Assembly: GCA_963710945.1 (NCBI GenBank)
Contig: CAVQCH010000002.1
Location: forward strand, 324,843 to 388,842
Source: an uncultured Acidobacteriota bacterium
GTDB taxonomy: Bacteria; Acidobacteriota; Thermoanaerobaculia; UBA5066; Gp7-AA6
Length of the DNA stretch: 64,000 nucleotides
Reading direction: 5' to 3'
Shown: positions 1 through 64,000 of the stretch, piece after piece
Layout: every line of letters begins with the position of its first letter
Position numbering within the stretch: position 1 is the first letter of the stretch
The notes under the pieces: model-generated
Databases searched by the model: none
Seen by the model: only the letters and a program-made list of their open reading frames with translations
What the model was told of the DNA's origin: nothing
Position numbers and translations under genes: made by a program

Positions 1-267
1 CGAGCGGCGTGCCCGTCGCGATGGCCGCCAAGGGAGCGGTCGCCGCCGCGGTGCCCCCGGCCGTCGTCGGCCTCGCGGCCCTGGGGCTCGCCCGGCGGTG
101 GCCGTGGCCGCCGGCGGGACGGTGGCGGCTGGGCGTGCGGCTGACGGCCGCGCTCGTGGCGCTCGCGGCGGCCTCCGTCCTTCTCTGGCTGGTGATCGTC
201 GAGATCGACGTGCGGGCTGACGCCGGGCGCCCGCCGGCCGACGGCGCCGATCATCGCGTGGCAGTCC

Positions 268-987
268 GTGATCGACTTCCTGCTGCTGCTGTCGCTCGCC
301 GGCGTCGGATACGCGCGGCACACCGCCGAGGCGCTGCAGCAGGCGCGAGAGGACGCCGCGCGGGCGGAGGCGCTGCGGGCGCGGGCCGAGCTGCAGCTGC
401 TGCGCTCGCAGGTCCATCCCCACTTCATCCTCAACGTCCTGCACGCGCTGCTCGGCCTCGTGCGCCGCGACCCGGCGCTCGCCGAGAGCGCGCTCGAGCG
501 GCTGGGCGAGCTGTTGCGCTTCGGGCAGGAGGTCCACCAGTCCGGGTCGGACTGGGTGCCGCTCTCGCGCGAGTGGGACTTCGTCGCCAGCTACGTCGCG
601 CTCGAAAAGCTGCGCCTGGGCGGGCGCCTGGCGGCCTCGATCGAGGCCGACGCCGGCGCGCTCGCGACGCCCGTGCCGCCTTTCGCGCTCCAGCCCCTGG
701 TCGAGAACGCGATCGTCCACGGCGTGGCGCCCCGGGCTTCCGGCGGCCGCGTCGAAATCCGGGCGCGGCGCGACGGCGCCGGCGTGCGGCTCTCGGTGAG
801 CGACGACGGCCCCGGCGCCCGCGAGGCCGACGTCCTCGCGAGCCCGCGCCACGGGCTTCGCCTGCTGCGCGAGCGCCTCGCGGCTCTCTACGACGGGCGC
901 GCGCGGATGCGCTTCGAGACGCCGTCGGGCGGGGGATTCGCGATCCACCTGGAGCTGCCGGACGACGCGGCCGGAGACCGGTCGTGA
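268..987 (+). CDS. LytS-family sensor histidine kinase (His_kinase + HATPase_c core). The N-terminal transmembrane part is encoded in another frame upstream (from position 9 or earlier to about 250), implying a +1 frameshift or error near 240-260
   Basis: Motifs LRSQVHPHFILNVL (H-box) and LVENAIVHG...GFAIHLELP (ATPase); TM-like AAKGAVAAAVPPAVVGLAALG...LLWLVIV in the frame starting at 9; GTGA overlap with the downstream LytTR regulator. Confidence 0.7.
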   Translation: MIDFLLLLSLAGVGYARHTAEALQQAREDAARAEALRARAELQLLRSQVHPHFILNVLHALLGLVRRDPALAESALERLGELLRFGQEVHQSGSDWVPLSREWDFVASYVALEKLRLGGRLAASIEADAGALATPVPPFALQPLVENAIVHGVAPRASGGRVEIRARRDGAGVRLSVSDDGPGAREADVLASPRHGLRLLRERLAALYDGRARMRFETPSGGGFAIHLELPDDAAGDRS

Positions 988-1727
988 GCGCGGGGCGCGC
1001 GCGGACCCTGATCGCGGAGGACGAGGCCCCCGCGCGCGAGACGCTGCGCGAGCACCTGGCCGCGGACCGGCGCATCGAGATCGTCGCCGAGGCAGTCGAC
1101 GGCCGTTCGGCGCTCGCGCTCGCCGATGCGCACGCGCCCGACCTGATCTTTCTCGACGTGCGCCTGCCGGAGCTCTCCGGCCTCGAGGTCGCGCGCCGCA
1201 TCCGGCATCCGGCGGAGATCGTCTTCACGACGGCATACGACCGGTTCGCCGTCGCGGCGTTCGAGCTCGGCGCCATCGACTACCTCGTCAAGCCGTTCGG
1301 GCGCGATCGCCTGGCGGCCGCCGTCGAGCGCGCGCTCGGCCGGCTCGGCCAGGCCTCGGTCGGGGCGGGAGACCGGGCGCGCGATTCGCTGGCCGAGGGG
1401 CCGCTCGCCCGGCTCTTCGCCCGGCACGGCGACCGCATCGTGCCGATCGCCGCGGAGGGGATCCGGCGGATCCAGGCGCAGGGCGACTACGCGGAGGTGC
1501 ACGCCGCGGAGGGCGTCTTCCTGATCCACGTGACGCTGCAGGAGCTGGCCGCGCGGCTCGATCCGGCGCGGTTCCGGCAGGTGCATCGCTCGCACATCGT
1601 GTGCCTCGACGCGATTGCGCACATGAGGCCGCACGACGACCGGCGTCTGGCGATCACGTTGAAGGACGGCGCCGTCGTCGTCGCCAGCCGGACCGCCTCG
1701 GAGGAGCTCCGCCGCCTCGCGCGCTAG
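984..1727 (+). CDS. LytTR-family response regulator (REC + LytTR DNA-binding domain)
   Basis: LIAEDEAPARETL...DLIFLDVRLPELSGLEVARRI (receiver); C-terminal LytTR motifs (IRRIQAQGDYAEVHAAEGVFLIHVTLQELAARL). Confidence 0.8.
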   Translation: MSAGRARTLIAEDEAPARETLREHLAADRRIEIVAEAVDGRSALALADAHAPDLIFLDVRLPELSGLEVARRIRHPAEIVFTTAYDRFAVAAFELGAIDYLVKPFGRDRLAAAVERALGRLGQASVGAGDRARDSLAEGPLARLFARHGDRIVPIAAEGIRRIQAQGDYAEVHAAEGVFLIHVTLQELAARLDPARFRQVHRSHIVCLDAIAHMRPHDDRRLAITLKDGAVVVASRTASEELRRLAR

Positions 1728-1744
1728 GTGACAGTTCTCAACAG

Positions 1745-2425
1745 TCAGGCCGACGCCGCTTCGCGGGCGGCGCCGAGGGCGTTGATGTCGGTCGTCTCGA
1801 GGATCTTCTTCGGATAGCCCTGTGCCGCGAGCCGGATCATGGCCCGGCCGAGGACCTCCGTCGTCGTGACGAGGCCGGGAAGCACCCGGCGCAGCAGCGG
1901 ATAGAGAGGGGCGAAGACGGCGTAGAAGAGCCGGTAGACGGCGGTCTTCGACTGGTAGCCCCGCAGCGGCTGGATGAAGCCGGGTCGCAGCATGTACGCG
2001 GCGGCGAAGGGCAGGTGGAGCAGCGCGTTCTCCGTCTCGCCCTTGACGCGCGCCCACATCATCCGGCCGCGCTCGTTGGTGCCCGCGCCGGACACGTAGC
2101 AGAACGTCATGCCGGCGCTGGCCGCGACGAGGGCGCGCGCGGCGGCGAGCGTGAGGTCGTACGTCAGGCGGCGATATTTCGCCTCGTCCATGCCCGCCGA
2201 CGACACGCCGAGGCAGAAGAAGCAGGCGTCGCGATCGGCGAACTGCGACAGGACGGAGGCGTAGTCGAAGAAATCGCGGTGAAGGCGCTCCTCGAGCTTC
2301 GGGTGCGCGACGCCGCACGGGCTGCGCCCGATGGCGAGCACGGAGGTGACGCGCGGGTCCGCGAGGCATTCGTGCAGGACGCCGGCGCCCACCATGCCTG
2401 TCGCGCCGAAGAGAACCACCTTCAC
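1745..2425 (-). CDS. NAD(P)H-binding epimerase/dehydratase-like protein (SDR superfamily)
   Basis: N-terminal Rossmann motif MKVVLFGATGMVGAGVL. Confidence 0.65.
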   Translation of the reverse strand: MKVVLFGATGMVGAGVLHECLADPRVTSVLAIGRSPCGVAHPKLEERLHRDFFDYASVLSQFADRDACFFCLGVSSAGMDEAKYRRLTYDLTLAAARALVAASAGMTFCYVSGAGTNERGRMMWARVKGETENALLHLPFAAAYMLRPGFIQPLRGYQSKTAVYRLFYAVFAPLYPLLRRVLPGLVTTTEVLGRAMIRLAAQGYPKKILETTDINALGAAREAASA

Positions 2426-2432
2426 GGGGCCG

Positions 2433-2954
2433 TCACAGGGATCGCGCGTAGAGCCGGATTTCGGGAGCGTCCTCGGACAGCCGCACCATCCGCTCGAAGG
2501 CGAGGTCGAGCTTTTCGAGAACGCGGATCGAGCGCTCGTTGTCGGGATTCGTGATCGCGGCGACGCGGGAAAGGCCGATCGTGTCCTTCGCGAACCGCAG
2601 CACGCCGGCCGCGGCCTCGAGGGCGAACCCGCGGCCCCGGAACTGCGGCAGGTAGGCGTAGCCGACGTCCACGTCCTCCAGGACGTCGCGCTTGAGCAGG
2701 CCGCAGAGGCCGATCGCCGCCCCGTCGCTCTTGAGGGAAACGAGGAAGAGGCCGAATCCGTGCCGCGCGTAGCTCTCGATCGGGCCGGTCCGGATGTAAT
2801 CCCGCGCGTCCTCGAGCGTGCGTACGCCCTTGTCGCCGATGAAGCGCAGCCAGTCGGGATCGTTGAGGAGGCCCAGGATGAAGGGCGCGTCCTCGACCGT
2901 CAGCCGCCGGAGGACGAGGCGATCGGTCTCGATGACGGCGGCGCGGTGGTTCAT
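2433..2954 (-). CDS. GNAT family N-acetyltransferase (RimJ/RimL-like)
   Basis: LVLRRLTVEDAPFILGLLNDPD...GLFLVSLKSDGAAIGLCGL...FRGRGFALEAA, typical acetyl-CoA binding fold. Confidence 0.75.
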   Translation of the reverse strand: MNHRAAVIETDRLVLRRLTVEDAPFILGLLNDPDWLRFIGDKGVRTLEDARDYIRTGPIESYARHGFGLFLVSLKSDGAAIGLCGLLKRDVLEDVDVGYAYLPQFRGRGFALEAAAGVLRFAKDTIGLSRVAAITNPDNERSIRVLEKLDLAFERMVRLSEDAPEIRLYARSL

Positions 2955-3066
2955 TCGCCGGTGTCTCGCGGGCGACCGGCTACTTCGCCAGCAGTCCCGG
3001 CGCGATGCCGGCGGCGCGAGCCGCAGAAGGAAGGGCGGCGAGCAGGAGGGCGGTCACGCCGCGATA

Positions 3067-3571
3067 CTAGACTTTTTCGTCCGCGGTGGGACCGTAGATC
3101 GAGGGCAGGGGAACGTCGTTCTCCCGCAGGTAGACCGTCAGCTGCCCGCGGTGATGGATCAGGTGGTTGAGCAGGATCCGCCGCAGGAGCGCCTTGCGCT
3201 TGTGCTTGAAGAAGACCTCGCCGTCCGGGCGCAGAACGGTGAACTCCTGCGTGCATCTCCTCGTCGGTCTTCCGGGCGATGGCGGCGCGGCTGCCGGCGA
3301 CGTTCTCGTCGAACCGGGCCATGAACTCGGCCGCGGTCTTCATCGGAGGCGCCTTTTCGGATCCGGCCTGGAAGCGCTCGGCCTCGAACCGCAGACCCCA
3401 GCGGGGCAGCTCGGTGACGTGCGTGGCCAGGGCGCCGAGGCTCATGGACTTCGCGTGCGGCTTCCAGTCGAGCCGGTCGGCGGGCACCCGCTCGAGCACG
3501 CGGCGCGTCGTGGCCATTTCGGCGTCGAACTCGGGGAGGAACGATTCGGCAATCGTGCTCATGAGAGTCAT
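3067..3571 (-). pseudogene. DinB/YfiT-family (DinB_2) protein. The reading frame is broken by a single extra base near 3247; the C-terminus ...VLRPDGEVFFKHKRKALLRRILLNHLIHHRGQLTVYLRENDVPLPSIYGPTADEKV is in the +1 frame
   Basis: N-terminal part MTLMSTIAESFLPEFDAEMATTRRVLERVPADRLDWKPH...; the hallmark HHRGQL motif is recovered only after shifting frame, ending at TAG (complement of 3067-3069). Confidence 0.6.
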
Positions 3572-3627
3572 TACGCCGCCGGCGGAGGCCGGGGTTCAGC
3601 CTTTTTCCGGCCGAGCCGGAGCGCACC

Positions 3628-5541
<1,914 letters not shown>

Positions 5542-5601
5542 AGGGGTACTCCTTCCGCGGGTTGGACCCGGCCTTCCAGTCTAACGGACTTCGGCCGGCA
5601 T

Positions 5602-6117
5602 TTATTGCTCCGGGACGACCTCATAGATGTCCGGCAGGTGGGCGTGGAGCCCCTCGTGCTCCATCCCGTAGCCGGCGTAGAGCCCGGTCCCTTCCGCGGA
5701 AAACAGCGAGAAATCGACCGTCACGCTGGTCGTCCGATCGAGCGGCTTGTCCACCACGGCGCCGAGGTGCAGGGAGGCGGCGCCGCTGCCCTTCAAGTGG
5801 TCCATCAGGTAGGTCTCGATGATGCCGGTGTGGACCACGTCCTTGAGCATCAGCACGTGCTTGTCCTTCACCGTGAAACCGCTCGAAAAGTCGATCTGCA
5901 GGACCTCGCGGGCGCCCTCGGCCCGGCGCACGTGCAGGTACTCGCACGAGAACGGCCCGCGCAGCTTGCGGGCGAGGTCGGCCATGAAGAAGGCCGACCC
6001 CTTGAGGATCGAGACGAGGATGAGGGGCCGGTCGCGCAGGTCCCGGTCCACGGCGCCGGCGACGGCTTCCACGCGCTCGGCGATCTGACGCGATTCATAG
6101 CGGCGCTCGAGTCTCAC
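5602..6117 (-). CDS. hpt: hypoxanthine-guanine phosphoribosyltransferase
   Basis: PRTase fold with PRPP-binding motif VLMLKDVVHTGII; conserved position between tilS and ftsH. Confidence 0.85.
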   Translation of the reverse strand: MRLERRYESRQIAERVEAVAGAVDRDLRDRPLILVSILKGSAFFMADLARKLRGPFSCEYLHVRRAEGAREVLQIDFSSGFTVKDKHVLMLKDVVHTGIIETYLMDHLKGSGAASLHLGAVVDKPLDRTTSVTVDFSLFSAEGTGLYAGYGMEHEGLHAHLPDIYEVVPEQ

Positions 6118-7214
6118 GAACCGACCTCCGGAATCTGGCCGTCTGTCGAGATCCGGCCCGCCGAATCGTACACCGGCCCGGCCGGGCGGGGCCGCACCGA
6201 GAGCTCGCCCCGCCGCCGCTCGAACCGGATGCGGCGACCGGCTTCGAAGCGGAAGTCGGCGCCGGCGGCGAGAAGAGCCAGGATCCGCTCGCGCTCGCGG
6301 CCGGTCATCGGAGGCTTCCCGGGGCGGGCGTACGGCGCGGCCAGGCGCGAAAGCGCGAGGCGCTGGAGCTCCGGAGAGCAGCCGGCGAGCAGCGCGGCGT
6401 CGATCGCGACGCCCTCCGGCAGGGCGCGCACCGCGGGCCCGACCCTCGCGTCGAACTCCGTCTCGAGCAGTCGCCTCTCGACGCCGAGCCGCGCGATCTC
6501 GAGCGCCATCGCCTTGAGCGACTCTTCGCCGCCCGGCGCGCCGCGAAGGCGCGCGAGCGTCCGGCGAACGCGGTTGCGGGCCAGGCGCAGGTCGCCGTTG
6601 GTGGCGTCGCGCCGGAACGCGATGCCCCGGTCGGCCAGGAATCGGAGAATGTCGTCCCGCGTCACCGAGAGCAGCGGCCGCACGACGCCGTCCGCCCGCG
6701 CCGAGCGCGGCCCGGCGAGCGCGGCGACGCCGCCCTGTCTCTCGAGCGCGAGCACGTGCGACTCGACGGCGTCCCCCTGCTGGTGAGCCGTGGCGATGAT
6801 CGCGGCACCCGCCTCAGCCGCCATCTCCGCGAGGGCGGCGTAACGCACGTGCCGGGCCCCCGCCTCGGGTGAAAGGCCGAGCTCCCGCGCGGCCCGGCGG
6901 GCGTCGGCGCGGCGGAAGAAGAAGGGGAGCCCGAGCCGGCGGGCGTGGTCGCGGACGAAAGCGAGATCGCGGTCTCCTTCCCGCGGGCGCCAGCCGTGGT
7001 GGACGTGGCCGACCGAGAGCTTCCAGCCGGTCTCGTTCGCGGCTTCGGCGGCGCCATGGAGCAGCGCCATCGAATCCGCCCCGCCCGAGACGGCGAGCAG
7101 AATCGCGCCATCGCGAGGCATGAGGCCCGATTCGGCGGCGGCCGTGAGAGCGGCGATGACGGTGTCCACGGGGAAATGGTACGCCCTCCTCGTGGGCGGA
7201 GGTCGCGCGCCCAT
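6114..7214 (-). CDS. tilS: tRNA(Ile)-lysidine synthetase TilS
   Basis: PP-loop SGGADS (ILLAVSGGADSMALL), TilS substrate-binding region; tilS-hpt-ftsH synteny. Confidence 0.85.
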   Translation of the reverse strand: MGARPPPTRRAYHFPVDTVIAALTAAAESGLMPRDGAILLAVSGGADSMALLHGAAEAANETGWKLSVGHVHHGWRPREGDRDLAFVRDHARRLGLPFFFRRADARRAARELGLSPEAGARHVRYAALAEMAAEAGAAIIATAHQQGDAVESHVLALERQGGVAALAGPRSARADGVVRPLLSVTRDDILRFLADRGIAFRRDATNGDLRLARNRVRRTLARLRGAPGGEESLKAMALEIARLGVERRLLETEFDARVGPAVRALPEGVAIDAALLAGCSPELQRLALSRLAAPYARPGKPPMTGRERERILALLAAGADFRFEAGRRIRFERRRGELSVRPRPAGPVYDSAGRISTDGQIPEVGS

Positions 7215-7262
7215 GAATTAGAGTTGCGCCAGGACGAGCCCACGACACAGGCGAAGCAGGCC

Positions 7263-8411
7263 ATGCGCTCGGCGCCGGAAGGAGCCCGGATTCCCGCCCT
7301 GACGGGAGTGCGGGCGCTCGCGGCCTTCCTGGTCTTCTTCCATCACCATCCGGCGGGCTTTCTCCAGGTCGGGCCGCTGCTGCTGTGGCTCGAGCTGCAC
7401 GTCGGCGTCACGCTCTTCTTCGTCCTGAGCGGCTTCATGATCACGTGGCGCTACGACCGGCGGGGGCCGAAGCCCGAATCGTTTCTCCGGGGCTACTTCG
7501 TCAATCGCTTCGCCCGCATCTATCCGCTCTACATCGCTCTCGTCGTGCCGACGATGCTCCTCGGCGGAGTGCATTCCCTGCACGCCTGGTTTCTCAACCT
7601 GACGGTCTTCACCAGCTTCGAATCGGGAATCCCGCAGGCGTGGTCTCTTCGAGTCGAGGAGTGCTTCTATCTTTGCGCGCCCCTCGTCTATCTCGGCTGG
7701 CGGCGCAGCCCCGCGCTCCCGCTCGCGGTCGGCGCGGGCGTCCTGGCCGCGTTGTATCCGATCGCGAGACTGCCCGCGGCCGCCGGAATTCTCGGCCCTC
7801 CGTACTACCTCTTCCTGTACACGTTCTTCGGGCGCTTCTTCGAGTTCTACGTCGGCATCTGGCTCGCGAAGAAGGTCGCCGCATCGAGCGCGACTCCGAG
7901 CCCGGTCGGGCGGTTCCCCGTGTTCACGCTCGTCGGAGCGGGCGGGATCGCCGCCGTGGTCTTCGGACTGGCGGCCATCTATGCCGCCACCGGGCGGCCC
8001 GCGTATCTCTTCGGCGTTCAACATCCCGCCGGGATCGCCTTGAACAACCTGGTTCTGCCGCTGTTCGTCGCGGCGTTCTACTGGGGGTTGGTGCGGGAGA
8101 GGTCGCTCGCTCGCCGGATACTCTCGACGCGGACCGCCGATCTGCTGGGTCGGTCCTCCTACGCCTTTTACCTCGTCCACATGGGCGCGGTTCTCGACTA
8201 CCTGCTCGGCCGCCTCCTCGTCGTGGCCGGATGGTTCGGCCCCGGCGCCGCGGCCCGCGCCGCAATGCTTCTCGGAAACGCCGGAGTCCTGCTCGTCCTA
8301 GTGACGCTCCTGTCCATCGCGCTGTACGAGTGTCTCGAGCGCCCGGCCAACCGGTACCTTCGGGCACGGTTCGGCCCACGGGACGTCGCGATATCGACTG
8401 GAGTATCGTGA
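7263..8411 (+). CDS. acyltransferase family 3 (OafA/YrhL-like) integral membrane protein
   Basis: MRSAPEGARIPALTGVRALAAFLVFFHH... about 10 predicted TM helices, Acyl_transf_3 pattern. Confidence 0.75.
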   Translation: MRSAPEGARIPALTGVRALAAFLVFFHHHPAGFLQVGPLLLWLELHVGVTLFFVLSGFMITWRYDRRGPKPESFLRGYFVNRFARIYPLYIALVVPTMLLGGVHSLHAWFLNLTVFTSFESGIPQAWSLRVEECFYLCAPLVYLGWRRSPALPLAVGAGVLAALYPIARLPAAAGILGPPYYLFLYTFFGRFFEFYVGIWLAKKVAASSATPSPVGRFPVFTLVGAGGIAAVVFGLAAIYAATGRPAYLFGVQHPAGIALNNLVLPLFVAAFYWGLVRERSLARRILSTRTADLLGRSSYAFYLVHMGAVLDYLLGRLLVVAGWFGPGAAARAAMLLGNAGVLLVLVTLLSIALYECLERPANRYLRARFGPRDVAISTGVS

Positions 8412-8460
8412 CTTTCGAGGGCGGCTGCGACGGGCGCGGCAATAGCCCGAGGAGGCCTCC

Positions 8461-8652
8461 ATGGACGACCGGCCGAAGTCGAACGAGGACGAGGAGCAGC
8501 ATGAGAAGAATCCCCGCGATGCCCAGGGATTCAAGGAAGTCCCGGCGCCGCAGGGGCTGAAGACGCCGCCGCGCATCCCGGAAGGCGAGGACTCGGGCGA
8601 ATGGACGCGGGGCGGGGGTTCGGATCCGAACGAGGGAAAGAAAAACTCGTAG
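8461..8652 (+). CDS. small acidic hypothetical protein (63 aa)
   Basis: GGAGG Shine-Dalgarno 5 nt upstream of the ATG, high-GC3 codon usage, located in a 360-bp gap between larger genes. Confidence 0.35.
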   Translation: MDDRPKSNEDEEQHEKNPRDAQGFKEVPAPQGLKTPPRIPEGEDSGEWTRGGGSDPNEGKKNS

Positions 8653-8775
8653 CTCCGCCCTCGTCGCGTCCGATCCTGGCCAATCGCGATCGGGCCACAC
8701 TGGCCGTACTGACGCGGCGCCGCCTCGCGGCAAGCCCGCGCGGCGGGGACACGCGATGACATACTGTCGAGGCGC

Positions 8776-10401
8776 TTGACCGCTGCCCCGTCCTCCCGCC
8801 GCCCCGTGCTCTGTCGTCGCCCATTTCTCTGGACGCTCGTCGCCGCCGGAGCCGCCCTCCGCATCTTCCAGTACGCCTGCGACACCTCGCTCTGGTACGA
8901 CGAGCTCTCGATCGTGCGCAACCTCCTCCATCGGTCGGCGACGCGGCTGCTGACGGAGCCTCTCGGCTACCAGCAGGTGGCGCCCGTCGGCTTCATGGTC
9001 GCCGAAAAGACGGTCAGCCGCGTGCTCGGAGAGAGCGACCTCGCTTTCCGGTTTCTCCTGCTGCCGGTCGGCCTCGCGGCGCTCGTGCTCTTCCTGTTCC
9101 TCGCCGAGCGCGTGCTCGACGGGTACGCCGTGCCGTTCGCCGTGGCGACGTTCGCGATCGGCGCGCCTTTCATCCGCTACAGCGCGGAGATCAAGCAGTA
9201 CGGGATCGACATTGCGGCAACGATCGCGATGTGCCTCGTCGCTCTCCGGCTCCGCGATCCGGACTCCATCACGAGGCGGTCCGTTCTCGGAGGCCTGGCG
9301 GGGGCGATCCTCGTGTGGTTTTCCCAGCCGACGATCTTCGTCCTCGCGGGCCTCGGGGGGGCGCTGCTGCTGGCCTGGCTTCGCGACCGGGATCGGCAGA
9401 CGGGCCGCGCGCTCCTCGTGGCCGTTCCCATCTGGGCGGTCGCCTGCGCCGCCTCCGCGCTCGTGACCCTCCGCCTCGTCACGCCCGCGACGCGCGAGTA
9501 CATGGACCAGTTCTGGCGCGTCCGCAACGCCTTCTTCCCCCGGCCCTTCGCGAAGCCCGGCGACGCGTCGTGGCTCTGGGATCGGATCCTCGAGCTCTTC
9601 GCCGACCCGACAGTCCTGCGCTACCGGTGGCCGGCTTTGTACGGCGGCCTCGTGATCCTGGGCTGGATCGTCCTTTGGCGGCGCCATCGCTTCGGGGCGC
9701 TCGTGCTTCTCGGCCCCTTTGCGGTCGGCGTCCTCGCCGCCGTCGCCCAGCAGTTTCCGTTCAAGACCCGCGTCGCCCTGTACGCGCTCCCGATCCTCGT
9801 CCTAGCGGTGGCCGAGGGGGCGGAGTGGATCCGGTTGCAGGCGTCGCGCCTTCATCCCACCGCCGGCGGAGCATGCATGGCCGCGCTCCTCGTCGTCCCC
9901 GTGTGGGCGTTCGTGCAGACGCCCCCGCCGTACTGGGTGGAGGACCACAAGACCGTGCTGTCGTTCTTTCGCGACCGCCACCAGCCCGGCGACGCGGTCT
10001 TCGTCTTTTCGTACGAGATCCAGGCCGTCGAGCGCTACCGCTCCGACTACGGCCTCGCGCCCGGCGACTATGGCGTCGGCGGCTGCTCGCCCGAAGACCG
10101 CCGCGCCTTTCTCCGGGACGTCGACGGCTACCGGGGCCGCGCCCGCGTGTGGCTGCTCGACGGGAGCGTACCGTCCATGACGGACGCGCGCGAGAGTATC
10201 GAGAGCTACCTGGCGACCATCGGAGTTCGCAGGGAGACGATCTCCATCCCATCCGAGAAGCCCCTCGACCCCGTCGGGGCCCACCTCTTCGACCTGAGCG
10301 ACCCGGCGCGGCTCGCCGCGGCGTCGGCGGAAACGTTTCCTCTGAAGCCGCCGGGTCCCCTCCGGATGCCGTGCGGGGATCGGACGCGGCCCTTCCGCTA
10401 A
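8776..10401 (+). CDS. multi-pass membrane protein, probable glycosyltransferase family 39 (ArnT/PMT-like)
   Basis: About 12 TM helices; N-terminal loop motif ...RIFQYACDTSLWYDELSIV (DE acidic motif of GT39). Confidence 0.5.
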   Translation: MTAAPSSRRPVLCRRPFLWTLVAAGAALRIFQYACDTSLWYDELSIVRNLLHRSATRLLTEPLGYQQVAPVGFMVAEKTVSRVLGESDLAFRFLLLPVGLAALVLFLFLAERVLDGYAVPFAVATFAIGAPFIRYSAEIKQYGIDIAATIAMCLVALRLRDPDSITRRSVLGGLAGAILVWFSQPTIFVLAGLGGALLLAWLRDRDRQTGRALLVAVPIWAVACAASALVTLRLVTPATREYMDQFWRVRNAFFPRPFAKPGDASWLWDRILELFADPTVLRYRWPALYGGLVILGWIVLWRRHRFGALVLLGPFAVGVLAAVAQQFPFKTRVALYALPILVLAVAEGAEWIRLQASRLHPTAGGACMAALLVVPVWAFVQTPPPYWVEDHKTVLSFFRDRHQPGDAVFVFSYEIQAVERYRSDYGLAPGDYGVGGCSPEDRRAFLRDVDGYRGRARVWLLDGSVPSMTDARESIESYLATIGVRRETISIPSEKPLDPVGAHLFDLSDPARLAAASAETFPLKPPGPLRMPCGDRTRPFR

Positions 10402-10455
10402 GAGGGAGGATTCGAGGAACCTTCGGCCCTCTCGTTCGTATTCGCTGGAAGGAAC

Positions 10456-12909
10456 ATGGGCGGACTCCGGCAGGACCTTCGACATGCCGCGCGGGGGCTG
10501 GCGAGAAACCCCGGCGTTTCCGCGATCATGGTCGTGACGCTCGCCCTGGGCATCGGGGCGACCACGGCGATTTTCAGCGTGGTGCACGGCGTGCTGCTGC
10601 GGCCGCTGCCGTACCCCGACGCGAAGCGGATCATGGCCGTCTTCGAGGTCACCTCGAAGGGCAGACCGTCGCGCGTCGCGGACCCGAACTTCGACGACTT
10701 CCGGGATCAAAACCAGCAGCTTCCAGGCGATGGCGAAGTACACCAGCGTCGTGGCTTCCGTCTCGGGAGCTGCGTCGCCGACGCGCACGACGGTGGCGTA
10801 CGTCTCGCCCGACTTCGTCCGCGTCCTCGGCGTGCCGCCGATCCTCGGGCGGGACTTCGGCGCCGCCGACGCGAGAAAAGGAGCCGGACCGACCGTCCTC
10901 GTCAGCCAGGGATACTGGAAGCAGCATCTCGGATCGCCGCCGGATCTTTCCCGGGCGCACCTGAAGATCGACGGTGCCGTCTACTCCGTGATCGGCGTGC
11001 TTCCGGCGGGGTTCCGGTTCCCCGCGGACGCGGACCTCTGGGTGCCGGCCGATCTGGACGGCGAGAACCCGAGCCGGACGTCGCATAACTACAGCGCGGT
11101 CGGGCGCCTGCGGGACGGGGTGACCGTCGCGCAGGCGAACCGGGACATCAGCGCGATCGCGCGCCGCATCCACGATGCCTCGAGCGAGAAGGGCGACTAT
11201 CTCCTCGCGGACGCGATGGTCGTCCGGCTCCAGGACTCCATCACCGGCCCGGCTCGCGGCGCGCTTCTGGTGCTGCTCGGCGCGGTCGGGTTCCTGTTGC
11301 TCGTGGCCTGCGCGAACGTGGCGAACCTGCTGCTGGCGCAGGCGTCGGGCAGGCAGCGTGAGCTCGCCATTCGCAGCGCTCTCGGCGCGGCGCGCGGCCG
11401 GCTGATCCGGCAGTTCCTCACCGAGGCATTCCTGCTGTCTCTGATCGGCGGCGGCCTCGGCCTGCTGGGGGCGCTCGGGGGCGTGGCCGGACTGCTGGCG
11501 CTCGCGCCCGCGAGCCTGCCGCGGCTCGACAGCGTCGCGATCAGCCTTCCCGTCCTCGTGTTCGCGTTGCTCCTGTCGACCGCGGTCGCCGCCGGCCTCG
11601 GAGCGTTCACCGCGGTGCGAGCCACCTCCGGCGGCCCGCGCCAGGGCCTCGTCGAGGGCGGGCGGGGACAGGCGGGATCGCCGGGAAGCCAGCGCCTCGG
11701 CCGTTTCATCGTGGCCGCGCAGATCGCGATCACGCTGGTTCTCGTGATCGGAGCGGGCTTGCTCGGGCGCAGCCTGATGAAGGTGCTCGAGGTGAATCCG
11801 GGTTTCCGCGTGGACAGGATCGTCACGATGGACGTTTCGCTTCCCGTGGGTGGACGACGCGAAGGCGAAGGCGGGCCAGGCGGCCTTCTACTCCCGCCTC
11901 ATCGACCGCCTCGCGCAGATCCCGGGCGTGAGCAAGGTCGGCGCGACGAGCGGCCTGCCGATGGACGGCGGCCTTCCCGACGGGATGTTCCTGCTGATGG
12001 CGCCGGAAGAGGCGCCGAAAGACGTGGGGGAGCTCGCCCCGCTGCTCCAAGCAGAAGGAGCGTATCGGCAACGCGGACTTCTGCGCCGCCACGGACGGGT
12101 ACTTCCGGGCCCTTGGAATTCCGTTGATGCGAGGGCGGCTGTTCGACGGACGCGACGGCGCCGATTCTCCGCACGTTGCCGTCATCAGCGAATCGCTCGC
12201 ACGCGATCGGTGGCCGGATCGGGATCCGATCGGCCGCACGATCGAGTTTGGAAACATGGATGGCGATCTGCGTCTCCTCACGATCGTCGGGATCGTGGGC
12301 GACACCCACGAATACGGCCTCGACGCGCCGCCGCGCCCGACCGTCTACGTGAACCTGTTCCAGCGGCCGCGCTCGGCGGTCACCCTGACGATGCTGAGCG
12401 ACGCCGACACGCGCCAGGTCACTTCGGCGGCGCGGGGAATCCTGCAGGACCTCGATCCCGAGCTGCCGGCGAGGTTCCGGACGTTTTCGCAGGTCTACGC
12501 CGCGTCGCTCGGCTCCCGGCGGTTCAACGTCATCCTCGTCGGGTTCTTCGGGATCACGGCCCTGCTGCTCGCCACCGGAGGCGTGTTCGGCGTGATGGCC
12601 TATTCAGTCAGCCGCCGCACGCGCGAGATAGGCGTTCGCGTCGCCCTCGGTGCGCGCTCCCGGGACGTGCTGCGACTGGTGCTCGGTCAGGGCTTGCGCA
12701 CGATCTTCGTCGGCGTGGCGATCGGGATTGCCGGGTCGCTCGCCCTGACGCGCGCCGTGGCGTCGCAGCTCTTCGGCGTGACGGCCACCGATCCGGTGAC
12801 GTTCGGCGCGGTGACGGTCCTCCTCGTCGGGGCGGCGCTGCTCGCCTGTTACGTCCCAGCGCGGCGGGCCACGAGGGTCGACCCGATGGTCGCGCTGCGG
12901 GCCGACTAG
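10456..12909 (+). pseudogene. ABC-transporter permease of the FtsX/MacB-like 'ADOP' family, interrupted by three +1 frameshifts (about 10718, 11848, 12050)
   Basis: Family N-terminus MGGLRQDLRHAARGLARNPGVSAIMVVTLALGIGATTAIFSVVHGVLLRPLPYPD; the middle (...YVSPDFVRVLGVPPILGRDFG...VTMDVSLPV / DDAKAKAGQAAFYSRLIDRLAQIPGV) and C-terminal FtsX domain (...GVMAYSVSRRTREIGVRVALGARSRDVLRLVLG...DPMVALRAD) are in three different frames; no ABC ATPase gene is adjacent. Confidence 0.7.
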
Positions 12910-12912
12910 CTT

Positions 12913-13584
12913 TCAGAACCGATAGATCACCCCGAGGCGGAAGTCTGCCTGCTGGATGACGTGGCTGGTGTCCCGGGAGTTGCACGTGTAGGTGACGAAG
13001 TCCCAGTAGCAGCCGCCGGGGCCGGCCGAGAACAGGTAAACGGGCGCCCAGCGTGCCTCCAGGCGCAGCCCGACGTGCTCGGAGAAGTACGCCCGCACGC
13101 CGCCGGCGATGCTGAAGGTGAACTTCGTCGTCGCGGGCAGCTCGTTGGACGGTACGAGGACGGTGAAGCCGAGGCCCAGGCCGAGGTACGGGCGAACCGG
13201 CCGGCCCGGGGGGACGAAGTTGGCGAGGATGCCGAACGTGACGTCGTGAATCCCCATGTCGTAGGTGCGCTGCGCGGGGTTCGCGTCCGCGGCGAGCGCG
13301 GTCGCCGGAGAGTCCGTGTAGCCGTACTGGATCTCGAGATCGCCGAACCGGTCGATGCCCCAGTCGACGGCCATGCCGAACGTCGCCGCGTTGACGAGAT
13401 CGAGGATTGGCGAGTCGGGGGCGGCCTTCGTCGAAATGCTGCCCTCGATTCGATAGCCGGCGAGCAGCGTCGCCTCGAAGCGGCCCGGCCGGAAAGGCGC
13501 CGCCGGGTCCTGAGCTTCTGCGGCCGCAACCGCTAGAGCCGCGGCGCCAAAACCCGCGAGCAGCCGCGTCCCTCGCCGCGACAT
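12913..13584 (-). CDS. outer-membrane beta-barrel protein (OmpA-like porin fold) with signal peptide
   Basis: MSRRGTRLLAGFGAAALAVAAAEAQ signal; alternating hydrophobic beta-strand pattern; C-terminal aromatic residue (…GVIYRF); GGAGGTG Shine-Dalgarno upstream. Confidence 0.65.
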   Translation of the reverse strand: MSRRGTRLLAGFGAAALAVAAAEAQDPAAPFRPGRFEATLLAGYRIEGSISTKAAPDSPILDLVNAATFGMAVDWGIDRFGDLEIQYGYTDSPATALAADANPAQRTYDMGIHDVTFGILANFVPPGRPVRPYLGLGLGFTVLVPSNELPATTKFTFSIAGGVRAYFSEHVGLRLEARWAPVYLFSAGPGGCYWDFVTYTCNSRDTSHVIQQADFRLGVIYRF

Positions 13585-13687
13585 GGCAACCCCACCTCCG
13601 AGGCCGCTACCATGGTGTCGTGCCGATCCGGATGGGGCGAGATGCGTACGCATCAGCGACGGATCGAGAAACAAAGCAGGAGGGGAT

Positions 13688-14152
13688 ATGGCCGGTGAAG
13701 AGAGCGCGAGCAGGCACCCCGTCGCGATCGAGGGCGTGACGCCGATCCTGCGCGTCGAGAACCTCGCCGCGAGCGTGGATCACTATGTCCGCGTGCTCGG
13801 CTTCGAGCTGGACTGGCACGAGCCGGGCGTCCTGGGCTCGGTCTCGCGCGGCCGCTGCACGCTCTTTCTTTGCGAGGGCGACCAGGGCAACCGCGGCGCG
13901 TGGGTCTGGATCGGCGTCTCGAATGTCGACGCGCTGTGCGAGGAGTACAGAAGCCGGGGAGCCACGGTCCGCCATCCGCCGACGAACTACGCCTGGGCGC
14001 GGGAGATGCAGATCGAGGACCCCGACGGCAACGTGCTCCGGTTCGGGTCGGAGCCCGACGAGGAGGAGCCGATCGGCGAATGGCTCGACATGCGCGGCGA
14101 TCGCTGGACCCGATCTCCGGGTGGCGGCTGGACGCGCGTCCAGCCCGGATGA
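13688..14152 (+). CDS. VOC-family (glyoxalase/bleomycin-resistance-like) protein
   Basis: ILRVENLAASVDHYVRVLGFEL...; AGGAGGGG Shine-Dalgarno then ATG at 13688. Confidence 0.65.
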   Translation: MAGEESASRHPVAIEGVTPILRVENLAASVDHYVRVLGFELDWHEPGVLGSVSRGRCTLFLCEGDQGNRGAWVWIGVSNVDALCEEYRSRGATVRHPPTNYAWAREMQIEDPDGNVLRFGSEPDEEEPIGEWLDMRGDRWTRSPGGGWTRVQPG

Positions 14153-14380
14153 GCCGTGGCGCCGCCGGTATAGGTTCGCCGAAAGGTGGCACCGAAGTTC
14201 CTGCGCCGACGCTCCGCTCACGGTCGCAAATCTAGATGAGGTGTCGAGGTCATGTGCGACCGCAGGCTGGGCCGATCGGTCGCGCCGGGGGTCGGTCCTG
14301 ATTGGCCGATTTCGGCTGTGAGTCCTGCCTCGGTGCGAAACCGGGGGGTTTGCTGGGCGTACTGTCTGGTGGAGGTGCCG

Positions 14381-14989
14381 ATGCGTCCTCATCCTATGGT
14401 GATCCTGGCCATCCTGCTTTCGTTCACTCTCGTCCTGCGGGCCGCGCCGCTGCGCGAAGTCAAGGGTGGCACATTGATCTCTCCGGCCGATCCCGCCGCC
14501 ACGTTCATCCTCGACAAACCCTTTCGGTACGCCGGCGGGCAGTCCATCGACATCCTCAAGGTCGCCGCGGCAGAGCAATATTTCTTCATCGAAGCCGCAG
14601 CCGATCAGTCGATCCGCCGCTTCTATTGGATCCAGTTCGAGCACTACTATCCGAGCAACGCGGATACGTACGACTATTCGGGAATCGCACAGAAGCCCGT
14701 GGCCATCGGGCGTCTCGAGTTCATGGGCGATGTCCGGGTGAGCCCGGATTACTTCAGCATGGACGATCGTCCCGGCTCCGACTCGAAAGCGGCCGCAGAT
14801 TTCCTACGCGCCAAAGGCTTCAAGCTCGATGGGGCTTTCGTCACTGTTCGCCTTTTCCATCTTCCGGACGCCACGAAGCGCCGGGAGCTCATGATCATCT
14901 ACGGCGAGATCCTCCCGCAGGGCGCATCCGAAGAACGAGCCATGTCGGAGATCACGGCGCACGCAAGAGCGAACATCAAGCTCCCTTGA
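14381..14989 (+). CDS. hypothetical secreted protein
   Basis: GGAGGTG Shine-Dalgarno, ATG at 14381, signal peptide MRPHPMVILAILLSFTLVLRAAPL; slightly lower GC than neighbouring genes. Confidence 0.5.
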   Translation: MRPHPMVILAILLSFTLVLRAAPLREVKGGTLISPADPAATFILDKPFRYAGGQSIDILKVAAAEQYFFIEAAADQSIRRFYWIQFEHYYPSNADTYDYSGIAQKPVAIGRLEFMGDVRVSPDYFSMDDRPGSDSKAAADFLRAKGFKLDGAFVTVRLFHLPDATKRRELMIIYGEILPQGASEERAMSEITAHARANIKLP

Positions 14990-15012
14990 ATCGTCACGGC
15001 GACCGTGCGATC

Positions 15013-16701
15013 TCACCGGAGCTCGGGGAACTCCTCCTCCCAGAATTCCGCGGGGCCGCGGGCGTTCCTCGCGTGCCGCTCGTTCTCGATCGCCCGCAGC
15101 TCGACGCGGCGGATCTTGCCCGAGATCGTCCTGGGCAGCGGCGCGAACTCCAGGCGCCGGATTCTCTGGAATGGCGCAAGGCGTCTGTGGGCGAAGGCGA
15201 AGATCGAAGCCGCCGTGTCTCGCGACGCCTCCCGCCCCGGCTTCAGGACCACGATGGCCTTCGGGACGCACAGGCGCAGGGGATCGGGGCTGGGAATGCA
15301 CGCGGCCTCTGCGACGGCGTCGTGCTCGAGCAGGGCGCTCTCGAGCTCGAACGGGCTGATCCTGTAGTCGGCGCTCTTGAAGACGTCGTCGGAGCGGCCG
15401 ACGTACCAGAGGTATCCGGAATCGTCGCGGTACGCGGTGTCCGACGTGCGGTAGTAGTCGCCGCCGAGGACGGCCGCATTTCGCGCAGGATCGCCCTCGT
15501 ATCCCGCCATCATGGACGCCGGGCGAGGCCGCAGGTGGATCGCGATCTCGCCCTCCTTCGCGGCGCGGCCATCCTCGTCGAGCAGCGCGATGTCGTATCC
15601 CGGCAGGGGCCGCCCCATCGACCCGGGTCGTACGGGCTGTCCCGGCGTGTTGGCGATCTGCGCGGTGGTTTCCGTCTGCCCGTAACCGTCCCGGATCGTG
15701 AGTCCCCAGGCCTCGCGCACCTTGTCGATGACTTCGGGATTCAAGGGTTCGCCGGCGCCCGTGAGCTCTCGCAGCGCCATCGGGTGGGCCTTCAGGTCTT
15801 CGAGGACGAGCATGCGCCAGACGGTCGGCGGAGCGCAGAAGGTCGTCACGCGGTGCGCGGCGAGGAGGGCGAGCGTGTTGCGCGCGTCGAACCGCGCCGC
15901 TCCCGGCACGAAGATGGACGCTCCGGCGTTCCAGGGAGCGAAGAAGGAGCTCCACGCGTGCTTGGCCCAGCCGGGAGAGCTGATGTTGCAGTGCAGATCG
16001 CCCTCCCGCATTCCGATCCAGTACATGGTCGAGAGGTGGCCGACCGGATAACTGCGGTGCGTGTGCAGCACCAGCTTCGGCAGGGCGGTGGTGCCCGAGG
16101 TGAAGTAGAGGAGCAACGGGTCGTCGGCGAGCGTCGCGCCCTCGGGTCGGAAGGCGGCGGGCTCCGCGTACGCATCCTCGTAGGTCGCCCAGCCCGACTC
16201 CCGGCCGCCGACCAGGATGCGCCGGTAGTCGCCGGAGAGCGCCGCGAACTTCTCGACGCCGCCTCCGTCGGTGACGACGCAGCCCATCCGGCCGCGCTCG
16301 ATGCGATCGGCGAGGTCGGCGGGCGTCAGGAGCGTCGAGGCGGGACTGACGACGGCGCCGAGCTTCATCGCCGCAAGGGTGATCTCCCAGAGGGCCGTGA
16401 CGTTCGGGAGCATCACGAGAATGCGGTCGCGGCGCCGCAATCCGAGGCGACGGAAGAATGCCGCCGCGCGATTCGACCGCTCGGAGAGCTCGGCGAAACT
16501 CAGGCGCGACTCCGTCCCGTCTTCGCCCACGACCCGCAATCCCTCGCGCCGGTTGCCGCGGCCGAGGACGTCGAAATAGTCGAGCGCCCAGTTGAACGCG
16601 GTCAATTCCGGCCAGCGGAAGCCGGCGCGGGCCCGGTCGTAGTCCTGGCTGTTGTCGATCAGAAATTCCCGCGCCTCGAGGAAGGATTTCGTGGGGTTCA
16701 A
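15013..16701 (-). CDS. AMP-dependent synthetase/ligase (acyl-CoA synthetase family)
   Basis: AMP-binding motif YFTSGTTALPK, ...DGYGQTETT..., C-terminal ...ISGKIRRVELR; 64 bp downstream of the PKS operon on the same strand. Confidence 0.85.
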   Translation of the reverse strand: MNPTKSFLEAREFLIDNSQDYDRARAGFRWPELTAFNWALDYFDVLGRGNRREGLRVVGEDGTESRLSFAELSERSNRAAAFFRRLGLRRRDRILVMLPNVTALWEITLAAMKLGAVVSPASTLLTPADLADRIERGRMGCVVTDGGGVEKFAALSGDYRRILVGGRESGWATYEDAYAEPAAFRPEGATLADDPLLLYFTSGTTALPKLVLHTHRSYPVGHLSTMYWIGMREGDLHCNISSPGWAKHAWSSFFAPWNAGASIFVPGAARFDARNTLALLAAHRVTTFCAPPTVWRMLVLEDLKAHPMALRELTGAGEPLNPEVIDKVREAWGLTIRDGYGQTETTAQIANTPGQPVRPGSMGRPLPGYDIALLDEDGRAAKEGEIAIHLRPRPASMMAGYEGDPARNAAVLGGDYYRTSDTAYRDDSGYLWYVGRSDDVFKSADYRISPFELESALLEHDAVAEAACIPSPDPLRLCVPKAIVVLKPGREASRDTAASIFAFAHRRLAPFQRIRRLEFAPLPRTISGKIRRVELRAIENERHARNARGPAEFWEEEFPELR

Positions 16702-16765
16702 GGGCGGAACGGTATCGCGACGCGGGGGTCGGAGACGAGGGGAGCGCCCGGGGCGGGCAGGCGCT

Positions 16766-17893
16766 CTATCGCGCGCCGAGGCGGGCGATCGCGAAGCGCA
16801 GCAGGGGCGACCCCGCCATTCGCGCGGCGACGGCGGCGGCCGAGGGCTGGAGCATGAACCGTCGGAACACCGAGCCCCAGCCGAACGGCCGGGAGAAGCG
16901 CTCGCGCCAGGCCCGCGTGTAGACGCGGGCGACGTCGTTCATGGAAATCCGCCCGTCGAGGCCCCGGATCAGGATCTCCGCCGCCAGGATTCCCGACCCC
17001 AGCGCTCCCGCCTGACCTTCGCCGGAAAAGGGATCGATGACGCCCGCGGCGTCGCCGACCATGAGCATCCGGTTTTCGACCGGCGGCTTCACGGTGAAGA
17101 ACACGGGACCGATCCCGAGGAATCCGCCCGGCCCCTCCCGCAGGTTCGCCATCGCCGCGTCCAACGCCGCGCTCGAGCGGCGGGCATGGGCGACCACGAC
17201 ATCCCATCCGCTGCCGAGCCTCCGGCGCGTTCGTTCGGAAATGACGCCCGCCAGATTCGTCACTCCGTTCTCGACCCGGGAAAGCCCGCAGTAGCCGCCC
17301 GGGAAGAGGAAGAGATGAACGTGGCCGGCGAGCCGTTCGCCGCCGGCGAAATCCCGGCTCCAGCCGAAGAATCGCGAGCCGCCGGCGAGAAATCGGCGCT
17401 TGAGCCTGCGATCGAGAGCGTCCCATCGCCCCCACGCGCCGATGACGCAGCGGGCTTCGAGAGTGTGTTCGCTCCCGTCGGACAGGAACCGGACGCGGAA
17501 CTCGGAGCCGGTGCCCCGGTCGATCGACGTCACGCGAGCGCCGTATCGGACCTCCGCTCCAAGCGCGGCGGCGCGCCGCGCGAGCAGCGTGTCGAGGCGC
17601 GAGCGGGAAACGCCGAGGCCGGCGGCGGGCAACTCGAAAGCGACCGAGCGGCCGCGGGGAAGATGCAGGAAGCCTCGTTCGATGTGTTCCGCGCCGGCTT
17701 CGATGTCGGCAAGGACGCCCAGGCGCCGCAGATCCGGCCTCGCCCTGCCGGAAAGAAATTCGCCGCAGACCTTGGCGCGCGGAAAGCGGTCCTTCTCCAG
17801 GACGATCGCGCGACGCCCCGCCGCGGCGAGGGTCGCCGCCGCCGCGGATCCGGCGGGCCCGGCGCCGACGATCAGGGCATCGCAAGCGCTCAT
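16766..17893 (-). CDS. FAD-dependent oxidoreductase/monooxygenase (geranylgeranyl-reductase-like fold)
   Basis: N-terminal DALIVGAGPAGSAAAATLAAAGRRAIVLEK (GxGxxG FAD motif); ATGA start/stop overlap with the upstream methyltransferase. Confidence 0.8.
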   Translation of the reverse strand: MSACDALIVGAGPAGSAAAATLAAAGRRAIVLEKDRFPRAKVCGEFLSGRARPDLRRLGVLADIEAGAEHIERGFLHLPRGRSVAFELPAAGLGVSRSRLDTLLARRAAALGAEVRYGARVTSIDRGTGSEFRVRFLSDGSEHTLEARCVIGAWGRWDALDRRLKRRFLAGGSRFFGWSRDFAGGERLAGHVHLFLFPGGYCGLSRVENGVTNLAGVISERTRRRLGSGWDVVVAHARRSSAALDAAMANLREGPGGFLGIGPVFFTVKPPVENRMLMVGDAAGVIDPFSGEGQAGALGSGILAAEILIRGLDGRISMNDVARVYTRAWRERFSRPFGWGSVFRRFMLQPSAAAVAARMAGSPLLRFAIARLGAR

Positions 17894-18589
17894 GCGTCGG
17901 CGGTGATCAGAAGGCCGTAAGGGAACACGCGCCTCGTGCGGGCGGTCGGGGCGACGGCCCCGGCGATCGCCTGCGCCTCCGCCGCCGTGTAGGCCTGCCG
18001 CACGGAGGCGACACCATCGAGCACCGAGACTCGGCTTCGAAAGAGCGCGCGCCCTGCCACCGCGATGGCGGCGAGCGGGATCCGGTGCCGGCGCAGATCG
18101 AGGATGGCGAAGCCGACCCGCGCGACGCGCAGGAGCTCGGCGAGGATCGACCGGTTCTCGTCGGGAGAGAAGTGGTGAAAGAACAGCGTCGAGACGGCAA
18201 AGTCGAAGGCTCGATCGGGAAACGGAAGGCGGAAGACGTCCGCGGCGACGAGTCCCACGGGGTGCGGGGCCCGGGACGTTCGCCCCGCCGCCAGGTGCCT
18301 CCACTGGACGTCGAGCGCGGTCACGCGGACCTCTCCCGCGGCGTCGCGAGAGGGATGCGCGGAGCCGGCGCGTGACCGAGGCGGAACCGGCGCCGACGTC
18401 CAGGATCGAGGCCGGCCGGCCGGGGACCCGGAGTCGAGGCGCCAGGTGGCGCACGAGCGCCCGCGACCCGCCCCAGTGCCGATGAACGAAGTCGAGATCC
18501 GCGAGCGAGAGCCGCATCTCCGCGTCGGGAAGCGACGGATCGTCCAGGAGCTCGCCCGAGGGGCGCCGGGGAGGCACGAGGAGACTCAC
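17890..18589 (-). CDS. class I SAM-dependent methyltransferase (apparent single frameshift near 18330)
   Basis: SAM motif I ILDVGAGSASVTRRL in one frame; motifs ...FDFAVSTLFFHHFSPDEN...LAELLRVARVGFAILDL in the adjacent frame. Confidence 0.7.
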
Positions 18590-18626
18590 CGGCGGCGGCC
18601 CGCGCTCCGGCGAGCCCGTGGACGCC

Positions 18627-19682
18627 TCACGCCCATTGCAGCAGAAGCTGCTCCGCCGTAAATCCGGGACCGAATGCCGCCATGAGGCCGAGGCTTCCCG
18701 GCGCCGGCCGCCTCTTCGTCACCCACTCGTGGAGCACGAAGAGCACCGAGGCGCTCGACAGGTTTCCGTACTCGGCGAGGACGTCCCATGAGGGCTGCGT
18801 GCGCTCGCGGGGGAGAGCGAGCTCTTCTTCGATCGCGGCGAGGAGCTTTCGACCCCCCGGATGGAGCACGAACGCGTCGATTTCCCCGGGAGCGAGGCCG
18901 TGGCGCCGGAGAAAACACGGCACCAGGTCCCGGATCCGTCCCCGGATCATGTCCGGGACGTCGCGGGAGAGCACGATGTGGAGTCCCGTCTCCTTCAGGA
19001 CGAAGCCCATCGCGTCGATCGAGTCGGGAAACAGGTAACTCTCGGCGTCGAGGACCCGCGGCCCGGCCGCATCCTGCCCCGTCATGACGGCCGCGGCGGC
19101 GCCGTCGCCGAAGAGGATGCTCGAGATCAGGTTGGCCTGAGAAAGGCTGCCGCGTTGAAACGTGAGGCTCGCGAGCTCGACAGCGACGATCAGGACCCTG
19201 CCCCGCGGGAAAGCCAGCAGGAAATCGCGCCCGCGCGCGATCGCCGAGGCGCCCGCGGCGCACCCGAGCTCGGTGATGGGCAAGCGGCGCACGTTGGATC
19301 GAAAGCCCATGGCGTTGACGAGGTGGGCGTCGAGCGAAGGGATCATCACGCCGGTGCACGAGACGGTGATGATGAGGTCGATCTCCTCCGGCTGCACCCG
19401 TGCGCGCGCGAGGCACTCGGTCGCGACCTCGCGGCCGAGGCGGATGGCGTGTTCCTGATACTGCTCGCTGATTCGATCGAGAGATCTCGGCCGGATCAGC
19501 TCTTCCACCGGCAGGACGCAGAAGCGCTGGCGAATCCCGGAGTTGTCGACGACCGCCATCATCGCGTCGAGCCGTGAACCCTCGAGCGGGAACACTCGTC
19601 CGAAGTAGGTCTTGACCTCCTCGCGCGTGACCGGGAAATCGGGAACCGCGGTCGCGGTGGCGGCGATGACGGCGTCGGCCAT
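18627..19682 (-). CDS. type III polyketide synthase (chalcone/stilbene synthase superfamily)
   Basis: Cys-His-Asn triad motifs GCAAGASAI, FVLHPGGRKLL, YGNLSSASVLFVL; about 350 aa. Confidence 0.85.
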   Translation of the reverse strand: MADAVIAATATAVPDFPVTREEVKTYFGRVFPLEGSRLDAMMAVVDNSGIRQRFCVLPVEELIRPRSLDRISEQYQEHAIRLGREVATECLARARVQPEEIDLIITVSCTGVMIPSLDAHLVNAMGFRSNVRRLPITELGCAAGASAIARGRDFLLAFPRGRVLIVAVELASLTFQRGSLSQANLISSILFGDGAAAAVMTGQDAAGPRVLDAESYLFPDSIDAMGFVLKETGLHIVLSRDVPDMIRGRIRDLVPCFLRRHGLAPGEIDAFVLHPGGRKLLAAIEEELALPRERTQPSWDVLAEYGNLSSASVLFVLHEWVTKRRPAPGSLGLMAAFGPGFTAEQLLLQWA

Positions 19683-19685
19683 GCG

Positions 19686-20558
19686 TCAGTTCCGGCCGGC
19701 GTCGATTCGAGCAATCTCGCGGGAGTACAGCGGGTTCTGCGGAAATTCGTCGCGCAACTCCGCGAGCATACGCCGCGCGCGCGGCCCGTCGTGGTCGCGC
19801 AGGTAGGCGACGGCCAGCAGCAGGCGGGCGAACGGGGCGAGGTAACGGCCGCTCTGCGCCGTCCATTCGAGCTCCCGGATTCCCTGCTTCTTGTCCGACG
19901 AAAAGCCGCTCAGGCCCAGGATCCACCGGACGGGAGCCGGGCTGCTCCCGATCAAGTATTTCGAGAGGCCCGTGGCCAGGTAGGCGTCCCCGTAGTCGGG
20001 GGCCACGGCCAGGAGCTTCCGCGCCCACTCCGTGGCGCGCCGCGTCGGCCCGAGCGCCGCGAGGTTGCGATTCTCGATGAGGGAAAGGTAGTCCGCCTGC
20101 AGCCCCGAATCGAGCGTCAGCGCAAAGAGCGCGTCCGTGTCGCGGGGATCCGCGGCGATCCTCGCCCGCGCGAGAGACTCGGACCGCCGCAGGGCGGCGT
20201 CGAACCGGGCCCGGGTGTCGGGGTCCGGATGGAGGCCCTTTCGGCCGAGGAAGCTCTCGTCCTCGACGAAGAACTGCGCCTCGAGGATCCCGAGCCGATT
20301 CAACTCCGAGAAGAGCGTGCCCGCGGCTTCCGAAGCCGGCCCCAGGGGGTCCTCCGGATGCAGCCGTTGCCACTCCGCAAAGGCCCCGAGCGCGCCCTCG
20401 AAGTCGAGCTGGTACATCTGCCGGTAGCCGAGATCCAGGGAATCGGCAGCCGGCGGAAGCGTGGCCCCGAGCGCGCGCGCGCCCAGCGTCGCCATGCCCC
20501 AGAAGAGCAGCGACCGAAGGCGAATCCCCCGTGAGCGGCAGCGCGTTGTCATGACCAC
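19686..20558 (-). CDS. hypothetical exported helical protein, first gene of the PKS operon
   Basis: 3-nt gap to the PKS start; N-terminal hydrophobic segment; no recognisable catalytic motif. Confidence 0.45.
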   Translation of the reverse strand: MVMTTRCRSRGIRLRSLLFWGMATLGARALGATLPPAADSLDLGYRQMYQLDFEGALGAFAEWQRLHPEDPLGPASEAAGTLFSELNRLGILEAQFFVEDESFLGRKGLHPDPDTRARFDAALRRSESLARARIAADPRDTDALFALTLDSGLQADYLSLIENRNLAALGPTRRATEWARKLLAVAPDYGDAYLATGLSKYLIGSSPAPVRWILGLSGFSSDKKQGIRELEWTAQSGRYLAPFARLLLAVAYLRDHDGPRARRMLAELRDEFPQNPLYSREIARIDAGRN

Positions 20559-20703
20559 TCGGCCTGCCGCCCGGGAGCAATCCGTCTCCCGCGACGCGGC
20601 CGCCTCGATCGTAGTGGCTGCAAGAACCGGACCGCGGGCGCTTTAACCCGATCCTTATTGCTTTTTCGGCGAGTGCCCGATACGGTCCGACGCGTCGAGG
20701 CCG

Positions 20704-20991
20704 ATGCCGATGCCCGATCCACTCGCCGAAACCGTCATTGCCGCGCTGGCCGAGGTCAAGCACGTGGCCCCGGAAGGCATCTCGATCGACAGTACGTTCG
20801 AAGAGCTCCGCGTCGATTCCCTGGACGCCATCACGCTGCTCTTCGAGCTCGAGGGCCGGCTCGACGTCGTCATCCCGGACGACGCGGCGAAATCGGCCCG
20901 CAGCGTCCGCGACGTCGTCGAAGGACTCCGGGCGCTGATCGCCCGCGGCCCCGCGCAGCCCGCCTCTCCACCCGCGCCCGCCGCCCGATGA
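20704..20991 (+). CDS. acyl carrier protein
   Basis: Phosphopantetheine attachment motif LRVDSLDAITLLFELE; ATGA overlap with the downstream ketosynthase. Confidence 0.8.
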   Translation: MPMPDPLAETVIAALAEVKHVAPEGISIDSTFEELRVDSLDAITLLFELEGRLDVVIPDDAAKSARSVRDVVEGLRALIARGPAQPASPPAPAAR

Positions 20992-22259
20992 CTTCGCCGC
21001 CCCGGCGCGTCGCCGTGACCGGGGTGGGCGCGATCTGCGCGCTCGGCCGCGACGCTCCGGGAATGTGGGCGGCCCTCTGCGAGGGCCGGTCGGGAATCGC
21101 CCCCATCGAGTCGGTCGACATGACCGGCCTTCGGTTTCAGAACGGGGCCGAAGTGAAGGACTTCGATCCCGCCGAGCACTTCGATCCTGGCCGCATGGAC
21201 CTGCTGGACCGCTTCGCGCAGTTCGCCGTCATCGCTGCCCGGGAGGCCGTGCGGGACTCCGGCGTGGAGCTCACGCCGGAACGGGGAGAGCGGACCGCGG
21301 TCTTCACCGGATCGAGCCTGGGCGGCCAGACCACGGAGGATGCGGCCTTCGTGGAGCTCTATCAGCGCCGATCCGGCCGCATCCATCCACTCTCGATTCC
21401 CCGGACCATGGCCAACGCCGGGGCGAGCCAGATCTCGATGGAATTCGGCGTGACCGGCCCCTGTCTCACGACCTCGACCGCGTGCTCTTCCGCCAGCCAC
21501 GCGATCGGCCAGGCCTTCTGGATGGTGCGCGGCGGAGCCGTGGACCTCGCCCTTGCCGGGGGCAGCGAAGCCCCTTTTTCTCCGGGGCACCTGAGGGCCT
21601 GGGAGGCGATGCGGGTCGTCGCTCCGGACACGTGCCGGCCTTTCTCTCTCGATCGCCGAGGGCTGATCCTCGGGGAGGGGGGCGCGATGCTCGTGCTCGA
21701 GCCGCTCGACGCGGCCAGAGCCCGGGGAGCCCCGATTTACGCCGAGATCTCGGGCTTCGGCATGTCTTCCGATGCCCACCACGTGACGCAGCCGACCGTC
21801 GCCGGGCCGGCTCGCGCGATGCGCGGGGCGCTCGCCGACGCGGACCTCCTCCCCGAGCAGATCGGCTACATCAACGCCCACGGCACGGGAACGCGCGGCA
21901 ACGATTCGGCCGAGGCCCGCGCGATTCGAGAGGTCTTCGGCGCTTGCGCGGATCGCCTCGCCGTCAGCTCGACCAAGTCGATGCACGGACACGCCCTCGG
22001 CGCGGCGGGCGCGCTGGAGGCGGTCGCTACGGTGCTCGCTCTACAAAAGGGGATTCTTCCGCCGACGGCGAACTTCACCGCTCCGGATCCCGAATGCGAC
22101 CTCGACGTCGTGCCCAACCGGTCTCGAGCCGCCGCTCCCGAGGCAGCGCTGTCGAACTCCTTCGCTTTCGGGGGTCTCAACGCGGTGCTCGCCTTCCGCG
22201 CGACCCGGGATCGGCACGATGGGCAGGCGCGCTCGCAAGGGCCGGAATGGCCCGTTTGA
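20988..22259 (+). CDS. beta-ketoacyl-ACP synthase II-like ketosynthase (FabF family)
   Basis: Active-site Cys (TTSTACSSAS), His motifs (...DAHHVTQP..., ...INAHGTGT...), C-terminal FAFGGLNAVLAF. Confidence 0.85.
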   Translation: MTSPPRRVAVTGVGAICALGRDAPGMWAALCEGRSGIAPIESVDMTGLRFQNGAEVKDFDPAEHFDPGRMDLLDRFAQFAVIAAREAVRDSGVELTPERGERTAVFTGSSLGGQTTEDAAFVELYQRRSGRIHPLSIPRTMANAGASQISMEFGVTGPCLTTSTACSSASHAIGQAFWMVRGGAVDLALAGGSEAPFSPGHLRAWEAMRVVAPDTCRPFSLDRRGLILGEGGAMLVLEPLDAARARGAPIYAEISGFGMSSDAHHVTQPTVAGPARAMRGALADADLLPEQIGYINAHGTGTRGNDSAEARAIREVFGACADRLAVSSTKSMHGHALGAAGALEAVATVLALQKGILPPTANFTAPDPECDLDVVPNRSRAAAPEAALSNSFAFGGLNAVLAFRATRDRHDGQARSQGPEWPV

Positions 22260-22400
22260 GCGACTCGATTTCAGCGGCCGTCCCGCGAAAAGTCGATCGC
22301 AAAGGACCTATCGGGGCCTTAGAGTTGCTTCGCGGCCGGCCTCGACTCGCATATCATGGGAAGGCAGGTGTCTACTAAACGGAGGGAGTCAGGTCGTCAC

Positions 22401-23174
22401 ATGAATGCAGCGAAGGTCACGACGAGCGCGCCTGCCGGCGCGGCGCCGGCGGAGGCGGGAACGGTGAACGCGGCACCCCGTGCCGTGCGGTTCGTCAACA
22501 ACGACGACGCCTCCTGCCGGATGTTCGGCAGCAACGTCCAGGAGGCCCTGAGCCACGTGCCCCCCTGGGCGCCGCACGCCATCTTCCTGCCGGCCGTCGC
22601 CTTTGCGCTCGCGGCGGCCTTCCGGACGGCGAGCCCGGCGCGGGTGGGGGTGCTCGTTCTCGGAGGACTCTTCCTCTGGACTCTCCTCGAGTACCTGATC
22701 CACCGGTCGATCTTCCATCCGCCGCAGTGGATCGAAGACGACACGCGGCGCGTCGTCGGCTCGCTCGCCCCGGGCCAGGCCGTGTTGCCGGCCCTCCCGA
22801 CGCTGCGCCACAAGTTCTATTTCGTGGTGCATGGCGTGCATCACGACTATCCCAACGACTCGACCCGTCTGGTGATGCCGCCATCCGTGAGCATCCCGCT
22901 GGCGGCTCTTTTCTTTCTGGCCTTCGAGGCGGTCTTCGGGGCCGCGGCGGCGCCCGCGGTGTTCGCCGGCTTCATCGCGGGATACCTGGTATACGACACG
23001 ATCCACTTCGTCGTGCATCACGCGAGCGGATCCTGGGCGCTCGTCCGGGCGCTGAAGCGCCGCCACTTCCGGCATCACTACGCGGACTCGAGCCACGACT
23101 TCGGCGTCAGCTCGCCGCTGTGGGACCTCGTCCTCGGCACGCTCGGAAGCGCGGAGACCGGACGCCGCCGCTGA
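22401..23174 (+). CDS. fatty-acid hydroxylase / sterol-desaturase superfamily membrane protein
   Basis: His boxes HRSIFH, HGVHHDYP, HFVVHH, HHYAD in a 4-TM protein; GGAGGGAG Shine-Dalgarno. Confidence 0.75.
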   Translation: MNAAKVTTSAPAGAAPAEAGTVNAAPRAVRFVNNDDASCRMFGSNVQEALSHVPPWAPHAIFLPAVAFALAAAFRTASPARVGVLVLGGLFLWTLLEYLIHRSIFHPPQWIEDDTRRVVGSLAPGQAVLPALPTLRHKFYFVVHGVHHDYPNDSTRLVMPPSVSIPLAALFFLAFEAVFGAAAAPAVFAGFIAGYLVYDTIHFVVHHASGSWALVRALKRRHFRHHYADSSHDFGVSSPLWDLVLGTLGSAETGRRR

Positions 23175-23258
23175 TACGGGCGACAGGCCCGCGCGGCCTG
23201 TCGGCTGTCCGTCTCGTCTGAAACTGCCGCGTGTAGATGAGACGGCGCCGAGCCGCCC

Positions 23259-24342
23259 CTAATTCGTCAGGGAGATTTCGACGGTCTCGCTCTTGCCGGG
23301 TCCCACGACCACCGTGCGCTCCTCGGTCTTCATGCCGGGCCGGGAGACGGTGACCGAGTGCTGCCCCGGCGGGACCTGCATGCCCCTGGCCAGGGTCGAA
23401 AGCTCCTGCCCGGACCCCACGAAAGTGTCGTTCAGGTAAACGGCCGCGTCGCCCGGCTGAATCAGGAAGAGGATGCGGGCTCTCGTTTTCGGCACCGTGC
23501 CGGCGCCCGGAGGCGGCGCCTGGACCTGAACCTCATCACCGTAGGGCGCAGGCTGGTCGCGGTCGCGCCAGGACTGGTACTGGCCCTGGGCCCAATCGCC
23601 CTGGTCCTCGACCGCCTGGACGTCCGCGGACGGGTACGTCGAAACGTAGCCCGACGTGTCGTAGCCGCTCCACCAACCTGGCGACCCCCAACCCCAACCC
23701 CAACCCCAGTCTGCCCAACCGAGGCCCCAGCCCCATCCCCATCCCGGGTAGTAGTAGTAGCCGCCGCCGTAGTAGGGGTTGTATCCGTGTCCGTAGTAAC
23801 CGTGGCCACCGTAGTAACCGTGACCACCGTGATAGCCGCCGCCACCGTGATAGCCGCCGCCGCTGCCACCGTGATAGCCGCCGCCGCTGCCACCGTGGTA
23901 GCCGCCACCGCTGCCACCGTGATAGCCGCCGCCGCTGCCACCGTGATAGCCGCCGCCGCTGCCACCGTGATAGCCGCCGCCGCTGCCACCGTGGTAGCCG
24001 CCACCGCTGCCACCGTGATAGCCGCCGCCGCCACCACCGTGGTAGCCGCCACCGCTGCCACCGCTGATAGCCGCCGCCGCCGCTGCCACCTCGATAGCCG
24101 CCACCGGCACCGGGATAGCTGCCGCCACCGCCGCCGTGAGATCCGCTGCTGCCACCACCGTGATAACCGCCACCGCCGCCGTGGGATCCACCGCCACCGC
24201 CGCCACCGTGGGATCCGCCGCCACCACCGTGAGACCCACCGCCCGAATGTTGGCCGGGCGCCGCGGTCGCCAAACCAAAGGCCAGCGCGCCCGCGAGAAG
24301 GAGCGGTTGAACCTTCGAGCCAGCCCTCAAAAACTTGTTCAT
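23259..24342 (-). CDS. secreted Gly/Tyr/His-rich repeat protein with GW repeats and C-terminal PEGA domain (one +1 frameshift inside the repeat array near 24075)
   Basis: Signal peptide MNKFLRAGSKVQPLLLAGALAFGLATAAPG; (GGSGGGYH)n then GYYGGHGYYGHGYNPYYGGGYYYYPGWGWGWGLGWADWGWGWGWGSPGWW; C-terminal PEGA-like ...ILFLIQPGDAAVYLNDTFVGSG...PPGQHSVTVSRPGMKTEERTVVVGPGKSETVEISL. Confidence 0.7.
23800..24240 (-). repeat. imperfect 24-bp tandem repeat array (about 18 units) encoding GGSGGGYH / GGGSHGG
   Basis: Unit ccaccgtgatagccgccgccgctg repeated head-to-tail with minor variants. Confidence 0.85.
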
Positions 24343-24563
24343 GGACAAAGCCTTCGCATTCTAACCACGCAAGAACGGGGCCACGCGGTGAGCGCCGCCC
24401 GCGGCCGGAAGTTCAATGGATTGGGCAGGTTGGACGGGCGCCCTCGCCGGGCGTCACCGTGCCCTGACCTCGGCATAGGTCAAAGCGTCACCCGGAAGTC
24501 GCGATCCGCCGATCCCTCGACACACGTGCGCCCGCAGATACAGTTCACAACGACGGAGGACGC

Positions 24564-25175
24564 ATGACGACCACTCCCGAGACCCCTCATTTCGATCCGA
24601 CGCATCCCCAGCATCACTTTCGGTTCCACGTTCCCCATCTTCATCTCGGGTCGGCCTTCGGGGACGACTGGTTCGCGCTGAAGGCCGAGGCATTCGCACG
24701 GTTCTTCGGCACGCCGGTCTTTCTCGTGGCGCAGAGCGTGATCGTCGCCGTCTGGATAGGGCTGAACGTCTTTCGAGTGGTCTCGTTCGACCTTTATCCC
24801 TTCATCCTGCTCAATCTGGCGTTCAGCCTCCAGGCCGCGTACGCCGCACCGCTCATCCTGCTCGCCCAGACTCGACAGGCGGACCGGGACAAGGCGCACT
24901 CCGAGGCGGACGCCCAGCATCGGGAAGCCCTCGCGGCGGCCAGCGCGCAGCGCCAGCTTCTCGCCGCGGAGCAGACCGCGCAGCTGCTGGTACTGGTCGA
25001 GCAGAACACGCGACTGACGGAGCTCGCAAAGGAGCTGAGCCACCGGATCGAGGCGCTCACCCTCGACCTGCACGGAAAGGTCTGCAGGGGAGAGCCAGAC
25101 GGGAATGCGGGGTCCGGCGGCGCCGCCAAGAGTGTTCCCCCGCGACGTAGAATCCGCGCGGCGGTAATTCGATAG
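24564..25175 (+). CDS. DUF1003 domain membrane protein
   Basis: FGTPVFLVAQSVIVAVWIGLNV...FDLYPFILLNLAFSLQAAYAAPLILLAQTRQADRDK, a DUF1003 signature. Confidence 0.7.
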   Translation: MTTTPETPHFDPTHPQHHFRFHVPHLHLGSAFGDDWFALKAEAFARFFGTPVFLVAQSVIVAVWIGLNVFRVVSFDLYPFILLNLAFSLQAAYAAPLILLAQTRQADRDKAHSEADAQHREALAAASAQRQLLAAEQTAQLLVLVEQNTRLTELAKELSHRIEALTLDLHGKVCRGEPDGNAGSGGAAKSVPPRRRIRAAVIR

Positions 25176-25237
25176 CACTCTCGGCCGGAACGCGTCTGGG
25201 CCCCTACGAGATCGTCGCGCCTCTCGGGGCGGGCGGG

Positions 25238-28200
25238 ATGGGGGAGGTGTACCGGGCGCGGGACTCGAAGTTGAAGCGCGACGTGGCGGTCAAGGTACTG
25301 CCGCAGTCGCTGGCCGCCGATCCCGATGCGCTGGCGCGGTTCGAGCGCGAGGCCCTGGCGGTCGCGGCGCTGTCCCATCCGAACATCCTCTCCATCTTCG
25401 ACTTCGGGACGCATGAGGGGACGGCCTACGCGGTCATGGAGCTTCTGGACGGGGAGACGCTGCGCGGGAAGATCGACACCGGCCCGATTCTGCAGAAGCA
25501 GGCCGTGGACTATGCGCTCCAGATCGCGAAGGGCCTTTCCGCCGCCCACGAGAAGGGGATCGTCCACCGGGATCTGAAGCCCGAGAACCTCTTCGTTTCC
25601 AGGGACGGCCATCTCAAGATCCTCGACTTCGGTCTGGCCAAGCGCGTCGAGGCCGTCGCTCCGGGCGAGGAGACGAGCGCGCCGACGGGTTCGGGCCACA
25701 CGGAGCCCGGGACGGTGATGGGCACGGCGGGCTACATGTCGCCCGAGCAGGTGAAGGGGTTCGCGGTGGATCATCGCTCGGACATCTTCTCGTTCGGGAC
25801 GATCCTCTACGAGCTGCTTTCGGGCAGGAAGGCGTTCAAGCGGGATTCGAGCGCCGAGACGATGGCGGCCATCCTGCGAGACGACCCGCCGGAGTTGTCG
25901 GAATCCGGGCGGAACATCTCTCCCGCTCTCGACCGTGTCGTCAAGCATTGCCTGGAGAAGGACCGGGAACATCGGTTCCAGTCGGCCAGGGACATCGTGT
26001 TCAACCTCTCGGAGCAGCTGACGCCAGCGCCGACGGGCGGCCCCCGGGAAACCGCCCCGCCGATCGGCTCCAAGGGCTTCTGGATCGCCGTGCTGCCCTT
26101 CAAGTACGGAGGCGCCAACGCCGATCTCGCGGCCCTGGCCGACGGGCTCTCTGACGAAATCGTGACGGGTCTTTCGCGGTTTCGATATCTCTCGGTCGTT
26201 GCGAGCGCCTCGGCGGCGCGTCTGAAGGGCGTAGCGGGAGACGAGCGGTCCCTGGGCGCTCAACTCGGCGCGCGTTACGTGCTGGAGGGGAGCATTCGCG
26301 AGGGCGGTTCCGCCATTCGCGTGAGCGCCCGGCTCGTCGACGCCCAGACGGGAGCGCAGCTCTGGTCCGAGACGTTTGAACGGGACCTCCGGACGTCGGG
26401 CATCTTCGCGGCTCAGGACGACGTCGCCGCCCGCATCGTCGCGACGGTCGCCGACAGCTACGGGGTGCTCGTGCATTCGATAAGTGCCGCGGCCCGGCAG
26501 AAGGACGACGCCGATCTCACGCCGTTGGAGTGGCAGTTCCAGTATTTCGCCTACCGCGAGCAGATCACTCCCTCGGCCTACGCGGAGCTCAAGAGCCGGC
26601 TGGAGCGTGCGGTGGAGCGGGACGGCCGCCAGTCGGACCTCTGGGCGTGTCTCGCGCAGATCTTCGTCGACGAATACGCGTTTGGCTTCGGGACCGACCC
26701 GGCCGCTCTCGATCGTGCCCTGGCCGCGGCCCGCCGCGCGGTCGAACTCGATCGGGCGAACCAGTTTGCGCTCGTCGCGCTCGCCCAGACGCACTTCTTT
26801 CGCCAGGACCTCGCGGCGTTTGGTCCCGCGGCCGAGCGCGCGATGGCCCTCAACCCGCTCAACACCGACGCGGTCGGGATCCTGGGGTTGCAGATCGTGC
26901 ACACCGGCGACTTCGAGCGAGGCGCCGCGATCGTGCGTCGCGCGATGGAGCTCAATGCCAATCACGCGGGTTGGATGCATTTCGCTCCGCTCTGGGAGCA
27001 CTTCCACAAGGGCGAGTACGAGCAGGCTCTCGAGTGCGCGAACCGGGTAGACGTGCCCGGCCTTTTCTGGCCTTATCTCGTGGTGGCGTCTGCCTGCGGG
27101 CACCTCGGCCGGCGCGCCGAAGCCGCGGCCGCGGTCCGCGACCTGTTGTCGCTCGACCCCGAATTTGCGGCGCACGCGCGCTCGAACATCGGGAGCTGGC
27201 ACTTCGCGAGCGGCCTGATGGGGCCGATCCTGGATGGGCTGCGCAAGGCGGGGCTCGATCTGGCTCCCGAGCAGGAGCCTGCCGCCGCGGCTCGCCGGCG
27301 CGCTCCGGCTTCCGCAGCGCACTCGGGCGCCGCCCGCGCCGACGAGGGCTTCCGGGTCGCGGTGCTGCCGTTCAAGTACGGCGGAACCGACGCCGCTGTC
27401 ACGACGCTGGCCGAAGGGCTGGCGGAGGGGATCGTGACCGGGCTGTCACGTTTCTCCTACCTCCGGGTGATCTCGCGCACTTCCGGCGACAAGAATCTCG
27501 GTGCGCGCTATGTGATGGAGGGAAGTCTGCGGCAGGCGGGGACCAAACTGCGTCTGGCGGTACAGCTCGTGGACACGACTTCCGGTGCAAATCTCTGGGC
27601 CGAAGACTATGAACGCCCGTTCGCCCCGGACGCGGCCTTCGAGCTTCAGGACGATCTGGTTCCGCGGATCGTTTCGACGGTCGCGGATCAGTACGGCGCG
27701 CTGGTGCACAGCATGAGCGAGTCGCTGCGCGGCAGAAGCGCCACGGAATACTCCGCGCACGAGGCGGTGCTGCGGGCCTTCGGTTACTGGGAGCGCGTCA
27801 CCCTGGAGGAACACGCGGAAGTTCGCGAGATCCTCGAAGCGGCGGTTGCTCGCGCCCCCGGCCACAGCGACTGCCTCGCCGAACTGTCGTTGATTTACGG
27901 GCACGAGTACGTGTTCGGATACAACCTCAGGCCCGATCCACTGGGCCGCGCGCGTGCGGCCGCGCAACGCGCGGTCGCATCGGCGCCGACCAGCCACTTC
28001 GCCCACTGCGCATTGGCTTGCGGCTTGTTCTTCCTGAGGGACTTCCAGGCCTTCCGAACGGCGGCGGACCGCACCCTCGCCCTGAATGGAATGGATTCCT
28101 CCACCGCGGCGCTGCTCGGAACGATGATCGCCTATGCCGGTGACTGGGAATACGGGCTGGGCGTCGTGGAACGAGCGAAGCAACTCAACCCGCATCATCC

Positions 28201-31168
28201 GGGCTGGTATCACTACGTTGCCCTTACCGATGCCTACCGCCGGCGTGACTATCGCGGCGCACTGGCCATTGCCCTCAAGGTCAACATGCCCGGCTACTAT
28301 TGGCCGCACGTGTTGCTGGCCGCCGTCTATGGGCAGCTCGGTGAACTGGAGCGCGCGCGCACGGCGCTGCGGGAGCTGCACGCGCTGCTGCCGACCTTCG
28401 GCGCGACGGCGCGAGAGGAATTCGGCAAGTGGCATGACGTCGAGCTCACCGAGCATCTGCTCGACGGGCTGCGCAAGGCGGGGCTGGAGATTCCGCCGGA
28501 GAACGAGACCGCAGCCCCGCCGCCCGTACTCGCTCTTTCTTCCGCGACCGACTCGGGTGCGGCCCGCGCCGACGAGGGATTCTGGGTCGCGGTGCTGCCC
28601 TTCAAGTACGGCGGCGCCGACGCTTCCCTCACGGCTCTGGCCGACGGGCTGACCGAAGAGATCGTGACCGGCCTCTCGCGCTTCTCCTACCTGAGGGTGA
28701 TCGCGCGCAGTTCGACCTCGCGGTTTGCGAACGAACCGGTAGATGTGCGCTCTGCCGGCAAGGAACTGGGCGCTCGCTACGTGATGGAAGGCACCCTGCG
28801 GCAGGCGGGGAGGAAGCTTCGCCTCGCCGTCCAGCTGGTGGATGCGGCTTCCGGCGCTCATCTCTGGGCCGAGAGCTATGAGCGGATCTATCGCCCGGAG
28901 GCGGTCTTCGAGTTACAGGACGACCTGGTTCCGCGGATCGTTTCGACGGTCGCCGACATGCACGGGGTTCTGCCCCGGACCATGAGCGAGGCTGTGCGCA
29001 GCCGCGCTCCCGAGCAGTTGAGCCCCTACGAAGCCGTGCTGCGCAGCTTCGGCTACTCGACGCGGGTCACGCCCGAAGAACTTGCCGCGGCGCGCTCCGG
29101 CCTGGAATTGGCGGTGCGGAAGGCGCCGGCCTATGCCGACGCCTGGGCGATGCTGGCCTGGCTGCGCATCCAGGACCATGCGCAAAGTTTCAATCTTCAG
29201 CCGGATTCCCTGGCGAGCGGGCTGACCGCGGCGCGGCGGGCGGTGGAGGCGGCGCCATCCAGTCACCTGGCCCATGGCATGCTCGCCCAGGCGCTCTTCT
29301 TCCACAAAGAATTCCAGAGCTTCCGCAATGCGGCGGAGCGGGCCGTGGCCCTCAACCCGATGAACGGCGACTCCATCGCTTTTCTCGGTGAGTTGCTGAC
29401 CTATGCGGGTGACCGGGAGCGCGGCCTCGAGCTGGCGGGGCGCGCCAAGCAGCTCAATCCCAACCACCCCGGATGGTACTGGTATACCGATTTCTACGAC
29501 GCGTACCGCCGGGGCGACGACCGTGGCGCGCTCGATGCCGCGCTCAAGGTAAACCTGCCGGGGCAGTGGTTTTGGCACGCGGCGGTGGCCGCGGCCTGCG
29601 GGCAGCTCGGGGACCGCGTCGCGGCCAACAGGGCCTCGAAGGCCCTGCTCGAGCGGCGACCGGACTTCGCCGCCACCGCGCGCAGCGATATCGAGAAATG
29701 GTGGGAGCCCGAGTACGTCGAGCGTCTCATCGACGGCTGGCGCAAGGCGGGTCTGGACGTTGCCGTGCTGGCGCAAGCCGATTCCGCGGCGAAGCCGGCC
29801 GCGGCGGTCGCGATCGCGGTGTTGCCCTTCTCGGACATGAGCCCCGCGAAGGACCAGGACTACCTCTGCGAGGGCATGGCCGAGGAAATCATGAACGCGC
29901 TCGTTCGCATCGACGGGATTCGGGTGGCGTCGCGGACCTCGGCCTTCCGCGCGCGGCAGGAGGGCGGCGACCTGCCCGCGATCGCCCGCGCCCTCTCCGT
30001 GAACCACGTCCTCGAAGGGAGCGTGCGAACGGCCGGCACGCGGCTGCGCGTCACGGCACAACTCACCGACGTCGCGAGCGGCTACCAGCTCTGGTCGGAG
30101 CGATTCGATCGCGATGCTGCCGACATCTTCGCCGTCCAGGACGAAATTGCGGCCGGCGTCGTCGAAGCCGTCAAGGCGCGACTCGCGCCGGGGGAGCGGA
30201 CGATTCACGCTCGTCCGCAAGCGCGCAACCTCGAGGCCTACCGCAGCTACTTGAAGGGGCGGCATCTTCGGTACGCGAAGGAGGACTATGGCGGGGCGAT
30301 CCGCGCGTTCGAGGAGGCCGTCCGCCTCGACCCCACGCACGCGCCTTCGTGGACCGGTCTGGCGGAAAGCAACGCGGCCGCGGCGAACATGGGAGCGATC
30401 CCCGCGCGCGAGGCCTGCGCGGCCGCGAGAAATGCCCTGGCAACCGCGGTCGCGCTGGAGGGAGAGTCCGCGGACAGCCTTCATGCCGAGGCCTTCGTGG
30501 CCCTGATCGAACGACGATGGGCGGCGATGGAGGCCACCTGGCGCCGGGCCATCGAGCTCCAACCCACTCACAGCCTGGCCCTGGGCTCGTTCGGGATCAG
30601 CCTCTGCATACGGCAGAAGGCCGACGAGGGATTGCGGTTCCTGGAGCGCGCCCGGGAGGCCGATCCGCTCGCGTCCTTTCCTCTGATGCTCACCGGATGG
30701 GCGATGCTGTGCATCGGAAGGCCGCAGGAGGCCCGGCGTTACGCGGAGGACGCGCTCTCTTTCGAGAAAGAGGACGCTTCGGCCTTGCTTTGCTCGATCA
30801 TGGCGAAGATCGCCCTCGGGCAATTCGAAGAAGGAATTGCGATCGCGGAGCACCTCGTCGCGGTGTCGCACCGCGGTGTCTCCCTCTTCCTCGCTCTCCT
30901 GGGATGGGCGCTCGCGACCGCGGGACGGAAGGACGAAGCCCGGAAACTTCTCCAGGAGCTGCGAGCCCTTCCGGCGCACCACTTCGTCTCGGAGGGCTGG
31001 CTGCATGGCGCGCTCGGCGAGATCGACGCGGCCTTCGAAGCGCTCGCGCGGGCGGAAGAGGCGTACCAGGCCACTCTCTACTACACGGGATTGCCCGGCT
31101 TCGATTCTCTCCGCGCAGATCCGCGATTCGGAGCGCTGCTCGAGAGGCTGGAGCTGGCGTCCGCTTGA
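25238..31168 (+). CDS. giant Ser/Thr protein kinase (about 2 kaa): N-terminal Hanks kinase domain plus four tandem sensor modules (TolB-N-like LPF alpha/beta domain + TPR-like helical domain). The true start is probably upstream (about 25172, non-canonical ATA/CTG) because the glycine loop begins before the first ATG
   Basis: Kinase motifs GAGGMGEVY, AVKVL, HRDLKPEN, DFG, GTAGYMSPE; module starts GFWIAVLPFKYGG (26075), GFRVAVLPFKYGG (27348), GFWVAVLPFKYGG (28578), AIAVLPFSDMSPAKDQDYLCEGMAEEIMNALVRI (about 29800). Confidence 0.85.
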   Translation: MGEVYRARDSKLKRDVAVKVLPQSLAADPDALARFEREALAVAALSHPNILSIFDFGTHEGTAYAVMELLDGETLRGKIDTGPILQKQAVDYALQIAKGLSAAHEKGIVHRDLKPENLFVSRDGHLKILDFGLAKRVEAVAPGEETSAPTGSGHTEPGTVMGTAGYMSPEQVKGFAVDHRSDIFSFGTILYELLSGRKAFKRDSSAETMAAILRDDPPELSESGRNISPALDRVVKHCLEKDREHRFQSARDIVFNLSEQLTPAPTGGPRETAPPIGSKGFWIAVLPFKYGGANADLAALADGLSDEIVTGLSRFRYLSVVASASAARLKGVAGDERSLGAQLGARYVLEGSIREGGSAIRVSARLVDAQTGAQLWSETFERDLRTSGIFAAQDDVAARIVATVADSYGVLVHSISAAARQKDDADLTPLEWQFQYFAYREQITPSAYAELKSRLERAVERDGRQSDLWACLAQIFVDEYAFGFGTDPAALDRALAAARRAVELDRANQFALVALAQTHFFRQDLAAFGPAAERAMALNPLNTDAVGILGLQIVHTGDFERGAAIVRRAMELNANHAGWMHFAPLWEHFHKGEYEQALECANRVDVPGLFWPYLVVASACGHLGRRAEAAAAVRDLLSLDPEFAAHARSNIGSWHFASGLMGPILDGLRKAGLDLAPEQEPAAAARRRAPASAAHSGAARADEGFRVAVLPFKYGGTDAAVTTLAEGLAEGIVTGLSRFSYLRVISRTSGDKNLGARYVMEGSLRQAGTKLRLAVQLVDTTSGANLWAEDYERPFAPDAAFELQDDLVPRIVSTVADQYGALVHSMSESLRGRSATEYSAHEAVLRAFGYWERVTLEEHAEVREILEAAVARAPGHSDCLAELSLIYGHEYVFGYNLRPDPLGRARAAAQRAVASAPTSHFAHCALACGLFFLRDFQAFRTAADRTLALNGMDSSTAALLGTMIAYAGDWEYGLGVVERAKQLNPHHPGWYHYVALTDAYRRRDYRGALAIALKVNMPGYYWPHVLLAAVYGQLGELERARTALRELHALLPTFGATAREEFGKWHDVELTEHLLDGLRKAGLEIPPENETAAPPPVLALSSATDSGAARADEGFWVAVLPFKYGGADASLTALADGLTEEIVTGLSRFSYLRVIARSSTSRFANEPVDVRSAGKELGARYVMEGTLRQAGRKLRLAVQLVDAASGAHLWAESYERIYRPEAVFELQDDLVPRIVSTVADMHGVLPRTMSEAVRSRAPEQLSPYEAVLRSFGYSTRVTPEELAAARSGLELAVRKAPAYADAWAMLAWLRIQDHAQSFNLQPDSLASGLTAARRAVEAAPSSHLAHGMLAQALFFHKEFQSFRNAAERAVALNPMNGDSIAFLGELLTYAGDRERGLELAGRAKQLNPNHPGWYWYTDFYDAYRRGDDRGALDAALKVNLPGQWFWHAAVAAACGQLGDRVAANRASKALLERRPDFAATARSDIEKWWEPEYVERLIDGWRKAGLDVAVLAQADSAAKPAAAVAIAVLPFSDMSPAKDQDYLCEGMAEEIMNALVRIDGIRVASRTSAFRARQEGGDLPAIARALSVNHVLEGSVRTAGTRLRVTAQLTDVASGYQLWSERFDRDAADIFAVQDEIAAGVVEAVKARLAPGERTIHARPQARNLEAYRSYLKGRHLRYAKEDYGGAIRAFEEAVRLDPTHAPSWTGLAESNAAAANMGAIPAREACAAARNALATAVALEGESADSLHAEAFVALIERRWAAMEATWRRAIELQPTHSLALGSFGISLCIRQKADEGLRFLERAREADPLASFPLMLTGWAMLCIGRPQEARRYAEDALSFEKEDASALLCSIMAKIALGQFEEGIAIAEHLVAVSHRGVSLFLALLGWALATAGRKDEARKLLQELRALPAHHFVSEGWLHGALGEIDAAFEALARAEEAYQATLYYTGLPGFDSLRADPRFGALLERLELASA

Positions 31169-31180
31169 GAACCGAGGCCT

Positions 31181-31522
31181 CTAGTACTCCCCGTAATGGC
31201 CCTTCACGGATTCGAGCAGCTTCTTCGGGTCGTAGCCGACGCCGTCCTTGAAGACGAATTCGACGTTCTCGATGTCCGCGATGCGGGCAGCCGGGTCGCC
31301 CTTCATCACCACGAGGTCGGCGTTCTTCCCGACCGAAATCGAGCCGATCTGATCCTGCCGGCCGAGAAAGATCGCGCCGTTCAGGGTTGCGATCCGAATG
31401 GCCTTCACCGGAGCGAACCCGGCCTCGACGAGCAGCTCGATCTCGCGCTGGTCGCCGAAGCTCGGGACGTTGCCGTTCAAACCGAGACCCGAGCCGAGCA
31501 GGTGCTGCTGGAGTGGGCGTGA
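31181..31522 (-). pseudogene. C-terminal remnant of an amidohydrolase-family metal-dependent hydrolase (N-terminal about 1 kb missing)
   Basis: ...HLLGSGLGLNGNVP...EIELLVEAGFAPVKAIRIATLNGAIFLGRQDQIGSISVGKNADLVVMKGDPAARIADIENVEFVFKDG is the conserved C-terminal barrel-closing segment only; upstream sequence is replaced by the ygbA-like gene. Confidence 0.6.
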
Positions 31523-31574
31523 GCGGGTCCGTCTGACGTACCCCCACGGGACCTCTTCGGGCGCCGGGCGAAAA

Positions 31575-31976
31575 ATGTATCCTGCCGCCGTGATCTCGAA
31601 GGGGAGCGAGCGGACTCGTTTCTTCGAAGAGGCTCGCCTGGACCGCGAGCGCCGGACCGTGGCCGCGATGATCGGCCTCTACTGCCGCGCGAAGCATGCA
31701 TCCGAGGCCTCGCTCTGCCCGGAGTGCACGGACCTCGAGACGTACACGCGCCTGCGCCTGGAGAAGTGTCCCTACGGCGAGGCGAAGCCGACCTGCGCGA
31801 ATTGCCCGATTCATTGCTACCAGCCGCACCGCCGCGAGCAGGTCCGGCGCGTCATGGCGTTCTCGGGCCCGAGGATGCTCTGGCGCCACCCTGTGCTCGC
31901 CGTCCGTCACATGCTGGACGGCTCCCGAAAGGCACCACCGCTCGCCCGCCGACGGGCCGCGCGCACGGAGAAGTGA
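31575..31976 (+). CDS. nitrous-oxide-stimulated promoter (YgbA-like) family Cys-rich protein
   Basis: ...LYCRAKHASEASLCPECTDLETYTRLRLEKCPYGEAKPTCANCPIHCYQPHRREQVRRVMAFSGPRM... Confidence 0.65.
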   Translation: MYPAAVISKGSERTRFFEEARLDRERRTVAAMIGLYCRAKHASEASLCPECTDLETYTRLRLEKCPYGEAKPTCANCPIHCYQPHRREQVRRVMAFSGPRMLWRHPVLAVRHMLDGSRKAPPLARRRAARTEK

Positions 31977-32311
31977 GCTTCTTCTCGCTCCTCGCTCCGG
32001 CAGTATCGGCCCTTCTTCTCGCTGCCCACTTCCTGCGCGGCGGGCAGGCGGCAGGCGTCGCGGTCTCGCTCGCGATTCTCGCCGCTCTGGCGATACCGCG
32101 CCGTTGGGCCGCGCGCGCCGCACAGGCCGCGCTTCTCGCCGGAGCCGCGGAGTGGATCAGGACGCTCGTCGTGCTCGTCGCGGCAAGGCGCGAGGCGCAC
32201 GCTCCGTACGGCCGCCTCGCGGTGATCCTGGCGGCGGTGGCGGCGGGAACGCTCGCCTCTGCCCTGGTTTTTGAGTCGCGGCGACTGCGTGACCGCTATC
32301 GGAAGCGTTGA
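31973..32311 (+). CDS. small hypothetical membrane protein (3 TM)
   Basis: GTGA overlap with the ygbA-like stop; hydrophobic helices LLAPAVSALLLAAHFL..., VAVSLAILAALAI..., LAVILAAVAAGTLASALVF. Confidence 0.4.
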   Translation: MSFFSLLAPAVSALLLAAHFLRGGQAAGVAVSLAILAALAIPRRWAARAAQAALLAGAAEWIRTLVVLVAARREAHAPYGRLAVILAAVAAGTLASALVFESRRLRDRYRKR

Positions 32312-32379
32312 CGAATTCCGCCTGATCGCGAAAAAAGAACGCGATCGATTGCTAAGCTAAGAGCCCACGGGGGGACCCT

Positions 32380-33147
32380 ATGCCACGATTGGTGTCACGT
32401 GCCGCTCTCTTGCTTGCGCTGGCCGCAACCTTCGCCCGCGCGCAGGCCCATGAACCGAACCCAGCCGAAAAGCACGAATGGGATTATGGCAAGGACCGTG
32501 GTCCACAGCATTGGGGCGACCTGAAGCCGGAGTTCGCACCCTGCAAACAAGGCCACCGCCAATCGCCGATCAACATCCAGAAGGCGGAGAAGACCGACCT
32601 GCCGGCCATCCAGTTCGACTACAAGCCATCGCCGCTGCGGATCATCGACAACGGCCACACAATCATGGTCACCTACGAGGCAGGGAGCTCCATCCGGGTG
32701 GGCGACGCGCAGTATCAGTTGAAGCAGTTCCACTTTCATCGGCCGAGCGAGGAGAGGATCCACGGCAAGACCTACGACATGGTCGTTCACCTGGTGCACG
32801 CGGATGAGGCCGGCCACCTCGCAGTCGTCGCCATCCTCCTGGAGCACGGCAAGGAGAACCCGCTCGTCCGCGAGCTTTGGAGAGACATCCCGAGGGAGAA
32901 AGAGAAGGAAGCGATTCTCGAATCCGTGCGGATCAACGCAGCCGATCTGCTTCCCGGCGACCGTGGCTACTACACCTTCGATGGGTCGTTCACGACTCCG
33001 CCCTGCACCGAAAACGTGACCTGGTTCGTCCTCAAGCAGCCGGTCCAGATCTCGGCCGACGAGCTTGCACAGTTCTCGAAGCTGTACCGCCGCGACGCGA
33101 GGCCGACGCAGCCGTTGTACGGCAGGGTCGTACGGGAGACGAGGTAA
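32380..33147 (+). CDS. cah: alpha-class carbonic anhydrase, periplasmic
   Basis: Signal peptide; ...QSPINI..., zinc His triad in QFHFHRPSEERIHGKTYDMVVHLVH, ...TTPPCTE... motif. Confidence 0.85.
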   Translation: MPRLVSRAALLLALAATFARAQAHEPNPAEKHEWDYGKDRGPQHWGDLKPEFAPCKQGHRQSPINIQKAEKTDLPAIQFDYKPSPLRIIDNGHTIMVTYEAGSSIRVGDAQYQLKQFHFHRPSEERIHGKTYDMVVHLVHADEAGHLAVVAILLEHGKENPLVRELWRDIPREKEKEAILESVRINAADLLPGDRGYYTFDGSFTTPPCTENVTWFVLKQPVQISADELAQFSKLYRRDARPTQPLYGRVVRETR

Positions 33148-33250
33148 CGAGACGCCCTGGGTCCGCCACGGTCGGGCCGCCACATCAAACGGCGCTGCCA
33201 GGACACCTTGGCCTCGAGGTCTCGTATCTGCTGCGGGTGGGCTATTGGGA

Positions 33251-34150
33251 GTGAGGGTGAGGGGAAGGCTTCGTCAGTTCGCGGCACTCTTCCTGGCGCC
33301 GCCTCTCTTTGTTGCGGTTGCCAGTGCAGCGACGGGCGGTCCGGGCCCGAAGGCCCCGGTCGCGGAAGGCCTGGCCTCCCCGGCCGTTCCGGCGATCGTC
33401 GCGGGCCAGGTCGAGGAATACCGGATCTCGAGCAAGCTCTATCGGCGCGAGCGCCGGGTCTGGGTCTATACGCCACCCGGCTATTCCGCAAACTCCGACG
33501 CGATCTGCGACCTTCTCATCGCGTTCGACGGTGGGGAATACCTCGAGGAGATCCCGCTACCCCAGATCCTCGACACGCTGCTCGCCAGGCGCGAGGCGGG
33601 GCCGTTTGTCGCCATCCTCATCGACAACGCTTCGTCGGCGGAGCGGCTCGCGGATCTGGCCAATCGCGCTCGGTTTGCGGATTTCCTCGCCGACGAAGTC
33701 CTGGCATGGGTGCGGCAGCGCTGGGCGGTGACGCGGGATCCTCATCGGACGATCGTGACCGGCTCGAGCGCCGGAGGCCTCGCCGCGGCGTACGTCGCAT
33801 TCCATCGGCCGGATCTCTTCGGGAACGTCCTGTCGCAGAGCGGTGCGTTCTGGCGCGGGAACGAAGGCTCGAACGGCGCTCCGTACGAGTGGCTCGCGAG
33901 CCAGTTCGCAGCGTCGCCGAAGCGGGACATCCGCTTCGTGCTCGAAGTCGGCTCGCTCGAATCGGCGGGCGCGCTGGGCGGTTCGGCGCCTTCGATTCTC
34001 TCGGCGAACCGACGACTGCGCGACGTGCTGCAGGCGAAGGGATATCCGCTGACGTACGCGGAGGTTCCCGACGGGGGCCACGCGCCCGAGTTCTGGCGGA
34101 AGCGGCTTCCCGACGCGATCGTGACACTCGCGCGGCCGGCCGCGAAGTGA
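33251..34150 (+). CDS. alpha/beta-hydrolase esterase (enterochelin-esterase-like putative esterase family)
   Basis: Signal peptide; GxSxG nucleophile elbow in TIVTGSSAGGLAAAYVAFHRPDLFGNVLSQSGAFW. Confidence 0.7.
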   Translation: MRVRGRLRQFAALFLAPPLFVAVASAATGGPGPKAPVAEGLASPAVPAIVAGQVEEYRISSKLYRRERRVWVYTPPGYSANSDAICDLLIAFDGGEYLEEIPLPQILDTLLARREAGPFVAILIDNASSAERLADLANRARFADFLADEVLAWVRQRWAVTRDPHRTIVTGSSAGGLAAAYVAFHRPDLFGNVLSQSGAFWRGNEGSNGAPYEWLASQFAASPKRDIRFVLEVGSLESAGALGGSAPSILSANRRLRDVLQAKGYPLTYAEVPDGGHAPEFWRKRLPDAIVTLARPAAK

Positions 34151-34327
34151 CGGCCGGACAGGAGTCGCAGAAAGAGACCGTTGCCCCTGCGGCATAGAAT
34201 CACGGCCGCAGTCATTCGATGCCACCTTCAGCCGGTACGCGTCTCGGCCCCTACGCGCGACGCAGTCGCCTCTCGGCGCGGGGGAGATGGATGAGGTCTA
34301 CAAAGGCGAAGAAGTGATGGGGGACCT

Positions 34328-35388
34328 ATGAAGCGATTCATCCGGGCGGTCCTCGCAGTTGCGCTCGTGTCGACCGGAGCTGCAGGTGCGGCGGATCCTG
34401 CGGTGTTCCTCGTCGGCACGGCCTCCGCCGCGCCCGGCCAGAAAGCCTACGGCGCGATCGAGGTGCCGACGGGCGTGGATGCCGGGACGCGCATCGCCGT
34501 CGCCGTAGTACACGGAGCAAAGCCGGGGCCGGTCCTGGCGGTGGTCTCCGGCGCGCACGGTACGGAGTACGCCTCCATCGTGGCGGTCTCGAAGCTCATC
34601 CAGACGCTGGATCCCGGGGAGATCTCTGGCACGGTCATCCTCGTGCCGCTCGTCAACGTCGCCTCCTTCGAGCAGAAGGTGCCGCACGTGAATCCCGTGG
34701 ACGGCAAGAGCATGAACCGCTTTTACCCCGGCAAGGCCGACGGCACGCAGACGGAGCGGGCGTCATTCCTGATCACGCGCGAAGTGGTGGAACAGTGCGA
34801 TTATTGATCGACTTGCACGGCGGCGATCTCGACGAGGATCTGCGCCCGTACAGCTACTGGACGAAGACCGGCAACGTAAAGCAGGACACGGTTTCGCGCG
34901 GACATGGTGCTCGCCTTTGGCCTCGACCACATCATCGTATCGAGGGACCGGCCAAAGGATCCGGCCGCCTCCCGCTATCTCGAGACCACCGCGACCACGC
35001 GCGGCAAGGCCGTCGATCACCGTCGAGGCCGGACACGCCGGCACCGTCGAGACGGATGACGTCGCCGCGCTCGTCAACGGGTGCCTTTCCGTGATGTCGT
35101 ATCTCAGAATGCTCCCGGGCGCTCCGTCGCCCGTCGAGAATCCCGTCTGGATCGAGGCCGTGAAACGGCGACGAGCGAGGAGGCGGGCCTCTTTTATCCG
35201 TGCGTCCGGCGCGGGACCTATGTCGAAAAGGGCGGAAGCTCGGTTACGTCACAGACGTCTTCGGCCGCACGGTCTTCGAAGCCCGATCGCCCGCGGCCGG
35301 TGTCGTTCTCTACATTTGCGCGGTGCCATCCATGAAGAAGGGTGACACCATCGCCAACATCGGCGTCGTCGCCTCGTCTCCGCCATGA
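34328..35388 (+). pseudogene. succinylglutamate desuccinylase/aspartoacylase (AstE/AspA, M14-like) family gene broken by four or more frameshifts
   Basis: Intact N-terminus (MKRFIRAVLAVALVSTGAAG...VVSGAHGTEYASIVAV...), then LIDLHGGDLDEDLRPYSYW, ...ITVEAGHAGTVETDDVAALVNGCLSVMSYLRML..., ...GRKLGYVTDVFGRTVFEARSPAAGVVLYICAVPSMKKGDTIANIGVV lie in successive different frames. Confidence 0.6.
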
Positions 35389-35440
35389 GTCTGCGCCCTT
35401 GGCGGAGGGAGTAGGCTTCCCACCGCGAGGTGACTGTTCA

Positions 35441-35662
35441 ATGGCGGTCGACGAGGAAGAAACCCACCCTGATCGACGTGCGCTTCGGAGCCCCTGCCCG
35501 ACGCACGGGATGCAGCACGGCTTCTACACGGCCGACGACGACGGCAAGCGCGTCGAACTTCTCTGCGCGCAGAAGGGTTGCGAGTTCCGCGAGATCTACG
35601 AAGTGCGCTGGCCGCAGGCGTTCAGGGCCAGGCCCGAGGCGCAAGCGGACGGGCAACCGTAA
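35441..35662 (+). CDS. small hypothetical protein (73 aa)
   Basis: ORF with ATG; several Cys/His (CPTHG...C...C); weak support. Confidence 0.25.
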   Translation: MAVDEEETHPDRRALRSPCPTHGMQHGFYTADDDGKRVELLCAQKGCEFREIYEVRWPQAFRARPEAQADGQP

Positions 35663-35855
35663 TCTGAGCGGCTGTTGCCACGGCAGCGGCGCGGTGAACA
35701 AGCAGACCGCGCAGGTCACGGCGCTAGTACGCCTACCTGTGGATGATATTGCGCTGATTTTTTTGTATCCTTCGGGGTGAAAGCTGCGGTCCGGTCCGGG
35801 TCGCTGTCGGGCAATTCATTTTCGGCTGCGAGGCCCTCAAGAAAGGCAGGAGCTT

Positions 35856-37322
35856 GTGCTGATGTCGGTGCGTCGATGGACTTACGTTTCGTTCGCGGTG
35901 CTCGCCGCCGCCTTCACAGCCTGCGGCCCGAAGGCCGAGGAGAAGGTGGCCGAGGTCGCCAAGGCACCCGAAGCCCTGGTGAAAGAGAAGGAAGCCCAGG
36001 AAAACGGCATCGAGGCGTACATCTACGCCTACCCGCTGGTGACCATGGAGATGACGCGGCGGGTCTCGACGAACGTCGCCAGCCCGGAAGGCAGCAAGGC
36101 GCCGATGGGGCAGTGGGCGAAGCTGCGCGGATATCCCGCCGTCGACGACCACTCCGTGACGGCGCCCAACGCGGACACGCTGTACACCATCGTGTGGCTC
36201 GACGTCACCAAGGAGCCCTGGGTCGTGAGCGCTCCGGACATGAAGGGGCGGTTCTTTCTCCTGCCGATCCTCGACGGTTGGACGAACGTGTTCGCGGACC
36301 CCGGCAAGCGCACGACCGGCACGGCCGCGCAGAAGTTCGCGATCACCGGACCGGGTTGGACCGGCACGCTTCCGGCGGGAGTCACCGAATACAAGTCGGC
36401 GACCGGCATGGTGTGGCTGCTCGGCCGGATCTACTGCACGGGGACGCCCGAGGACTACAAGGCGGTCCACGCCCTCCAGGACCAGATGACGGCCGTGCCG
36501 CTGTCCTCCTACGGCAAGACCTACACGCCGGCCGCGGGCACCGTGGACCCCGCGGTGGACATGAAGACGTCGACCCGCGACCAGGTCGGCGCCATGGACG
36601 CGAAGGCGTACTTCACGCTCTTCGCCCAGCTGTTGAAGACGAACCCGCCCACGGCCGAGGACGCGCCGATGGTGGCGACCCTCGCGAAGATCGGCATCGT
36701 CCCGGGCCAGGACTTCGATGCGTCGAAGCTCGACCCGGCGGTCGCCAAGGGGCTGGCGGAAGTCCCGAAGAAGGCGAACGAAAAGATCATGGCCTGGATG
36801 AAGGAAGGGATCGTCGCCGGCGACATGAAGCTCGATAACGGCTGGCTCTTCACCACCAAGACGGGACTCTACGGCACGGCCTACCGCCAGCGCGCGCTGA
36901 TCACGGCGATCGGCCTCGGCGCCAACCGCCCGCAGGACGCGGTGTATCCGACCTCCGAGGGGCCCGACGCCCTCAAGTCCTACGACGGCACCAAGAAGTA
37001 CGTCATGCACTTCAACAAGGGCGAGCTTCCGCCCGTCGACGGCTTCTGGTCGCTGACGATGTACGACGCCAACTACTTCTTCGTGCCCAACGCGCTCAAT
37101 CGCTACACCGTGAGCCAGCGCAACAAGCTCGCGACCAACGCGGACGGCTCGGTCGACCTGTACATCCAGAACGAGTCGCCGGGCAAGGCCAGGGAGCAGA
37201 ACTGGCTGCCGGCGCCCAAGGACAAGTTCATCCTGATGATGCGTCTCTACTGGCCGAAGGAGAAGCCGCCTTCACTGCTCGACGGGACCTGGAAGGTTCC
37301 CGGCGTCAAGGAAGCCAGCTAG
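35856..37322 (+). CDS. DUF1254/DUF1214 domain lipoprotein
   Basis: Lipobox AVLAAAFTACG; characteristic segments ...YIYAYPLVTMEMTRR... (DUF1254) and ...FWSLTMYDANYFFVPNALNRYTVS...LYWPK (DUF1214). Confidence 0.75.
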   Translation: MLMSVRRWTYVSFAVLAAAFTACGPKAEEKVAEVAKAPEALVKEKEAQENGIEAYIYAYPLVTMEMTRRVSTNVASPEGSKAPMGQWAKLRGYPAVDDHSVTAPNADTLYTIVWLDVTKEPWVVSAPDMKGRFFLLPILDGWTNVFADPGKRTTGTAAQKFAITGPGWTGTLPAGVTEYKSATGMVWLLGRIYCTGTPEDYKAVHALQDQMTAVPLSSYGKTYTPAAGTVDPAVDMKTSTRDQVGAMDAKAYFTLFAQLLKTNPPTAEDAPMVATLAKIGIVPGQDFDASKLDPAVAKGLAEVPKKANEKIMAWMKEGIVAGDMKLDNGWLFTTKTGLYGTAYRQRALITAIGLGANRPQDAVYPTSEGPDALKSYDGTKKYVMHFNKGELPPVDGFWSLTMYDANYFFVPNALNRYTVSQRNKLATNADGSVDLYIQNESPGKAREQNWLPAPKDKFILMMRLYWPKEKPPSLLDGTWKVPGVKEAS

Positions 37323-37351
37323 GCGCCGTCGCAGGACACGGCCTCGATCGA

Positions 37352-37384
37352 CCGCCAGCACGGCTCGTGCTGGCGGTTTTTTTT
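37352..37384 (+). terminator. Rho-independent terminator after the DUF1254/1214 gene
   Basis: ccgccagcacg-gct-cgtgctggcgg stem-loop followed by TTTTTTTT. Confidence 0.8.
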
Positions 37385-37402
37385 GCTGGCGGAAAACGAG
37401 GT

Positions 37403-37479
37403 TGGTGGCGGTGCAGGGATTTGAACCCCGGACCTAGCGGATATGAGCCGCGTGCTCTGACCAGCTGAGCTACACCGCC
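37403..37479 (-). tRNA. tRNA with CAT anticodon (elongator tRNA-Met, or tRNA-Ile2 if lysidinylated by TilS)
   Basis: GGCGGTGTAGCTCAGCTGGTCAGAGCACGCGGCTCATATCCGCTAGGTCCGGGGTTCAAATCCCTGCACCGCCACCA: cloverleaf with a CAT anticodon loop and CCA end; lacks initiator features. Confidence 0.85.
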
Positions 37480-37530
37480 TTCGGGACGGCGGATAATAGC
37501 AAAAGAGCGGGCCCGGCCTATACTCTTCCC

Positions 37531-37749
37531 ATGCCTTCGCTGGCGGACCGATGCGGGGTCTGTGACCAGGAGCTTCCCTTCGCGCTGCCCCATTGCCCCA
37601 GCTGCAAGAAGACGGTCTGCGAGACCTGCGCGTTCCGGATGGGCGGGAGCGTCTTTTGCGGGTCGGCGTGCGCCAACGCCTTCTTCTTCGGCGGCCAGGA
37701 GGACGTCGAGGACGAATCCGATCTTCGCCTGCTCGATGACGAGGAATGA
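37531..37749 (+). CDS. small Cys-rich zinc-ribbon-like protein (72 aa)
   Basis: CGVCDQ...CPSCKKTVCETCAF...CGSAC: four CxxC-like pairs; acidic C-terminal tail; ATGA overlap with the start of the ClC gene. Confidence 0.5.
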   Translation: MPSLADRCGVCDQELPFALPHCPSCKKTVCETCAFRMGGSVFCGSACANAFFFGGQEDVEDESDLRLLDDEE

Positions 37750-39823
37750 GCACGCCTGAACCCGAGTCCCCGGCGCGGCCTTCCCGGTTCGGCCGCTTCT
37801 TCTGGCGCGACCCCAACACCCAGTTCCTCATTCTCGCGGCGGCCGCGGGCCTGCTCGGCGGCTTCGGCGCCATCGCATTCCGGTACCTGACTCACCGGCT
37901 GACGAGTCTGATCCTCGGCGCGGAAGACGTCGTGCGCGGCGCCCAGGCCCTGGCTCCCGTCTTCCGCGTGCTCGCGCCCGCGGCCGGCGGCCTCGTCGGG
38001 GGCCTGATCGCCTTCTTCTTCTTCGGGGAGCGGGGGCCGAGCGGGATCTCGCACATGATCGAGGTGGTCTCGCTCGGCCGGCGGACCGTGCGCCTTCGGC
38101 CCTCGCTCGCCCGCGGCGCCTCGTCGGTCGCGGTGATCTCCTGCGGGCGGGTCCGAGGGGCGGGAGGGCCCGATCATCCAGATCGGCGCGGCCTTCGCGT
38201 CGGCGCTCGCGCGGCGCTGGAAGGTGTCGCCCGAGCGCGTGCGCATCCTCACGGCGTGCGGCATGGCGGCCGGCGTCGCCGGCGCGTACAACACGCCGAT
38301 CGCGGCGACGCTCTTCGTGCTCGAGGTGGTCGTCGGCTCGTTCTCGATGGCGCTCTTCGGCCCCGCCGTCGTCTCGGCCGTCGTGTCGACGGTGTCGTGC
38401 GGGCGGTCCTCGGCGACGAGCCGGTGTACCAGGTGGCGCCGTTCCGGCCCGAATCGCTCTACGAGTTCTTTCCCTTCGCGGCGATCGGCCTGCTCGGCGG
38501 CGTCGGCTCGGCGTTTTTCGTGCGCGCTCTGTCGCGCGGCCAAGAAGATCTTCGCCGCGACGCGCCTGCCCGATCTGGGTCACGATGACGATCGGGGGAG
38601 CCGTCGTCGGCGCCATCGGCATCGGGTTGCCCCAGGTGTTCGGCAACGGCTTCGAGGCCACGAACGAGCTCCTGCACGGCAACCCGACGATCGTGTTCCT
38701 CGCTCGTCCTGCTCGTCGGGCAAGACGGTCGCGACCGCCTCGACGATCGGCTCGGGCGGCGTCGGCGGCGTCTTCACGCCGAGCTTCCTGATCGGGCGCG
38801 ACGCTCGGGGGCGTCGTGGCGAAGGTGGTCCAGGCCGCCGCGCCCCACCTCGCCGCCCCGGTCGGCGGCTACGCGCTGCTCGGCATGGGGGGAATGATGG
38901 CCGGCGTCACGCGGGCGCCGCTGCTCGCGGTGATCATGATCTTCGAGCTGACGCAGAACACGGCGGTGCTGCTGCCGATGATGATGGTCTCGGTGCTGGC
39001 GGTCGCCGCGGCGAAGGTCTTCCAGAAGGATTCGATCTACATCGAAAGCCTGCGCTCAGCCGGCATCGTCTGGGAAAAGACGGCCGAGGCGACGGCGCTG
39101 GCGAGCCTCAAGGTGGCCGACATCATGCGCCGCGACGTCGCGCTCATCCCGCGCACGACCACGCTGCCGGAGATCGTCGCGGCCTTCCTGCGCTCGCGCA
39201 GTCTCTTTCTCTACGTCGGCGACGAGCAGGGGCGCCTCGAGGGCGTCGTGGACATCCACAACATCAAGGAGTCGTTTCCGGAAAAGGACCTCTCGCCGCT
39301 GGTCATCGCCGCGGACCTGCTGACCGAGATCCCGTTCGCGACTCCGGAAGAGCCGTTGACCTCGGTCAACGAGAAGCTCTGGTTCCGCGACGCCGGACAG
39401 CTCCCGGTCGTCGACGGGCCCGAGACCCGCCGGTTCCTCGGGGTGGTCACGCAGCGGGACCTGCTCGGCGCCTTCGACAGCGAGGTGCTGCGCCGCAGCC
39501 GCCTGTTCGCGCGAGTGCGGACGGTCGGGGAGGCGGGCGGCGAAGTGGACTACCTGGAGCTGCCCGAGAAGCACCGGCTCATCGAGGTGGACGTCCCCGT
39601 CTCCGTCGAAGGCCGCACGATGGCCGAGGCGGCGCTGCGCTCCCGCTTCGGCGTCTCGGTGCTCGCCGTGAAGCGGATGATGGAGGACGGCTTCGAGAGG
39701 CGGTTCGTCCCGGAGCCCTCCGACCGCTTCCGCCACGGGGACGTCCTCGTGGTGCTCGGCAGCGAGGACGCGATCGAGCGGCTCCGGGACGCGGCGCACG
39801 CGCCCCTGCTCGCAGGGCGCTAG
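37746..39823 (+). pseudogene. ClC-family chloride channel/transporter with two C-terminal CBS domains. The TM core is broken by about six single-base indels (near 38140, 38395, 38540, 38575, 38700, 38797); the CBS part (38816-39823) is intact
   Basis: ClC motifs GSEGREGP..., GKTVATASTIGSGGVGGVFTPSFLIG..., GYALLGMGGMMAGVTRAPLLAVIMIFELTQN recovered only by joining frames 0, 1 and 2; the CBS pair is in the 38816-39823 ORF. Confidence 0.7.
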
Positions 39824-39906
39824 AAGGCCCGGGCCGAGCGCGGCAAAGGCCCTGCCATCAAGGCGATCCCGGCGGTCTCCGCGGCGGTGCTATCCTGATC
39901 CCGAGT

Positions 39907-41253
39907 TTGGACAAGGACCGTCAGGCCGCGCTGGCCAAGGAAAAGCAAAGCGAACTTGTCGCCCTCCGCGGCAAGTGGTTCAAGGAGCGCACGCGCCTCT
40001 ACGACCGGGAAACGGGTCTGCCCACCGTTGCCGTGCTCGTGGACGATCTCAAGAAGCAGCTCGAAGAGCGCGGGAGCATCTCGGTCCTCGTCTTCCGTCC
40101 GAGCTCGGAAGGCAACGTCGAGGGCGTGTGGGGCTGGGAGGCGTACGACGACCTGCTCCTCGACTTCGTGCGGCGCCTGAAGGCCTTCCAGACCGACGGC
40201 ATCGTCCCGAGCGGCACGCTGTGCCTGCCGTACGTCCGGTCCGACGAGATCATCCTGCTCGTGAGCCCCGACGGGGGAGGGATGGTCGACGGGCCGACGG
40301 CGCTCGGCCAGAAGGCGGCGGAGCTCGACCAGCTCATCCGCGGGTACCTCGCCGAGCGCGCCGACGTCTCGGCGCGGTTCCGCTCGTTCGTCGGCGCGTC
40401 CCGGATCCTGAAGGACCCGAAGCTGCGCGTCGAGCGGCTCGTCTACCGCGGCATCCAGGAGGCGCGCGACCAGGTCACGCGCCAGACGGTCCGCGCCGAG
40501 ATCCGGGGCGGGGAGCTGCTGCAGGACGTCATCTCGCGCCGCGACATCCGCCCGGTCTTCCAGCCGGTCTTCGACCTCGCGACCGGAAACATGATCGGCA
40601 TGGAGGCCCTCTCGCGCGGACCGCGCGGCAGCGAATTCGAGAGCGGCGAGACGCTCTTCTCGCTCGCCGACCGCACCGAGCTGCTCGTGCCGCTCGAGCG
40701 GGTCTGCCGCCAGCGGTCCCTCGAGGCCGCGGCGGAGGCCAACCCCCGCCGCCAGATCTTCTTGAACCTCTCGCCGGCCGCGGCTTCGGACCCAGAGTTC
40801 CTCGGCCCGGTCTTTCGCGACCAGGTGCGGGCGCTCGGGCTCGAGCCCGACCGCATCGTCCTCGAGATCACGGAGCGCACGTACGCGGTGTACGAGGGCC
40901 TCTTCCGCGAGGTCCTCTCCAAGTTCCGCTCGCAGAACTTCCGCATCGCCGTGGACGACGTCGGCACCGGCTACTCGAACCTGTCGTCCCTCGCCGACAT
41001 CGAGCCCGACTACCTGAAGTTCGACAACGTCTTCGTGCGCGGCATCGACCGCCGGCAGGTCAAGCAGGACCTGCTCGAAGCGCTCATGAGCTTCGCGCGC
41101 AAAATGCACACCAAGGTCATTGCCGAAGGCATCGAGACCCGGGAAGAGCTGCGCGTCCTTCAGTCGTTGGGCGTTCCGTACGGGCAGGGTTTCCTGCTGG
41201 CGCGCCCTATGCCCGTCAACGAGATCGAGCGCTTCGCCTCCATCGCGATTTAG
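39907..41253 (+). CDS. degenerate-GGDEF + EAL domain protein (c-di-GMP phosphodiesterase-type)
   Basis: EAL signature ...GMEALSRGPRG..., ...DDVGTGYSNLSSL..., ...KVIAEGIETREEL...QGFLLARPMP; the N-terminal domain has RSDEIILLV in place of RxGGDEF; start assigned to a TTG (uncertain). Confidence 0.7.
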   Translation: MDKDRQAALAKEKQSELVALRGKWFKERTRLYDRETGLPTVAVLVDDLKKQLEERGSISVLVFRPSSEGNVEGVWGWEAYDDLLLDFVRRLKAFQTDGIVPSGTLCLPYVRSDEIILLVSPDGGGMVDGPTALGQKAAELDQLIRGYLAERADVSARFRSFVGASRILKDPKLRVERLVYRGIQEARDQVTRQTVRAEIRGGELLQDVISRRDIRPVFQPVFDLATGNMIGMEALSRGPRGSEFESGETLFSLADRTELLVPLERVCRQRSLEAAAEANPRRQIFLNLSPAAASDPEFLGPVFRDQVRALGLEPDRIVLEITERTYAVYEGLFREVLSKFRSQNFRIAVDDVGTGYSNLSSLADIEPDYLKFDNVFVRGIDRRQVKQDLLEALMSFARKMHTKVIAEGIETREELRVLQSLGVPYGQGFLLARPMPVNEIERFASIAI

Positions 41254-41392
41254 CGAGGCGCCGCCACGGCTGTCGCCGCGAGGGGGCAGGCAGGATGTCC
41301 GCGGATCCTCCGGCCGTTCACGCCCGGTTCATCTCACCGGGACTAGCGTCGTGACTGGCGCGATGGTGCGCCGCATTCACTGGAGTGGGGTC

Positions 41393-41695
41393 ATGAAGAA
41401 AGCACTGGCTCTCGGGATGGTGCTCGTGTTCTGCGCCGCCGTCGGGCTCGCGCACGGCAAGGCGACGGAGGCCACGATCACGAAGGTCGACATGGCCGGC
41501 AAGTCGATGGTCGTCAAGACCGCCGACGGCAAGGAGATGACGATCTACTGGAACGACGCGACGAAGGTCGAGGGGACGCCAAGGAAGGCGAGATGGTCCA
41601 CGTCAAGACGTCCGAGAAGGACGGCAAGACCTGGGCGAGCTGGGTCCACGTCGGGAAGATGGCGCCGAAGTCCTCGGCGCAGCCCAAGTCCTAGT
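41393..41695 (+). CDS. small periplasmic hypothetical protein (one frameshift near 41580)
   Basis: GGAGTGGGG Shine-Dalgarno, signal peptide MKKALALGMVLVFCAAVGLAHG; C-terminal ...KEGEMVHVKTSEKDGKTWASWVHVGKMAPK in the +1 frame. Confidence 0.45.
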
Positions 41696-41796
41696 CGGCG
41701 ATCGGTTTTTCGTTCCGGAGCGGCGGGGTGCAAGCCCCGCCGCTTTTCTTGTTCGCGGCCGTCGGCGCGGCACGATTCCTGCTTTGAAAGAGGTCG

Positions 41797-42232
41797 ATGC
41801 CAGGCAGTGGGCGGGCTCTTGCGGCGGCGATCCTCGGGGCTTCGGCACTGGTGGCAATGCTCGCGGCCCGAACCGCGCCGGCGCCGCCCGAGCCCGATTC
41901 CGCCGCGATCGAGCGCGGCCGCTACATCACGCACGATCTCGCCATGTGCGTCCAATGCCACTCGCCGCGCGACGAGAAAGGGAGAGATCCGCAGGTCCCG
42001 GGAATTCTCCGGCGCGCCGATCCCCGTCCAGTCTCCCTTTCCCGGCCCGCCGTGGGCCGTGCGCGCGCCGAACATCCGCGGACTCGAGGGCTTCTCGGAC
42101 GAGACGATCCTGCACTTCCTTCAAACCGGGATCGCGCACACGGGGGTTCCACCGCAGTCCCCGATGCCACCGTTTCGCATGACGCCCGAGGATGCCCGCG
42201 CCGTCGTCGCCTATCTCCGGTCGCTCCGGTAG
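41797..42232 (+). CDS. mono-heme c-type cytochrome (one frameshift near 41985)
   Basis: Signal peptide, heme-binding CVQCHS; the conserved C-terminus ...TILHFLQTGIAHTGVPPQSPMPPFRMTPEDARAVVAYLRSL is in another frame. Confidence 0.6.
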
Positions 42233-42297
42233 GCTGCCCCCCGGCGTCCCGTCCTTCCCGCAGGAGACGTAAGATCTTCGACGCGGACGTCGCGCCC

Positions 42298-42372
42298 GGG
42301 AGGTTAGCTCAGCGGTAGAGCGCCTGCTTTACACGCAGGTGGTCGGGGGTTCGATCCCCTCACCTCCCACCA
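42298..42372 (+). tRNA. tRNA-Val (TAC)
   Basis: GGGAGGTTAGCTCAGCGGTAGAGCGCCTGCTTTACACGCAGGTGGTCGGGGGTTCGATCCCCTCACCTCCCACCA; anticodon loop TTTACAC. Confidence 0.9.
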
Positions 42373-42389
42373 ATCCTCACGCAGGCATA

Positions 42390-42935
42390 ATGCATCCCAT
42401 GATCCTGCCTGCCTACAAGCCCCGAAAGAAGTTCATGGAGCTGGCCATCTCGGAGGCCAAGCGCGCGCGCGACCGGGGCGACTATCCCATCGGTGCGGTG
42501 ATCACGCGGGTGATGAGCGGTCGCGAGGTCGTCATTGCGAGCGCGGGCAACCGGGTGAAGACCTCGGGATCGAGCATCAAGCACGTCGAGCTGGAAACGC
42601 TCAAGTACGTGTCGAGCGGCTACGGCCGGTACCTTCCCGACTTCGTCCTCTACTCCACGCACGAACCCTGCGCCATGTGCGCCGGCGCCTGCGTGTGGTC
42701 CCGGATCGGCGCGGTGGTCTACGGCGTTTCGCAGGAAGACATCGCCGCCTGGGGCCGCAAGCGCGGGACCGAAGACTACAAGTGGCGGGCCTGCCTCATC
42801 TCCTGCCGGTACGTCTTCGAGAAGGGCAATCACGCCATCCCGGTCACGGGCGGCTTTCTCCGCCAGGAATGCCAGAAGCTGTTCCGCTACGGGGCTGTTC
42901 GGACTCGGACCGACCCGAGCGGGCCTCGCGCCTGA
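42390..42935 (+). CDS. nucleoside/nucleotide deaminase of the cytidine/dCMP deaminase zinc-binding family (TadA/guanine-deaminase-like)
   Basis: Zinc motifs HVELE...STHEPCAMCAGAC. Confidence 0.75.
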   Translation: MHPMILPAYKPRKKFMELAISEAKRARDRGDYPIGAVITRVMSGREVVIASAGNRVKTSGSSIKHVELETLKYVSSGYGRYLPDFVLYSTHEPCAMCAGACVWSRIGAVVYGVSQEDIAAWGRKRGTEDYKWRACLISCRYVFEKGNHAIPVTGGFLRQECQKLFRYGAVRTRTDPSGPRA

Positions 42936-42955
42936 GGCTCCGGCAGGAGACACCG

Positions 42956-43847
42956 ATGCGCCGTCGCAGGCTTCTTGGAATCGCGACCGGGATCTTCCTG
43001 GCCGTCGGGAGCGCATCGGCGCAGACGGCGCCGCAGCCGGTGGTGCACGGCGGCGCGCCGTCGGTCTCGCCGGACGGCACGAAGATCGCGTTTCTGTCGG
43101 AGCGCGACGGCGCGACCGACGTATACGTCATCGGGGCGGACGGCACGGGAGAAACGCGCCTGACGCACGCGCCCGAGGTCGAGGGCCAGCCCGGCTGGTC
43201 GGCCGACGGCAAGGAGATCTGGTTCTCGGTCTTCGCCAACGATGCGAGCCGCATCTACGCGATCGGCCTGGACGGCAAGAATCAGAAGCTGCTGGGCACC
43301 GTTCCGGGTCGCGCGATGAGGGTGTCTCCCGACGGGACGAGGATCCTTTACTGGACCGGTTCGTGGACGGCCATGCGCATGTTCGTCTCGAGCCTGGACG
43401 GCTCCGGCGCCCGACAGCTCACCGACGGGAGCGGCGTGGTGTGGGGCGCGCGGTGGTCTCCGGACGGGAAGCGAATCGCTTTCGCCGACAAGGACGCGAA
43501 GGGCGACTTGCACGTCTTCGTGATCGAGGCCGACGGGTCGGGCCGCCGGCAGGCGACGCGGCTCGAGGCCTCGGACCTGCGCGAGCAGATGCCCGCGTGG
43601 TCGCCGGACGGCGCGAAGCTCGCCGTGCAGGCGGCAAGGGCAAAGGAGCCCGCGCACATCTGGATCGTGGACCTGTCGACCGGAGCCGGGCCGCAAGCTC
43701 GCCGCGCACGCCGAGCCCTACGACGACGAGGTTCCCGCCTGGTTCCCCGACGGCAAGCGCATCGCCTTCCAGAGCGACCGGACCGGCCGCTGGGAAATCT
43801 GGGTGATGAACGCCGACGGCTCGGGACAGCGCCAGGTTACGAAGTAG
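42956..43847 (+). CDS. periplasmic WD40-like (PD40/TolB-type) beta-propeller repeat protein (one +1 frameshift near 43690)
   Basis: Signal peptide; repeated ...SPDGTKIAF.., ...SADGKEIWF.., ...SPDGKRIAF.., ...SPDGAKLAV... blades; the last blade ...FPDGKRIAFQSDRTGRWEIWVMNADGSGQRQVTK is in a shifted frame. Confidence 0.7.
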
Positions 43848-43865
43848 CGGCAGTCCGGCCGGCCG

Positions 43866-45120
43866 TCAGAGGTAGCGCAGCCACGGCTCGCTTCGCCGCC
43901 GCTTGAGCTCGCCCATCCAGCGGCACGGCACGTAGAGGATCGCCACCACAGCGAGCGTGACGAAGTACAGCAGGGGAAGGCTCCACGCGTACCCTTCGGG
44001 CGGCGGCGGGTTGCCCATCGGGTGGTTCGCGAAGAGCCAGGCGTTCACCCGCCCTTCGCGCACGAGCGAGACCGCGATCGCCGCCAGATGGATGAGCGGG
44101 ATGTGCAGGACGTAGAAGAAGAACGGGACGCGACCGAAAACCATCAGGGCACTGGCCAGACGGCCGTGCGCCGTCTCGAGCAGCGGAATCGACGCGATCA
44201 TCGGGCCGAGCGTCATGAGCAGGAAAAGCAGCGACGCGGGGTACTTGTTCGTGTTCAGGAATCGCAGGAGCGCGGGCATCGGCGGCCCGGCGGTCCCGGC
44301 GCTGGCGTCAGCGCCGCCATCGGGCGGCGGGTTCCACTTGCCGGGATCCCCGTATAGATCGAAGCCGCGGAGCGCGAGAAAGAGGGCGATCGCACCGCCG
44401 CCGATCGCGAGACACCAGCGGCGCCGTCGCGCGGTGTCCATGCGCATGATCGGGCCGAAGGCGTATCCCACCGCCATCACGCCGATCCAGGGGATGAGCG
44501 AATAGAGCACGGTAAGCCGCATGCCGAACACGTCGATGGGCCCGCTGGCGAAGCCGAAGTACAGGATCTTCCAGAGCCCGGCCAGGCTGCGCGTCGTTCA
44601 GGGTGCCGGCGAGCTGCCAGAACCGTCCGTCCATCAGATCGTGGCCGGCGATGATCGCCACGCCCAGCGCGCCAACGGCGGCGATCGGCAGGTACACGAG
44701 GCCCGCCATGAGGATCATGCACCAGCCGATGACCCAGATCACGCCCGCCAGGGCGTAGTGCGAGTAGTCGAAGTTGAAGGTCCATCCGAAGCGGATGAAC
44801 GTCATCTCCATGAGGATGAGCCAGGCGCCCCGCACGATCAGGAAGCGGGCGAGGGGTCCGCGCCCGGCGCGGCCGCCGAGCTTGCCGCCGTAGAGGAAGA
44901 TCGCCGTGCCCGCCAGGAAGACGAAGGCGGGGGCGCAGAAGTGGGTGACCCAGCGCGTGAAGAAGACGGCCGGGGTCCGCCCGCCGGCGGCGACGCCCGA
45001 GAACACGCGAACGTGGTCGAGCGCCATCAGCACCATGACCGCCCCCCGGATGATGTCGAGCGACGGGATGCGGGCGCGATCGAGCCCGGACGAGCCGTCG
45101 GTCTGGCGAATGGGCGGCAC
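43866..45120 (-). CDS. DUF1624 / HGSNAT-like acyltransferase-family membrane protein (one frameshift near 44550)
   Basis: N-terminal motif LDIIRGAVMVLMALDHVR; the two halves (44308-45120 and 43866-44531 ORFs) are contiguous and complementary. Confidence 0.6.
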
Positions 45121-45247
45121 GGTGGCCTCCTCGGTGCCGGGATGCTACCTCTCCGCGGCCGGGCCCGTGTCAGGCATCTGATGCACCTGCATCATTTCGC
45201 CGGGCGAAATCCGCGCCATCGTGGAATGAGCGACGAGGAGGGGCGAA

Positions 45248-45637
45248 ATGCAATTGCAGGCGCGACAGGCCCGTTACGGAGAGGGGCGAATCTCAGCGAG
45301 GCTCCCCATCAGTCTGGCGGAGGTGGCGGCGCCGTCCAACGGCACGTGCCCCGACTCGGGAACGACGACCCTCTGGTTTCGCTTGCTCACGCGCGATCCG
45401 AAGCGGCTCGACGCGGTTCGGGCGGCGCGTCGGGCGATGATCCGCGAGGAGTTGACCGGCGGCCTCGAGCCGGGTGAGCCCTCCCTGGCCGAAGCGGCCT
45501 TTTCCCCATCGGGAGTGCTCTGGGAAGTGCCGATCGGCGAACTCGCGCGGTGCCGGGAGAAGCTTGCGCAGTTGATGCGCCGGGCGAACGCCATCGACGA
45601 CGAGGGCGCAGCGAGGCGGTTCCGGCTGGTCCTCTAG
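45248..45637 (+). CDS. hypothetical protein (129 aa)
   Basis: GAGGAGGGG Shine-Dalgarno 6 nt before the ATG; no recognisable domain. Confidence 0.4.
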   Translation: MQLQARQARYGEGRISARLPISLAEVAAPSNGTCPDSGTTTLWFRLLTRDPKRLDAVRAARRAMIREELTGGLEPGEPSLAEAAFSPSGVLWEVPIGELARCREKLAQLMRRANAIDDEGAARRFRLVL

Positions 45638-45640
45638 CGG

Positions 45641-46045
45641 CTAGGGGTTGCCGCCCGTGGCGCCCGGCGGGAGCAGGACGAGGGGCGGCAGGTTCACCAC
45701 CGCCCCGCCGATCACCGTCGCCTTCAGCGGTTTCGGCGCGGTGAACCCGGCGAACGTCGTGACCACCTGGTACTCGCCGGCGGGCACGTCCTGGATGCTG
45801 AAGGCGCCGTCCAGCCCCGTCAGGACCGTCTGCACGAGCTTTCCGTCCGGCGCACGCAGCGAGACGGTGATTCCCGGAAGGGCGTTGCCTGCATTGTCCA
45901 CGGCCGTGCCGCGCAGCGTTCCCTTCTGCACGGGAGCGCTGCTCGCGCACGCGGCAGACAGGCACGACGCGAGAAGCAGGACGAGCCACGGCGCCCGGAT
46001 CGGGTGACGCCGCCGCAGCGGGCGAGAACAGCGAGCGCGCTTCAT
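45641..46045 (-). CDS. carboxypeptidase-regulatory-like (CarbopepD_reg) domain lipoprotein
   Basis: Signal/lipobox ...LLLASCLSAAC; ...LRGTAVDNAGNALPGITVSLRAPDGKLVQTVLTGLDGAFSIQDVPAGEYQVVTTFAGF. Confidence 0.65.
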   Translation of the reverse strand: MKRARCSRPLRRRHPIRAPWLVLLLASCLSAACASSAPVQKGTLRGTAVDNAGNALPGITVSLRAPDGKLVQTVLTGLDGAFSIQDVPAGEYQVVTTFAGFTAPKPLKATVIGGAVVNLPPLVLLPPGATGGNP

Positions 46046-46082
46046 CGCTCGGGAAAGTATACGCGGCCCCTCGCGCCGGGAG

Positions 46083-46715
46083 CTACTTCGCGGCGTCGAT
46101 GCTCGGCGTGTAGGTCCATGTCCAGCCGTCCTTCTTGTGGACGAGGGATTTCTTGTCCTTCGAGACGCGCAGGTCGTCCGAATCCGGCAGCGGCATTCCC
46201 ATCATCACGGGTGACACCACCACCAGGTCTTCCACGCGGGTCTTGCGGCTCGCGGGCACGGCCTTGCGGCTGGCGGTGCAGGACTGCGCGACCTCCACGA
46301 CGGGATAGACCGTCTGCACCTGAAGCGCGAGCGCGCCGCCCGGCCCCTCCTTGATCCCGAGAAGCTCGTAGTGTTCGTACTCGCCCTTGAGGACCGGCGG
46401 CAGACAGGAGGGCTCCCTGTCCTGGAGGTTCTTGACCTCCGACTTCGTGTTCTGGAACGTGGGCGTTCCCACCAGCTTTGCTTCGGAAAGCTTCCACTTC
46501 AGGTCGATGACGACCCGGTCCGTCACGTCGGCGCGTCCCGACCCGTCGCTCGCGACGGAAGGCTTGCCCTCGTAGACGCCGACGATGTGGTAGCGAATGA
46601 CATCGGCGCTCGCCCAGCGCATCATTACTTCCGAGTCCGGCTGCTGCCCCTTCGCGGAGGCCATGGGAAGGGCGAACAGAAGGCACAGACCGATCCCGGG
46701 CCGGCGAAACGCCAT
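46083..46715 (-). CDS. hypothetical secreted protein
   Basis: GGAGGT Shine-Dalgarno; signal peptide MAFRRPGIGLCLLFALPMASAKG. Confidence 0.5.
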   Translation of the reverse strand: MAFRRPGIGLCLLFALPMASAKGQQPDSEVMMRWASADVIRYHIVGVYEGKPSVASDGSGRADVTDRVVIDLKWKLSEAKLVGTPTFQNTKSEVKNLQDREPSCLPPVLKGEYEHYELLGIKEGPGGALALQVQTVYPVVEVAQSCTASRKAVPASRKTRVEDLVVVSPVMMGMPLPDSDDLRVSKDKKSLVHKKDGWTWTYTPSIDAAK

Positions 46716-46774
46716 TATCGACCTCCGAAAAGTTGTTGTGCTGAGACGATGCGTGCGGCTGAGCCGCTCGCAGT

Positions 46775-47185
46775 CTACCGCGCCTGCGGCTCGCGCCCCC
46801 GCCGGAGCAGCGCGTCCAGGCTCCACTCGCCGCCGCCCTTCGCGGCCATGTACAGGAAGAGGAAGCAGAAGAGCACGGCCTGCTCGCCGTGGTTCACGAT
46901 CGGCCAGAAGCCGTCCGGGGCGTGGAACTGCCAGTACGCCACGGCCATCTCGCCCGACAGGATGAACGCGACCGGCCGCGTGAAGAGTCCGAGCGCGATC
47001 AGGATGCCGCCGACGAGCTCGAGCAGGCCGCCGATGCCGGTCTGCGAGAGCAGGGGGGCGGTTGCGCCCCCCGGCATCCCGCCGAACCAGCCGAGCACGA
47101 TCATCGCGCCGGGCTGGAAGAACAGCAGGCCCGCAAAGACGCGCAGCAGGAACCAGGAGACGCGAAGCGCCAGATCGCGGTTCAT
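46775..47185 (-). CDS. DoxX-family membrane protein
   Basis: 4-TM protein VFAGLLFFQPGAMIVLGWFGG...LELVGGILIALGLFTRPVAFIL. Confidence 0.7.
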   Translation of the reverse strand: MNRDLALRVSWFLLRVFAGLLFFQPGAMIVLGWFGGMPGGATAPLLSQTGIGGLLELVGGILIALGLFTRPVAFILSGEMAVAYWQFHAPDGFWPIVNHGEQAVLFCFLFLYMAAKGGGEWSLDALLRRGREPQAR

Positions 47186-47607
47186 CGCCGGCTTCCGATC
47201 TCGCGCGCGAGATAGGCGGCGAGCTGGTCCCAGGTGCCGCCGAACCCCTGCTCCATGGACTTCGTCCCGTCCGCGAAGGTCACGGTCGTCTGGTGATTCA
47301 CCGTTTCCGTCTTCGGGTCGGGGGTGTGCCGGAAGACGATGCGCTCCGGCTTAACGACCTCGACGAAGACGATCTTGTTGTTGTAGTCGGTGCCGTCGGG
47401 GCCGTGCATGACGAGGCGCCACGCGCCGCCCGGACGGACGTTCATTTGCCGGATCGAGGTCGTGAAGCCGTTCGGGCCCCACCACCGGGCGATGTGCTTG
47501 GGATCCGCCCAGACTTCCCACACGAGCTCGCGCGGCGCGTCGAGGAGGCGGGTGTCGACGATCTCGCGGTCGAGGGTGCTCGTGGCTTCGGCGGTTTTCT
47601 CGATCAT
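47182..47607 (-). CDS. SRPBCC (AHSA1/Aha1-like) domain protein
   Basis: ...RLLDAPRELVWEVWADPKHIARWWGPNGFT... Aha1_N-like fold; ATGA overlap with the DoxX gene. Confidence 0.65.
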   Translation of the reverse strand: MIEKTAEATSTLDREIVDTRLLDAPRELVWEVWADPKHIARWWGPNGFTTSIRQMNVRPGGAWRLVMHGPDGTDYNNKIVFVEVVKPERIVFRHTPDPKTETVNHQTTVTFADGTKSMEQGFGGTWDQLAAYLAREIGSRR

Positions 47608-47657
47608 GGGTTCCTCTCTGAAATGGAGGCACAGAAGGCGACTTCATGACTACCTCC

Positions 47658-49149
47658 TCAGTTCTCCGCGTCCGGCGCGGGAAGAGGCGCCGGAGCGCGG
47701 GGAAGGATCACGCGGAACAGGTTGCCGCGCGGCGCCCGCGGTTCCGCCACCACGCTTCCCCCGTGTAGTCCCGCCGCCCACTGAACGATGGCGAGGCCGA
47801 GGCCGCTGCCGTCCGCCGAGCCGCTGCGCGCCGATGCCGTGCGGTAGAAGCGCTCGAAGACGCGGTCGCGGTCCTGCGCGGATAGCGTTTCGGCCTCGTC
47901 GAGAAAAGCGAGCTCGAGGCAGTCGGGCCGGCCACCGACACGCACCTCGATGCGCGCCCCCGGCGGAGAGAACTTGACGGCGTTTTCCAGCAGGTTGGTC
48001 GCGATCCGGCGCAGGAGGCGCTCGTCGCCCCGGTACTCGGCCGAGCCGGCGGAAACGACCGACACCGCGATCTCGCGACCGGCCGAGATGGGCCGCAGCG
48101 ATTGGACGACCTCCTGGACGAGCTCGTCGAGGTCCACCAGGCGGCGCTCCACGGGCTGTTCGAGGACCTGGCCTTCCGCGAGCAGCGTCAGGTCGCTGAC
48201 CAGGCGCGACAGCCGCTCGCTCTGTGCGGCGATCGCGCGGAGGGCCTCGCGCAACTCCTCGACACTGCGGCTTCCCGACAGCGAGAGCTCGGCCTCCGTC
48301 CGAACGATCGCCACCGGCGTCTTCAGCTCGTGCGCCGCGTCGGCGATGAAAGAGCGCATCTGGCTCGCGGAGGCGTCGATCTTCTCGAGCAGCCGATTGA
48401 ACGTCTCGCCGAGGCGGCTCAATTCGTCCCCGGAAGGGGAGACGGCGAGGCGGTGCGGCTCGCCGGTAGGCGGCATGGACGCCATGCTGTCTGCCTGGAA
48501 GTTGAGGGCCGCGATGGGCCGCAGCGTCCGGGTCGCCAGCCAGTAGCCTCCGGCCAGGGCGAGGCCCAGTCCGGCGAGCCCGAGCTCCAGGAGCGCGCGG
48601 CGAAACGAGCCGAGCGCGTCTTCCAGCGGGGTCATGTCGCCGACGACCGCGATGCTCAGGACGTCCGGCTCCCGGGCTGGCCGGAAGCTCCGGACGGCGG
48701 CGCGGTGGAGAGGATCCGAGGGAAGGATGGACGTCGAGGTCGAACGAGACAGGGTCGACCAGCGTGCGGCGTCGAAGGCGGCCCTGTCCGCCGGCAGCCC
48801 GGCGCCGGGGATGCGCGCGAGCAGCGTCGCCGCGTCGGGCCCGCTGCGGATCTCGGCGTACATGCCGCTCAGGCGAAACTCCTCGAGCGTCGTGACGGCA
48901 GCCCGCTGCAGGGGCGAGGAAGGCGGAGGCCGCGCCGTCGTCTCCGTCCGCTCCGCGTCGGGCCTCGTCGAGCTCCTCTTTGAAGGCGTTCTCGAGGGTG
49001 CTCAGGTTCGCCACGAGATCCGTGTCGAAAGCGGCGTACGCCGTGGTGCGGTAGCGCACGTAGGACGCCGCGGCAAAGACGACGAGGACGACGCCGAGGA
49101 CGGCGCCATACCAGGCCGTGAGCTTCCAGCGGATGGGGAGCCCGTTCAG
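47658..49149 (-). CDS. sensor histidine kinase, partner of the OmpR-family regulator (one frameshift near 48900; non-canonical start)
   Basis: TM1 LPIRWKLTAWYGAVLGVVLVVFAAASYV, HAMP, H-box ...ADAAHELKTPVAIV..., HATPase ...LENAVKFSPPGARIEV...GSGLGLAIVQ. Confidence 0.7.
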
Positions 49150-49841
49150 GGCGGCACCTGGCGGAGGTCCGGAACGAAGTAGCCCTCGCCGCGGCGCGTC
49201 GTGAGGAAGGAATCGCGCCGCTCCGGGGAGAGCGGGTCGAGTTTTTGCCGCAGGCGCCCGATGTAGACGTCGATGAGGTTCGACATCGGGTCGTATCTCT
49301 CGTCCCACACGTGCTCCGCGATCTCGTGCCGCGACACGGTGCGTCCCCGGTTGAGGAGAAGGTACTCGAGCAGCGAGTACTCCTTGGCCGTGAGCTCGAC
49401 ATCGGTGCCGTTGACGTTGACCGCGCGCCGGGCCCGGTCGAGCCGGATGCTGCCGACGGTCAGGGTGATCTGCTGCGGCAGGGCGCGGCGGCGCAGCAGC
49501 GCGCCGACGCGAGCCCGAAGCTCGTCCGCGGCGAAAGGCTTGGCCAGGTAGTCGTCCGCCCCGAGCTCCAGGCCCCGGACCCGATCTGCGATCTCCGAGC
49601 GCGCCGAGAGCATGAGGATAGGCGTCGAGATCCCCGCGGCGCGCAGGTGGCGGCAGACCGTGAAGCCGTCCATCCCCGGCAGAAGGATGTCGAGGATCAG
49701 CAGGTCGTACTTTCCGGTCACGCCGCGATCCACGGCGGCGGCGCCTTCGCCCACGACGTCGACGGCGTAACCGGACTCCCGGAGGACCCGGCAGAGGAGG
49801 CTCGCCATGTGCAGATCGTCTTCGACGGCCAGGATCCGCAT
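49146..49841 (-). CDS. OmpR/PhoB-family response regulator
   Basis: MRILAVEDDLHMASLL...DLLILDILLPGMDGF...; winged-helix C-terminus ...LTAKEYSLLEYLLLNRGRTVSRHEI... Confidence 0.85.
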   Translation of the reverse strand: MRILAVEDDLHMASLLCRVLRESGYAVDVVGEGAAAVDRGVTGKYDLLILDILLPGMDGFTVCRHLRAAGISTPILMLSARSEIADRVRGLELGADDYLAKPFAADELRARVGALLRRRALPQQITLTVGSIRLDRARRAVNVNGTDVELTAKEYSLLEYLLLNRGRTVSRHEIAEHVWDERYDPMSNLIDVYIGRLRQKLDPLSPERRDSFLTTRRGEGYFVPDLRQVPP

Positions 49842-49980
49842 GGGCGCAAAAGTATACGGCGGGGCGTGAACGGGCCTTCCGGGCCCCGAATTTAGCCTGC
49901 GTTCAGGTTCCTTTTACCGTTCATTCAGCCTGATCCGATCCGATCTGGTCCGGGCGGGCGTGCGATCGTAGATTCCGATC

Positions 49981-50841
49981 GTGGGCGTTCGCTGGTTTTC
50001 TCCACGTCGGTTGATCCGGGGGCCGTTTCTGCGAGGCGTCGGCTTTCTGGTGACGCGGGCGCTGGTTTCCCGGCCGGTCCGCGCCACGACGCTCGGCCGG
50101 CGGTGGTACGCGAGGCTCTACCTGCTGGGCAAGCGGCTCGCCGAGGCAACCGAGCTGCGCCTGTTTCGCGAGAACGTCGAGCCCGGCATGACCATCGTGG
50201 ACATGGGCGCGAACGTGGGCTTCTACACGGCGGCCTTCTCCCGGCTGGTCGGAGAAAACGGCAGGGTCTACGCCTTCGAGCCCGACGCCTTCAGCTCGAC
50301 CATCCTCCGCGACCGTGTCCGCCGCGTGCCGCTCACCAACGTGCAAGTCGAGTGCGCCGCCGTGGGAGCGACCGACGAGCCCGTCAACCTCTACTGCAGC
50401 AAGCGCGACCGGGCCGAAACCCGGACCTTTCCGCTCGGGCCGAGCGTGCCCGTCGAGGTCTGCCGCGTGCCGATGCTTTCCCTCGACTCCTACTGCAGGG
50501 ATTCACGCATCGATCACATCGACGCCATCAAGATGGACGTCGAGGGCCGGGAAGTGGACGCCCTCCGGGGGATGCGGCATCTCATGGAGACTCGCCCGCC
50601 GGCCTGGATGTTCATCGAGTTCTCGCCGCGCCAGCTCCGCGGCGCCGGCGCGAGCCCCGAGGAATTCTGGGAGGAGCTGGCCGAGGACGGATACGTCGGA
50701 TACGAGCTGGACGATCGGGGCGCCGTGACCCGGATCGCGGATCCCCGCGCATTCACCGAGGCTCATGCGGAAGGGACGACCGACGTCTGGGCCGTCCACA
50801 AGACGCGCCCTCAGCCGGTTTGCTCCGCGATCCCGGCGTGA
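49981..50841 (+). CDS. FkbM-family methyltransferase
   Basis: ...TIVDMGANVGFYTAAFSR...GRVYAFEPDAFS...IDHIDAIKMDVEGREVDALRGM. Confidence 0.75.
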   Translation: MGVRWFSPRRLIRGPFLRGVGFLVTRALVSRPVRATTLGRRWYARLYLLGKRLAEATELRLFRENVEPGMTIVDMGANVGFYTAAFSRLVGENGRVYAFEPDAFSSTILRDRVRRVPLTNVQVECAAVGATDEPVNLYCSKRDRAETRTFPLGPSVPVEVCRVPMLSLDSYCRDSRIDHIDAIKMDVEGREVDALRGMRHLMETRPPAWMFIEFSPRQLRGAGASPEEFWEELAEDGYVGYELDDRGAVTRIADPRAFTEAHAEGTTDVWAVHKTRPQPVCSAIPA

Positions 50842-50879
50842 GCCCGACGGACTCTTCCCGCCCGCTGCCGGAATCGGAC

Positions 50880-51914
50880 TCAGCGGCCGAGAACGAGAAT
50901 CGTGAAGGTGCCGGGCACCATCGGAGGCCTCGGGCGCGGCTCGTCGGCGGTCGGCGCGGGCGTTGCGCCGAACTCGGCCGTCACGACGAAGACCCGATGC
51001 GTCTTCTCGTCGAGCGCCATCGTCCGGGCTCGGGGCTGCGTGGGCACGGTCTGGAGCGGGGCGTACTTGCCCTCCGCATTCTTCCCGATGACCGTCAGCG
51101 TGCCTTCGCCGTTCGAACTGAAGCCGAGCCCGGTGCCGGGATCGAAGGCGTTGGCGTCCACGCCTTCGCCGATGGGGACGGTCGCCACGACTTTGCCCGA
51201 GTCGGTGTCGACGATCGCGGCCATCCGGTTGCCGCAGCCGACGAGCAGCGTCTTGCCCTTCCGGTCGATCGCCATGCCGGAAGGCTCCTCGCACGGGGCG
51301 AGGGGCCAGCGCTTGATCACCTCGGTCCGGGCGGCGTCGAGCACGACGACCTCGCTCTTGTCCTCGATGTTGACGAACACCCGCCCCGCCAGATCGGTCG
51401 CCGCGAACTCGGGCTTTCCGCCGAGGGCCACGGTGGCCACGACGGTTCCTTTCGAGGCGTCCAGGATCGTGGCGTTCGCCGTGCGCCCGTTGAAGGCGAA
51501 GACCCGCTTCGAAAAGCCGTCGTAGAGGATCGCATCCGGGTTCTCGCCCGTGACCTTCCATTCGTCGATCGTCTTGAGGGTCTTCGGATCGAAGACCGTG
51601 ACCGTGCCGGCGCGGCCGTTGCTCGTGTAGCCGCGGCCGAGCTCGGGAGCGAGGGCGACCCCGTGCACGCCGGCCGTGTTCGGGATCTCTCCGGCCGGCT
51701 CGAGCGAGTCGGCGTCGAAGACCATGACGCGGGTGCCGCGCGTCACGTAGAGGCGCCGGGACTCCGCGTCGACCGTCAGATAGTCCCAGCCGCCGTCGCC
51801 CCCGACGCGCACCTTCTTCAGGAGCTTGTAAGAGGGATCCGGTTGTGCCAGCGCGGCGGAGGCAAGAAGCAGGCATCCCGGGAGCAGTGAAAGGAGGCGA
51901 TGGGGGAAACGCAT
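50880..51914 (-). CDS. YVTN-family beta-propeller repeat protein, secreted
   Basis: Signal peptide MRFPHRLLSLLPGCLLLASAALAQ; repeated ...GVALAPELGRGYTSN..., ...TVFDPKT..., ...GMAIDRKGKTLLVGCGN... blades. Confidence 0.7.
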   Translation of the reverse strand: MRFPHRLLSLLPGCLLLASAALAQPDPSYKLLKKVRVGGDGGWDYLTVDAESRRLYVTRGTRVMVFDADSLEPAGEIPNTAGVHGVALAPELGRGYTSNGRAGTVTVFDPKTLKTIDEWKVTGENPDAILYDGFSKRVFAFNGRTANATILDASKGTVVATVALGGKPEFAATDLAGRVFVNIEDKSEVVVLDAARTEVIKRWPLAPCEEPSGMAIDRKGKTLLVGCGNRMAAIVDTDSGKVVATVPIGEGVDANAFDPGTGLGFSSNGEGTLTVIGKNAEGKYAPLQTVPTQPRARTMALDEKTHRVFVVTAEFGATPAPTADEPRPRPPMVPGTFTILVLGR

Positions 51915-52038
51915 GTGACTCTCCTTGACTCGAGTTGAATCGCGCGGGGATGATCCTACTGCCGCGCGGAGACGGCGGCGCGTCGAAGAAAAAGAATCGA
52001 GCTCGAGCCTGTCGCAACGAGCGGCAAAGAGGATTCTC

Positions 52039-53346
52039 ATGCAACCGAGACGGACGGCGAGAGTCGCCGGTGTCTCCCTGGCGCTGATGGGGAGCGTGCT
52101 CGCGCTCTCTGCTGGCGGGGCGGCGGCGCGCGGCGAGGAGACCGTCACCCTCGACACGGCGCTGCGCGAGGCCCGGGCCGCCAACGCCCGACTGCCCTTG
52201 CCCGCCCTCGAGATCGACATCGCGACGACCCGCGAGAAGGAAGCGCGGGCGGAGCGCTGGCTCAAGGTCGCCCTCGAGGGCGACTTCATCTACGCGCCGT
52301 ACCCGGGCTACAGCCCGGCCATCACGAACCTCGGCGAGGCGAGGCTCCAGGCCGTCGTGCGCCAGCCGATCTACGCCGGGGGAGCGCTCGACGCGGGAGT
52401 GGCTCGCGCGGGGGCGAGTGTCGAGGCCGCCCGCGCGCGCTTCCGGATGGCGGAGAAGGACCTGGAGCTCGACGTCCGTTCCCGCTACGCCGAGCTCCTC
52501 GAGACGGACGCGGAGGTCGAGATCCGCCGCGCCGGGATCGCGGAGCTCGAGCGGTACGCGACCTCCCTCCGGAGCCGGCAGGCGGCGGGGCAGGGGGTCT
52601 CCGCCGACGTTCTGAAGACCGACGTCCGCCGCGCTCTCGAGGAGGCCGCGCTCGCCGAGACCGAGCAGCGCCGCGACGAGGCCCGCCTCGCGTTGAACGA
52701 TCTGATGGGCCGGGACCCGACCGGGTCGCTGCGTCTGGCCGCCCTTGCGCCGCCCGAGGCGCCGCGCGACGAGCCGCCGGACGCCTGGAAGAGCGCTCCC
52801 GACGTCGTGGCCGCCGCGGCCTCCGCCCGCTCGGCCGACGCCGACACGACGATCGCCGCCGCCGAGCAGCGGCCGCGCCTCGCCTTCACCGCGGACACCG
52901 GGTTCCTGACCGACGACACGACGCACCTGAACTCGCAGTTCTGGGATCACTTCTGGCGAAACGGCGGCTACTCGTTCGCGCTCGTCTTCGTCTGGCCGGT
53001 GTGGGACCCGGGAGCCGCGAAGGCGCGCGTCGCAGAGGCCAATCTCGGCCTCCAGCAGGCGCGCCTCCAGCTCGAGGTCCAGCAGCGCGACGCGCGGCTC
53101 GCGTGGGAAAGGGCGCGCTCCGCGCTGGCGCATCTTTATCGGCAGGTGGAAATCCTGTCGCGGACCGTGCCCGCGGCCAACGACTCGTTTCTGCAGGCGG
53201 AGAGCCGCTATCGCGGCGGCACGGCGTCCGCGCTCGACGTTCTCGACGCGCACGCGGCAGCGCTCGACGCCGCCGTGCGCAAGAGCGACGTGACGGCGCG
53301 CTACCGCGTCGCCGAGGCTCTCGCCCTGCGCTGGAGCACACCGTGA
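52039..53346 (+). CDS. TolC-family outer membrane efflux protein (OMF)
   Basis: Signal peptide; two OEP repeats (...TLDTALREARAANARLP..., ...LEAALAETEQRRDEARLALNDLMG...); AGAGGA Shine-Dalgarno. Confidence 0.8.
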   Translation: MQPRRTARVAGVSLALMGSVLALSAGGAAARGEETVTLDTALREARAANARLPLPALEIDIATTREKEARAERWLKVALEGDFIYAPYPGYSPAITNLGEARLQAVVRQPIYAGGALDAGVARAGASVEAARARFRMAEKDLELDVRSRYAELLETDAEVEIRRAGIAELERYATSLRSRQAAGQGVSADVLKTDVRRALEEAALAETEQRRDEARLALNDLMGRDPTGSLRLAALAPPEAPRDEPPDAWKSAPDVVAAAASARSADADTTIAAAEQRPRLAFTADTGFLTDDTTHLNSQFWDHFWRNGGYSFALVFVWPVWDPGAAKARVAEANLGLQQARLQLEVQQRDARLAWERARSALAHLYRQVEILSRTVPAANDSFLQAESRYRGGTASALDVLDAHAAALDAAVRKSDVTARYRVAEALALRWSTP

Positions 53347-54314
53347 AACGCCTGCTCCTCGCCCTCGCGATCGCGGCGCCGGCCTGCAAGGGACGGGAGT
53401 CCGCGCCGCCGCCCGATCCGCCCGCCGCGCCGGCCGCCGCCGTTCCGGTGACCGTGGCGCCGGTCGTGCGGGCAACGCTCGCGGACGTCGTCTCGGGCCC
53501 CGGGAAGACGGCGGCGCTCTCGCAGGAGAAGGTGCGAGCGCCGTTTGCCGGAAGCCTGATCGGGCTCGCGGTCGCCGACGGCGATCGCGTGCGCCGCGGC
53601 GACGCGCTCGCGACGATCGTCTCGCGCGACAGCGAGTCGGCTTTGGCCGGGGCGCGGGAGATGGCGCGGGAGGCGAAGACCGACGCCGAGAAGCAGGACG
53701 CCGCCCGCGCCCTGGCGCTGGCGGAGCGAGGCCTCGTACGGGCGCCGATCGAGGCGCCCTCGGACGGCGTCGTCCTCGCTCACGCCGCGGTCGGCGGCGA
53801 TCGGGTCTCGGAGGACCAGGAGATCCTGACGATCGCCGACGCGTCCTCGGTCGCCTTCCTCGCGGACATCTCGCAGGGCGACCTCGCGCGCGTGCGCGCC
53901 GGGCAGCCGGTGACCGTCGAAGTCGCCGGGCGCGCTTCGGCGTGGACGGGCACCGTTCACGACATCCTTCCGTCCGCGAACGCGACCGACTTCACGGCTC
54001 CGGTCCGGGTGGATCTCCACGGCCTTTCCGGCGTGCCGCCGCTCGGCCTCTTCGGAACGGCGCACATCGTCGTTGCGGCCCATCGGGACGCGTCCGTGGT
54101 TCCCGACGCGGCGCTGGTTCGCGACGACCTGACCGGGAAATCGCGGATCGCCCTGGTCGAAAACGGCCACGCCCGCTGGGTCGACGTGACTCCGGGGCTG
54201 CGCGGGCCGGCCGGCACGGAGATCGCGGCGCCGCCGCTGTCCGCGGGACAGATCGTCGTCGTCTCGGGCCAGGTGGGCCTGCCCGACGGCGCCGCGGTCG
54301 CGACCCGCCCGTGA
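53343..54314 (+). CDS. efflux RND periplasmic adaptor (membrane fusion protein, HlyD family)
   Basis: GTGA overlap with the OMF; lipoyl/beta-barrel MFP pattern ...APFAGSLIGLAVADGDRVRRGDALATI...GLVRAPIEAPSDGVV... Confidence 0.8.
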   Translation: MKRLLLALAIAAPACKGRESAPPPDPPAAPAAAVPVTVAPVVRATLADVVSGPGKTAALSQEKVRAPFAGSLIGLAVADGDRVRRGDALATIVSRDSESALAGAREMAREAKTDAEKQDAARALALAERGLVRAPIEAPSDGVVLAHAAVGGDRVSEDQEILTIADASSVAFLADISQGDLARVRAGQPVTVEVAGRASAWTGTVHDILPSANATDFTAPVRVDLHGLSGVPPLGLFGTAHIVVAAHRDASVVPDAALVRDDLTGKSRIALVENGHARWVDVTPGLRGPAGTEIAAPPLSAGQIVVVSGQVGLPDGAAVATRP

Positions 54315-57300
54315 AGGTCTACGACTTCATTCACGACAGGGCGCTCGCCCTGCTTCTGCTGGTCCTGGTGTGCGCGGGCGCCGGCGGCGTCCTGGCGACC
54401 GGCATGCCGGCGGCGATCTTTCCCTCGGTGACGTTCCCGGTGATCAAGGTCATCGCCGACGTCGGCCACGAGCCGGCCGCCCGGATGATGCCGCGCGTCA
54501 CGAGGCCGCTCGAGCAGGCGCTCCTGCCCCTGCCGGGCATCCGGCTCGTGCGGTCCACGACGTCTCGCGGATCTACGGAGCTCTCGGCGAACTTCGAGTG
54601 GGGCACCGACATGCAGGTCGCCCTCCAGCGGGTGCAGGATGCCGTCGCGCGCGCCGGCGCGGACCTGCCCGCCGAAACCCACGTGGACGTCGCGCCGATG
54701 AACACGGCGCTCTTTCCAATCCTCGGATATGCGCTCACTTCCGAGACACGCAGTCCTTCCGAGCTCTGGGAGCTCGCCGAGTACACGCTGCGGCCCGAGC
54801 TCGTACGGATTCCGGGCGTGGCGCAGGTGCAGATCCAGGGCGGGCGCCAGCGCGAGTTCCAGGTTCACCTCGACCCCGGCGCTCTCGCCGCCCGTCACCT
54901 GGCCGTCACGGACGTCGTCGCGGCCCTCCGGAAGAACAACCAGGTCCTCTCGGCCGGGCTTCTCGAGTCGAACCACGAGCTGTACCTGTCGCTCGTGGAT
55001 GGCGTCGTCGCCGACGCGCCTTCGCTTTCGCGGGTGGCCGTCGCCCTGCCGGGAGGCGGCGTCCCGGCGCTGCTCGGCGAGCTCGGCGCCATCGATGTCG
55101 AGGACGCGCCCTCGTACATACGGACGACGGCCGACGGCCGGCCCGCCGTGCTCGTCAACCTGACCCGGCAGCCGGCAGCCAACACCGTGTCCATCGCGGC
55201 GGGGGTCCGTCAGCTTTTCTCGGAGCGCCCGGAGCTGCTTCCCCGGGACGTCCGCTGGACGACGTTCTACGATCAGGCCGAGTTCGTGTCGCTTTCGGTC
55301 CACGGGGTGCGCGACGCCATCCTCATCGGCGTCGGCCTGGCGGCTCTCGTCCTTCTGGTCTTCCTGCGGAGCCTGCGGCTGACGCTGGTCTCCGTCGCCG
55401 CGGTTCCGCTGACGGTCGCGATCGTGTTGCTCGTCCTGGCCGTCACGGGCCAGACGATCAACCTCATGACGCTCGGCGGCATCGCCGCCGCGCTCGGCCT
55501 CATCGCGGACGACGCCATCGTGGTCGCCGAGAGCATCGGCCGCCACCGCGAGGAGGGCTCCCACAATCCTGCCATCACCGGGGTGCGGCGCCTGGTGGCC
55601 CCCCTGACCGGCTCGAGCCTTTCGACGGTCGTCATCTTCGTGCCGTTCGCCCTGCTGACCGGAGTCGTGGGCGCCTTCTTCCAGCCCCTCGCGCTGACGA
55701 TGGCCGTGGCGCTCACGGTCTCCTATTTCGTGTCGGCGATCTGCGTTCCGATCGGTCTGCGCATCGTCGGAGGGGCGCGGACTCGCCCGTTCGTCCACGA
55801 CTACGAGACGCACGACCGCGCTCCCGTGCCGTTTCTGATCCGCCACGCCTGGATCGCCGGACTCTTCTGCGCGGCGCTGCTCGGCGCCGGCGTCCTTCTG
55901 TATCGCCGGCTCGGCTCGGACTTTCTCCCGGCCATGGACGAGGGGTCGATCATCCTCGACTACTGGACGCCGCCCGGGACGTCTCTGACCGACACCGACG
56001 CGATGCTGAACGGCTTCGAGAAGGTCCTGCTCGAGGTCCCCGACATCCGCGGCTACTCGCGGCGCACCGGAACGCAGCTCGGCTTCTTCATCACCGAGCC
56101 CAACCGCGGCGACTACGTCATCCGCCTGAAGCCGCGCCGGCAGCGCCGGCCGGTCGAGGCCGTCATCGCCGACATCCGTGCCCGTGCCGACGCGATCGCG
56201 CCGGCCCTGCACACCGACTTCGGCCAGCTTCTCGAGGACAACATCGGCGACCTGACCGGCGGCGTGCCGCAGCCGATCGACATCCGCATCTTCGGCGAGG
56301 ACCAGGCGCAGCTGCAGGATCGAGCGCGCGCGGCGGCGGCCCTCCTGGAAGGGATCAAGGGCGTCGAGGACGTCTTCGACGGCATCGTCATCTCGGGCCC
56401 CGCCCTGACGATCCGCGTCCCCGCTGCCGACGCGCGATATCCGGCCGAAGGCGCCCGGGGCGCGGCGAGGTTCGGCCTGACGACCGAGGACGTCCAGGCG
56501 GCGGTCGAGCCGGCGGTCTCCGGAACGACTGCCGGGGACATCCGCATCGGGGAGCGCCTCTACGGGCTGCGGGTCTTCGCGCGCGACCCGCGCGGTCTGT
56601 CGGCCCTTCGCCTGCGGACGCCGTCCGGCGCGCTGGTCGGCCTGTCGGACGTCGCGACGATCTCGACCGGAGCCCCGGAGGCCGAGATCGACCGGGAGAA
56701 CGTCAAGACCTTCGTGGGCGTGACGGCCCGACTGGAAGGGCGCGACCTCGGCGGCGCGATCCGCGAGATCCGCGCGAAGCTCGCCCGCGAGCTGCGGTTG
56801 TCTCCGGGGATGCACGTCGTCTTCGGCGGACTCTACGAGCAGCAGCAGAGCTCCTTTCGGGAGCTGCTGTTCGTGCTCATCGGCGGGTTGGTGCTCGTCT
56901 CGATCGTCGTCCTCTTCGAGTTCGGCGACTGGCGCGCGCCCGTCCTGACGGCGCTCATGTCCGCCGCGGTGCTCTCGGGCGTGTTCGGGGCGCTGCTCGC
57001 GACGGGAATGACGCTCAACATTTCGAGCTTCGTCGGCGCGATCATGATGGTCGGGATCGTCGGCGAGAACGCCATCTTCGTCATCCACGAAGCGCGCGAG
57101 GCGCTTCGCCACGGCACCCCGGTCAAGGAAGCGTGGGCCCTGGCGGCGCGCCGCCGCCGCCGCCCGGTCGCCATGACGATCCTCGCGACCGCCTTCGCCC
57201 TCGCTCCTCTCGCGGTGGCCCTCGGCGAGGGCTCCCAGCTCCAGCAGCCCCTCGCCATCGCCGTCATCGGGGGCTTCGTCCTGTCGGGCTTCCTGGTCCT

Positions 57301-57367
57301 CGTCATCCTGCCGGCCCTCTACGCCGCGCTGGACCCGAAGGGCCGGCTGAAGCGCGTCATGGAGTAA
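54311..57367 (+). CDS. RND-superfamily efflux pump (AcrB/CzcA-like)
   Basis: 1018 aa, 12 TM with two large periplasmic loops; GTGA overlap with the adaptor; OMF-MFP-RND order as in czcCBA/cusCBA. Confidence 0.85.
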   Translation: MKVYDFIHDRALALLLLVLVCAGAGGVLATGMPAAIFPSVTFPVIKVIADVGHEPAARMMPRVTRPLEQALLPLPGIRLVRSTTSRGSTELSANFEWGTDMQVALQRVQDAVARAGADLPAETHVDVAPMNTALFPILGYALTSETRSPSELWELAEYTLRPELVRIPGVAQVQIQGGRQREFQVHLDPGALAARHLAVTDVVAALRKNNQVLSAGLLESNHELYLSLVDGVVADAPSLSRVAVALPGGGVPALLGELGAIDVEDAPSYIRTTADGRPAVLVNLTRQPAANTVSIAAGVRQLFSERPELLPRDVRWTTFYDQAEFVSLSVHGVRDAILIGVGLAALVLLVFLRSLRLTLVSVAAVPLTVAIVLLVLAVTGQTINLMTLGGIAAALGLIADDAIVVAESIGRHREEGSHNPAITGVRRLVAPLTGSSLSTVVIFVPFALLTGVVGAFFQPLALTMAVALTVSYFVSAICVPIGLRIVGGARTRPFVHDYETHDRAPVPFLIRHAWIAGLFCAALLGAGVLLYRRLGSDFLPAMDEGSIILDYWTPPGTSLTDTDAMLNGFEKVLLEVPDIRGYSRRTGTQLGFFITEPNRGDYVIRLKPRRQRRPVEAVIADIRARADAIAPALHTDFGQLLEDNIGDLTGGVPQPIDIRIFGEDQAQLQDRARAAAALLEGIKGVEDVFDGIVISGPALTIRVPAADARYPAEGARGAARFGLTTEDVQAAVEPAVSGTTAGDIRIGERLYGLRVFARDPRGLSALRLRTPSGALVGLSDVATISTGAPEAEIDRENVKTFVGVTARLEGRDLGGAIREIRAKLARELRLSPGMHVVFGGLYEQQQSSFRELLFVLIGGLVLVSIVVLFEFGDWRAPVLTALMSAAVLSGVFGALLATGMTLNISSFVGAIMMVGIVGENAIFVIHEAREALRHGTPVKEAWALAARRRRRPVAMTILATAFALAPLAVALGEGSQLQQPLAIAVIGGFVLSGFLVLVILPALYAALDPKGRLKRVME

Positions 57368-57394
57368 GACGCTGACTGCCCGCTCCGCTCCCCG

Positions 57395-58782
57395 CTACTT
57401 CCGCGCCGCGGTGCGCGTCTCCTTCTGAGTCACGATACGAGCGCCTCGACGCTCTCGCGGAACACCGCGCGTGTGCCGGTCGATGTCGGCCTCGGTGGTG
57501 TCGGGGCAGATGAGCGCCATGTTGTGGAAGGGCGTCATCAGGATGCCGCGGTTGAGCGCGGCGAGGTGCATGTAGCGGTCGAGGTCGGGATCGACCGCGG
57601 CGGCCGCCTCGGCGCCGTTGTTCGGCGGCGTCGCGCGGAACCAGTACTCGGCCCGGCAGCCGAGCTGCGTGACGTGCCAGGGGAGCCGGTGCTCGGCGAT
57701 CACGCCCTCGACTCCCTCGGCGAAGCGGCGTGCCAGCGGGATCGTGCGCGCGTACGCCTCCTCGGTCAGGACGTGCTCGAGCGTCGCGCGCATCGCGGCG
57801 AGCGAGAGGGCGTTGCCGGCGAGCGTGCCGCCGATGCCGCCCGTGTCCGCCGTCCTCGATCGTCGTCGCGGCGCGGATGCGATCGGCCACCTCCGCCGAC
57901 AGCCCGTAGACGGCCGCGGGGACGCCGCCGGCGATCGGCTTTCCGATCGTGAGGATGTCGGGCGACAGGCCGTGCGCGCGCGTGTAGCCGCCCGGGCCGG
58001 CGCGAGATCGTGTGCGTCTCGTCGATGATGAGAAGCGTCCCCGTGCGCCGCGTGATCTCGCGCAGGGCCTCGTGGAAGCCGGGCTGCGGGATGCACGATC
58101 CCGATGTTCGTCATGACCGGCTCGGCCAGCACGCAGGCGACGTCGCCGTGGGCCAGCGCCTCCTCGAGCGCCGGCGACGTCGTTGAACTCGACGACCCGG
58201 GTCGTCTCGGCGGGATCGACCGGCGGTCCGAGATTGCCGCTGCGCGGACCGGCGGCGCCGTTCCTCAGGGTGATGAACGTCTCGTCCACGGTGCCGTGGT
58301 AGCACCAGTTGAAGACCAGGATCTTCGGCCGCCGTGACGTGGCGCGCGAGGCGGATGGCGAAGCGGTTGGCGTCGGTCGCCGTCAGCGTGGTCTGCCAGT
58401 AGGGCAGGCCGAAGCGCCGCGCGAGCTCTTCGCCGACCCAGATGGCATCCTCGGTCGGCAGCATGAAGGTGATGCCGCGCCGCGCCTGCGCCGCGATCGC
58501 CGCGACCGAGGCCGCGGGCGCGTGGCCCGTCATGGCGCCGGTGTCGCCGAGGCAGAGGTCGAGATAGCGGTGGCCGTCCACGTCGGTGAAGTGGGCGCCG
58601 GACGCTTCCTGGACGAAGATCGGGAAGCTGCCGGCCCAGCGCACCATCCAGTTCATGGGCACGCCGCCGAGCAGGCTCTGCTGCGCGCGCTCGAAGAGGG
58701 CCCGCGAGCGGGGATGCGCGGTGGTGAACCGCTCCTGTTCTTTCGTGAGGAGGCCGGAGAGCCGGTCTCGATCTATAGTCAT
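57395..58782 (-). pseudogene. class-III (PLP-dependent, GSA-aminomutase-like) aminotransferase broken by five or more frameshifts
   Basis: Fragments ...GAHFTDVDGHRYLDLCLGDTGAMTGHAP..., ...DETFITLRNG..., ...LAEPVMTNIGIV..., ...HGLSPDILTIGKPIAGGVPAAVYG... (PLP-lysine region) and a C-terminal third lie in at least four frames. Confidence 0.65.
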
Positions 58783-58875
58783 CGCGCGGCCGGAATCTTA
58801 TGCCGGGCGCCAAACTTCGGCCCGCGGCGGCCGTATGAATTGCGAAAGCGAGATTCCTTTTTGGAGGAGAGCCAT

Positions 58876-60900
58876 ATGCGTCCCGTCAAATCTCTGCTTT
58901 GCCTGCTCCTTGCCTCCGTGCCTGCCCTCGCCCAGGAGAGCGCCCAGAAGGGGATCGAGCTCTCCGACATGGACCGCAACGTCGAGGCGTGCTCGGACTT
59001 CTTCGAGTTCGCCAACGGGGCCTGGCGGCAGATGAATCCCATCCCGGCCTCGATGGTGCGATGGAGCCGCCGCTGGCAGGCCGGCGAGGAAGCCAAGGAC
59101 CGGCTCAAGGGGATCCTCGACGAGGCTGCCGCCGTCAAGAATCCGCTGAAGGGGAGCATCGACCAGCTGATCGGCGATTTCTACGGCTCCTGCATGAACG
59201 CCGACGAGTTGAACCGGCTCGGCGTCAAACCGCTCGACCCGCTGCTCGCGCAGATCGCCGCCATGAAGAGCACGGCCGACGTCGCTCGCATGATCACCCG
59301 GTTCCAGCAGATCGCCATTCCCGTTCCGTTCGGCATCGGGGCCGGCTCGGACAATCACAACCCGACGGACGTGCTTGCCCAGATCTACGCGAGCGGGCTC
59401 GGCCTGCCGGATCGGGACTACTACTTAAAGTCGGAGCCGCGCTTCCAGGAGGCGCGCGAGAAGTACGTCGCGCACATCGCGAAGGTGTTCCGGCTCGCGG
59501 GGTCGGCCGAGGCGGAAGCGAAGGCGGCCGCCTCGACCGTGATGCGGATGGAGACGCAGCTGGCCGAGGCGTCGCTCGACAACGTCGCCCTGCGCGACCC
59601 GAAGGCCACCGACCATAAGACGTCCATGGCCGACCTCCAGAAGATGACGCCCCGCTTCGACTGGACGGCATCGTTCCAGGCGCTCGCCATCAAGCCCGGC
59701 GACGTGAACGTGGCCGAGCCCCGCTTCCTCTCGGCGGTCAACATTCAGCTCGGATCGATCCCGCTCGCCGACTGGAAGACGTACCTCAAGTGGCACCTGC
59801 TCGACTCGGCCGCCCCGTCGCTCTCGGACGCCTTCGTCGAGGAGGACTTCGCCTTCAACGGCGCGTACCTGAACGGCGCGAAGGAGCTCAAGCCGCGCTG
59901 GAAGCGCTGCGCGGAGTCGACCGACAACCTCCTCGGCGAGGCGCTCGGCAGGAAATACGTCGAGAAGTACTTCCCGCCGGAGGCCAAGGCGCGGATGCAG
60001 GAGCTCGTCAAGAACCTGCTGCTCGCGATGGGCCAGACGATCGAGGGCCTCGACTGGATGAGCGCCGAGACCAAGAAGCGCGCTCTCGAAAAACTTTCGA
60101 CCTTCAACCCGAAGATCGGCTACCCGGACAAGTGGAAGGACTACACGAAGGTTCCCGTCACGCCGCGCGTCGTACTGGGACGACGTCCTGTCGGGCCGCA
60201 GGTTCAACGTCGAGGACAGCCTCGCGACGATCGGCAAGCCCGTCGACCGCGGACGCTGGGGCATGACGCCGCCGACCTCGAACGCCTACTACAACCCGCT
60301 CCTGAACGAGATCGTGTTCCCGGCCGGCATTCTCCAGCCGCCGGCCTTCAGCATGTCGGCCAACGACGCCGTCAACTACGGAGCGATCGGCGTCGTCATC
60401 GGCCACGAGATCAGCCACGGGTTCGACGACTCGGGTGCCCAGTACGACGCGCAGGGCCGCCTCCAGAACTGGTGGAGCGACGAGGACCTGAAGAAGTTCC
60501 AGGAGAAGACGGCCTGCGTCGTCAACCAGTTCGACCACTACGAGGTCGAGCCCGGCGTGCCGCAGCGCGGCAAGCTGGTGGTGGGGGAGTCGATCGGCGA
60601 CCTCGCCGGCGCCCGGATCGCGTATCGCGCGTTCCAGATCTCGCAGCAGGGAAAGCCCCCGCTCCCGACGATCGACGGCTTCACGCCCGACCAGCAGTTC
60701 TTCATCGCCTGGGGCCAGTTCCGCGGCGACGCCATCCGTCCGGAGGCCGCGCGCACGATGGCCCAGGGGGATCCCCATCCGATCGGAAAGTTCCGCGTGA
60801 TCGGTCCGCTCTCGAACCTGCCCGAGTTCCAGAAGGCCTTCGGCTGCAAGCCCGGCGCCCCGATGGTGCGGGCGGAGGCCGAGCGCTGCGACGTCTGGTA
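58876..60900 (+). CDS. M13-family zinc metallopeptidase (PepO/neprilysin-like), secreted (two frameshifts near 60170 and 60255)
   Basis: Signal peptide MRPVKSLLCLLLASVPALAQ; Peptidase_M13_N region; HExxH in VIGHEISHGFDD and ...GESIGDLAG... in the C-terminal ORF. Confidence 0.75.
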
Positions 60901-61140
60901 AACACGTCGCCTACGCTTGCGAGGGATCTGCGCCCTTCGGGCGCACCGGTCCGCGGCTCGCCCGGGATGCCGGCTCGACCGCGGACCTGATCCCTTGCTG
61001 CGCTGCGGCTCCCGCGGCGTGAGCCTCCACCCTCGCTTCGCTCGGGTGACTTCTCACGCCGCGAGCTGTTGCCCGAGTGCCGCTGATACGGGCTCCCTCT
61101 CCCGTCGGGAGAGGGAAGGGGTGAGGGGTGCAATCGACTC

Positions 61141-61169
61141 TTGACAAATCAATTTTTGTTGATATGTTT
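61141..61169 (+). promoter_or_regulatory. sigma70-like promoter with embedded palindromic operator upstream of arsR
   Basis: TTGACA (61141-61146), 16-nt spacer, TATGTT; inverted repeat ATCAA-N6-TTGAT (61148-61163) inside the spacer; unusually AT-rich for this genome. Confidence 0.5.
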
Positions 61170-61193
61170 GGGCGCGTGGTGGCCAATCGACGC

Positions 61194-61499
61194 ATGCCGA
61201 GGGCCGAACTCGGGCTGAAGGCCGATGCGGCGAAGATCGCGCGCATCTGCCACGCCCTTTCCGACGAGACGCGGCTCGCCGTCCTCGAGCGGCTCCGGGC
61301 CGGCGAGGAATGCGTCTGCAACCTCACGGACCTGCTTTCGACGGGGCAATCCCGGCTCTCCTTCCACATGAAGGTCCTGAAGGACGCCGGCCTCGTGCGC
61401 GACCGCCGCGACGGCCGCTGGATCCACTATTCCCTGAACCCCGAAGCACTCGACATCGTCCGGCAGTACGCCACGTTTCTGACCAGGAGGACGCCATGA
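61194..61499 (+). CDS. arsR: ArsR/SmtB-family metalloregulator
   Basis: wHTH ...ICHALSDETRLAVLERLRAGEECVCNLTDLL... with the ECVC metal-binding motif; start placed at the first ATG downstream of the promoter. Confidence 0.75.
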   Translation: MPRAELGLKADAAKIARICHALSDETRLAVLERLRAGEECVCNLTDLLSTGQSRLSFHMKVLKDAGLVRDRRDGRWIHYSLNPEALDIVRQYATFLTRRTP

Positions 61500-62320
61500 C
61501 CGACCAGAGCATCACCGACATCGTCCGCGAGAAGTACGGCAACGCCGCGCGCCAGGTGACGACAGGGAAGACTTCGTGCTGCGGCACGGCGCCCTCGGCC
61601 TCCGGCCTCTCGTGCGACCCGATCACGTCGAATCTCTACGGCATCTCGGAGCAGGCCGAGGTGCCGGAGCAGGCGTTTCTCGCCTCGCTCGGCTGCGGCA
61701 ATCCGACTGCGCTCGCAAAGCTCGAGCCGGGCGAGACCGTCCTCGATCTCGGGTCGGGCGGCGGCATCGACGTTCTACTCTCGGCGAAGCGCGTGGGGCC
61801 GGCGGGCAAGGCCTATGGCCTCGACATGACGGACGAGATGCTCGAGCTCGCGCGCAGGAATCAGCGCGAGTCGGGCCTCGAGAACGTCGAGTTCCTGAAG
61901 GGACAGATCGAGGCGATTCCGCTTCCGGACGATACGGTGGACGTCATCCTGTCGAACTGCGTCATCAACCTCTCCGCCGACAAGGACCGCGTGCTGCGCG
62001 AGGCTTTCCGGGTGCTGAAGCCGGGTGGCCGCTTCGCCGTTTCCGACGTCGTGGTCGCGGGGGAAGTGCCCGAGGCGATCCGTCGGAGCGTGCTCCTGTG
62101 GGTCGGCTGCGTGGCGGGAGCCCTCTCCGAGGAGGAGTACCGCGCCAAGCTCGAAGCCGCCGGCTTCCGGGACGTCATCGTCGAGCCCACGCGCATCTAC
62201 TCGGTCGCCGACGCGCGGGACTTCCTGCTCTCGGCCGGGATCGACGCGGACGCGATCGCGCCCGAGGTGGACGGAAAGATCCGCAGCGCGTTCATCCGGG
62301 CCGTCAAGCCCGGCGCCTGA
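61496..62320 (+). CDS. arsM: arsenite S-adenosylmethionine methyltransferase
   Basis: Conserved Cys pairs (…KTSCCGT…, …LGCGNP…), SAM motif VLDLGSGGGIDV; ATGA overlap with arsR. Confidence 0.8.
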   Translation: MTDQSITDIVREKYGNAARQVTTGKTSCCGTAPSASGLSCDPITSNLYGISEQAEVPEQAFLASLGCGNPTALAKLEPGETVLDLGSGGGIDVLLSAKRVGPAGKAYGLDMTDEMLELARRNQRESGLENVEFLKGQIEAIPLPDDTVDVILSNCVINLSADKDRVLREAFRVLKPGGRFAVSDVVVAGEVPEAIRRSVLLWVGCVAGALSEEEYRAKLEAAGFRDVIVEPTRIYSVADARDFLLSAGIDADAIAPEVDGKIRSAFIRAVKPGA

Positions 62321-62341
62321 CGCGCCGCGGGCCCGCCCCGT

Positions 62342-62369
62342 TTGACTGCCGGGCCCTTTCCGGTATGAT
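62342..62369 (+). promoter_or_regulatory. sigma70-like promoter for tRNA-Asp
   Basis: TTGACT-N16-TATGAT ending 17 nt before the tRNA 5' end. Confidence 0.55.
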
Positions 62370-62385
62370 GCGCCGTTCCTTTCGC

Positions 62386-62462
<77 letters not shown>

Positions 62463-62478
62463 TAAGAATCAAGGGGAT

Positions 62479-62490
62479 AGATCATCGGCC
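62479..62490 (+). repeat. 12-bp direct repeat AGATCATCGGCC (left copy, 17 nt after tRNA-Asp)
   Basis: Identical 12-mer at 63571-63582; expected chance occurrence in 64 kb is below 0.01. Confidence 0.5.
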
Positions 62491-62541
62491 CACCTTTTCG
62501 CGCGACCTCGCGCCCGGAATTGCAACGAGTTAGGAAACGGG

Positions 62542-63324
62542 TTAGGCCCCAGTCTTCGCGATCTTCTCGGCGAGCCGCCTCTTCGCGGCATTGATCTGCG
62601 CTCGCTCTCGATCCTCATGCGCGTAGACGTGCGCCATGCGCTCTGAGATCCCGAGCACGGCTGCCACGGCGCCGAAATCGTGCCCGCCGGTCGCTTCGAG
62701 CTCCTCCGTCGCGAACGTATGGCGCAGATCGTGGAATTTATGATGCGGGAAGACCTTACCTTCCTTTTTCGCCGCCCTTTTCGCGGCCTTCACGGCCGAG
62801 CGCCAGAGCGATTCGAGACGATCCCTGCGGTTCGAGCCGAGTTCCGCGAAGACGGGGCCGATCCCGCGAGGGCCGAGCACGTCGAGACAGTCGAGCCCGA
62901 CGAAACGGTCGCCGCTTCCCTTCTGGGTCGCCGTCCGAAATCCTTTCCCCGGCGCGTACATCGACCAATCCAGGGAAGCGACCTCGTTCATTCGGAGCCC
63001 GGTCGATCGCGCGAAGAGCACGGCCCGGCGAGCGTCCGAGTGTAGCTTCGCGAGGATCGCCTCGAAGACTTCGGCGGGGATCTTCTTTCCGTTCGAGTCG
63101 GACGGTTTCCACGGGGGCATGAGGCGCCGCCGCGTCACCGGATCCCCGGCGACCTTCTCGAAGACGTGCGCCCGGATGAGATCGTGCGCCTTCGCGAGCC
63201 CGAGCGCCCTCCGAAGGAAGGCGAGGTCTTTCGCGACCGTCTTCTTTCCCTCGCGCTCGGCGACGAAACGATCGAGGTGCGCGACAGGTCGAGGCCGAGG
63301 CCGGTCGCCGGCCGTAGCGCACAT
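62542..63324 (-). mobile_element. tyrosine-type site-specific recombinase/integrase, apparently N-terminally truncated or decayed
   Basis: Catalytic-domain motifs ...ARSTGLRMNEV..., HDLRHTFAT, ...MAHVYAHED... (R-H-R-Y); only about 70 aa of core-binding region before it; adjacent to tRNA-Asp. Confidence 0.75.
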
Positions 63325-63570
63325 CGAGGCGCCTGTCGATCGAGTTTCGCTCGATCGACCTGCGCCCCATGAGGAGCGGTCGAGGCCGAATCCTTCTCGA
63401 TCCGTTTGGGGCGCTGTTCGAGTCGATCGCCTTCTCTCTGATCCTTCTCGATCGAGTAGCTTTTCGATCTGTTCTCTTCCGACGTCAGAGCCGGCCCGGT
63501 CGGGCCCGAGCTGTTTTCTAACTCGTTGCCGTTCCTCGTAGGTGCTCGAAATCGCCTGTAAAATGGCCTC

Positions 63571-63582
63571 AGATCATCGGCC
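63571..63582 (+). repeat. 12-bp direct repeat AGATCATCGGCC (right copy)
   Basis: See left copy; together they bracket 1.1 kb containing only the integrase. Confidence 0.5.
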
Positions 63583-63828
63583 TAAAGAGCCGATGCTCTG
63601 CTCTTCGGGCCCTTCGAGGGCCGCGGGCGGCATCCTTTTTTTCGGGGCCTTTCGATTCGATCGAGCCGTCGAAAATCGGGGGCCCTTTTCCTTCGATCGA
63701 GGCCCACGCCTTTGCGAGCCGAGTGGGCCCCTTTTCGTTGACTCATTGTGAACTTCCTGTAGGTTCGAGTCCTACACGGCTCACCACTCATCACCAAACA
63801 GAATAAAATCCTCGCTACGGTCACCGCG

Positions 63829-64000
63829 TGACTCTCGCAGCCGGGACACGCCTCGGTCCCTACGAGATCCTGTCGCCGCTGGGCGCTGGGGGTATGGGAA
63901 AGGTGTACCGGGCGCGGGACACACGGCTCGCGCGCGAGGTGGCGATCAAGGTCCTCCCCGAGGAGTTGACGCCTGACTCCGAGCGGCTCAAGCGCTTCGA
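63829..64000 (+). CDS. Ser/Thr protein kinase, N-terminal fragment (continues beyond the window)
   Basis: GTG start; [46 protein letters not shown] (glycine loop + VAIK). Confidence 0.8.

Follow-up and report, generated by a model that had tools for sequence, protein, structure and literature searches.

Long-read assemblies and MAGs are documented to contain genes fragmented by frameshifts (PMC9262707). In such assemblies, which are the subject of the IDEEL test and of proovframe-type repair, conserved genes are split by single-base indels, removal of one base yields a full-length protein, each break is confined to one assembly, and related assemblies are affected elsewhere; the published account stresses homopolymer indels (PMC9262707). 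Pseudogenes in neutral decay, such as those of the Burkholderia leaf-nodule symbionts, can also show several frameshifts per gene in a subset of genes, with more deletions than insertions, a broad range of indel sizes, nonsense mutations and relaxed constraint. Of 696 indels in curated bacterial pseudogenes, 300 were insertions, a share of 0.43, and the mean sizes were 4.5 and 18.7 nt (PMC6054270). In phase-variable contingency loci and in programmed frameshifting, the reading frame likewise changes within a coding sequence. The window analysed here, that is, the whole stretch of 64 kb, comes from an uncultured, Thermoanaerobaculia-like member of the Acidobacteriota. It resembles the long-read and MAG assemblies in the traits listed for them. 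It differs from the published account in that its break sites lie mostly outside runs of four or more identical bases, insertions outnumber deletions five to one, and the breaks gather in three sub-kilobase patches rather than tracking homopolymer content.

The window contains 31 single-base frame changes across 14 genes, comprising 26 one-base insertions and five one-base deletions. These were recovered in two independent ways, by a six-frame codon-usage Viterbi segmentation and by frameshift-aware protein-to-DNA alignment against homologues, and the continuity of the junctions was backed by Pfam or PDB matches running across the breaks. For the final codon model, the training set comprised ORFs of high GC3 and low GC2. 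A model derived from the longest ORFs was rejected: long antisense ORFs abound at 69% GC, so that it mixed up the sense and antisense frames. All events (31/31) are exactly 1 nt in size, and neither in-frame stops nor indels longer than 1 nt were found in any of the 14 corrected genes. A low-penalty Viterbi pass uncovered no hidden compensating frameshift pairs in the long genes regarded as intact. The window also holds an amidohydrolase remnant, and a search of the other frames did not find its missing N-terminal part. The 14 genes and their breaks are as follows.

1..987, plus strand: LytS-type histidine kinase (His_kinase and HATPase_c), 5′ end cut by the window; 1-nt insertion at about 216
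3091..3562, minus strand: DinB-family protein; 1-nt insertion at about 3250-3253
10456..12909, plus strand: ADOP/MacB-like permease (MacB_PCD and FtsX, twice); 1-nt insertions at about 10716, 11843 and 12050
17893..18589, minus strand: SAM methyltransferase of the type III PKS operon; 1-nt insertion at about 18343-18349 (about 18346)
23259..24342, minus strand: secreted Gly-rich repeat protein with a C-terminal PEGA domain; 1-nt insertion at 24064
34328..35388, plus strand: AstE/AspA-type deacylase, hot spot 1; deletions at 34803, 35164 and 35235, insertions at 34900 and 35010
37746..39823, plus strand: ClC chloride channel with CBS and TrkA_C, hot spot 2; insertions at 38143, 38540, 38570, 38703, 38719 and 38795, deletion at 38394
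41393..41694, plus strand: small secreted DUF5666-like protein; 1-nt deletion in the G run 41572-41575
41797..42232, plus strand: cytochrome c; 1-nt insertion at 41983
42956..43847, plus strand: PD40 beta-propeller protein; 1-nt insertion at about 43688
43866..45138, minus strand: DUF1624/HGSNAT_cat membrane protein; 1-nt insertion at about 44592
47660..49157, minus strand: OmpR-partner histidine kinase (HAMP, HisKA, HATPase_c); 1-nt insertion at about 48940-48957
57436..58782, minus strand: class-III aminotransferase, hot spot 3; six 1-nt insertions at 57466, 57852, 58004, 58092, 58173 and 58332
58876..60901, plus strand: M13 zinc peptidase; 1-nt insertion at 60163-60169

A sequence-only reading of this DNA had described about 30 single-base frameshifts in a subset of genes, most of them +1 insertions. 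The present count agrees with that description down to the identity of the 14 genes, and the five events in the AstE/AspA-type gene and six in the aminotransferase fit its figures of four or more and five or more. Two of its counts have to be revised. The ClC gene, credited with six breaks including two deletions, has seven breaks and a single deletion. The M13 peptidase has one break instead of two, because the corrected protein aligns to PDB entry 9eyg_A as one gapless stretch (residues 25-671, with no gap at the junction); both Pfam M13 domains are complete.

In the first hot spot, five events fall within 432 bp of the AstE-like gene. Four homologues yield these same five events with no in-frame stop, and AstE_AspA_cat matches as one stretch (residues 66-258). 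The ClC gene carries its seven events in 652 bp; three homologues (85-86% identity) place them identically and without an in-frame stop, and a nucleotide alignment with the relative L001 displays clean 1-nt indels. In the aminotransferase, where six events occur in 866 bp, the homologues P0121, P0122 and P0125 concur on the events, and Aminotran_3 is a single stretch (residues 48-417) in the corrected protein. The ADOP permease, with three insertions, shows 85% identity over 814 aa to homologues of 816 aa after correction, again with no in-frame stop.

The genes with a single break were also read across their junctions. For the LytS-type kinase, an orthologue of 68% identity on the JGI contig L083 reads in one frame across the break. 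In L003 and L004, the OmpR-partner kinase has uninterrupted orthologues (58-59% identity), each of which locates the single break in the sensor region; a genome scan with this kinase as query gave no self-hit and returned orthologues only (56-58% identity). The L002 orthologue of the DUF1624/HGSNAT_cat protein (81% identity) is uninterrupted at the break position, which is also crossed by the Pfam HGSNAT_cat stretch (residues 23-242). Three homologues of the PD40 protein (295-323 aa) align as single stretches, each giving one insertion at 43688. Domain matches likewise run through the junctions of the DinB protein (one Pfam stretch over merged-protein residues 2-149, HMM 1-145, across junction 104/105), the methyltransferase (one Methyltransf_25 stretch, residues 75-170, across junction 94/95) and cytochrome c (Cytochrom_C and Cytochrome_CBB3, across merged-protein junction 62/63). 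For DinB and cytochrome c, the peptides flanking the breaks were mapped. The Gly-rich protein contains about 16 copies of a 24-nt unit encoding GGSGGGYH, and the insertion at 24064 appears in one unit that reads tatcaGcggtgg, against tatcacggtgg in the remaining units. In the small DUF5666-like protein, codon usage switches frame, the upstream frame runs on as Arg-rich off-frame text, and a weak DUF5666 match crosses the junction (E = 0.002); this deletion at 41572-41575 is the weakest-supported and least secure of the 31 events.

Once their frames are corrected, the proteins appear undamaged. The ClC, ADOP, AstE-like, aminotransferase, PD40, DUF1624, M13 and both kinase proteins align with their homologues from end to end. 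The corrected proteins are as close to their homologues (ClC 86%, ADOP 85% identity) as their intact neighbours are (EAL 95%, deaminase 86%, DUF1254 92%). Among columns that are invariant across 10-51 homologues, 837 of 846 are retained in total after frame correction: 336/337 in ClC, 342/347 in ADOP, 114/117 in the aminotransferase and 45/45 in the AstE-like protein. The ORF pieces downstream of the breaks have GC3 values of 0.88-0.95, like those of intact genes.

The comparison with orthologous loci, proposed in the sequence-only reading as a check, was carried out and revealed no break that the window has in common with its relatives. None of the window's breaks recurs in L001, L002, L003, L004, L083 or any of the protein homologues, all of which read through. 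The closest relatives reach only about 85% identity in protein, and they derive from metagenomes and MAGs. A search of the protein collection for exact matches to FtsH, the type III PKS, the OmpR regulator and the ACP of the window gave none. Similar defects do occur in them at other sites. L002, an ENA entry with the Flye-style name contig_44817, has private +1 insertions of its own, one in its ClC gene and two in its EAL gene, and its DUF1254/DUF1214 protein has an off-frame C-terminus. The database proteins P0128, P0130 and P0316 carry off-frame stretches of their own. P0071, a public protein entry of the same lineage, also contains off-frame stretches. A search with a composite query of the AstE-like, aminotransferase and DUF1624 proteins returned proteins of at least 655 aa, apparently through a length filter, which served two of the genes and included nothing for DUF1624; many of the returned proteins were themselves frameshift-fused.

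The clustering of the breaks is non-random and is carried by the three hot spots. Seven or more events within 700 bp are not expected under uniform placement (P = 2e-5; 200,000 placements), and 16 gaps between events are shorter than 300 nt, against 4.1 expected. The 13 events outside the hot spots are Poisson-like (variance/mean 0.9). The earlier argument for non-uniform error therefore holds for the three hot spots, while its appeal to genes that are long and unbroken carries little weight of its own: the event-free 6-kb kinase gene is not significant alone (P = 0.06 at the overall rate and 0.30 at the background rate). Local G+C, examined in 2-kb bins, was rejected as an explanation of the hot spots, which lie in bins of 65-72%; the richest bins (74-75%) hold at most one event.

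The sites had been described as G/C runs, and this description does not hold in a strong sense because a run of at least four occurs within 8 nt of just three of the 31 events, no excess over the approximately five expected (16% of random positions). Among the 21 precisely placed sites, none is in a run of five or more, of which the window contains 103. The classical Nanopore signature of indels in homopolymer runs is thus missing; the homopolymer subtype is excluded, and long-read error in general is not thereby excluded. In a motif search, GATC lay no farther than 10 nt from 9 of the 21 sites, where 15% would be expected (uncorrected P = 0.002). This signal is a lead only, since it is lost over about 650 tests and the sites depend on one another. 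A phase-variable locus would show a long homopolymer or short tandem repeat with a changed number of units, and no site in a run of at least five was found; in the 24-nt repeat of the Gly-rich gene, the change is an extra base within a unit and leaves the unit number unaffected. The window thus differs from contingency loci and from programmed frameshifting in lacking long simple-sequence tracts at its sites and in having up to seven breaks per gene. It differs from both further in that the orthologues of its genes are read in one frame and that informal inspection by eye of the break-flanking sequences showed no conserved slippery context.

These observations argue strongly that the frame breaks are localised consensus error in otherwise intact genes and not gene decay. 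Somewhat less firmly, they are likely to be residual consensus errors of a long-read-type assembly, with all 14 genes intact in the organism. The opposite account, in which every break is real, would make the genes 14 recent pseudogenes of a lineage in gene decay or with an insertion-prone mutator. The one point in its favour is the presence of the breaks in the sequence, together with their concentration in a gene subset. However, it requires seven, six and five independent indels in single genes that have essentially no substitutions at invariant sites, and it is confronted with an absence of nonsense codons and of indels longer than 1 nt, with intact codon bias, with breaks that no relative shares, and with the same type of defect at other sites in other public assemblies. 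None of the marks of neutral decay was found, be it nonsense codons or indels of varied size, relaxed constraint, or deletions at least as frequent as insertions. Given the pseudogene insertion share of 0.43, a ratio of 26 insertions to five deletions has a binomial P of 3.7e-6, and a pseudogene origin is disfavoured because this insertion excess reverses the bacterial deletion bias. We consider it extremely improbable that all breaks are real. Equally remote is the idea that, very recently, +1 insertions struck a Thermoanaerobaculia population in a clustered burst, for instance through a patchily active, insertion-prone mutator polymerase, and inactivated the 14 genes before any further decay.

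The breaks might also be an artefact of another kind, arising where a consensus was drawn over co-existing metagenomic strains and variant or paralogous reads were mixed at the hot spots to give spurious indels. The metagenomic origin of the relatives and the sub-kilobase scale of the clustering are in keeping with this, and several of the broken genes are members of huge paralogous families: ADOP has at least 7979 matches at E <= 1e-30 among 8000 candidates scored, and PD40 about 201,000 representatives at E <= 0.001. However, strain mixing should add many substitutions at the hot spots, whereas the ClC hot spot has one private change at an invariant column, and the ClC, AstE and aminotransferase genes are not obviously multi-copy. 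We therefore regard mixing as unlikely, and still less likely is a mixed picture in which the hot spots are artefactual and, among the 13 scattered events, one or a few are genuine mutations that recently inactivated their genes. In nature, a single frameshift at a short run or repeat is the most frequent kind of inactivating mutation. The scattered events follow a Poisson-like distribution, and the likeliest real ones among them would be the deletion in the GGGG run at 41572-41575 and the insertion in the tandem repeat at 24064. Against this, the scattered events repeat the unusual spectrum of the hot spots, with +1 insertions making up 12 of the 13, no scattered event has accompanying damage, and ADOP would require three independent mutations yet retains nearly all of its invariant residues.

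Consensus error of a long-read-type assembly would account for the breaks as follows. Extra single bases, and less often missing ones, would have persisted in the consensus with a background frequency of about 0.2 per kb. Across the three patches, each 0.4-0.9 kb long, scant or poor data may have gone into the consensus, or polishing may have passed it by, with about one error per 100 nt. We infer this technical cause from the error spectrum, the intact proteins underlying the breaks, the clustering and the similar private breaks in related assemblies. An insertion-rich, mismatch-poor, non-homopolymer spectrum presumably matches a long-read consensus that is low-depth and PacBio-CLR-like, or lightly polished, more closely than classical Nanopore homopolymer error. 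The sequence-only reading had offered recent gene decay or coverage and quality troughs in the assembly. The latter is favoured here, and the former is opposed by the excess of insertions, the uniform 1-nt size, the lack of nonsense codons, the retained invariant columns and the private nature of the breaks.

The breaks behave as uncorrected long-read consensus errors, which would make them a data-quality problem rather than gene decay, and the frameshifts themselves carry no biological novelty. Gene calling would turn about a quarter of the genes in the window into spurious fragments, fusions or pseudogenes. Therefore, analyses of gene content, pseudogenes or selection on this contig need prior frame correction or polishing. 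The off-frame stretches in P0071, P0128, P0130 and P0316 further imply that corrupted references can turn up when homologues are sought in this clade.

The G+C content of the window is 65-75% throughout, and long antisense ORFs are frequent at such a composition. Therefore, ORF lists alone would be misleading, and a codon model was trained instead on ORFs whose GC3 was high and GC2 low, as expected. Six-frame segmentation by a Viterbi pass with this model gave the gene map, which contained numerous same-strand frame switches. For each switch, the stop of the upstream frame and the candidate downstream starts were located, and a stop and a start a few codons apart were classed as an ordinary gene boundary. 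LytS/LytTR, tilS/hpt, PKS/methyltransferase/FAD oxidoreductase, ACP/KAS, TolC/MFP/RND and ArsR/methyltransferase are examples. The remaining switches had neither a nearby stop nor a usable start and were located inside single protein families. Homologues of the window genes were labelled Thermoanaerobaculia or Acidobacteriota and were chiefly derived from MAGs or metagenomes.

A frameshift-aware protein-to-DNA aligner, run with the closest homologues obtainable, together with checks of domain continuity, repeat units and codon usage, gave a total of 31 events. They affect 14 genes and comprise 26 insertions and five deletions, each of 1 nt. The sequence-only reading had counted about 30 single-base frameshifts in the same 14 genes, in good agreement with this inventory.

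Single-base frame changes in the window and the evidence for each
10716, 11843 and 12050: ADOP (MacB-like) permease, three insertions; corrected protein 85% identical over 814 residues
34803-35235: AstE/AspA-type deacylase, two insertions and three deletions; homologue alignment
37746-39823: ClC gene, six insertions and one deletion between 38143 and 38795; same events demanded by each of three homologues (85-86% identity)
57466-58332: class-III aminotransferase, six insertions; homologue alignment
LytS-type kinase: one insertion; orthologue on the JGI contig L083
OmpR-partner kinase: one insertion; orthologues on related contigs L003 and L004
PD40 protein: one insertion; homologue alignment
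DUF1624 protein: one insertion; orthologue on L002
M13 peptidase: one break; merged protein against PDB 9eyg_A
DinB, methyltransferase and cytochrome c: junction of each spanned by a single Pfam domain stretch
Gly-rich protein: extra base evident by comparison with its own 24-nt repeat units
Small DUF5666-like protein: weakest case; codon-usage switch at a GGGG run and a sub-threshold Pfam match

The ClC events appeared as clean single-column gaps when the gene was aligned at nucleotide level to its orthologue on the related contig L001, and alignment of the corrected gene to the three homologues showed no in-frame stop. Multiple breaks had been predicted in this gene, but as six with two deletions rather than seven with one. 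The merged M13 protein aligned to 9eyg_A as one stretch (residues 25-671); therefore, it contains one break and not the two proposed before. The earlier minima of four for the AstE-like gene and five for the aminotransferase hold, with five and six events. As controls, the intact neighbours EAL (95% identity to L001) and deaminase (86% identity to L002) showed no event in the window, and a low-penalty Viterbi pass detected no hidden compensating frameshift pairs in the long intact genes.

The events are not randomly spread, as the sequence-only reading had argued. When 31 events were placed uniformly 200,000 times, at least seven fell inside a 700-bp window with P = 2e-5, and 16 gaps shorter than 300 nt were observed against 4.1 expected. 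This excess came from three patches, in the AstE-like (432 bp), ClC (652 bp) and aminotransferase (866 bp) genes, each with about one event per 100 nt, while the 13 events outside them were Poisson-like (variance/mean 0.9). Long uninterrupted genes had also been invoked; the 6-kb kinase is indeed event-free, but taken alone this is not significant (P = 0.06 at the overall rate and 0.30 at the background rate). Break density also varied at a scale of about 10 kb, over and above the hot spots: 16 of the 31 events lie within 34.8-44.6 kb (9.8 kb), two in 12.1-34.8 kb (22.7 kb) and none in 49-57.4 kb (8.4 kb). Depth changes at read-length scale would give such variation.

By refinement against several homologues, 21 of the breaks were positioned with a precision of a few bases. 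The extra base was often not distinguishable from an identical neighbour in runs such as CC, GGG or CCC. Only three of the 31 events had a run of at least four no more than 8 nt away (about five expected), and no frame break was detected at any of the window's 103 runs of at least five. Therefore, the earlier description of insertions at G/C runs overstates the pattern, and by the same statistics both classical homopolymer errors and slipped-strand hot spots were rejected for the break sites. GATC occurred within 10 nt of nine of the 21 precisely placed sites, compared with 15% for random positions (uncorrected P = 0.002, from a post hoc test on non-independent sites that loses significance on multiple testing), and could hint at methylation-linked basecalling error.

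Recent gene decay, one of two options offered previously, was not borne out. No corrected gene contained an in-frame stop and no event exceeded 1 nt. Seven neutral indels in a gene would be expected to come with many substitutions; after correction, ClC kept 336 of 337 invariant columns (30 homologues), ADOP 342 of 347 (51 homologues), the aminotransferase 114 of 117 (10 homologues) and the AstE-like protein 45 of 45 (11 homologues). GC3 of ORF pieces downstream of breaks was 0.88-0.95, as in intact genes. Curated bacterial pseudogenes contain 396 deletions (7,421 nt) and 300 insertions (1,340 nt), so that deletions predominate and sizes vary (PMC6054270), whereas 26 of the 31 window events are insertions (P = 3.7e-6 against the pseudogene insertion share) and all are of 1 nt. 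None of the breaks was shared with L001, L002, L003, L004 or L083. A few scattered single events could be real mutations, but they carry the same unusual spectrum as the rest.

The other option, quality troughs in the assembly, is supported by this 1-nt, insertion-rich spectrum, the intact corrected proteins, the three patches and the private breaks of related sequences. Frameshift-fragmented genes are documented for long-read assemblies and MAGs (PMC9262707). We conclude that the organism has intact copies of these genes and that the indels in the window are uncorrected errors of the consensus. A low background of such indels would extend across the window, and in the three patches the consensus may have been built on scant or poor data, or left unpolished. 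It is also possible that the hot spots arose from strain mixture or paralogue mismapping, a variant of the artefact reading. The break spectrum is rich in insertions, poor in mismatches and homopolymer-independent. Such a spectrum is matched less well by typical Nanopore homopolymer error than by a long-read consensus that is PacBio-CLR-like and of low depth, or only lightly polished, suggesting a consensus of this kind as the technical cause.

Several other loci were noted.
16772-23159: type III polyketide synthase (Chal_sti_synt), SAM methyltransferase and FAD_binding_3 oxidoreductase on the minus strand, in this order; ACP, KAS II and fatty-acid hydroxylase on the opposite strand
23259-24342 (-): secreted protein with about 16 tandem 24-nt units (GGSGGGYH), a Tyr/Trp/Gly-rich stretch and a C-terminal PEGA domain
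31184-31619 (-): amidohydrolase C-terminal remnant, matching the Amidohydro_1 profile (345 positions) only at 264-342
47197-47607 (-): AHSA1/SRPBCC protein, match limited to profile positions 1-86 of 125
49148-49160 (-): N-terminal region of the OmpR-partner kinase, lacking ATG, GTG and TTG
62386-62462 (+): tRNA-Asp
62554-63285 (-): Phage_integrase-family recombinase

The polyketide synthase gene order may resemble that of srsABC, the operon for alkylresorcinols/alkylquinones in Streptomyces griseus. The 390-bp near-perfect repeat of the Gly-rich gene was assembled through, a hint of long reads. No upstream frame contained an N-terminal part of the amidohydrolase, and a YgbA_NO gene occupies the opposite strand there; in contrast to the 1-nt breaks, the remnant looks like a truly truncated gene. 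About 30 residues before the C-terminal helix of the AHSA1/SRPBCC protein are seemingly missing and are encoded in no alternative frame; the protein could be naturally short or have undergone an in-frame deletion. For the OmpR-partner kinase, a CTG overlapping the regulator's TGA stop (CTGA) occurs in the window and both orthologous loci (L003 and L004, near 10000), suggesting a putative conserved CTG start or translational coupling. The tRNA-Asp and recombinase pair is a typical integrated-element border.

Public relatives have private frameshifts of their own. On L002 (ENA contig_44817, a name of Flye style), defects lie at 10001-13473 and about 1000-1314: ClC has one +1 insertion at a different site from those in the window and is called as a 937-aa fusion, EAL has two +1 insertions, and the DUF1254/DUF1214 gene has an off-frame C-terminus. 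At these break sites all three genes are in a single frame in the window. Parts of the database proteins P0128, P0130 and P0316 match the window's off-frame translation, and P0071 is also among the relatives with frameshift defects. Reference proteins in this clade can thus be corrupted by frameshifts. The frame breaks are an artefact and hold no biological novelty; their relevance is limited to a warning for the annotation of this contig and the use of related database entries.

Follow-up and report, generated by a model that had tools for sequence, protein, structure and literature searches.

The question raised by this locus is which of the genes gathered around a type III polyketide synthase (PKS) belong to a pathway with it, and how closely that pathway follows the srsABC operon of Streptomyces griseus. 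The analysed stretch of DNA (the window, 64,000 nucleotides) comes from an uncultured soil acidobacterium (Thermoanaerobaculia-like), and the locus is a compact cluster whose product is most likely a phenolic lipid that has been methylated and oxidised. Bacterial clusters of this kind are well known, and what chiefly sets this variant apart is that the type III PKS is always accompanied by its own acyl carrier protein (ACP) and chain-extending ketosynthase (KS). The interpretation put forward in a preliminary description of the sequence was partly supported and its observations were partly confirmed. When the open reading frame coordinates were re-read, all eight genes lay at the positions it had given. 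The reported spacings were also correct, with gaps of 3 nt between the TPR and PKS genes, 37 nt between the PKS and methyltransferase (MT) genes and 64 nt to the acyl-CoA synthetase (ACS) gene, ATGA overlaps at the MT/flavoprotein and ACP/KS junctions, and a divergent intergenic region of 145 bp. A Pfam search recovered the proposed families, with matches to Chal_sti_synt_N/C, Methyltransf_11/25, FAD_binding_3, AMP-binding, PP-binding, ketoacyl-synt N/C and FA_hydroxylase, but the MT gene is frameshifted, which the preliminary description had not noticed.

The PKS gene (18627..19682, minus strand) encodes a protein of 351 aa of the long-chain alkylresorcinol/alkylpyrone type (Pfam Chal_sti_synt_N/C). 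The motifs GCAAGASAI, HPGG and GNLSSAS were all found as reported, and Cys141, His274 and Asn307 were invariant in alignment A2. The best Pfam match was Chal_sti_synt and the protein is a genuine type III PKS of the CHS superfamily; assignment as FabH was rejected, the NCBIfam scores being 171 bits for DpgA and 89 bits for FabH. The closest solved structure was the long-chain enzyme Pks11 from M. tuberculosis (E=4e-67), and CylI was the fourth-best solved match. Homologues of the PKS number in the thousands, many of them named alkylresorcinol/alkylpyrone synthase by JGI. Within its own clade of approximately 80 Acidobacteriota loci the PKS is normally accompanied by an ICMT-type MT, an SrsC-like flavoprotein and an exported TPR protein, and the ICMT and SrsC-like set of this clade is the true srsABC architecture.

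The first gene of the PKS operon (19686..20558, minus strand) had been described as a hypothetical exported protein. The 290 aa product is TPR-like and all-helical, while its export is predicted from an apparent signal peptide in the sequence. A TPR partner was present in about 45 loci, and sister clusters carry a gene for the lipid-binding protein YceI. These TPR and YceI genes resemble the lipoprotein and lipid-binding genes of 'Saltatorellus ferox', whose MT and PKS genes come after a lipoprotein gene and one for a lipid/isoprenoid-binding protein (PMC10896814).

The conserved unit spans positions 16766-22259 and consists of KS and ACP genes divergent from a TPR-T3PKS-MT-flavoprotein operon. 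This KS-ACP-TPR-PKS-MT-flavoprotein block was found in the window, in L001, in L006 (where the TPR gene is lost) and in L172 and L173. At least four genomic contexts, with flanks unrelated to one another, contain this block, which has been inherited and moved as a whole. The order PKS, MT, flavoprotein is conserved in the closest relatives. No sigma-70-type consensus was found in the intergenic region between the two operons (20559..20703, 145 bp, read from the sequence), a result that is not informative for the host phylum.

The ACP is a discrete protein of 95 aa (20704..20991, plus strand; Pfam PP-binding) with a DSL phosphopantetheine site (...LRVDSLDAITLL...). The start of the KS gene overlaps the ACP stop, and its product is a FabF-like beta-ketoacyl-ACP synthase of 423 aa (20988..22259, plus strand; Pfam ketoacyl-synt N/C) with a Cys-His-His active site and the motifs TACSSASH, DAHH and HGTGT. 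The KS scored 458 bits with the NCBIfam fabF model, which is less than the equivalog cut-off of 494, and passed the PRK07314 subfamily cut-off. A discrete ACP and a FabF-like KS are added in one PKS subclade, comprising the window and 16 of the approximately 80 Acidobacteriota loci. The suggestion that the divergent ACP and KS are partners of the PKS was borne out, as both are kept beside it in these 16 other loci despite rearrangements. Four arrangements were observed: divergent, co-directional (L015), convergent (L042), and with the TPR gene within the KS operon (L008, L009, L085). The identity of the KS to its relatives tracks that of the PKS, at 64-90% and 57-93% respectively.

It is rather improbable that the ACP, KS and 2-hydroxylase form an independent membrane-lipid module, making for example hydroxylated or unusually long chains, and are mere neighbours of the PKS. 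Such a module would fit the transcription of these genes away from the PKS operon, the fully competent FabF-type KS that exceeds the NCBIfam FabF subfamily threshold, and the relationship of the hydroxylase to ceramide acyl 2-hydroxylase, a membrane-lipid enzyme. However the KS and ACP stay with the PKS through all four kinds of rearrangement, diverge in parallel with it and, in L008, L009 and L085, enclose the PKS-associated TPR gene in the KS operon, and the unit can do without the hydroxylase.

The preferred reading, to which a probability of roughly 0.6 is given, is a self-contained cluster for an alkylresorcinol/alkylpyrone-type phenolic-lipid pathway primed by a dedicated KS and ACP, with steps that we infer as follows. 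The FabF-like KS and ACP would build a long acyl (or 3-oxoacyl) chain, or hold it, together with malonyl-ACP and with housekeeping reductase and dehydratase enzymes, and the acyl-ACP starter would be handed over to the type III PKS. The PKS would add two or three malonyl units and close the ring to yield an alkylresorcinol or alkylpyrone. Methylation of the ring by the class-I MT, and its oxidation by the flavoprotein related to geranylgeranyl reductase (GGR) and SrsC, could then give a methoxy-alkylhydroquinone or quinone-type lipid. Handling of the lipid within the periplasm or envelope may fall to the secreted TPR protein, together with YceI in sister clusters. The cluster lacks genes for an acyltransferase, a loader, a ketoreductase and a dehydratase, so the role given to the KS is read solely from its neighbourhood.

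Carrier-protein priming is known for other type III PKSs, as in Myxococcus, where FtpC and FtpD supply FtpA. Further examples are the delivery of starters by ArsA/ArsD to ArsB/ArsC in Azotobacter, the use of acyl-ACP by Gcs and SCO7671, and the supply of CylI by CylB/CylD/CylH in cyanobacteria (PMC6274091; PMC8086630). These systems share with the window a dedicated carrier and chain-building enzymes beside the type III PKS. They use a type I FAS/PKS or, alternatively, a fatty acyl-AMP ligase, whereas the window has a single type II FabF-like KS with an ACP, and its cluster contains neither a loader nor reductive enzymes. An independent parallel for the link between KS/ACP and PKS is found in Bacteroidota (e.g. 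Croceivirga lutea, L068), where the genes flavoprotein-MT-PKS-SDR-FabA-like-KS-ACP form an overlapping operon, for which no published characterisation was found in a literature search. Type III PKS, class-I MT, GGR-like flavoprotein, KS and ACP genes are common to this operon and the window, but the proteins are only 22-39% identical, and the Bacteroidota operon itself encodes a ketoreductase-like and a dehydratase-like enzyme and is co-directional throughout, unlike the window cluster.

The tailoring genes of the window differ from those usual in the clade. The commonest arrangement of the acidobacterial PKS clade is PKS-ICMT, usually followed by TPR, an arrangement that would be of the BpsA/BpsB type (in Bacillus subtilis a pair of PKS and ICMT-like MT); in the window lineage the ICMT gene has been lost. 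In sister clusters the PKS-ICMT-flavoprotein genes have homologues in an srs-type operon of Streptomyces (43% and 36% identity), and the MT-flavoprotein pair of the window occupies the exact position of their ICMT and SrsC-like flavoprotein. The ancestral pair of ICMT and SrsC-like monooxygenase has been displaced in this lineage by a class-I MT and a distant flavoprotein paralogue. The preliminary description had likened the locus to srsABC, which together with pkqABC of Mycobacterium smegmatis represents the 'polyketide quinone' operons that convert alkylresorcinols to alkylquinones in long-chain phenolic lipid chemistry (PMC9927152; PMC6669644). The likeness holds for the gene order, which is PKS, MT, flavoprotein in all three, but not for orthology of the MT and flavoprotein. 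SrsB is an ICMT-family enzyme (PMC6669644) while the MT of the window has a class-I Rossmann fold and is not its homologue, and the flavoprotein, with approximately 29% identity to an SrsC-type enzyme, is no more than a distant paralogue. The window also adds the discrete ACP, the FabF-like KS and the exported TPR protein. The pathway is best read as Srs-like in logic with non-orthologous tailoring enzymes. By gene content, hidABC of the cyanobacterial hierridins and planctomycetal mtr-fdo-t3pks follow the same scheme, with three genes for an MT, an FAD oxidoreductase and an alkylresorcinol synthase, although their gene order differs from that of the window and both are without KS and ACP.

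The flavoprotein (16766..17893, minus strand; 375 aa, Pfam FAD_binding_3) is an FAD-dependent oxidoreductase of the geranylgeranyl-reductase/SrsC-like group, with an ATGA start that overlaps the MT stop. Its score of 127 bits with NCBIfam GG-red-SF is below the cut-off, and it shares the motifs K-x-C-G-E and GDAAG-x-DP-x-G-x-G with TaGGR and SrsC-type enzymes; by sequence it could be either a hydroxylase or a reductase. An identical protein (P0121, 100%) is encoded on a public contig of 575.6 kb. Of the 50 loci whose upstream sequence could be read, at least 45 have the MT-flavoprotein pair in a syntenic ABH-KS*-MT-flavoprotein block (KS* being a KS other than that of the PKS cluster) without a PKS, so that the native substrate of the pair may not be a PKS product. 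In L172 and L173 an ABH block emptied of KS*-MT-flavoprotein stands just some 1.5 kb away from the PKS cluster, so a neutral local rearrangement could have placed the pair beside the PKS. These observations, the weak NCBIfam matches to MenJ and UbiE/MenG and the toleration of a frameshift in the window MT would suit a pair devoted to housekeeping lipid or quinone tailoring (e.g. MenG/MenJ-like), brought next to the PKS by a local rearrangement, with the PKS product of this lineage left untailored. This is unlikely, as the pair stands 0-37 nt from the PKS in the position of the ICMT and SrsC-like flavoprotein, has moved along with the PKS to further genomic contexts, and has PKS-adjacent copies that branch at two distinct places in the flavoprotein tree, and homologues of both genes occur in Bacteroidota PKS operons. 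The gene order with the PKS is co-conserved in the closest relatives.

The MT gene (17890..18589, minus strand) encodes a class-I SAM-dependent enzyme of approximately 233 aa with a +1 frameshift near 18346; the repaired protein matched Pfam Methyltransf_25/11 and scored 108 bits with NCBIfam PRK06202, below the cut-off. Three-frame translation placed the N-terminal 82 codons (from GTG 18589) and the C-terminal part (ending at 17890) in different frames, and the N-terminal frame consequently runs stop-free into the flavoprotein frame, giving a spurious ORF of 607 aa (16766-18589). Alignment with L001 and L006 located a single extra nucleotide at about 18346, and the gene is intact in L006 (231 aa), L090, L172 and L173. 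Unless the assembly is in error at the extra base, the methylation step may therefore be lost. Decay of the cluster, with a real frameshift and a pathway that is silent or ends at an unmethylated product, is a doubtful but serious possibility: the base is present only in the window when compared with the two relatives and lies outside any homopolymer run, and a nearby MacB/FtsX-type permease also appears split across several frames. Yet third-position GC is still high (0.85) past the shift and every other gene of the cluster is intact, and the long-read MAG contigs L001, L172 and L173 have many single-base indels in the same genes, which indicates that consensus errors are common in such assemblies.

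The ACS gene (15013..16701, minus strand; Pfam AMP-binding, AMP-binding_C) encodes an AMP-forming enzyme of 562 aa that neighbours the conserved unit but lies outside it. It had been presented as a dedicated member of the cluster, but it adjoins the cluster in the window genome only, and no ACS homologue followed the flavoprotein in L001, L006, L172 or L173, all four relatives with a readable downstream flank. The NCBIfam models that fitted best, MbcS and acetate-CoA ligase, scored far short of their cut-offs, and a fatty acyl-AMP ligase was rejected in favour of this medium/short-chain type. It is accordingly very unlikely that a fatty acid activated by the ACS is loaded as the PKS starter, directly or via the ACP, in the manner of Ftp or Ars, with the hydroxylase modifying the starter and the MT and flavoprotein acting as SrsB and SrsC equivalents. 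The ACS gene is on the same strand 64 nt downstream with no terminator-like site between, and type III PKSs primed through an ACP are known, but the relatives, the family of the ACS, the lack of a hydroxylase in L172/L173 and the fold of the MT, different from that of SrsB, all argue against this scheme. A terminator-like hairpin was present 3' of the ACS gene (14958-14939).

The remaining gene (22356..23174, plus strand; Pfam FA_hydroxylase) encodes an Scs7/FA2H-like fatty-acid 2-hydroxylase, a His-box di-iron membrane enzyme, which would be an addition made in some genomes. Its place in the locus holds for the window, L001 and L006 and fails for L172/L173 (3/5 close relatives). The sole PDB match was yeast Scs7p (E=4e-27), over the membrane domain including the His boxes; compared with Scs7p/FA2H the window enzyme is without a cytochrome b5 domain and is not a constant cluster member. 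The stretch upstream of 22401 bears indels between genomes, which suggests that it is non-coding, and the true start of the hydroxylase is probably ATG 22401.

The locus holds a genuine and coherent gene cluster, probably for a phenolic lipid, and represents a variant of the known type III PKS clusters. Its gene content was examined using ORF coordinates and Pfam matches. On the minus strand are the genes for an exported all-helical TPR-like protein (19686-20558), a type III polyketide synthase (PKS; 18627-19682), a class-I SAM methyltransferase (17890-18589, split over two frames), a FAD_binding_3 flavoprotein (16766-17893) and an AMP-binding acyl-CoA synthetase (ACS; 15013-16701). On the plus strand are a discrete acyl carrier protein (ACP; 20704-20991), a FabF-like ketosynthase (KS; 20988-22259) and an FA_hydroxylase protein (22356-23174). 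Spurious ORFs are plentiful in the window because of a G+C content of about 69%. All eight genes in the preliminary description are real, and its gene calls, motifs and spacings agreed with those read from the sequence. The Rfam and tRNA scans revealed no Rfam family or tRNA gene within the cluster locus, and promoter and terminator scans of the locus were uninformative.

The Pfam Chal_sti_synt N- and C-terminal domains of the PKS scored 79.3 and 80.8 bits against cut-offs of 27, while ACP_syn_III_C scored 67.8 bits. The NCBIfam models gave 171 bits for DpgA and 89 for FabH. The Chal_sti_synt domains that characterize a type III PKS are therefore above threshold and outscore the FabH-type models. 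The closest solved relatives were Mycobacterium tuberculosis Pks11, Streptomyces coelicolor THNS and CylI, and these matches together with the model scores rule out a FabH-like identity and place the enzyme in the CHS superfamily, as first proposed. The catalytic triad C141/H274/N307, contained within the motifs GCAAG, HPGG and GNLSS, is invariant in 14 homologues and aligned with that of Pks11. A look-up of the exact PKS sequence gave no hit. Many of the homologues have been named alkylresorcinol/alkylpyrone synthase by JGI, and the identification of Pks11 as the closest solved enzyme hints at a long-chain resorcinol or pyrone product class. In the alignment the Met-Gly-Trp of Pks11 is Met-Gly-Phe in the window PKS; we infer, via PMC9927152 and not from a direct alignment with ArsB, that the Trp of Pks11 corresponds to ArsB Trp281.

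The PKS, methyltransferase and flavoprotein genes form one operon in the order of srsABC and pkqABC, with a gap of 37 nt and an ATGA overlap, and this order is kept in six fetched relative loci (L001, L006, L091, L158, L172 and L173). The analogy with srsABC drawn in the preliminary description holds for the logic of the cluster but not for orthology. SrsB is an enzyme of the ICMT methyltransferase family (PMC6669644). The window methyltransferase matched Methyltransf_11/25 only in Pfam, and gave no match by tblastn against plasmids. A Streptomyces plasmid operon annotated as srs-type, obtained from a PKS search of plasmids, was used as comparator, and BLASTP gave no match between the window methyltransferase and its ICMT, to which the ICMT of acidobacterial sister clusters is 43% identical. 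As the methyltransferase is not an SrsB-type, ICMT-family enzyme, the locus falls outside the srs family. The window flavoprotein is 29% identical (E=1.6e-4) to the SrsC-type enzyme of the plasmid operon, which is not S. griseus SrsC, compared to 36% (E=3e-19) for the monooxygenase of the sister clusters. The window flavoprotein and the SrsC-type enzyme have the K-x-C-G-E and GDAAG motifs in common, the former being found in all of these flavoproteins and in archaeal geranylgeranyl reductase. The CGE-motif Cys is aligned with the TaGGR Cys and is also present in SrsC-type hydroxylase homologues; for the geranylgeranyl reductase family model TIGR02032 the score of 127 bits lies below the cut-off of 159. 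Halogenase function was rejected, as the site of the catalytic Lys of CndH/Bmp2 is occupied by Glu69, which is nearly invariant within the family, and the sequence LFLFPGGY is found where CndH/Bmp2 have WxWxIP. A public protein 100% identical to the window flavoprotein (P0121) is encoded on a contig of 575.6 kb.

The neighbourhood of the PKS was compared across 80 genome loci fetched via the PKS and several more obtained by exact look-up, with homologues of all cluster proteins mapped by tblastn and the loci ordered on the PKS tree. The nearest loci and named proteins were from Acidobacteriota MAGs, mostly labelled Thermoanaerobaculia. A large PKS clade of about 35 loci, mostly from Terriglobia, has the arrangement PKS-ICMT methyltransferase-TPR. 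In a second clade, consisting of the window and 16 distinct loci, a discrete ACP and a FabF-like KS adjoin the PKS, which bears out the linkage noticed in the window. The genes of this clade may be divergent, co-directional (L015) or convergent (L042), or the KS operon may include the TPR gene (L008, L009, L085), and KS identity follows PKS identity across the loci. Of the new elements of the cluster, this ACP/KS link has the best support and is the most interesting. In many second-clade loci the ICMT gene is followed by one for a FAD monooxygenase, and a YceI lipid-binding protein is encoded as well; judged from sequence, the PKS-ICMT-monooxygenase core of these loci is the true srs architecture, with identities to the Streptomyces plasmid operon of 43% for the ICMT and 36% for the monooxygenase. 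The window and the six relatives that keep its gene order, with PKSs 87-93% identical, have neither ICMT nor YceI and instead contain the class-I methyltransferase and the flavoprotein that shares only about 29% identity with the SrsC type. The window, L001, L006 and L172/L173 all contain the unit of KS-ACP divergent from TPR-PKS-methyltransferase-flavoprotein, set between flanks that are unrelated from one context to the next. The TPR gene has been lost from L006 through an 824-nt deletion (L006:9792-10001 compared with window 19770-20594), which took out most of the TPR gene together with the divergent promoter region and leaves the ACP and PKS genes only about 200 nt apart.

The neighbourhood of the methyltransferase-flavoprotein pair was surveyed in 80 metagenome loci fetched via the flavoprotein, 50 of which had enough upstream sequence. 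In at least 45 of these 50 loci the pair followed an alpha/beta-hydrolase and a different KS, with no PKS, and it lies within an extended syntenic block. This second KS is highly conserved and 38% identical to the window KS. The conserved operon of alpha/beta-hydrolase, FabF-like KS, class-I methyltransferase and GGR-like flavoprotein is seen at L088:5178-9137 and in about 45 metagenome loci (L092-L168), with the KS 78-92% conserved; the surrounding block includes NTP-transferase, Zn-ribbon and MoeA genes and, further along, TP_0789-like, FtsX and ABC genes. The alpha/beta-hydrolase-KS operon is the usual home of the pair. In L172 and L173 the block is present minus the KS, methyltransferase and flavoprotein, and about 1.5 kb separates it from the PKS cluster, which contains the pair. 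The PKS-adjoining flavoproteins are nested in the flavoprotein tree among copies from the alpha/beta-hydrolase context, with the L158 copy elsewhere. From its usual context, the L172/L173 layout and the flavoprotein tree, it follows that the pair was relocated to the PKS, replacing the ICMT plus monooxygenase. This relocation probably occurred more than once. At L158:208-3943 the PKS is 87% identical to that of the window, but identity falls to 57-58% for the methyltransferase and flavoprotein, which cluster with the alpha/beta-hydrolase-context copies; this suggests that the pair was captured independently or that recombination took place.

The ACP contains a DSL site and, as in the Ars, Cyl and Ftp systems, is a dedicated carrier protein co-conserved with the PKS. 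The dedicated loader or type I FAS/PKS of those systems is absent, and a discrete FabF-like KS is found instead. The KS has the Cys-His-His active-site motifs. It passed the NCBIfam PRK07314 subfamily threshold (439 against 387) and missed that of the fabF equivalog (458 against 494), and so is a FabF-like enzyme that is probably distinct from the housekeeping one. Neither the ACS nor the hydroxylase belongs to the core of the cluster. The ACS, initially regarded as a dedicated member, is the sole adenylating enzyme of the locus, is of the MbcS/acetate-CoA-ligase type and is found beside the unit in the window only; cluster membership was ruled out on conservation. The hydroxylase belongs to the Scs7/FA2H-like family, with an FA_hydroxylase score of 59 bits against the Pfam cut-off of 31, but the gene is present in only three of the five unit-bearing loci (window, L001, L006, L172, L173). 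Its only PDB match was yeast Scs7p (E=4e-27), with the HxxxxH, HGxHH and HHxxxxxH-type boxes aligned, and from this homology its regiochemistry is predicted to be that of a fatty-acid 2-hydroxylase.

Alignment with two relatives located one extra base at approximately position 18346 in the window methyltransferase, a feature overlooked in the preliminary description. Programmed frameshifting was ruled out, as the relatives have a single intact frame there, the L006 gene encoding an intact protein of 231 amino acids. Several relatives are long-read MAG assemblies with many single-base indels in these same genes, and the frameshift may therefore be a consensus error. Single-base indels scramble or split methyltransferase, flavoprotein, TPR, KS and PKS genes at L001:11094-12927, L172:7286-8517 and L173:10154-10924; in the L001 methyltransferase a +2/+1 indel pair leaves the ORF open with about 42 residues garbled. 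The N-terminal methyltransferase frame of the window runs stop-free into the flavoprotein frame, giving a spurious 607-aa ORF (16766-18589, minus strand) which could be mistaken in gene calling for a methyltransferase-flavoprotein fusion.

The cluster logic resembles that of srsABC and pkqABC, of hidABC and the planctomycetal operon, and of the carrier-primed Ars and Cyl systems. A tentative reading, with a probability of about 0.35, is that a hybrid not described before, a type III PKS primed by a discrete type II KS/ACP pair, exists in one clade of Acidobacteriota and has arisen convergently in some Bacteroidota. The acyl chain would be passed from the ACP to the PKS cysteine, by analogy with carrier-primed type III PKSs. 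Periplasmic TPR and YceI proteins would carry the product, a phenolic lipid or polyketide quinone, into the envelope, and tailoring would be carried out by exchangeable cassettes, either ICMT plus an SrsC-like enzyme or a class-I methyltransferase plus a GGR-like enzyme from a separate KS-linked operon. Full-text searches of one literature library gave no description of the KS/ACP association or the acidobacterial cluster, and no characterised acidobacterial type III PKS cluster was found, although such clusters are among the commonest predicted biosynthetic loci in soil Acidobacteriota. In other phyla phenolic lipids and polyketide quinones are important for envelope robustness, dormancy and low-oxygen respiration. 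Should priming of the PKS by the KS/ACP prove true, the system would amount to a simple type II/type III hybrid with chain length set independently of bulk fatty-acid synthesis. The cross-locus comparison provides a clear natural case in which tailoring enzymes were replaced by non-orthologous ones while their position in the cluster stayed fixed, and it shows which genes form a minimal set for heterologous expression.

Bacteroidota loci contain an overlapping operon of flavoprotein, methyltransferase, PKS, SDR, FabA-like, KS and ACP genes, for which no published characterisation was found. Type III PKSs thus occur alongside type II chain-building enzymes and a tailoring pair of this kind outside the Acidobacteriota as well. 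The seven-gene operon is seen at L068:8170-13794 (Croceivirga lutea) and in L064-L073 and L078; its FabA-like gene is of the dehydratase type and its ACP-like ORF is 81 aa long.

Outside the cluster, tRNA genes for Met-CAT (37403-37479, minus strand), Val-TAC (42298-42372, plus) and Asp-GTC (62386-62462, plus) were identified by the tRNA/Rfam scan, and no other Rfam family matched in the 64-kb window. A duplicated MacB_PCD/FtsX permease gene (10456-12909, plus) seems to be broken over three frames (ORFs 10456-11088, 10730-12127, 11850-12959 and 12124-12909), representing either a pseudogene or further assembly indel errors. A 1976-aa ORF (25238-31168, plus) remains intact over 5.9 kb; its product has a Ser/Thr protein kinase at the N-terminus and, beyond it, a TolB_N-like region and many TPR repeats.

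Follow-up and report, generated by a model that had tools for sequence, protein, structure and literature searches.

The window analyzed here, a stretch of DNA of 64,000 nucleotides, contains a 24-bp tandem array with a +1 frameshift at its edge. This locus raises the question of whether the array belongs to an intact gene, how such a gene would be expressed and what its product would do. A single gene was found on the minus strand, with the ATG at 24342 and the stop codon at 23261-23259. The assignment of 24342..23259 (minus strand) to one gene, with a product of approximately 360 aa that bears a Sec signal peptide, is well supported. The features of the coding region are as follows.

24253..24342, minus strand: start codon and signal peptide (residues 1-30), assigned by rule and by conservation in homologues
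24063..24252, minus strand: irregular Gly/His(/Tyr) units (SGGGSH, GGGGGSH, GGGGGGGSH, GGGGGYH, GGGSSGSH and others)
24064, minus strand: extra G (tatcaGcggtggc), a +1 frameshift between ORF 24348..23536 and ORF 24278..23259
23847..24062, minus strand: regular tandem array of nine 24-bp units (8 codons each), 8 x GGSGGGYH and 1 x GGGGGGYH
23820-23846, minus strand: GGGGYH-GGH, directly after the regular array
23748..23819, minus strand: Tyr-rich block GYYGGHGYYGHGYNPYYGGGYYYY with GHGYY motifs, conserved in homologues
23670..23747, minus strand: Trp-Gly block PGWGWGWGLGWADWGWGWGWGSPGWW, of all low-complexity features the one conserved most widely in the family
23484..23669, minus strand: acidic Gln/Pro-rich linker, predicted to be disordered
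23262..23480, minus strand: C-terminal PEGA beta-sandwich with a transthyretin-like fold (Pfam PF08308, AlphaFold2, Foldseek)

The coding strand is indicated by the array itself. Among the nine regular units, three of the four variable columns are third codon positions and are synonymous in the minus-strand frame. The earlier note had considered that the plus strand might be the coding one. This variation, together with the homologues described below, excludes the A/T/V-rich plus-strand ORF (23358..24467) as the gene, and the minus-strand PEGA domain, promoter and ribosome-binding site also rule against it.

The encoded protein starts with MNKFLRAGSKVQPLLLAGALAFGLATAAPG|QH, which comprises basic residues, a hydrophobic core and small residues at positions -3 and -1. 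The signal peptide was judged by eye and by rule in combination with homologue conservation. Signal peptidase I likely cleaves at ...AAPG|QHSGGG, and the A-x-(A/G)|Q junction is conserved across the homologues. The protein has no lipobox and is devoid of Cys, which by rule places it among Sec-exported non-lipoproteins. Six irregular units of the GGGSH/GGGYH type precede the regular array, and shorter GYH/GGH units come after it. Analysis of 23835-24222 with TRF returned a period of 24 with 14-16 copies (score 437-453), in agreement with the tandem array reported in the earlier note. The number of GGSGGGYH copies had been set too high at about 18, since eight exact copies and one GGGGGGYH make nine regular units, and the His-bearing units number approximately 16. 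The regular units differ from each other almost exclusively at synonymous third positions, and the spacing of His is exactly 8 across ten successive His residues. HGG occurs 16 times in the whole protein, and 20 of its 21 His residues fall within the low-complexity region.

The Tyr-rich block and the alternating Trp-Gly stretch are exactly as first described, and the proposed order of signal peptide, Gly/His/Tyr repeats, Trp-Gly block and C-terminal PEGA domain likewise stands. Together, the low-complexity elements form an uncharged region of approximately 200 residues (Gly 56%, Tyr 13%, His 10%, Ser 10% and Trp 5%). AlphaFold2 assigns a pLDDT of approximately 40 across this region, including the Trp-Gly block, with no confident fold, and the region is predicted to be intrinsically disordered. 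At this pLDDT, well-defined structures such as polyglycine-II bundles or Trp zippers have no support in the Trp-Gly or Gly/His segments. The calculated net charge of the region changes from +19 at pH 4.5 to +1 at pH 7.5.

The C-terminal domain is the folded part of the model. The PF08308 score is 25.2 bits with the full protein as query and 28.1 bits with the C-terminal 136 aa alone (gathering cut-off 20.8), and the CarboxypepD_reg profile scores 26-29 bits, under its own cut-off of 32.3. AlphaFold2 predicts seven strands in the last 73 residues, where the pLDDT exceeds 95, and in Foldseek the domain matches carboxypeptidase regulatory and transthyretin-like domains. The Pfam score above the cut-off and the model corroborate the PEGA-like beta-sandwich that had been suggested at the C-terminus. 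Close homologues share 40 invariant columns in this domain. The position of the P-E-G-A motif reads S-R-P-G-M here and RPGM, RPGL or RPGF in the homologues, so that P-G is kept and E and A are not. The PEGA domain was defined in archaeal and bacterial cell-surface proteins (PMC2447325). The window protein resembles these in its C-terminal domain of approximately 70 aa, which exceeds the Pfam gathering score and is confidently modeled as a transthyretin-like beta-sandwich, and in its export signal, as expected of surface or envelope proteins. It differs from them in having RPGM in place of PEGA and an additional N-terminal Gly/His/Tyr/Trp region of approximately 200 aa. No described protein with such an N-terminal region was found in the literature on the PEGA domain.

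The search returned 32 homologues, of which P0001 is 72% identical and has the same block order. Seventeen loci from metagenome-assembled genomes of Acidobacteriota/Thermoanaerobaculia were compared, and types with one and with two PEGA domains co-occur in genomes. It is well supported that the gene is a member of an Acidobacteriota (Thermoanaerobaculia) family, often with a one-PEGA and a two-PEGA paralogue per genome. This family and its paralogues, as well as the promoter and the upstream palindrome described below, had escaped the earlier note. Its remark that no described family was recognized holds: searches of Pfam, NCBIfam, homologues and solved structures identified no named or characterized family beyond 'PEGA domain-containing protein'; NCBIfam gave no meaningful match, and the PDB contained no sequence relatives with a solved structure. 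A wider search yielded 1305 representatives at E<=1e-3. Among the best 150 of these 1305, 62 of the 113 mid-size matches have a 60-aa window with at least 60% Gly/Tyr/Trp/His. The Gly/Tyr/Trp plus PEGA architecture is thus widespread in metagenomes, yet unnamed and unstudied. Only eight of the same 113 mid-size members (from the best 150 of 1305) have at least three HGG motifs, which suggests that His-based metal binding may be a speciality of this sub-clade, with Gly/Tyr/Trp as the common denominator.

Comparisons within the family also address the length variation to which the locus had been supposed to be prone. Two near-identical genes from two samples (L005 and L006) differ by nine residues, in frame, in the Trp-Gly repeats. 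The repeat units differ among lineages, and orthologues carry different expanded units. Both observations agree with the supposed variability, and it is well supported that the 24-bp array grew through in-frame unit duplication and that orthologues expanded different units independently. Conserved synteny was observed only for the two-PEGA paralogue; the one-PEGA type has no conserved gene neighbourhood across the loci compared.

Removal of the extra G at 24064 yields one continuous protein of 360 aa. The earlier note had placed this +1 frameshift inside the array and proposed that it was either phase-variable or mis-assembled. The extra G is real in the sequence, but it is located at the edge of the array, where the irregular units meet the regular ones, rather than in its middle. 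At least six more +1 shifts occur within the window in two unrelated genes, approximately five in an aminotransferase gene and one in an HGSNAT-like gene; these shifts fall within 43,866-45,144 and 57,395-58,797. In addition, homologues are broken in five of nine long-read (MFD/ENA 'contig_N') loci versus none of 14 short-read/JGI (MEGAHIT/JGI) loci (hypergeometric p = 0.0037). The other shifts in the window and the dependence of broken homologues on assembly type favour mis-assembly over phase variation. Most likely, the extra G at 24064 arose as an error of assembly or consensus calling, and the gene is therefore probably intact in the organism. Whatever the function of the protein, long-read assemblies probably put frameshifts into this G-rich repeat.

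If the extra G, which does stand in the given sequence, were genuine, the locus would be a pseudogene or would encode only a truncated product of 268 aa, which consists of the signal peptide, Gly/His units and an out-of-frame Arg/Trp-rich sequence. We regard this as improbable. In the downstream frame, the repeat array is perfect, its units differing only synonymously, and the PEGA domain is 72-81% identical to those of orthologues, with no stop codon; both the shifts in the unrelated genes and the assembly-dependent breaks in homologues also speak against it. A functional frameshift, either phase variation through the array or programmed +1 ribosomal frameshifting, is close to refuted. Its position at the edge of a tandem repeat and the several homologues that are likewise out of frame within the low-complexity region would be compatible with such a role. 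However, phase-variable contingency loci have units that are not a multiple of three, whereas the unit here is 24 bp, so that a gain or loss of units cannot switch the frame, and the shift stems from one inserted base, with neither a homopolymer nor a short-unit tract. The breaks in homologues lie at varied positions, occur in both directions and number up to three in one gene, and 14 of 14 short-read/JGI orthologues and paralogues read in one frame. Neither a conserved slippery site nor a shared shift position in orthologues, as expected for programmed frameshifting, was observed.

The region upstream of the ATG contains three elements on the same strand.

24351..24355, minus strand: Shine-Dalgarno-like GAAGG, 8 nt before the ATG (GGAGG in most homologues)
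24369..24383, minus strand: sigma-54 type -24 (GG) / -12 (GC) element TGGCCCCGTTCTTGC with canonical spacing, 26 nt before the ATG
24465..24482, minus strand: perfect inverted repeat TGACCtatgccgaGGTCA, a candidate upstream activating sequence

TGGC-N7-TTGC is present upstream of every family gene examined, 26-40 nt ahead of the ATG, and is the sole stretch with at least 90% invariance in the anchored upstream alignment. The element agrees with the sigma-54 consensus TGGCACG-N4-TTGCW in its exact spacing and its close upstream position, and one family locus carries TGGCAC. No sigma-70-like promoter was found on the strand of the gene. The conservation of the element points to a sigma-54 dependent promoter at 24383-24369, with a predicted transcription start near 24357.

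The inverted repeat is the only perfect TGACC-N8-GGTCA match in the window and is embedded in the conserved block GGrTGACGCTCTGACC-N8-GGTCAGG. Across different genomes, 17 of the 23 family entries (a count that includes duplicates) have TGAC-N10-GTCA at a distance of 99-100 nt upstream of TGGC. Activator sites of sigma-54 promoters lie approximately 80-150 bp away, and the palindrome is a candidate site for an enhancer-binding protein. A metagenome scan with GACGCTCTGACC-N8-GGTCAG returned 44 loci, of which just two (L026 and L047), both from the same PEGA family, have the promoter; the other 42 look like chance matches. Neither a sigma-54 gene nor an activator gene (GAFTGA and Walker A motifs) was detected within the 64-kb window, and an activator-like gene near a two-PEGA paralogue (L005 8309-9829) has GVATGV in place of the expected GAFTGA. 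The putative sigma-54-type promoter element across the whole family, with the palindrome in most loci, is new here. If the promoter and enhancer operate as proposed, they would provide a handle on an unstudied Thermoanaerobaculia regulon.

Conservation of approximately 150 nt upstream across paralogues and genomes, and the GGAACTTCC segment that single-PEGA loci share between the promoter and the palindrome, could also reflect a structured leader RNA or riboswitch, or a site for another regulator or sigma factor. This reading is very unlikely. An RNA family or structured leader was rejected, as no Rfam match and no convincing RNAalifold structure were obtained. In some loci the changes in the palindrome arms are not compensatory, and the RNAalifold consensus is weak and without meaningful structure (-6 kcal/mol, covariation -0.47), which makes a DNA site likelier than an RNA stem. 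Moreover, the bases that never vary coincide with the GG and TTGC of the -24/-12 consensus, at the exact spacing, and the distance of 26-40 nt between the element and the ATG leaves a leader of only approximately 15 nt.

What would the protein do? We propose, on chemical grounds, that it is a disordered polymer of the cell envelope that binds metal through its HGG motifs and self-associates as the pH rises. Transcription would be driven by the sigma-54 type promoter at 24383-24369, as its conservation suggests, and activated by an enhancer-binding protein on the palindrome at 24482-24465, approximately 100 bp upstream; synthesis of the protein would thus require a signal. Once it has reached the periplasm or cell envelope, its 16 HGG motifs could act as multivalent sites for divalent metals, e.g. 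Cu2+, Zn2+ or Ni2+. With approximately 20 His residues, the chain would be polycationic below approximately pH 6 and nearly neutral at pH 7.5, and deprotonation or metal binding may cause the Tyr/Trp-rich chain to collapse and self-associate. An anchor or interaction module would be provided by the folded PEGA domain, and the array length may set capacity and valency. Taken as a whole, an intact gene with sigma-54-type expression that encodes a metal- and pH-responsive exported polymer is somewhat favoured as the explanation of the locus. If it is correct, soil Acidobacteriota would have an exported disordered polymer that can be switched and that takes up metal ions or provides the envelope with a protective or adhesive phase, and the tandem repeats would allow its capacity to be adjusted over short evolutionary time. 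The locus would then also be a simple model, in bacteria, of metal binding of the octarepeat type and of extracytoplasmic phase separation.

The earlier note likened the composition to that of structural or adhesive proteins, a reading that overlaps ours and differs only in which activity matters. The low-complexity region would then be mainly a self-assembling material (a coacervate, a hydrogel or a Tyr-cross-linked envelope or matrix) rather than a metal buffer, with His as a pH switch only and Tyr/Trp providing cohesion or adhesion to polysaccharide or membrane interfaces. What the wider family has in common is the Gly/Tyr/Trp-rich region, not the His array. Disorder is predicted for the low-complexity region, and its charge collapses near neutral pH. 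GHGYY motifs are present here and six times in tandem in L003; at least four GHGxY tandem repeats suffice for phase separation of squid beak peptides (PMC6884462). Conversely, secretion is supported only across the cytoplasmic membrane, no oxidase, peroxidase or polysaccharide gene was detected in the neighbourhoods examined, and His-containing units have been expanded in a lineage-specific manner in every one-PEGA orthologue, suggesting selection on His number. A mainly structural role is a tentative possibility that we consider doubtful. With respect to the metal-binding polymer that we prefer, no metal-homeostasis gene was found nearby in the neighbourhoods examined.

Several known systems resemble the window protein by analogy. 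In PrP, each HGGGW binds one Cu2+ via His and two Gly amides, and several His residues share one Cu2+ at low occupancy (PMC2663819). The array and the prion octarepeat (PHGGGWGQ)n have in common an 8-residue tandem period, a location outside the cytoplasm in a Gly-rich, disordered region, units in which a single His precedes GG(G) and an aromatic residue is adjacent, and a copy number that varies by in-frame gain or loss of units. This is an analogy rather than homology: the protein is bacterial, has another folded domain and shows no sequence homology to PrP, with no relation in the PDB or Pfam. The unit GGSGGGYH has Tyr before His, in contrast to Trp after GGG in the octarepeat, although the homologue L004 has GWHGGGGSHGGGS. 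The unit can also be read as YHGGSGGG, with no Trp in the array and no site of the HGGGW type.

The squid beak proteins HBP-1/2 provide the second analogy. Their GHGxY tandem repeats drive phase separation, which is triggered by His deprotonation and stabilized by Tyr clustering (PMC6884462). The window protein is likewise Gly/His/Tyr-rich, predicted to be disordered and secreted, and contains GHGYY motifs; according to the charge calculation and the behaviour of the squid proteins (PMC6884462), it is expected to be soluble with His protonated and to self-associate once deprotonated. Unlike HBP-1/2, it has few GHGxY motifs, a longer and Gly-richer main unit and no GAGFA-type hydrophobic spacers, and it adds the Trp-Gly block and the PEGA domain. 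The boldest version of the hypothesis combines the two likenesses into a bacterial counterpart of prion octarepeats and squid beak HBPs. Under sigma-54 induction, the exported protein would condense or gel in the periplasm or at the surface when triggered by metal or pH, with array length tuning metal capacity and the Trp-Gly block attaching to the membrane interface or polysaccharide. We consider this full scheme unlikely; if the condensate or gel reading were true, bacteria would have a phase-separating or metal-sponge system of a new kind outside the cytoplasm.

ZraP of Enterobacteria (sigma-54/ZraR) is an analogue in compartment and regulation. This zinc-binding chaperone works in the periplasm, and its sigma-54 promoter is activated from an upstream site on metal or envelope stress (PMC4987338). 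Like the window protein it is exported and small, with Gly/His-containing ends, which in ZraP bind metal. The two have no sequence or domain relation: Pfam finds only PEGA and CarboxypepD_reg in the window protein, no Pfam or NCBIfam match to the ZraP/Spy/CpxP profiles was obtained at E<=1, and the window gene has no adjacent two-component system. Plant cell-wall GRPs and the Nereis jaw protein Nvjp-1 also carry a signal peptide ahead of Gly-rich repeats that contain Tyr and/or His, for which Tyr cross-linking or hardening by metal-His coordination has been proposed. These are eukaryotic proteins of unrelated sequence that lack a PEGA domain, and the resemblance is compositional only.

Downstream of the stop codon, a terminator scan detected no candidate with a T-run, and the following elements were observed.

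23176-23208 and 23209-23245, between the convergent gene ends: two GC-rich hairpins, possible terminators without T-tracts

Gene callers often shorten the genes of this family or select the antisense A/T/V-rich ORF, and the family is consequently under-annotated.

Two overlapping ORFs were located on the minus strand by an ORF scan of the window, 24348..23536 and 24278..23259. The former begins with MNKFLRAGSKVQPLLLAGALAFGLATAAPGQHSGGGSHGGG... and further on decays to Arg/Trp-rich sequence; the latter starts with an A/V/T-rich stretch and continues into the GGSGGGYH repeats, which are followed by the Tyr and Trp-Gly blocks and the C-terminal domain. One extra G at 24064 is the switch point between both ORFs (tatcaGcggtggc versus the repeat consensus tatcacggtggc), and its removal yields a single 360-aa protein. 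Tandem Repeats Finder detects a 24-bp period across 23835-24222 with 14-16 copies (scores 437-453). The codon-by-codon layout of this region is as follows:

Before the regular array, minus strand: six irregular Gly/His units
24062-23847, minus strand: regular array of nine units (eight GGSGGGYH and one GGGGGGYH)
After the regular array, minus strand: short GYH/GGH units

The earlier note had counted about 18 copies of GGSGGGYH, which is an overcount given the nine units of the regular array. It had also placed a frameshift inside the array; the extra G is present, but it is located where the irregular units meet the regular array. Its choice of the minus strand as the coding strand is borne out, because, of the four columns that vary across the nine regular units, three fall on third codon positions and are synonymous when read in the minus-strand frame.

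The frameshift at 24064 is probably an assembly error, since other window genes are broken, homologue breaks follow the type of assembly, and a 24-bp repeat provides no frame switch. The class-III aminotransferase gene (58797..57395, minus strand) is split over three frames by about five successive +1 shifts (0>1>2>0>1>2), with Pfam profile positions 4-109 and 278-375 in different ORFs; either the gene has decayed or consensus errors are clustered here. The gene of an HGSNAT_cat-like membrane acyltransferase (45144..43866, minus strand) contains one +1 frameshift near 44510-44620, which separates profile positions 1-141 from 163-196. All shifts in these two genes are +1, the same type as at 24064. 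Among homologous loci, 5/9 from Microflora Danica / ENA assemblies, recognised by Flye-style 'contig_N' names, are broken (L002/L008, L003 with three frame shifts, L010, L014 and L022), whereas the 14 MEGAHIT or JGI loci all read in a single frame (5/9 versus 0/14, hypergeometric p = 0.0037). The homologue breaks occur at differing sites and in both directions. These observations also argue against a genuine pseudogene, which we consider improbable for the window copy: downstream of the extra G, the frame is clean through the array and the PEGA domain, with no stop codon, only synonymous inter-unit differences and a PEGA domain that shares 72-81% identity with orthologues. The alternative raised earlier, phase variation, does not fit because copy gain or loss of a 24-bp unit keeps the frame and no homopolymer or short-unit tract is present at 24064; programmed frameshifting does not fit either. 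The frameshift, part of the original appeal of the locus, is thus most likely an artefact.

The proposed C-terminal PEGA domain (PF08308) is confirmed at residues 296-358, with 25-28 bits against a Pfam gathering score of 20.8. In the AlphaFold2 model, the last 73 residues form a seven-stranded β-sandwich (pLDDT above 95), and the structure matches retrieved by Foldseek are transthyretin-like and carboxypeptidase regulatory domains. Everything N-terminal of the PEGA domain has a pLDDT of approximately 40, which indicates that this region is disordered in the model. A search for a solved structure of any sequence relative of the window protein found none.

Querying with the C-terminal 186 aa retrieved 32 proteins. 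The closest full-length relative, P0001 (283 aa, 72% identity), has an identical block order but less Gly/His sequence. In species-representative genomes, a scan yielded 17 loci, each in an Acidobacteriota/Thermoanaerobaculia metagenome-assembled genome (MAG). The family comprises two paralogue types, both present in several MAGs. One-PEGA members include the window gene, L001, L002, L003, L004, L010, L011 and L012; the two-PEGA type (~370-440 aa) has two PEGA domains joined by an acidic linker, preceded by a shorter Gly/His/Tyr/Trp region. In the two-PEGA gene of L022, which comes from a long-read MAG, the linker sequence is PEPRGRRPALLEQGKQRAHPSG... versus PEPEGGVQRYWSKEKNASAHP... in relatives (~5800-6000) and the frame is then restored, suggesting two indels that compensate each other. 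A different unit is expanded in each one-PEGA orthologue:

Expanded repeat units in one-PEGA orthologues
Window: GGSGGGYH
L012: GGGGYN / GGGGYH
L011: GGHGYN
L003: GGHGYY
L004: GGGGSHGGGSGWH

The low-complexity region of the window gene (193 aa) is the longest among the compared intact genes. Two samples yielded the almost identical genes L005 and L006, which are separated by an in-frame difference of nine residues in the Trp-Gly repeats. Genes of this family thus do vary in length; the earlier note had expected the 24-bp repeats to make the locus prone to such variation.

Gene callers often cut family genes to the C-terminal PEGA part and call an antisense or out-of-frame ORF over the Gly-rich repeats, in L004 despite an intact gene, which accounts for the many short 'proteins' among the search hits. 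Public gene calls of this kind are:

L002, 7503-7847
L004, 7518-7772
L003, 7582-8004

Searching 1.84 billion representatives with a profile built on the C-terminal domain gave 1305 matching proteins at E<=1e-3, and 366 at the stricter cut-off of E<=1e-10. Among 113 mid-size proteins from the top 150 profile matches, 62 contain a 60-aa window with at least 60% Gly/Tyr/Trp/His and 33 carry two or more Trp-Gly motifs, whereas only eight carry at least three HGG motifs. A low-complexity Gly/Tyr/Trp region combined with PEGA is therefore a widespread architecture that has no name, and His-Gly arrays are a speciality of the sub-clade of the window gene.

Regulatory elements were not part of the earlier note. 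The 200 nt that precede the start codon show striking conservation over both paralogue types and across genomes. The sole stretch that is at least 90% invariant in the anchored upstream sequences, TGGCc.CCTTcTTGC, has the bases and the exact spacing of the sigma-54 -24/-12 consensus (TGGCACG-N4-TTGCW), and such an element lies 26-40 nt 5´ of the ATG in every family locus. A TGAC-N10-GTCA palindrome is located 99-100 nt further upstream in 17/23 family entries (duplicates included); this distance and the fixed phasing are as would be expected for an enhancer-binding-protein site. In the window, these elements are:

24383-24369, minus strand: predicted sigma-54-type element, TGGCCCCGTTCTTGC
24482-24465, minus strand: palindrome and candidate enhancer, TGACCtatgccgaGGTCA, the only perfect match in 64 kb

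The transcript is predicted to start near 24357, with a leader of ~15 nt containing GAAGG. No sigma-70-like promoter was found on the minus strand; the single match (24517-24544, plus strand) serves the divergent DUF1003 gene. Rfam gives no match, and a structured leader RNA is unlikely because RNAalifold gives only -6 kcal/mol with negligible covariation for the upstream alignment. No activator gene is encoded within the 64-kb window; L005 contains an activator-like gene ~6 kb from its two-PEGA paralogue, with GVATGV where GAFTGA is expected. A metagenome scan for the enhancer pattern found no further target genes. Between the palindrome and the -24/-12 element (24400-24425, minus strand) lies the motif (T/G)GAACTTCCGG, which is conserved in one-PEGA loci only, two-PEGA loci carrying GCGCTTGG at that place; it may be bound by a bending protein or act as a second promoter element. 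A tandem duplication in L019 (~5027-5080) affects TAGAATGTGGAGGCGGTGTCGAT, which lies downstream of the sigma-54 promoter and ahead of the start codon, so that the ribosome-binding region is present twice.

The window protein combines a rule-judged export signal, a long predicted disordered region and the predicted PEGA fold. Its mature N-terminus is probably Q-H-S-G-G-G, and the A-x-(A/G)|Q-H junction is conserved among homologues. The low-complexity region has nearly no charged residues other than His, and calculation gives it a net charge of +19 at pH 4.5 but of +1 at pH 7.5. As in the prion octarepeat HGGGW, His residues are followed by Gly-Gly (16 HGG motifs, 21 His in the protein). In the octarepeat, one Cu2+ is bound by the imidazole together with the amides of the two glycines that follow; where occupancy is low, one ion is shared by several His, and more repeats alter affinity and binding mode (PMC2663819). 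The Gly/His/Tyr repeats (GHGxY) of squid beak histidine-rich protein (HBP) phase separate upon His deprotonation, four tandem copies being enough, and the condensate is stabilised by Tyr clustering (PMC6884462); the window protein likewise contains GHGYY motifs, and L003 contains six in tandem. ZraP, a precedent for a periplasmic metal-binding protein under sigma-54 control (PMC4987338), differs in having no sequence relationship to the window protein by Pfam and NCBIfam. On the basis of the junction, the charge fall, the HGG and GHGYY motifs and the ZraP precedent, we propose an inducible envelope protein in which the His-Gly array would bind divalent metals, the Tyr/Trp-rich chain would self-associate upon metal binding or a pH rise, and the PEGA domain may act as a folded interaction module. 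The main rival, compatible with a metal role, is that a structural or adhesive function takes priority over metal buffering; the Gly/Tyr/Trp emphasis of the wider family supports it, whereas the lineage-specific expansion of His-bearing units favours metal binding.

The PEGA domain is already known, and the window protein would be annotated 'PEGA domain-containing protein'. As far as database and literature searches show, the family-wide Gly/His/Tyr/Trp region, the octad His array with its chemical resemblance to the octarepeat and HBP, the independent repeat expansions, and the conserved sigma-54-type promoter with its candidate enhancer are undescribed.

The immediate neighbours, a convergent fatty-acid hydroxylase family protein (22356-23174, plus strand) and the divergent DUF1003 membrane protein (24564-25175, plus strand), are not conserved beside homologues. 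Unlike the one-PEGA type, the two-PEGA paralogue has conserved synteny (L005 2584-9829; equivalents in L009, L015, L016 and L018-L023). Opposite-strand holB and tmk are its neighbours, along with genes for a GAF-SpoIIE phosphatase, for a TPR protein (MKGLGMKKRR...) and for a GAF-AAA+-HTH_8 regulator, whose sigma-54 contact motif is GVATGV, not GAFTGA. The window also contains an intact 1976-aa ORF (25238-31168, plus strand), in which a Ser/Thr kinase domain at the N-terminus precedes four large repeats of a module containing 'VLPFKYGG...', with TPR-like regions in addition. Genes for similar kinases lie beside the homologous loci L001 and L002.

Follow-up and report, generated by a model that had tools for sequence, protein, structure and literature searches.

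A four-module Hanks-type Ser/Thr kinase gene of an Acidobacteriota bacterium, probably translated from a conserved AUA codon

The window analysed here (64,000 nucleotides of contig CAVQCH010000002.1 from an uncultured Acidobacteriota bacterium) carries an intact gene for a multi-module signalling kinase of a soil bacterium: the frame is unbroken, the catalytic motifs are complete and the four modules align full-length with relatives. Translation probably begins at AUA 25172. As the ATA and a short leader are conserved in related genes, this unusual start seems to be a deliberate means of controlling expression and not a mistake. The full CDS would occupy 25172..31168 (+; 1,998 aa plus stop), in a frame free of stops from 25151 to the stop codon at 31166-31168. 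The database annotation (entry P0001) instead begins at ATG 25238 and gives 1,976 aa; this is the first canonical codon in the frame and encodes the Met within the Gly-rich loop GAGGMGEV. Between the TAG at 25148-50 and ATG 25238 there is no ATG, GTG or TTG in the kinase frame, the near-cognates present being ATA 25172, ACG 25190, CTG 25196 and ATC 25211. The first-pass annotation was correct in describing a single unbroken Hanks-type kinase, in giving it four homologous modules of two domains each and in noting that a canonical start is missing.

The catalytic domain (25205..25981, +; aa 12-270) matches Pfam Pkinase with an E-value of 1e-50 and 172.9 bits (cut-off 31.7), and all of its catalytic motifs are intact (GAGGMGEV, VAVK, HRDLKPEN, DFG and SPE); a PASTA-kinase model scored 303 on the protein, under its cut-off of 450. 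No membrane segment was found in the kinase protein (top 19-residue hydropathy, 1.5), which is predicted to be a soluble, cytoplasmic Hanks-type Ser/Thr kinase. A second kinase of the same family lies at 63828..64000 (+) and continues past the window end; the GTG start previously assigned to it stands, at 63828 and not 63829, and is preceded by TAAAAT and 18 nt.

The C-terminal 1,700 residues form an array of modules of ~410-460 aa each: M1 (26060..27331, +), of 'head' type with an alpha/beta subdomain and a TPR superhelix; M2 (27332..28561, +) and M3 (28562..29788, +), both of 'middle' type; and M4 (29789..31165, +), of 'tail' type, the most divergent and with canonical TPRs. BLASTP identity was 56.8% between M2 and M3 (E 3e-151), 43% between M1 and M2 and 45% between M1 and M3 (higher than the 35-40% first estimated for copy 1), and 27-30% over ~290 aa between M4 and the other modules (E about 1e-23). 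By these scores the homology among the four modules is far above chance, and the earlier view of the duplication as old and maintained is borne out. A structure model had been proposed as a check on the module, and the AlphaFold2 model of M2 (pLDDT 90.1, pTM 0.88) has the expected architecture, a TolB-N-like alpha/beta subdomain followed by a TPR superhelix. Its best Foldseek match in the PDB was the CadC sensor domain (3LYA/3LY7, E 8e-7), with both subdomains covered, and in the structure search the alpha/beta part also matched the TolB N-domain and PelC. The A1 profile, in which M2 is the first sequence, matched consensus TPR proteins with E-values of 2.5e-36 to 4.8e-68; in M4, Pfam TPR_2, TPR_14 and TPR_17 exceed their cut-offs and TolB_N, at 17.4 bits, stays under the Pfam cut-off. 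An NCBIfam HilA/EilA match to aa 305-624 is sub-threshold (score 86.8 against a cut-off of 589). Most likely, the modules would bind ligands or partner proteins and thereby control the kinase.

Relatives counted at E<1e-20 numbered 4,874, and the best 120 of these, on which the modules were surveyed, are all from Acidobacteriota and carry 2-7 modules per protein, nearly all 3-5, so the first-pass view of a family with usually a single module and of four modules as exceptional did not hold. Modules at least 65% identical to the M1 type were in first position in 62 of 62 cases, and those of M4 type in close relatives were in last position in 43 of 44. The sequences describe a large Acidobacteriota family in which a conserved head module (M1 type) and tail module (M4 type) flank middle modules that vary in number.

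The proposed non-canonical initiation codon, ATA at 25172..25174 (+), is invariant in 9 loci. A comparison with orthologues, suggested earlier as a check, placed it exactly where they have ATG: their N-termini begin M-[TAS]-L-[SAP], the window protein read from ATA aligns with them, and ATA falls on their Met1. Among 126 kinase N-termini, the start codon position holds ATG in 76, GTG in 26, TTG in 5 and ATA in 2. The same ATA and leader were found in eight further kinase genes, one at a MAG locus (L025) and seven on JGI metagenome contigs from 4 separate data sets, the metagenome scan having required ATA, with leader-bearing ATG genes outside the count; in all eight, the stretch from the TAGAAT stop to the Gly loop is free of canonical start codons. 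Over the 22 codons from ATA, variable sites are distributed 3/1/17 by codon position, with 269 synonymous vs 54 non-synonymous pairwise differences; over the 7 in-frame codons before ATA, the corresponding figures are 5/1/3 and 6 vs 99. The coding signature (third-position variation) begins exactly at ATA.

This pattern, with 17 of 21 variable sites at third positions, makes it improbable that translation starts at the annotated ATG 25238, which would leave a kinase missing strand beta1 together with the N-terminal half of the Gly-rich loop and make untranslated leader of the 22 codons. Those codons encode beta1/Gly-loop sequence conserved in all relatives, and a kinase without GxGxxG-beta1 would be expected to bind ATP poorly. 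ATG 25238 is the only canonical start, it was chosen by gene callers (P0001), and many family database entries begin at the same Met, but such 'MGEVY' starts were mis-calls in every checked case: seven of seven database relatives annotated in this way have an ordinary ATG or GTG start 22 codons upstream. ATA-type genes are therefore a minority.

If the ATA had arisen by error during sequencing or assembly, or by a recent mutation of ATG that inactivated the gene (giving a mis-assembled gene or a fresh pseudogene), a single G-to-A transition in the last base of the expected ATG would be enough, and all three genome loci with a non-canonical case (L025, L035 and L049) come from 'MFD' MAGs with very long contigs, presumably long-read assemblies. 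This explanation is nevertheless highly improbable given the recurrence of ATA and leader in another MAG and in the contigs of the 4 JGI data sets, and given kinase domains that have diverged to 48-78% mutual identity, in contrast to the nearly invariant leader, and whose downstream frame is still unbroken and subject to purifying selection. A systematic ATG-to-ATA miscall is not indicated, because CGATG occurs 270 times in the window; ATA itself is rare in the kinase ORF (3 of 65 Ile codons). The 6-kb ORF, checked over the whole frame, has no further lesion, and no frameshifts or stops were seen in the other ATA-type loci except for a relic at L085:359. On this comparative evidence, the ATA is a conserved feature of a kinase subfamily with a conserved 24-nt leader, and not a private mutation.

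The leader opens with TAGAAT (25148..25153, +), a -10-like hexamer whose TAG doubles as the in-frame stop closing the kinase frame upstream and which is kept 18 nt from ATA in the 8 other ATA-type loci. No -35 partner for it was found in a two-hexamer scan. A role as promoter -10 element may be proposed: of 110 paralogues with canonical starts, 49 have a -10-like hexamer no more than 45 nt upstream (background 1.1%), at a distance from the start that peaks at 11-12 nt and ranges over 8-18. Across the 9 loci the common leader, which is nearly invariant, consists of TAGAAT, 10 nt and GTG-ANN-CGA-TAR with the stop overlapping ATA, so that the GTG of this three-codon mini-ORF stands 10 nt from the hexamer, where paralogues place real start codons. 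In all 8 of the other ATA loci, and likewise in L041, a relative with a GTG start, this GTG shares its frame with the overlapping stop; in L086, L087 and L088 it is the sole start codon of the mini-ORF frame. At the mini-ORF position (25164..25175, +) the window reads GTA-ATT-CGA-TAG, with GTA where relatives have GTG. The putative 12-nt leader GGCGGTAATTCG (25160..25171, +), delimited by alignment of the 9 ATA-type leaders, contains the Shine-Dalgarno-like GGCGGT, where relatives have GCGGTGATCCG; GGTGATCC shows complementarity to GGAUCACC, the conserved 3' end of 16S rRNA. The 81-nt stretch that starts at 25160 has a weaker fold than every one of 200 shuffles, in keeping with an initiation region.

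In the window, the mini-ORF frame supplies the C-terminal V-I-R-stop of a DUF1003 membrane-protein ORF (24564..25175, +; Pfam DUF1003 E 1.4e-24) with one hydrophobic segment around aa 47-70 and a sigma70-like site upstream at 24517-24544. Its stop TAG (25173-75) overlaps the kinase ATA (25172-74), as the first-pass annotation had recorded, and by alignment corresponds to the stop of the mini-ORF in the other loci. The last ~14 codons of the ORF traverse the kinase promoter/leader region and are considered a read-through of leader sequence, because the GC3 is only 0.43 in the last 14 codons (0.85-0.95 in the body). DUF1003 was not found beside related kinases in any of the other loci examined.

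How the ribosome would reach AUA 25172, to initiate there with initiator tRNA instead of at the annotated ATG 25238, can be stated only tentatively. Termination-reinitiation, the route we prefer, has a little under an even chance of being correct. A ribosome would terminate at the UAG/UAA overlapping AUA (an A-UAR arrangement) and re-initiate one base back, at AUA, and it would be kept in position through the complementarity of the GGUGA(UCC)/GGCGGU element to the 16S 3' end. In relatives the terminating frame would be the mini-ORF GUG-ANN-CGA-stop, its GUG 10 nt past TAGAAT; in the window, with GUG changed to GUA, the DUF1003 ORF would take the mini-ORF's part by reading the same frame to the same UAG. 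If this is true, a weak, IF3-sensitive start would keep a very large regulator scarce, as known non-canonical starts suggest. The conservation of the mini-ORF start is inseparable from that of the SD-like element because the GTG lies inside GGTGA, and the overlapping stop arises automatically when the codon after ATA (for Thr or Ala) begins with A or G. Further points against coupling are the prior of ~1/3 for GTG being in frame with the stop in a set of related sequences, and the loss in the window of the GTG together with some of the SD complementarity (GGTAAT).

It is possible, though somewhat doubtful, that the AUA start is instead reached de novo by a 30S subunit guided by the start-proximal SD-like element (GGTGATCC in relatives, GGCGGTAAT here), the mini-ORF and the DUF1003 stop overlap being functionless by-products. 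The complementarity of GGTGATCC to the 16S 3' end, 5-6 nt before ATA, would suit such an entry; canonical-start paralogues are mostly without an SD, including L091, which shares the TAGAAT plus 18 nt geometry yet has an ATG start and no GGTGA; and direct precedent comes from S. aureus, where infC, ccpN and citZ start at AUA and all have an extended SD (PMC13009471). However, a longer pairing would have to use positions that differ between loci (TT, AC, TC, AG), whereas the CGA before the stop is invariant, the window motif is weakened to GGTAAT yet an ORF ending on the overlapping stop is kept, and L041 retains GTG-NNN-NNN-stop over a canonical GTG start. Furthermore, if the transcript starts ~7 nt past the hexamer, the SD would lie only ~3 nt from the 5' end.

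The two overlapping frames, the rare CGA before the stop in all ATA-type loci and the SD-like element just upstream could also be taken as marks of a programmed -1 frameshift at CGA-TAG, which would fuse the kinase to DUF1003 (or to the mini-ORF peptide). To this we give almost no credence: a slippery X-XXY-YYZ heptamer is absent, a -1 slip would leave the P-site tRNA unable to re-pair, since CGA is preceded by different bases (T, C, G), and DUF1003 is missing from all other loci. The shift needed is moreover -1 or +2, unlike the +1 type that a closely spaced SD promotes, as in prfB.

Among known systems, the module resembles the E. coli CadC periplasmic sensor (3LY7/3LYA), in which an N-terminal alpha/beta sheet domain is followed by an all-helical TPR-like bundle; the Foldseek alignment with the M2 model spans ~300 columns (E 8e-7), although sequence identity is only 13-15% and TM-scores are only 0.29-0.43. 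HilA/ToxR-like regulators bear a C-terminal domain of the CadC kind, and it is the HilA/EilA model that aligns to kinase aa 305-624. Unlike CadC, the kinase modules are predicted to be cytoplasmic (there is no signal peptide or membrane segment) and are repeated four times, and unlike both CadC and HilA they are joined to a kinase and not to a winged-helix DNA-binding domain. A soluble Hanks-type kinase with a C-terminal TPR scaffold is shared with PknG and with the Strep1, Strep2, Myxo1 and GN-NS1 families of the bSTK atlas, and the TPR scaffolds of such kinases are thought to couple signal detection to phosphorylation (PMC8546545). Neither a TolB-N-like subdomain nor a tandem module array is described for those families, and the atlas text mentions neither Acidobacteria nor TolB.

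The proposed start resembles those of S. aureus infC, ccpN, citZ and cvfC1 and of E. coli infC (AUU) in being a conserved codon other than AUG, GUG or UUG in a regulator gene, accompanied by a conserved stretch that can pair with the 3' end of 16S rRNA, and weak, IF3-sensitive initiation would be expected as in those cases (PMC13009471, PMC2268962); in S. aureus, conserved AUA/AUU starts with extended SD yield about 10-30% of AUG expression (PMC13009471), and re-initiation depends on SD and IF3 (PMC2268962). The present case differs in phylum (Acidobacteriota) and gene class (Hanks kinase), in a leader of only ~12 nt right behind a -10-like box, in complementarity through the GGTGAUCC part and not GGAGG, and in a three-codon ORF (in the window, a full gene) ending on a stop that overlaps AUA. 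With coupled gene pairs of the ATGA/TAATG type it shares a 4-nt stop/start overlap, here A-TAG over ATA, and a downstream gene without a strong independent start (PMC10666635, PMC2268962). Unlike those pairs, the downstream AUA forces UAA or UAG in place of the usual AUGA, and the upstream gene is not itself conserved, its place in relatives being taken by a three-codon mini-ORF.

The window kinase gene lies on the + strand (25172-31168), and its assembled frame is open from the TAG at 25148-25150 up to the stop at 31166-31168, uninterrupted by stops or frameshifts. The first ATG in this frame, at 25238, is the start both in the mechanical ORF listing (1,976 aa) and in the public databases (entry P0001, 100% identical), and encodes the Met within the glycine-rich loop GAGGMGEV. 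The first-pass annotation had seen no canonical start ahead of this ATG, which was borne out: the 29 preceding codons contain no ATG, GTG or TTG, and the only near-cognates are ATA 25172, ACG 25190, CTG 25196 and ATC 25211. Numbered from the ATA, Pfam Pkinase (PF00069) matched aa 12-270 with 172.9 bits (cut-off 31.7) over model positions 1-253 of 263, and the catalytic motifs are complete (GAGGMGEV at aa 19, VAVK at 38, HRDLKPEN at 132, DFG at 152 and SPE at 190). The protein is a Hanks-type Ser/Thr kinase with a complete catalytic domain, and its complete glycine loop requires translation to start upstream of 25238. The Stk1/PknB PASTA kinase model NF033483 covered the kinase domain only and stayed below threshold (303 bits; cut-off 450), and a Pfam search of the protein gave no match to PASTA repeats.

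Orthologue N-termini begin M-[TAS]-L-[SAP], and in the alignment, suggested earlier as a way of seeing whether ATA replaces ATG, the ATA at 25172 falls exactly on Met1. Among 126 kinase N-termini from 80 genome loci and the window, the codon 18 positions before GxGG was ATG in 76, GTG in 26, TTG in 5 and ATA in 2, and a canonical codon was absent before the glycine loop in only four genes: the window kinase (ATA), MAG locus L025 (ATA), L049:6001 (CTG at the Met1 position) and L035:8572 (TGA at this position), which is probably broken. L025 belongs to a different species-level MAG from the window, and both share TAGAATCCGCGC-NNN-GGT-NANN-CGATA. A scan of JGI metagenomes for ATA followed by a degenerate coding pattern for the kinase N-terminus returned eight contigs, seven of which (data sets Ga0326726, Ga0114129, Ga0210402 and Ga0066903) possess the same leader; the eighth, L082, has a real ATG after its ATA and was set aside as a false positive with an ordinary ATG start. 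All carriers of the ATA type are uncultured MAGs or metagenome contigs. In each of the nine ATA-type genes a TAGAAT/TAAAAT hexamer 8 codons upstream supplies the in-frame stop through its TAG or TAA, with no canonical start after it.

The kinase domains of the ATA-type genes are 48-78% identical to one another, and the full-length copies are all intact. Over the 22 codons from the ATA, variable sites are distributed 3/1/17 across codon positions 1/2/3, with 269 synonymous and 54 non-synonymous pairwise differences, as against 5/1/3 and 6 synonymous versus 99 non-synonymous differences in the 7 in-frame codons before it. This change of substitution pattern exactly at the ATA, together with the recurrence in independent assemblies and the intact copies, argues that translation in the kinase frame begins at the ATA or within one codon of it, and excludes an assembly error or a dead gene. 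The window holds 270 CGATG and 36 CGATA, which likewise rules out a systematic miscall of the first as the second. Judged from sequence, the window kinase gene would be one with a conserved non-canonical AUA initiation codon, at which its coding signature begins. The rarity of ATA in the gene (3 of 65 Ile codons) fits such a start, and so do the 81 nt from 25160, which, as initiation regions usually do, form less structure than any of 200 shuffled versions; no conserved hairpin was found in the start region, and an Rfam search of the leader region gave no credible match.

In a neighbour-joining tree the ATA-type genes are scattered. A recombinant origin of the window gene, with an ATA-type 5' end joined to a multi-module body, was set aside, given this scatter and the lack of a clear signal in sliding identity. 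A second ATA-type leader (TAGAAT-N10-GTG-GCC-CGA-TAA) at L085:359-487, behind which just 22 kinase codons give way to unrelated sequence and a stop, is a truncated relic of a kinase 5' end located 2.4 kb upstream of an intact ATA-type kinase.

Every annotation pipeline cuts the window kinase and many relatives at the glycine-loop Met, with loss of strand β1 and half of the ATP-binding loop, and the true N-terminus is relevant to any structural or biochemical work on these kinases. Among the database relatives, P0001, P0059, P0202, P0204, P0221, P0170 and about 30 other entries begin at this Met ('MGEVY') and lose 22 residues. Such entries were rejected as further ATA cases: 22 codons further upstream, each of the loci L001 and L090-L096 has an ATG or GTG, so that the 'MGEVY' starts are gene-caller choices and the ATA-type genes are a minority in a clade of mostly canonical starts.

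The aligned ATA-type leaders consist of TAGAAT, 10 nt and GTG-ANN-CGA-TAR, the TAR overlapping the ATA. Hexamers resembling a -10 box (TATAAT, TAGAAT, TAGAGT and TAGTCT) were also found at most 45 nt upstream of the start in 49 of 110 canonical-start paralogues, compared with 1.1% of random windows (loci L001-L081 and window positions 63804-63830, ahead of a second kinase whose start is at 63828 and not, as first annotated, 63829). The distance from hexamer end to start codon in these paralogues is 8-18 nt, with a sharp peak at 11-12 nt. This enrichment and peaked spacing make TAGAAT look like a -10 box, and we infer that it is a candidate -10 promoter element; a simple two-hexamer scan found no -35 partner. 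In the usual sigma-70 geometry transcription starts about 7 nt after the -10 hexamer; if this holds, the leaders of the family would be a few nucleotides long and that of the ATA type about 12 nt. No Shine-Dalgarno (SD) sequence was seen by eye, without a formal count, between hexamer and start in the canonical-start kinases, and the family appears, from its sequences, to be expressed from leaderless or near-leaderless mRNAs. Several kinase genes have fragments resembling tRNA 3' ends (GGTTCGAnTCC ... CCA) directly ahead of them (window 63761-63790; L025 at about 5735-5790; L002, L004 and L019 just upstream of 6001/2504); neither ARAGORN nor Rfam reported a tRNA or tmRNA there, and the fragments may be remnants of integration sites.

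In the window the ATA (25172-25174) overlaps the TAG (25173-25175) of the upstream ORF 24564-25175, which encodes a DUF1003 protein (Pfam E 1.4e-24); the overlap described in the first-pass annotation is thus real and reads ATAG at 25172-25175, while the eight other loci have ATAA or ATAG with the 3-codon frame. Conserved synteny of DUF1003 and kinase was rejected, as tblastn found DUF1003 in the window only and the L025 kinase is preceded by intergenic sequence. GC3 is 0.43 over the last 14 codons of DUF1003 (25131-25172), against 0.85-0.95 in the gene body, and what is annotated as the C-terminus is read-through into the kinase promoter and leader. A sigma70-like match at 24517-24544 (TCGACA, 16 nt, TACAGT), which precedes the DUF1003 ATG by 20 nt, could give a DUF1003-kinase co-transcript.

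How ribosomes would reach the AUA depends on what the conserved GGTGA(TCC) of the leader does. Its complementarity to the 16S 3' end GGAUCACC would make it a start-proximal SD-like element that steers 30S subunits to a weak codon by SD guidance only, and the relative L091, which has an ATG start and the same geometry of TAGAAT plus 18 nt, lacks GGTGA, a difference that links the element to ATA. Against this, the bases that would extend the SD pairing vary while CGA is invariant, and the complementarity is weakened in the window; initiation guided by SD alone is possible, although we would sooner doubt it than accept it. The same bases can be read as codons, the GTG opening a 3-codon mini-ORF whose terminating ribosomes re-initiate one base back at the AUA, and to such coupling we give not quite even chances. 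The GTG is in frame with the overlapping stop in 8/8 other ATA loci, is the sole start codon of that frame in L086-L088 and is placed 10 nt behind the hexamer, at the position that real start codons occupy in paralogues; the invariance of CGA amid varying SD-extending bases also favours coupling, and the GTG-start relative L041 reads GTG-ATC-GCG-TGA over its own start. These points must be discounted in so far as ATA with Thr or Ala as the second codon brings the overlapping stop with it automatically, and the prior for a GTG being in frame is one in three. What tips the preference towards coupling is the window itself, in which the SD complementarity is weakened and the GTG has become GTA (25164-25166), yet a real ORF, that of DUF1003, reads the same frame (..A-A-V-I-R-stop) to the same TAG. 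Fusion by a -1 frameshift is unlikely, as a slippery heptamer is absent and the base before CGA varies.

In a bolder form of the coupling, the promoter-adjacent, essentially leaderless GUG-ANN-CGA-UAR ORF would serve as a dedicated minimal device for loading a ribosome, which would terminate at the stop overlapping the AUA and re-initiate there; in the window, the neighbouring DUF1003 gene would have run on into this device and replaced the mini-ORF start. In E. coli, re-initiation depends on initiator tRNA and is IF3-sensitive, and an SD promotes it (PMC2268962), so that the mini-ORF and the SD-like element may act together. In the bolder form the AUA would be usable by post-termination ribosomes only; that a subfamily of acidobacterial Hanks kinases is translated in this way, with the leaderless 3-codon ORF as an obligatory step before re-initiation at AUA, seems to us, from the leaders, unlikely. 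If true, it would constitute a conserved bacterial module for re-initiation at a non-canonical codon, better conserved than its kinase. The AUA start, kept across kinase genes diverged to about 50% identity behind a near-invariant 24-nt leader, offers a clean, testable case outside model organisms, and the AUA-type leader a natural setting for contrasting SD-guided initiation with termination-reinitiation at a weak codon.

Behind the kinase domain, four modules, M1 to M4 (26060-27331, 27332-28561, 28562-29788 and 29789-31165), are marked out by [IV]AVLPF motifs that occur at aa 306, 730, 1140 and 1549, and pairwise BLASTP confirmed the homology of all four that the first reading had proposed. 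M2 and M3 are 56.8% identical (E 3e-151) and M4 shares 27-30% with the others across about 290 aa (E about 1e-23); M1, initially put at 35-40%, is closer, at 43% to M2 and 45% to M3. An AlphaFold2 model of module 2, built with a 22-sequence alignment of diverse modules, reached a pLDDT of 90.1 and a pTM of 0.88 and shows a beta-alpha-beta4-alpha subdomain (residues 7-118), behind which residues 123-382 form fifteen helices. A Foldseek search of the PDB placed the E. coli CadC periplasmic sensor domain first (3LYA/3LY7; E 8e-7, probability 1.0), with 300-312 aligned columns covering both subdomains and low TM-scores (0.29-0.43), and TPR superhelices after it; the alpha/beta part alone matched PelC (5T11, E 6e-4) and the TolB N-domain (1C5K, E 1e-3). 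Profiles of the helical part matched consensus TPR proteins (E 2.5e-36 to 4.8e-68), Pfam TPR_2, TPR_14 and TPR_17 were above cut-off in M4 and TPR_14 marginally so in M2 (23.6 against 23.5), and by these matches the helices are assigned as true TPR. Model, Foldseek and TPR profile together uphold the two-domain description of TolB-N-like alpha/beta plus TPR-like helices. TolB_N (PF04052, cut-off 22.4) was itself sub-threshold in single modules (20.0 bits in M1, 17.4 in M4, nothing in M2 or M3) with a whole-protein sum of 49 bits, and the NCBIfam HilA/EilA model aligned weakly to aa 305-624 (86.8; cut-off 589), which fits a CadC/ToxR-like kinship.

A database search with the window kinase gave 4,874 relatives at E<1e-20, and architecture was surveyed in the best 120 of these, nearly all from Acidobacteriota (Thermoanaerobaculia and Terriglobia) and with lengths clustering near 1,550, 2,000, 2,420, 2,860 and 3,300 aa. 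By motif counts, which are underestimates because some motifs are missed, 118 of the 120 have 3-7 modules (3 in 35, 4 in 43, 5 in 33, 6 in 5 and 7 in 2). The quadruplication is therefore old and maintained, as originally described, and not exceptional, most of the best 120 relatives having 3-5 modules; within the genome loci retrieved, 18 kinases are single-module forms bearing the motif and about 16 are multi-module, two similar numbers. Modules at least 65% identical to M1 stood first in 62/62 cases and M4-like modules last in 43/44, with M2- and M3-like modules in between, so that module order within the kinase family is fixed, head-middle-tail. In two relatives, P0024 and P0110, an adenylate/guanylate cyclase domain (PF00211) replaces the kinase, which marks the array as a portable input unit. 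In L003, L023, L027, L031, L033, L038, L046 and other loci, three to five paralogous kinase genes stand in tandem, many of these kinases being about 860 aa long with other C-terminal domains (for example, PD40/Tricorn-like in L001 and L096). A literature search found no published description of the kinase and multi-module architecture, and a 2025 atlas of bacterial Ser/Thr kinases makes no mention of Acidobacteria or TolB. The window kinase is a new member of a large, unstudied family visible in databases and abundant in soil Acidobacteriota, comprising cytoplasmic kinases and some cyclases whose 2-7 CadC-like modules keep a fixed head-middle-tail order. Its members are entered in the databases as 'protein kinase' or 'TolB-like protein'. 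Such a family may reveal how a single kinase integrates many inputs.

M1 to M4 are conserved and under purifying selection. By analogy with the CadC sensor domain and TPR scaffolds, each module may bind a small ligand or a partner protein, and the array probably integrates several inputs controlling kinase activity; the weak AUA start would hold this 218-kDa regulator at a low level that may respond to IF3 or to upstream translation. The modelled module 2 has in common with CadC a two-subdomain fold of alpha/beta domain and helical bundle. The CadC sensor lies in the periplasm and follows an N-terminal winged-helix DNA-binding domain and a membrane anchor, whereas the window kinase has an N-terminal kinase and no hydrophobic stretch of transmembrane strength, which places its modules, unlike those of CadC, in the cytoplasm, where the protein as a whole is located. 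For the start, the infC, ccpN, citZ and cvfC1 genes of S. aureus, in which an SD steers AUA/AUU starts with about 10-30% of AUG activity (PMC13009471), are a precedent for SD guidance at the weak codon of window-type kinases. Conserved AUA starts accompanied by an rRNA-complementary element are already known as a form of control; what is new is AUA-start control in kinases of Acidobacteriota, with a near-invariant, promoter-adjacent leader and a mini-ORF (in the window, a gene) ending on the overlapping stop.
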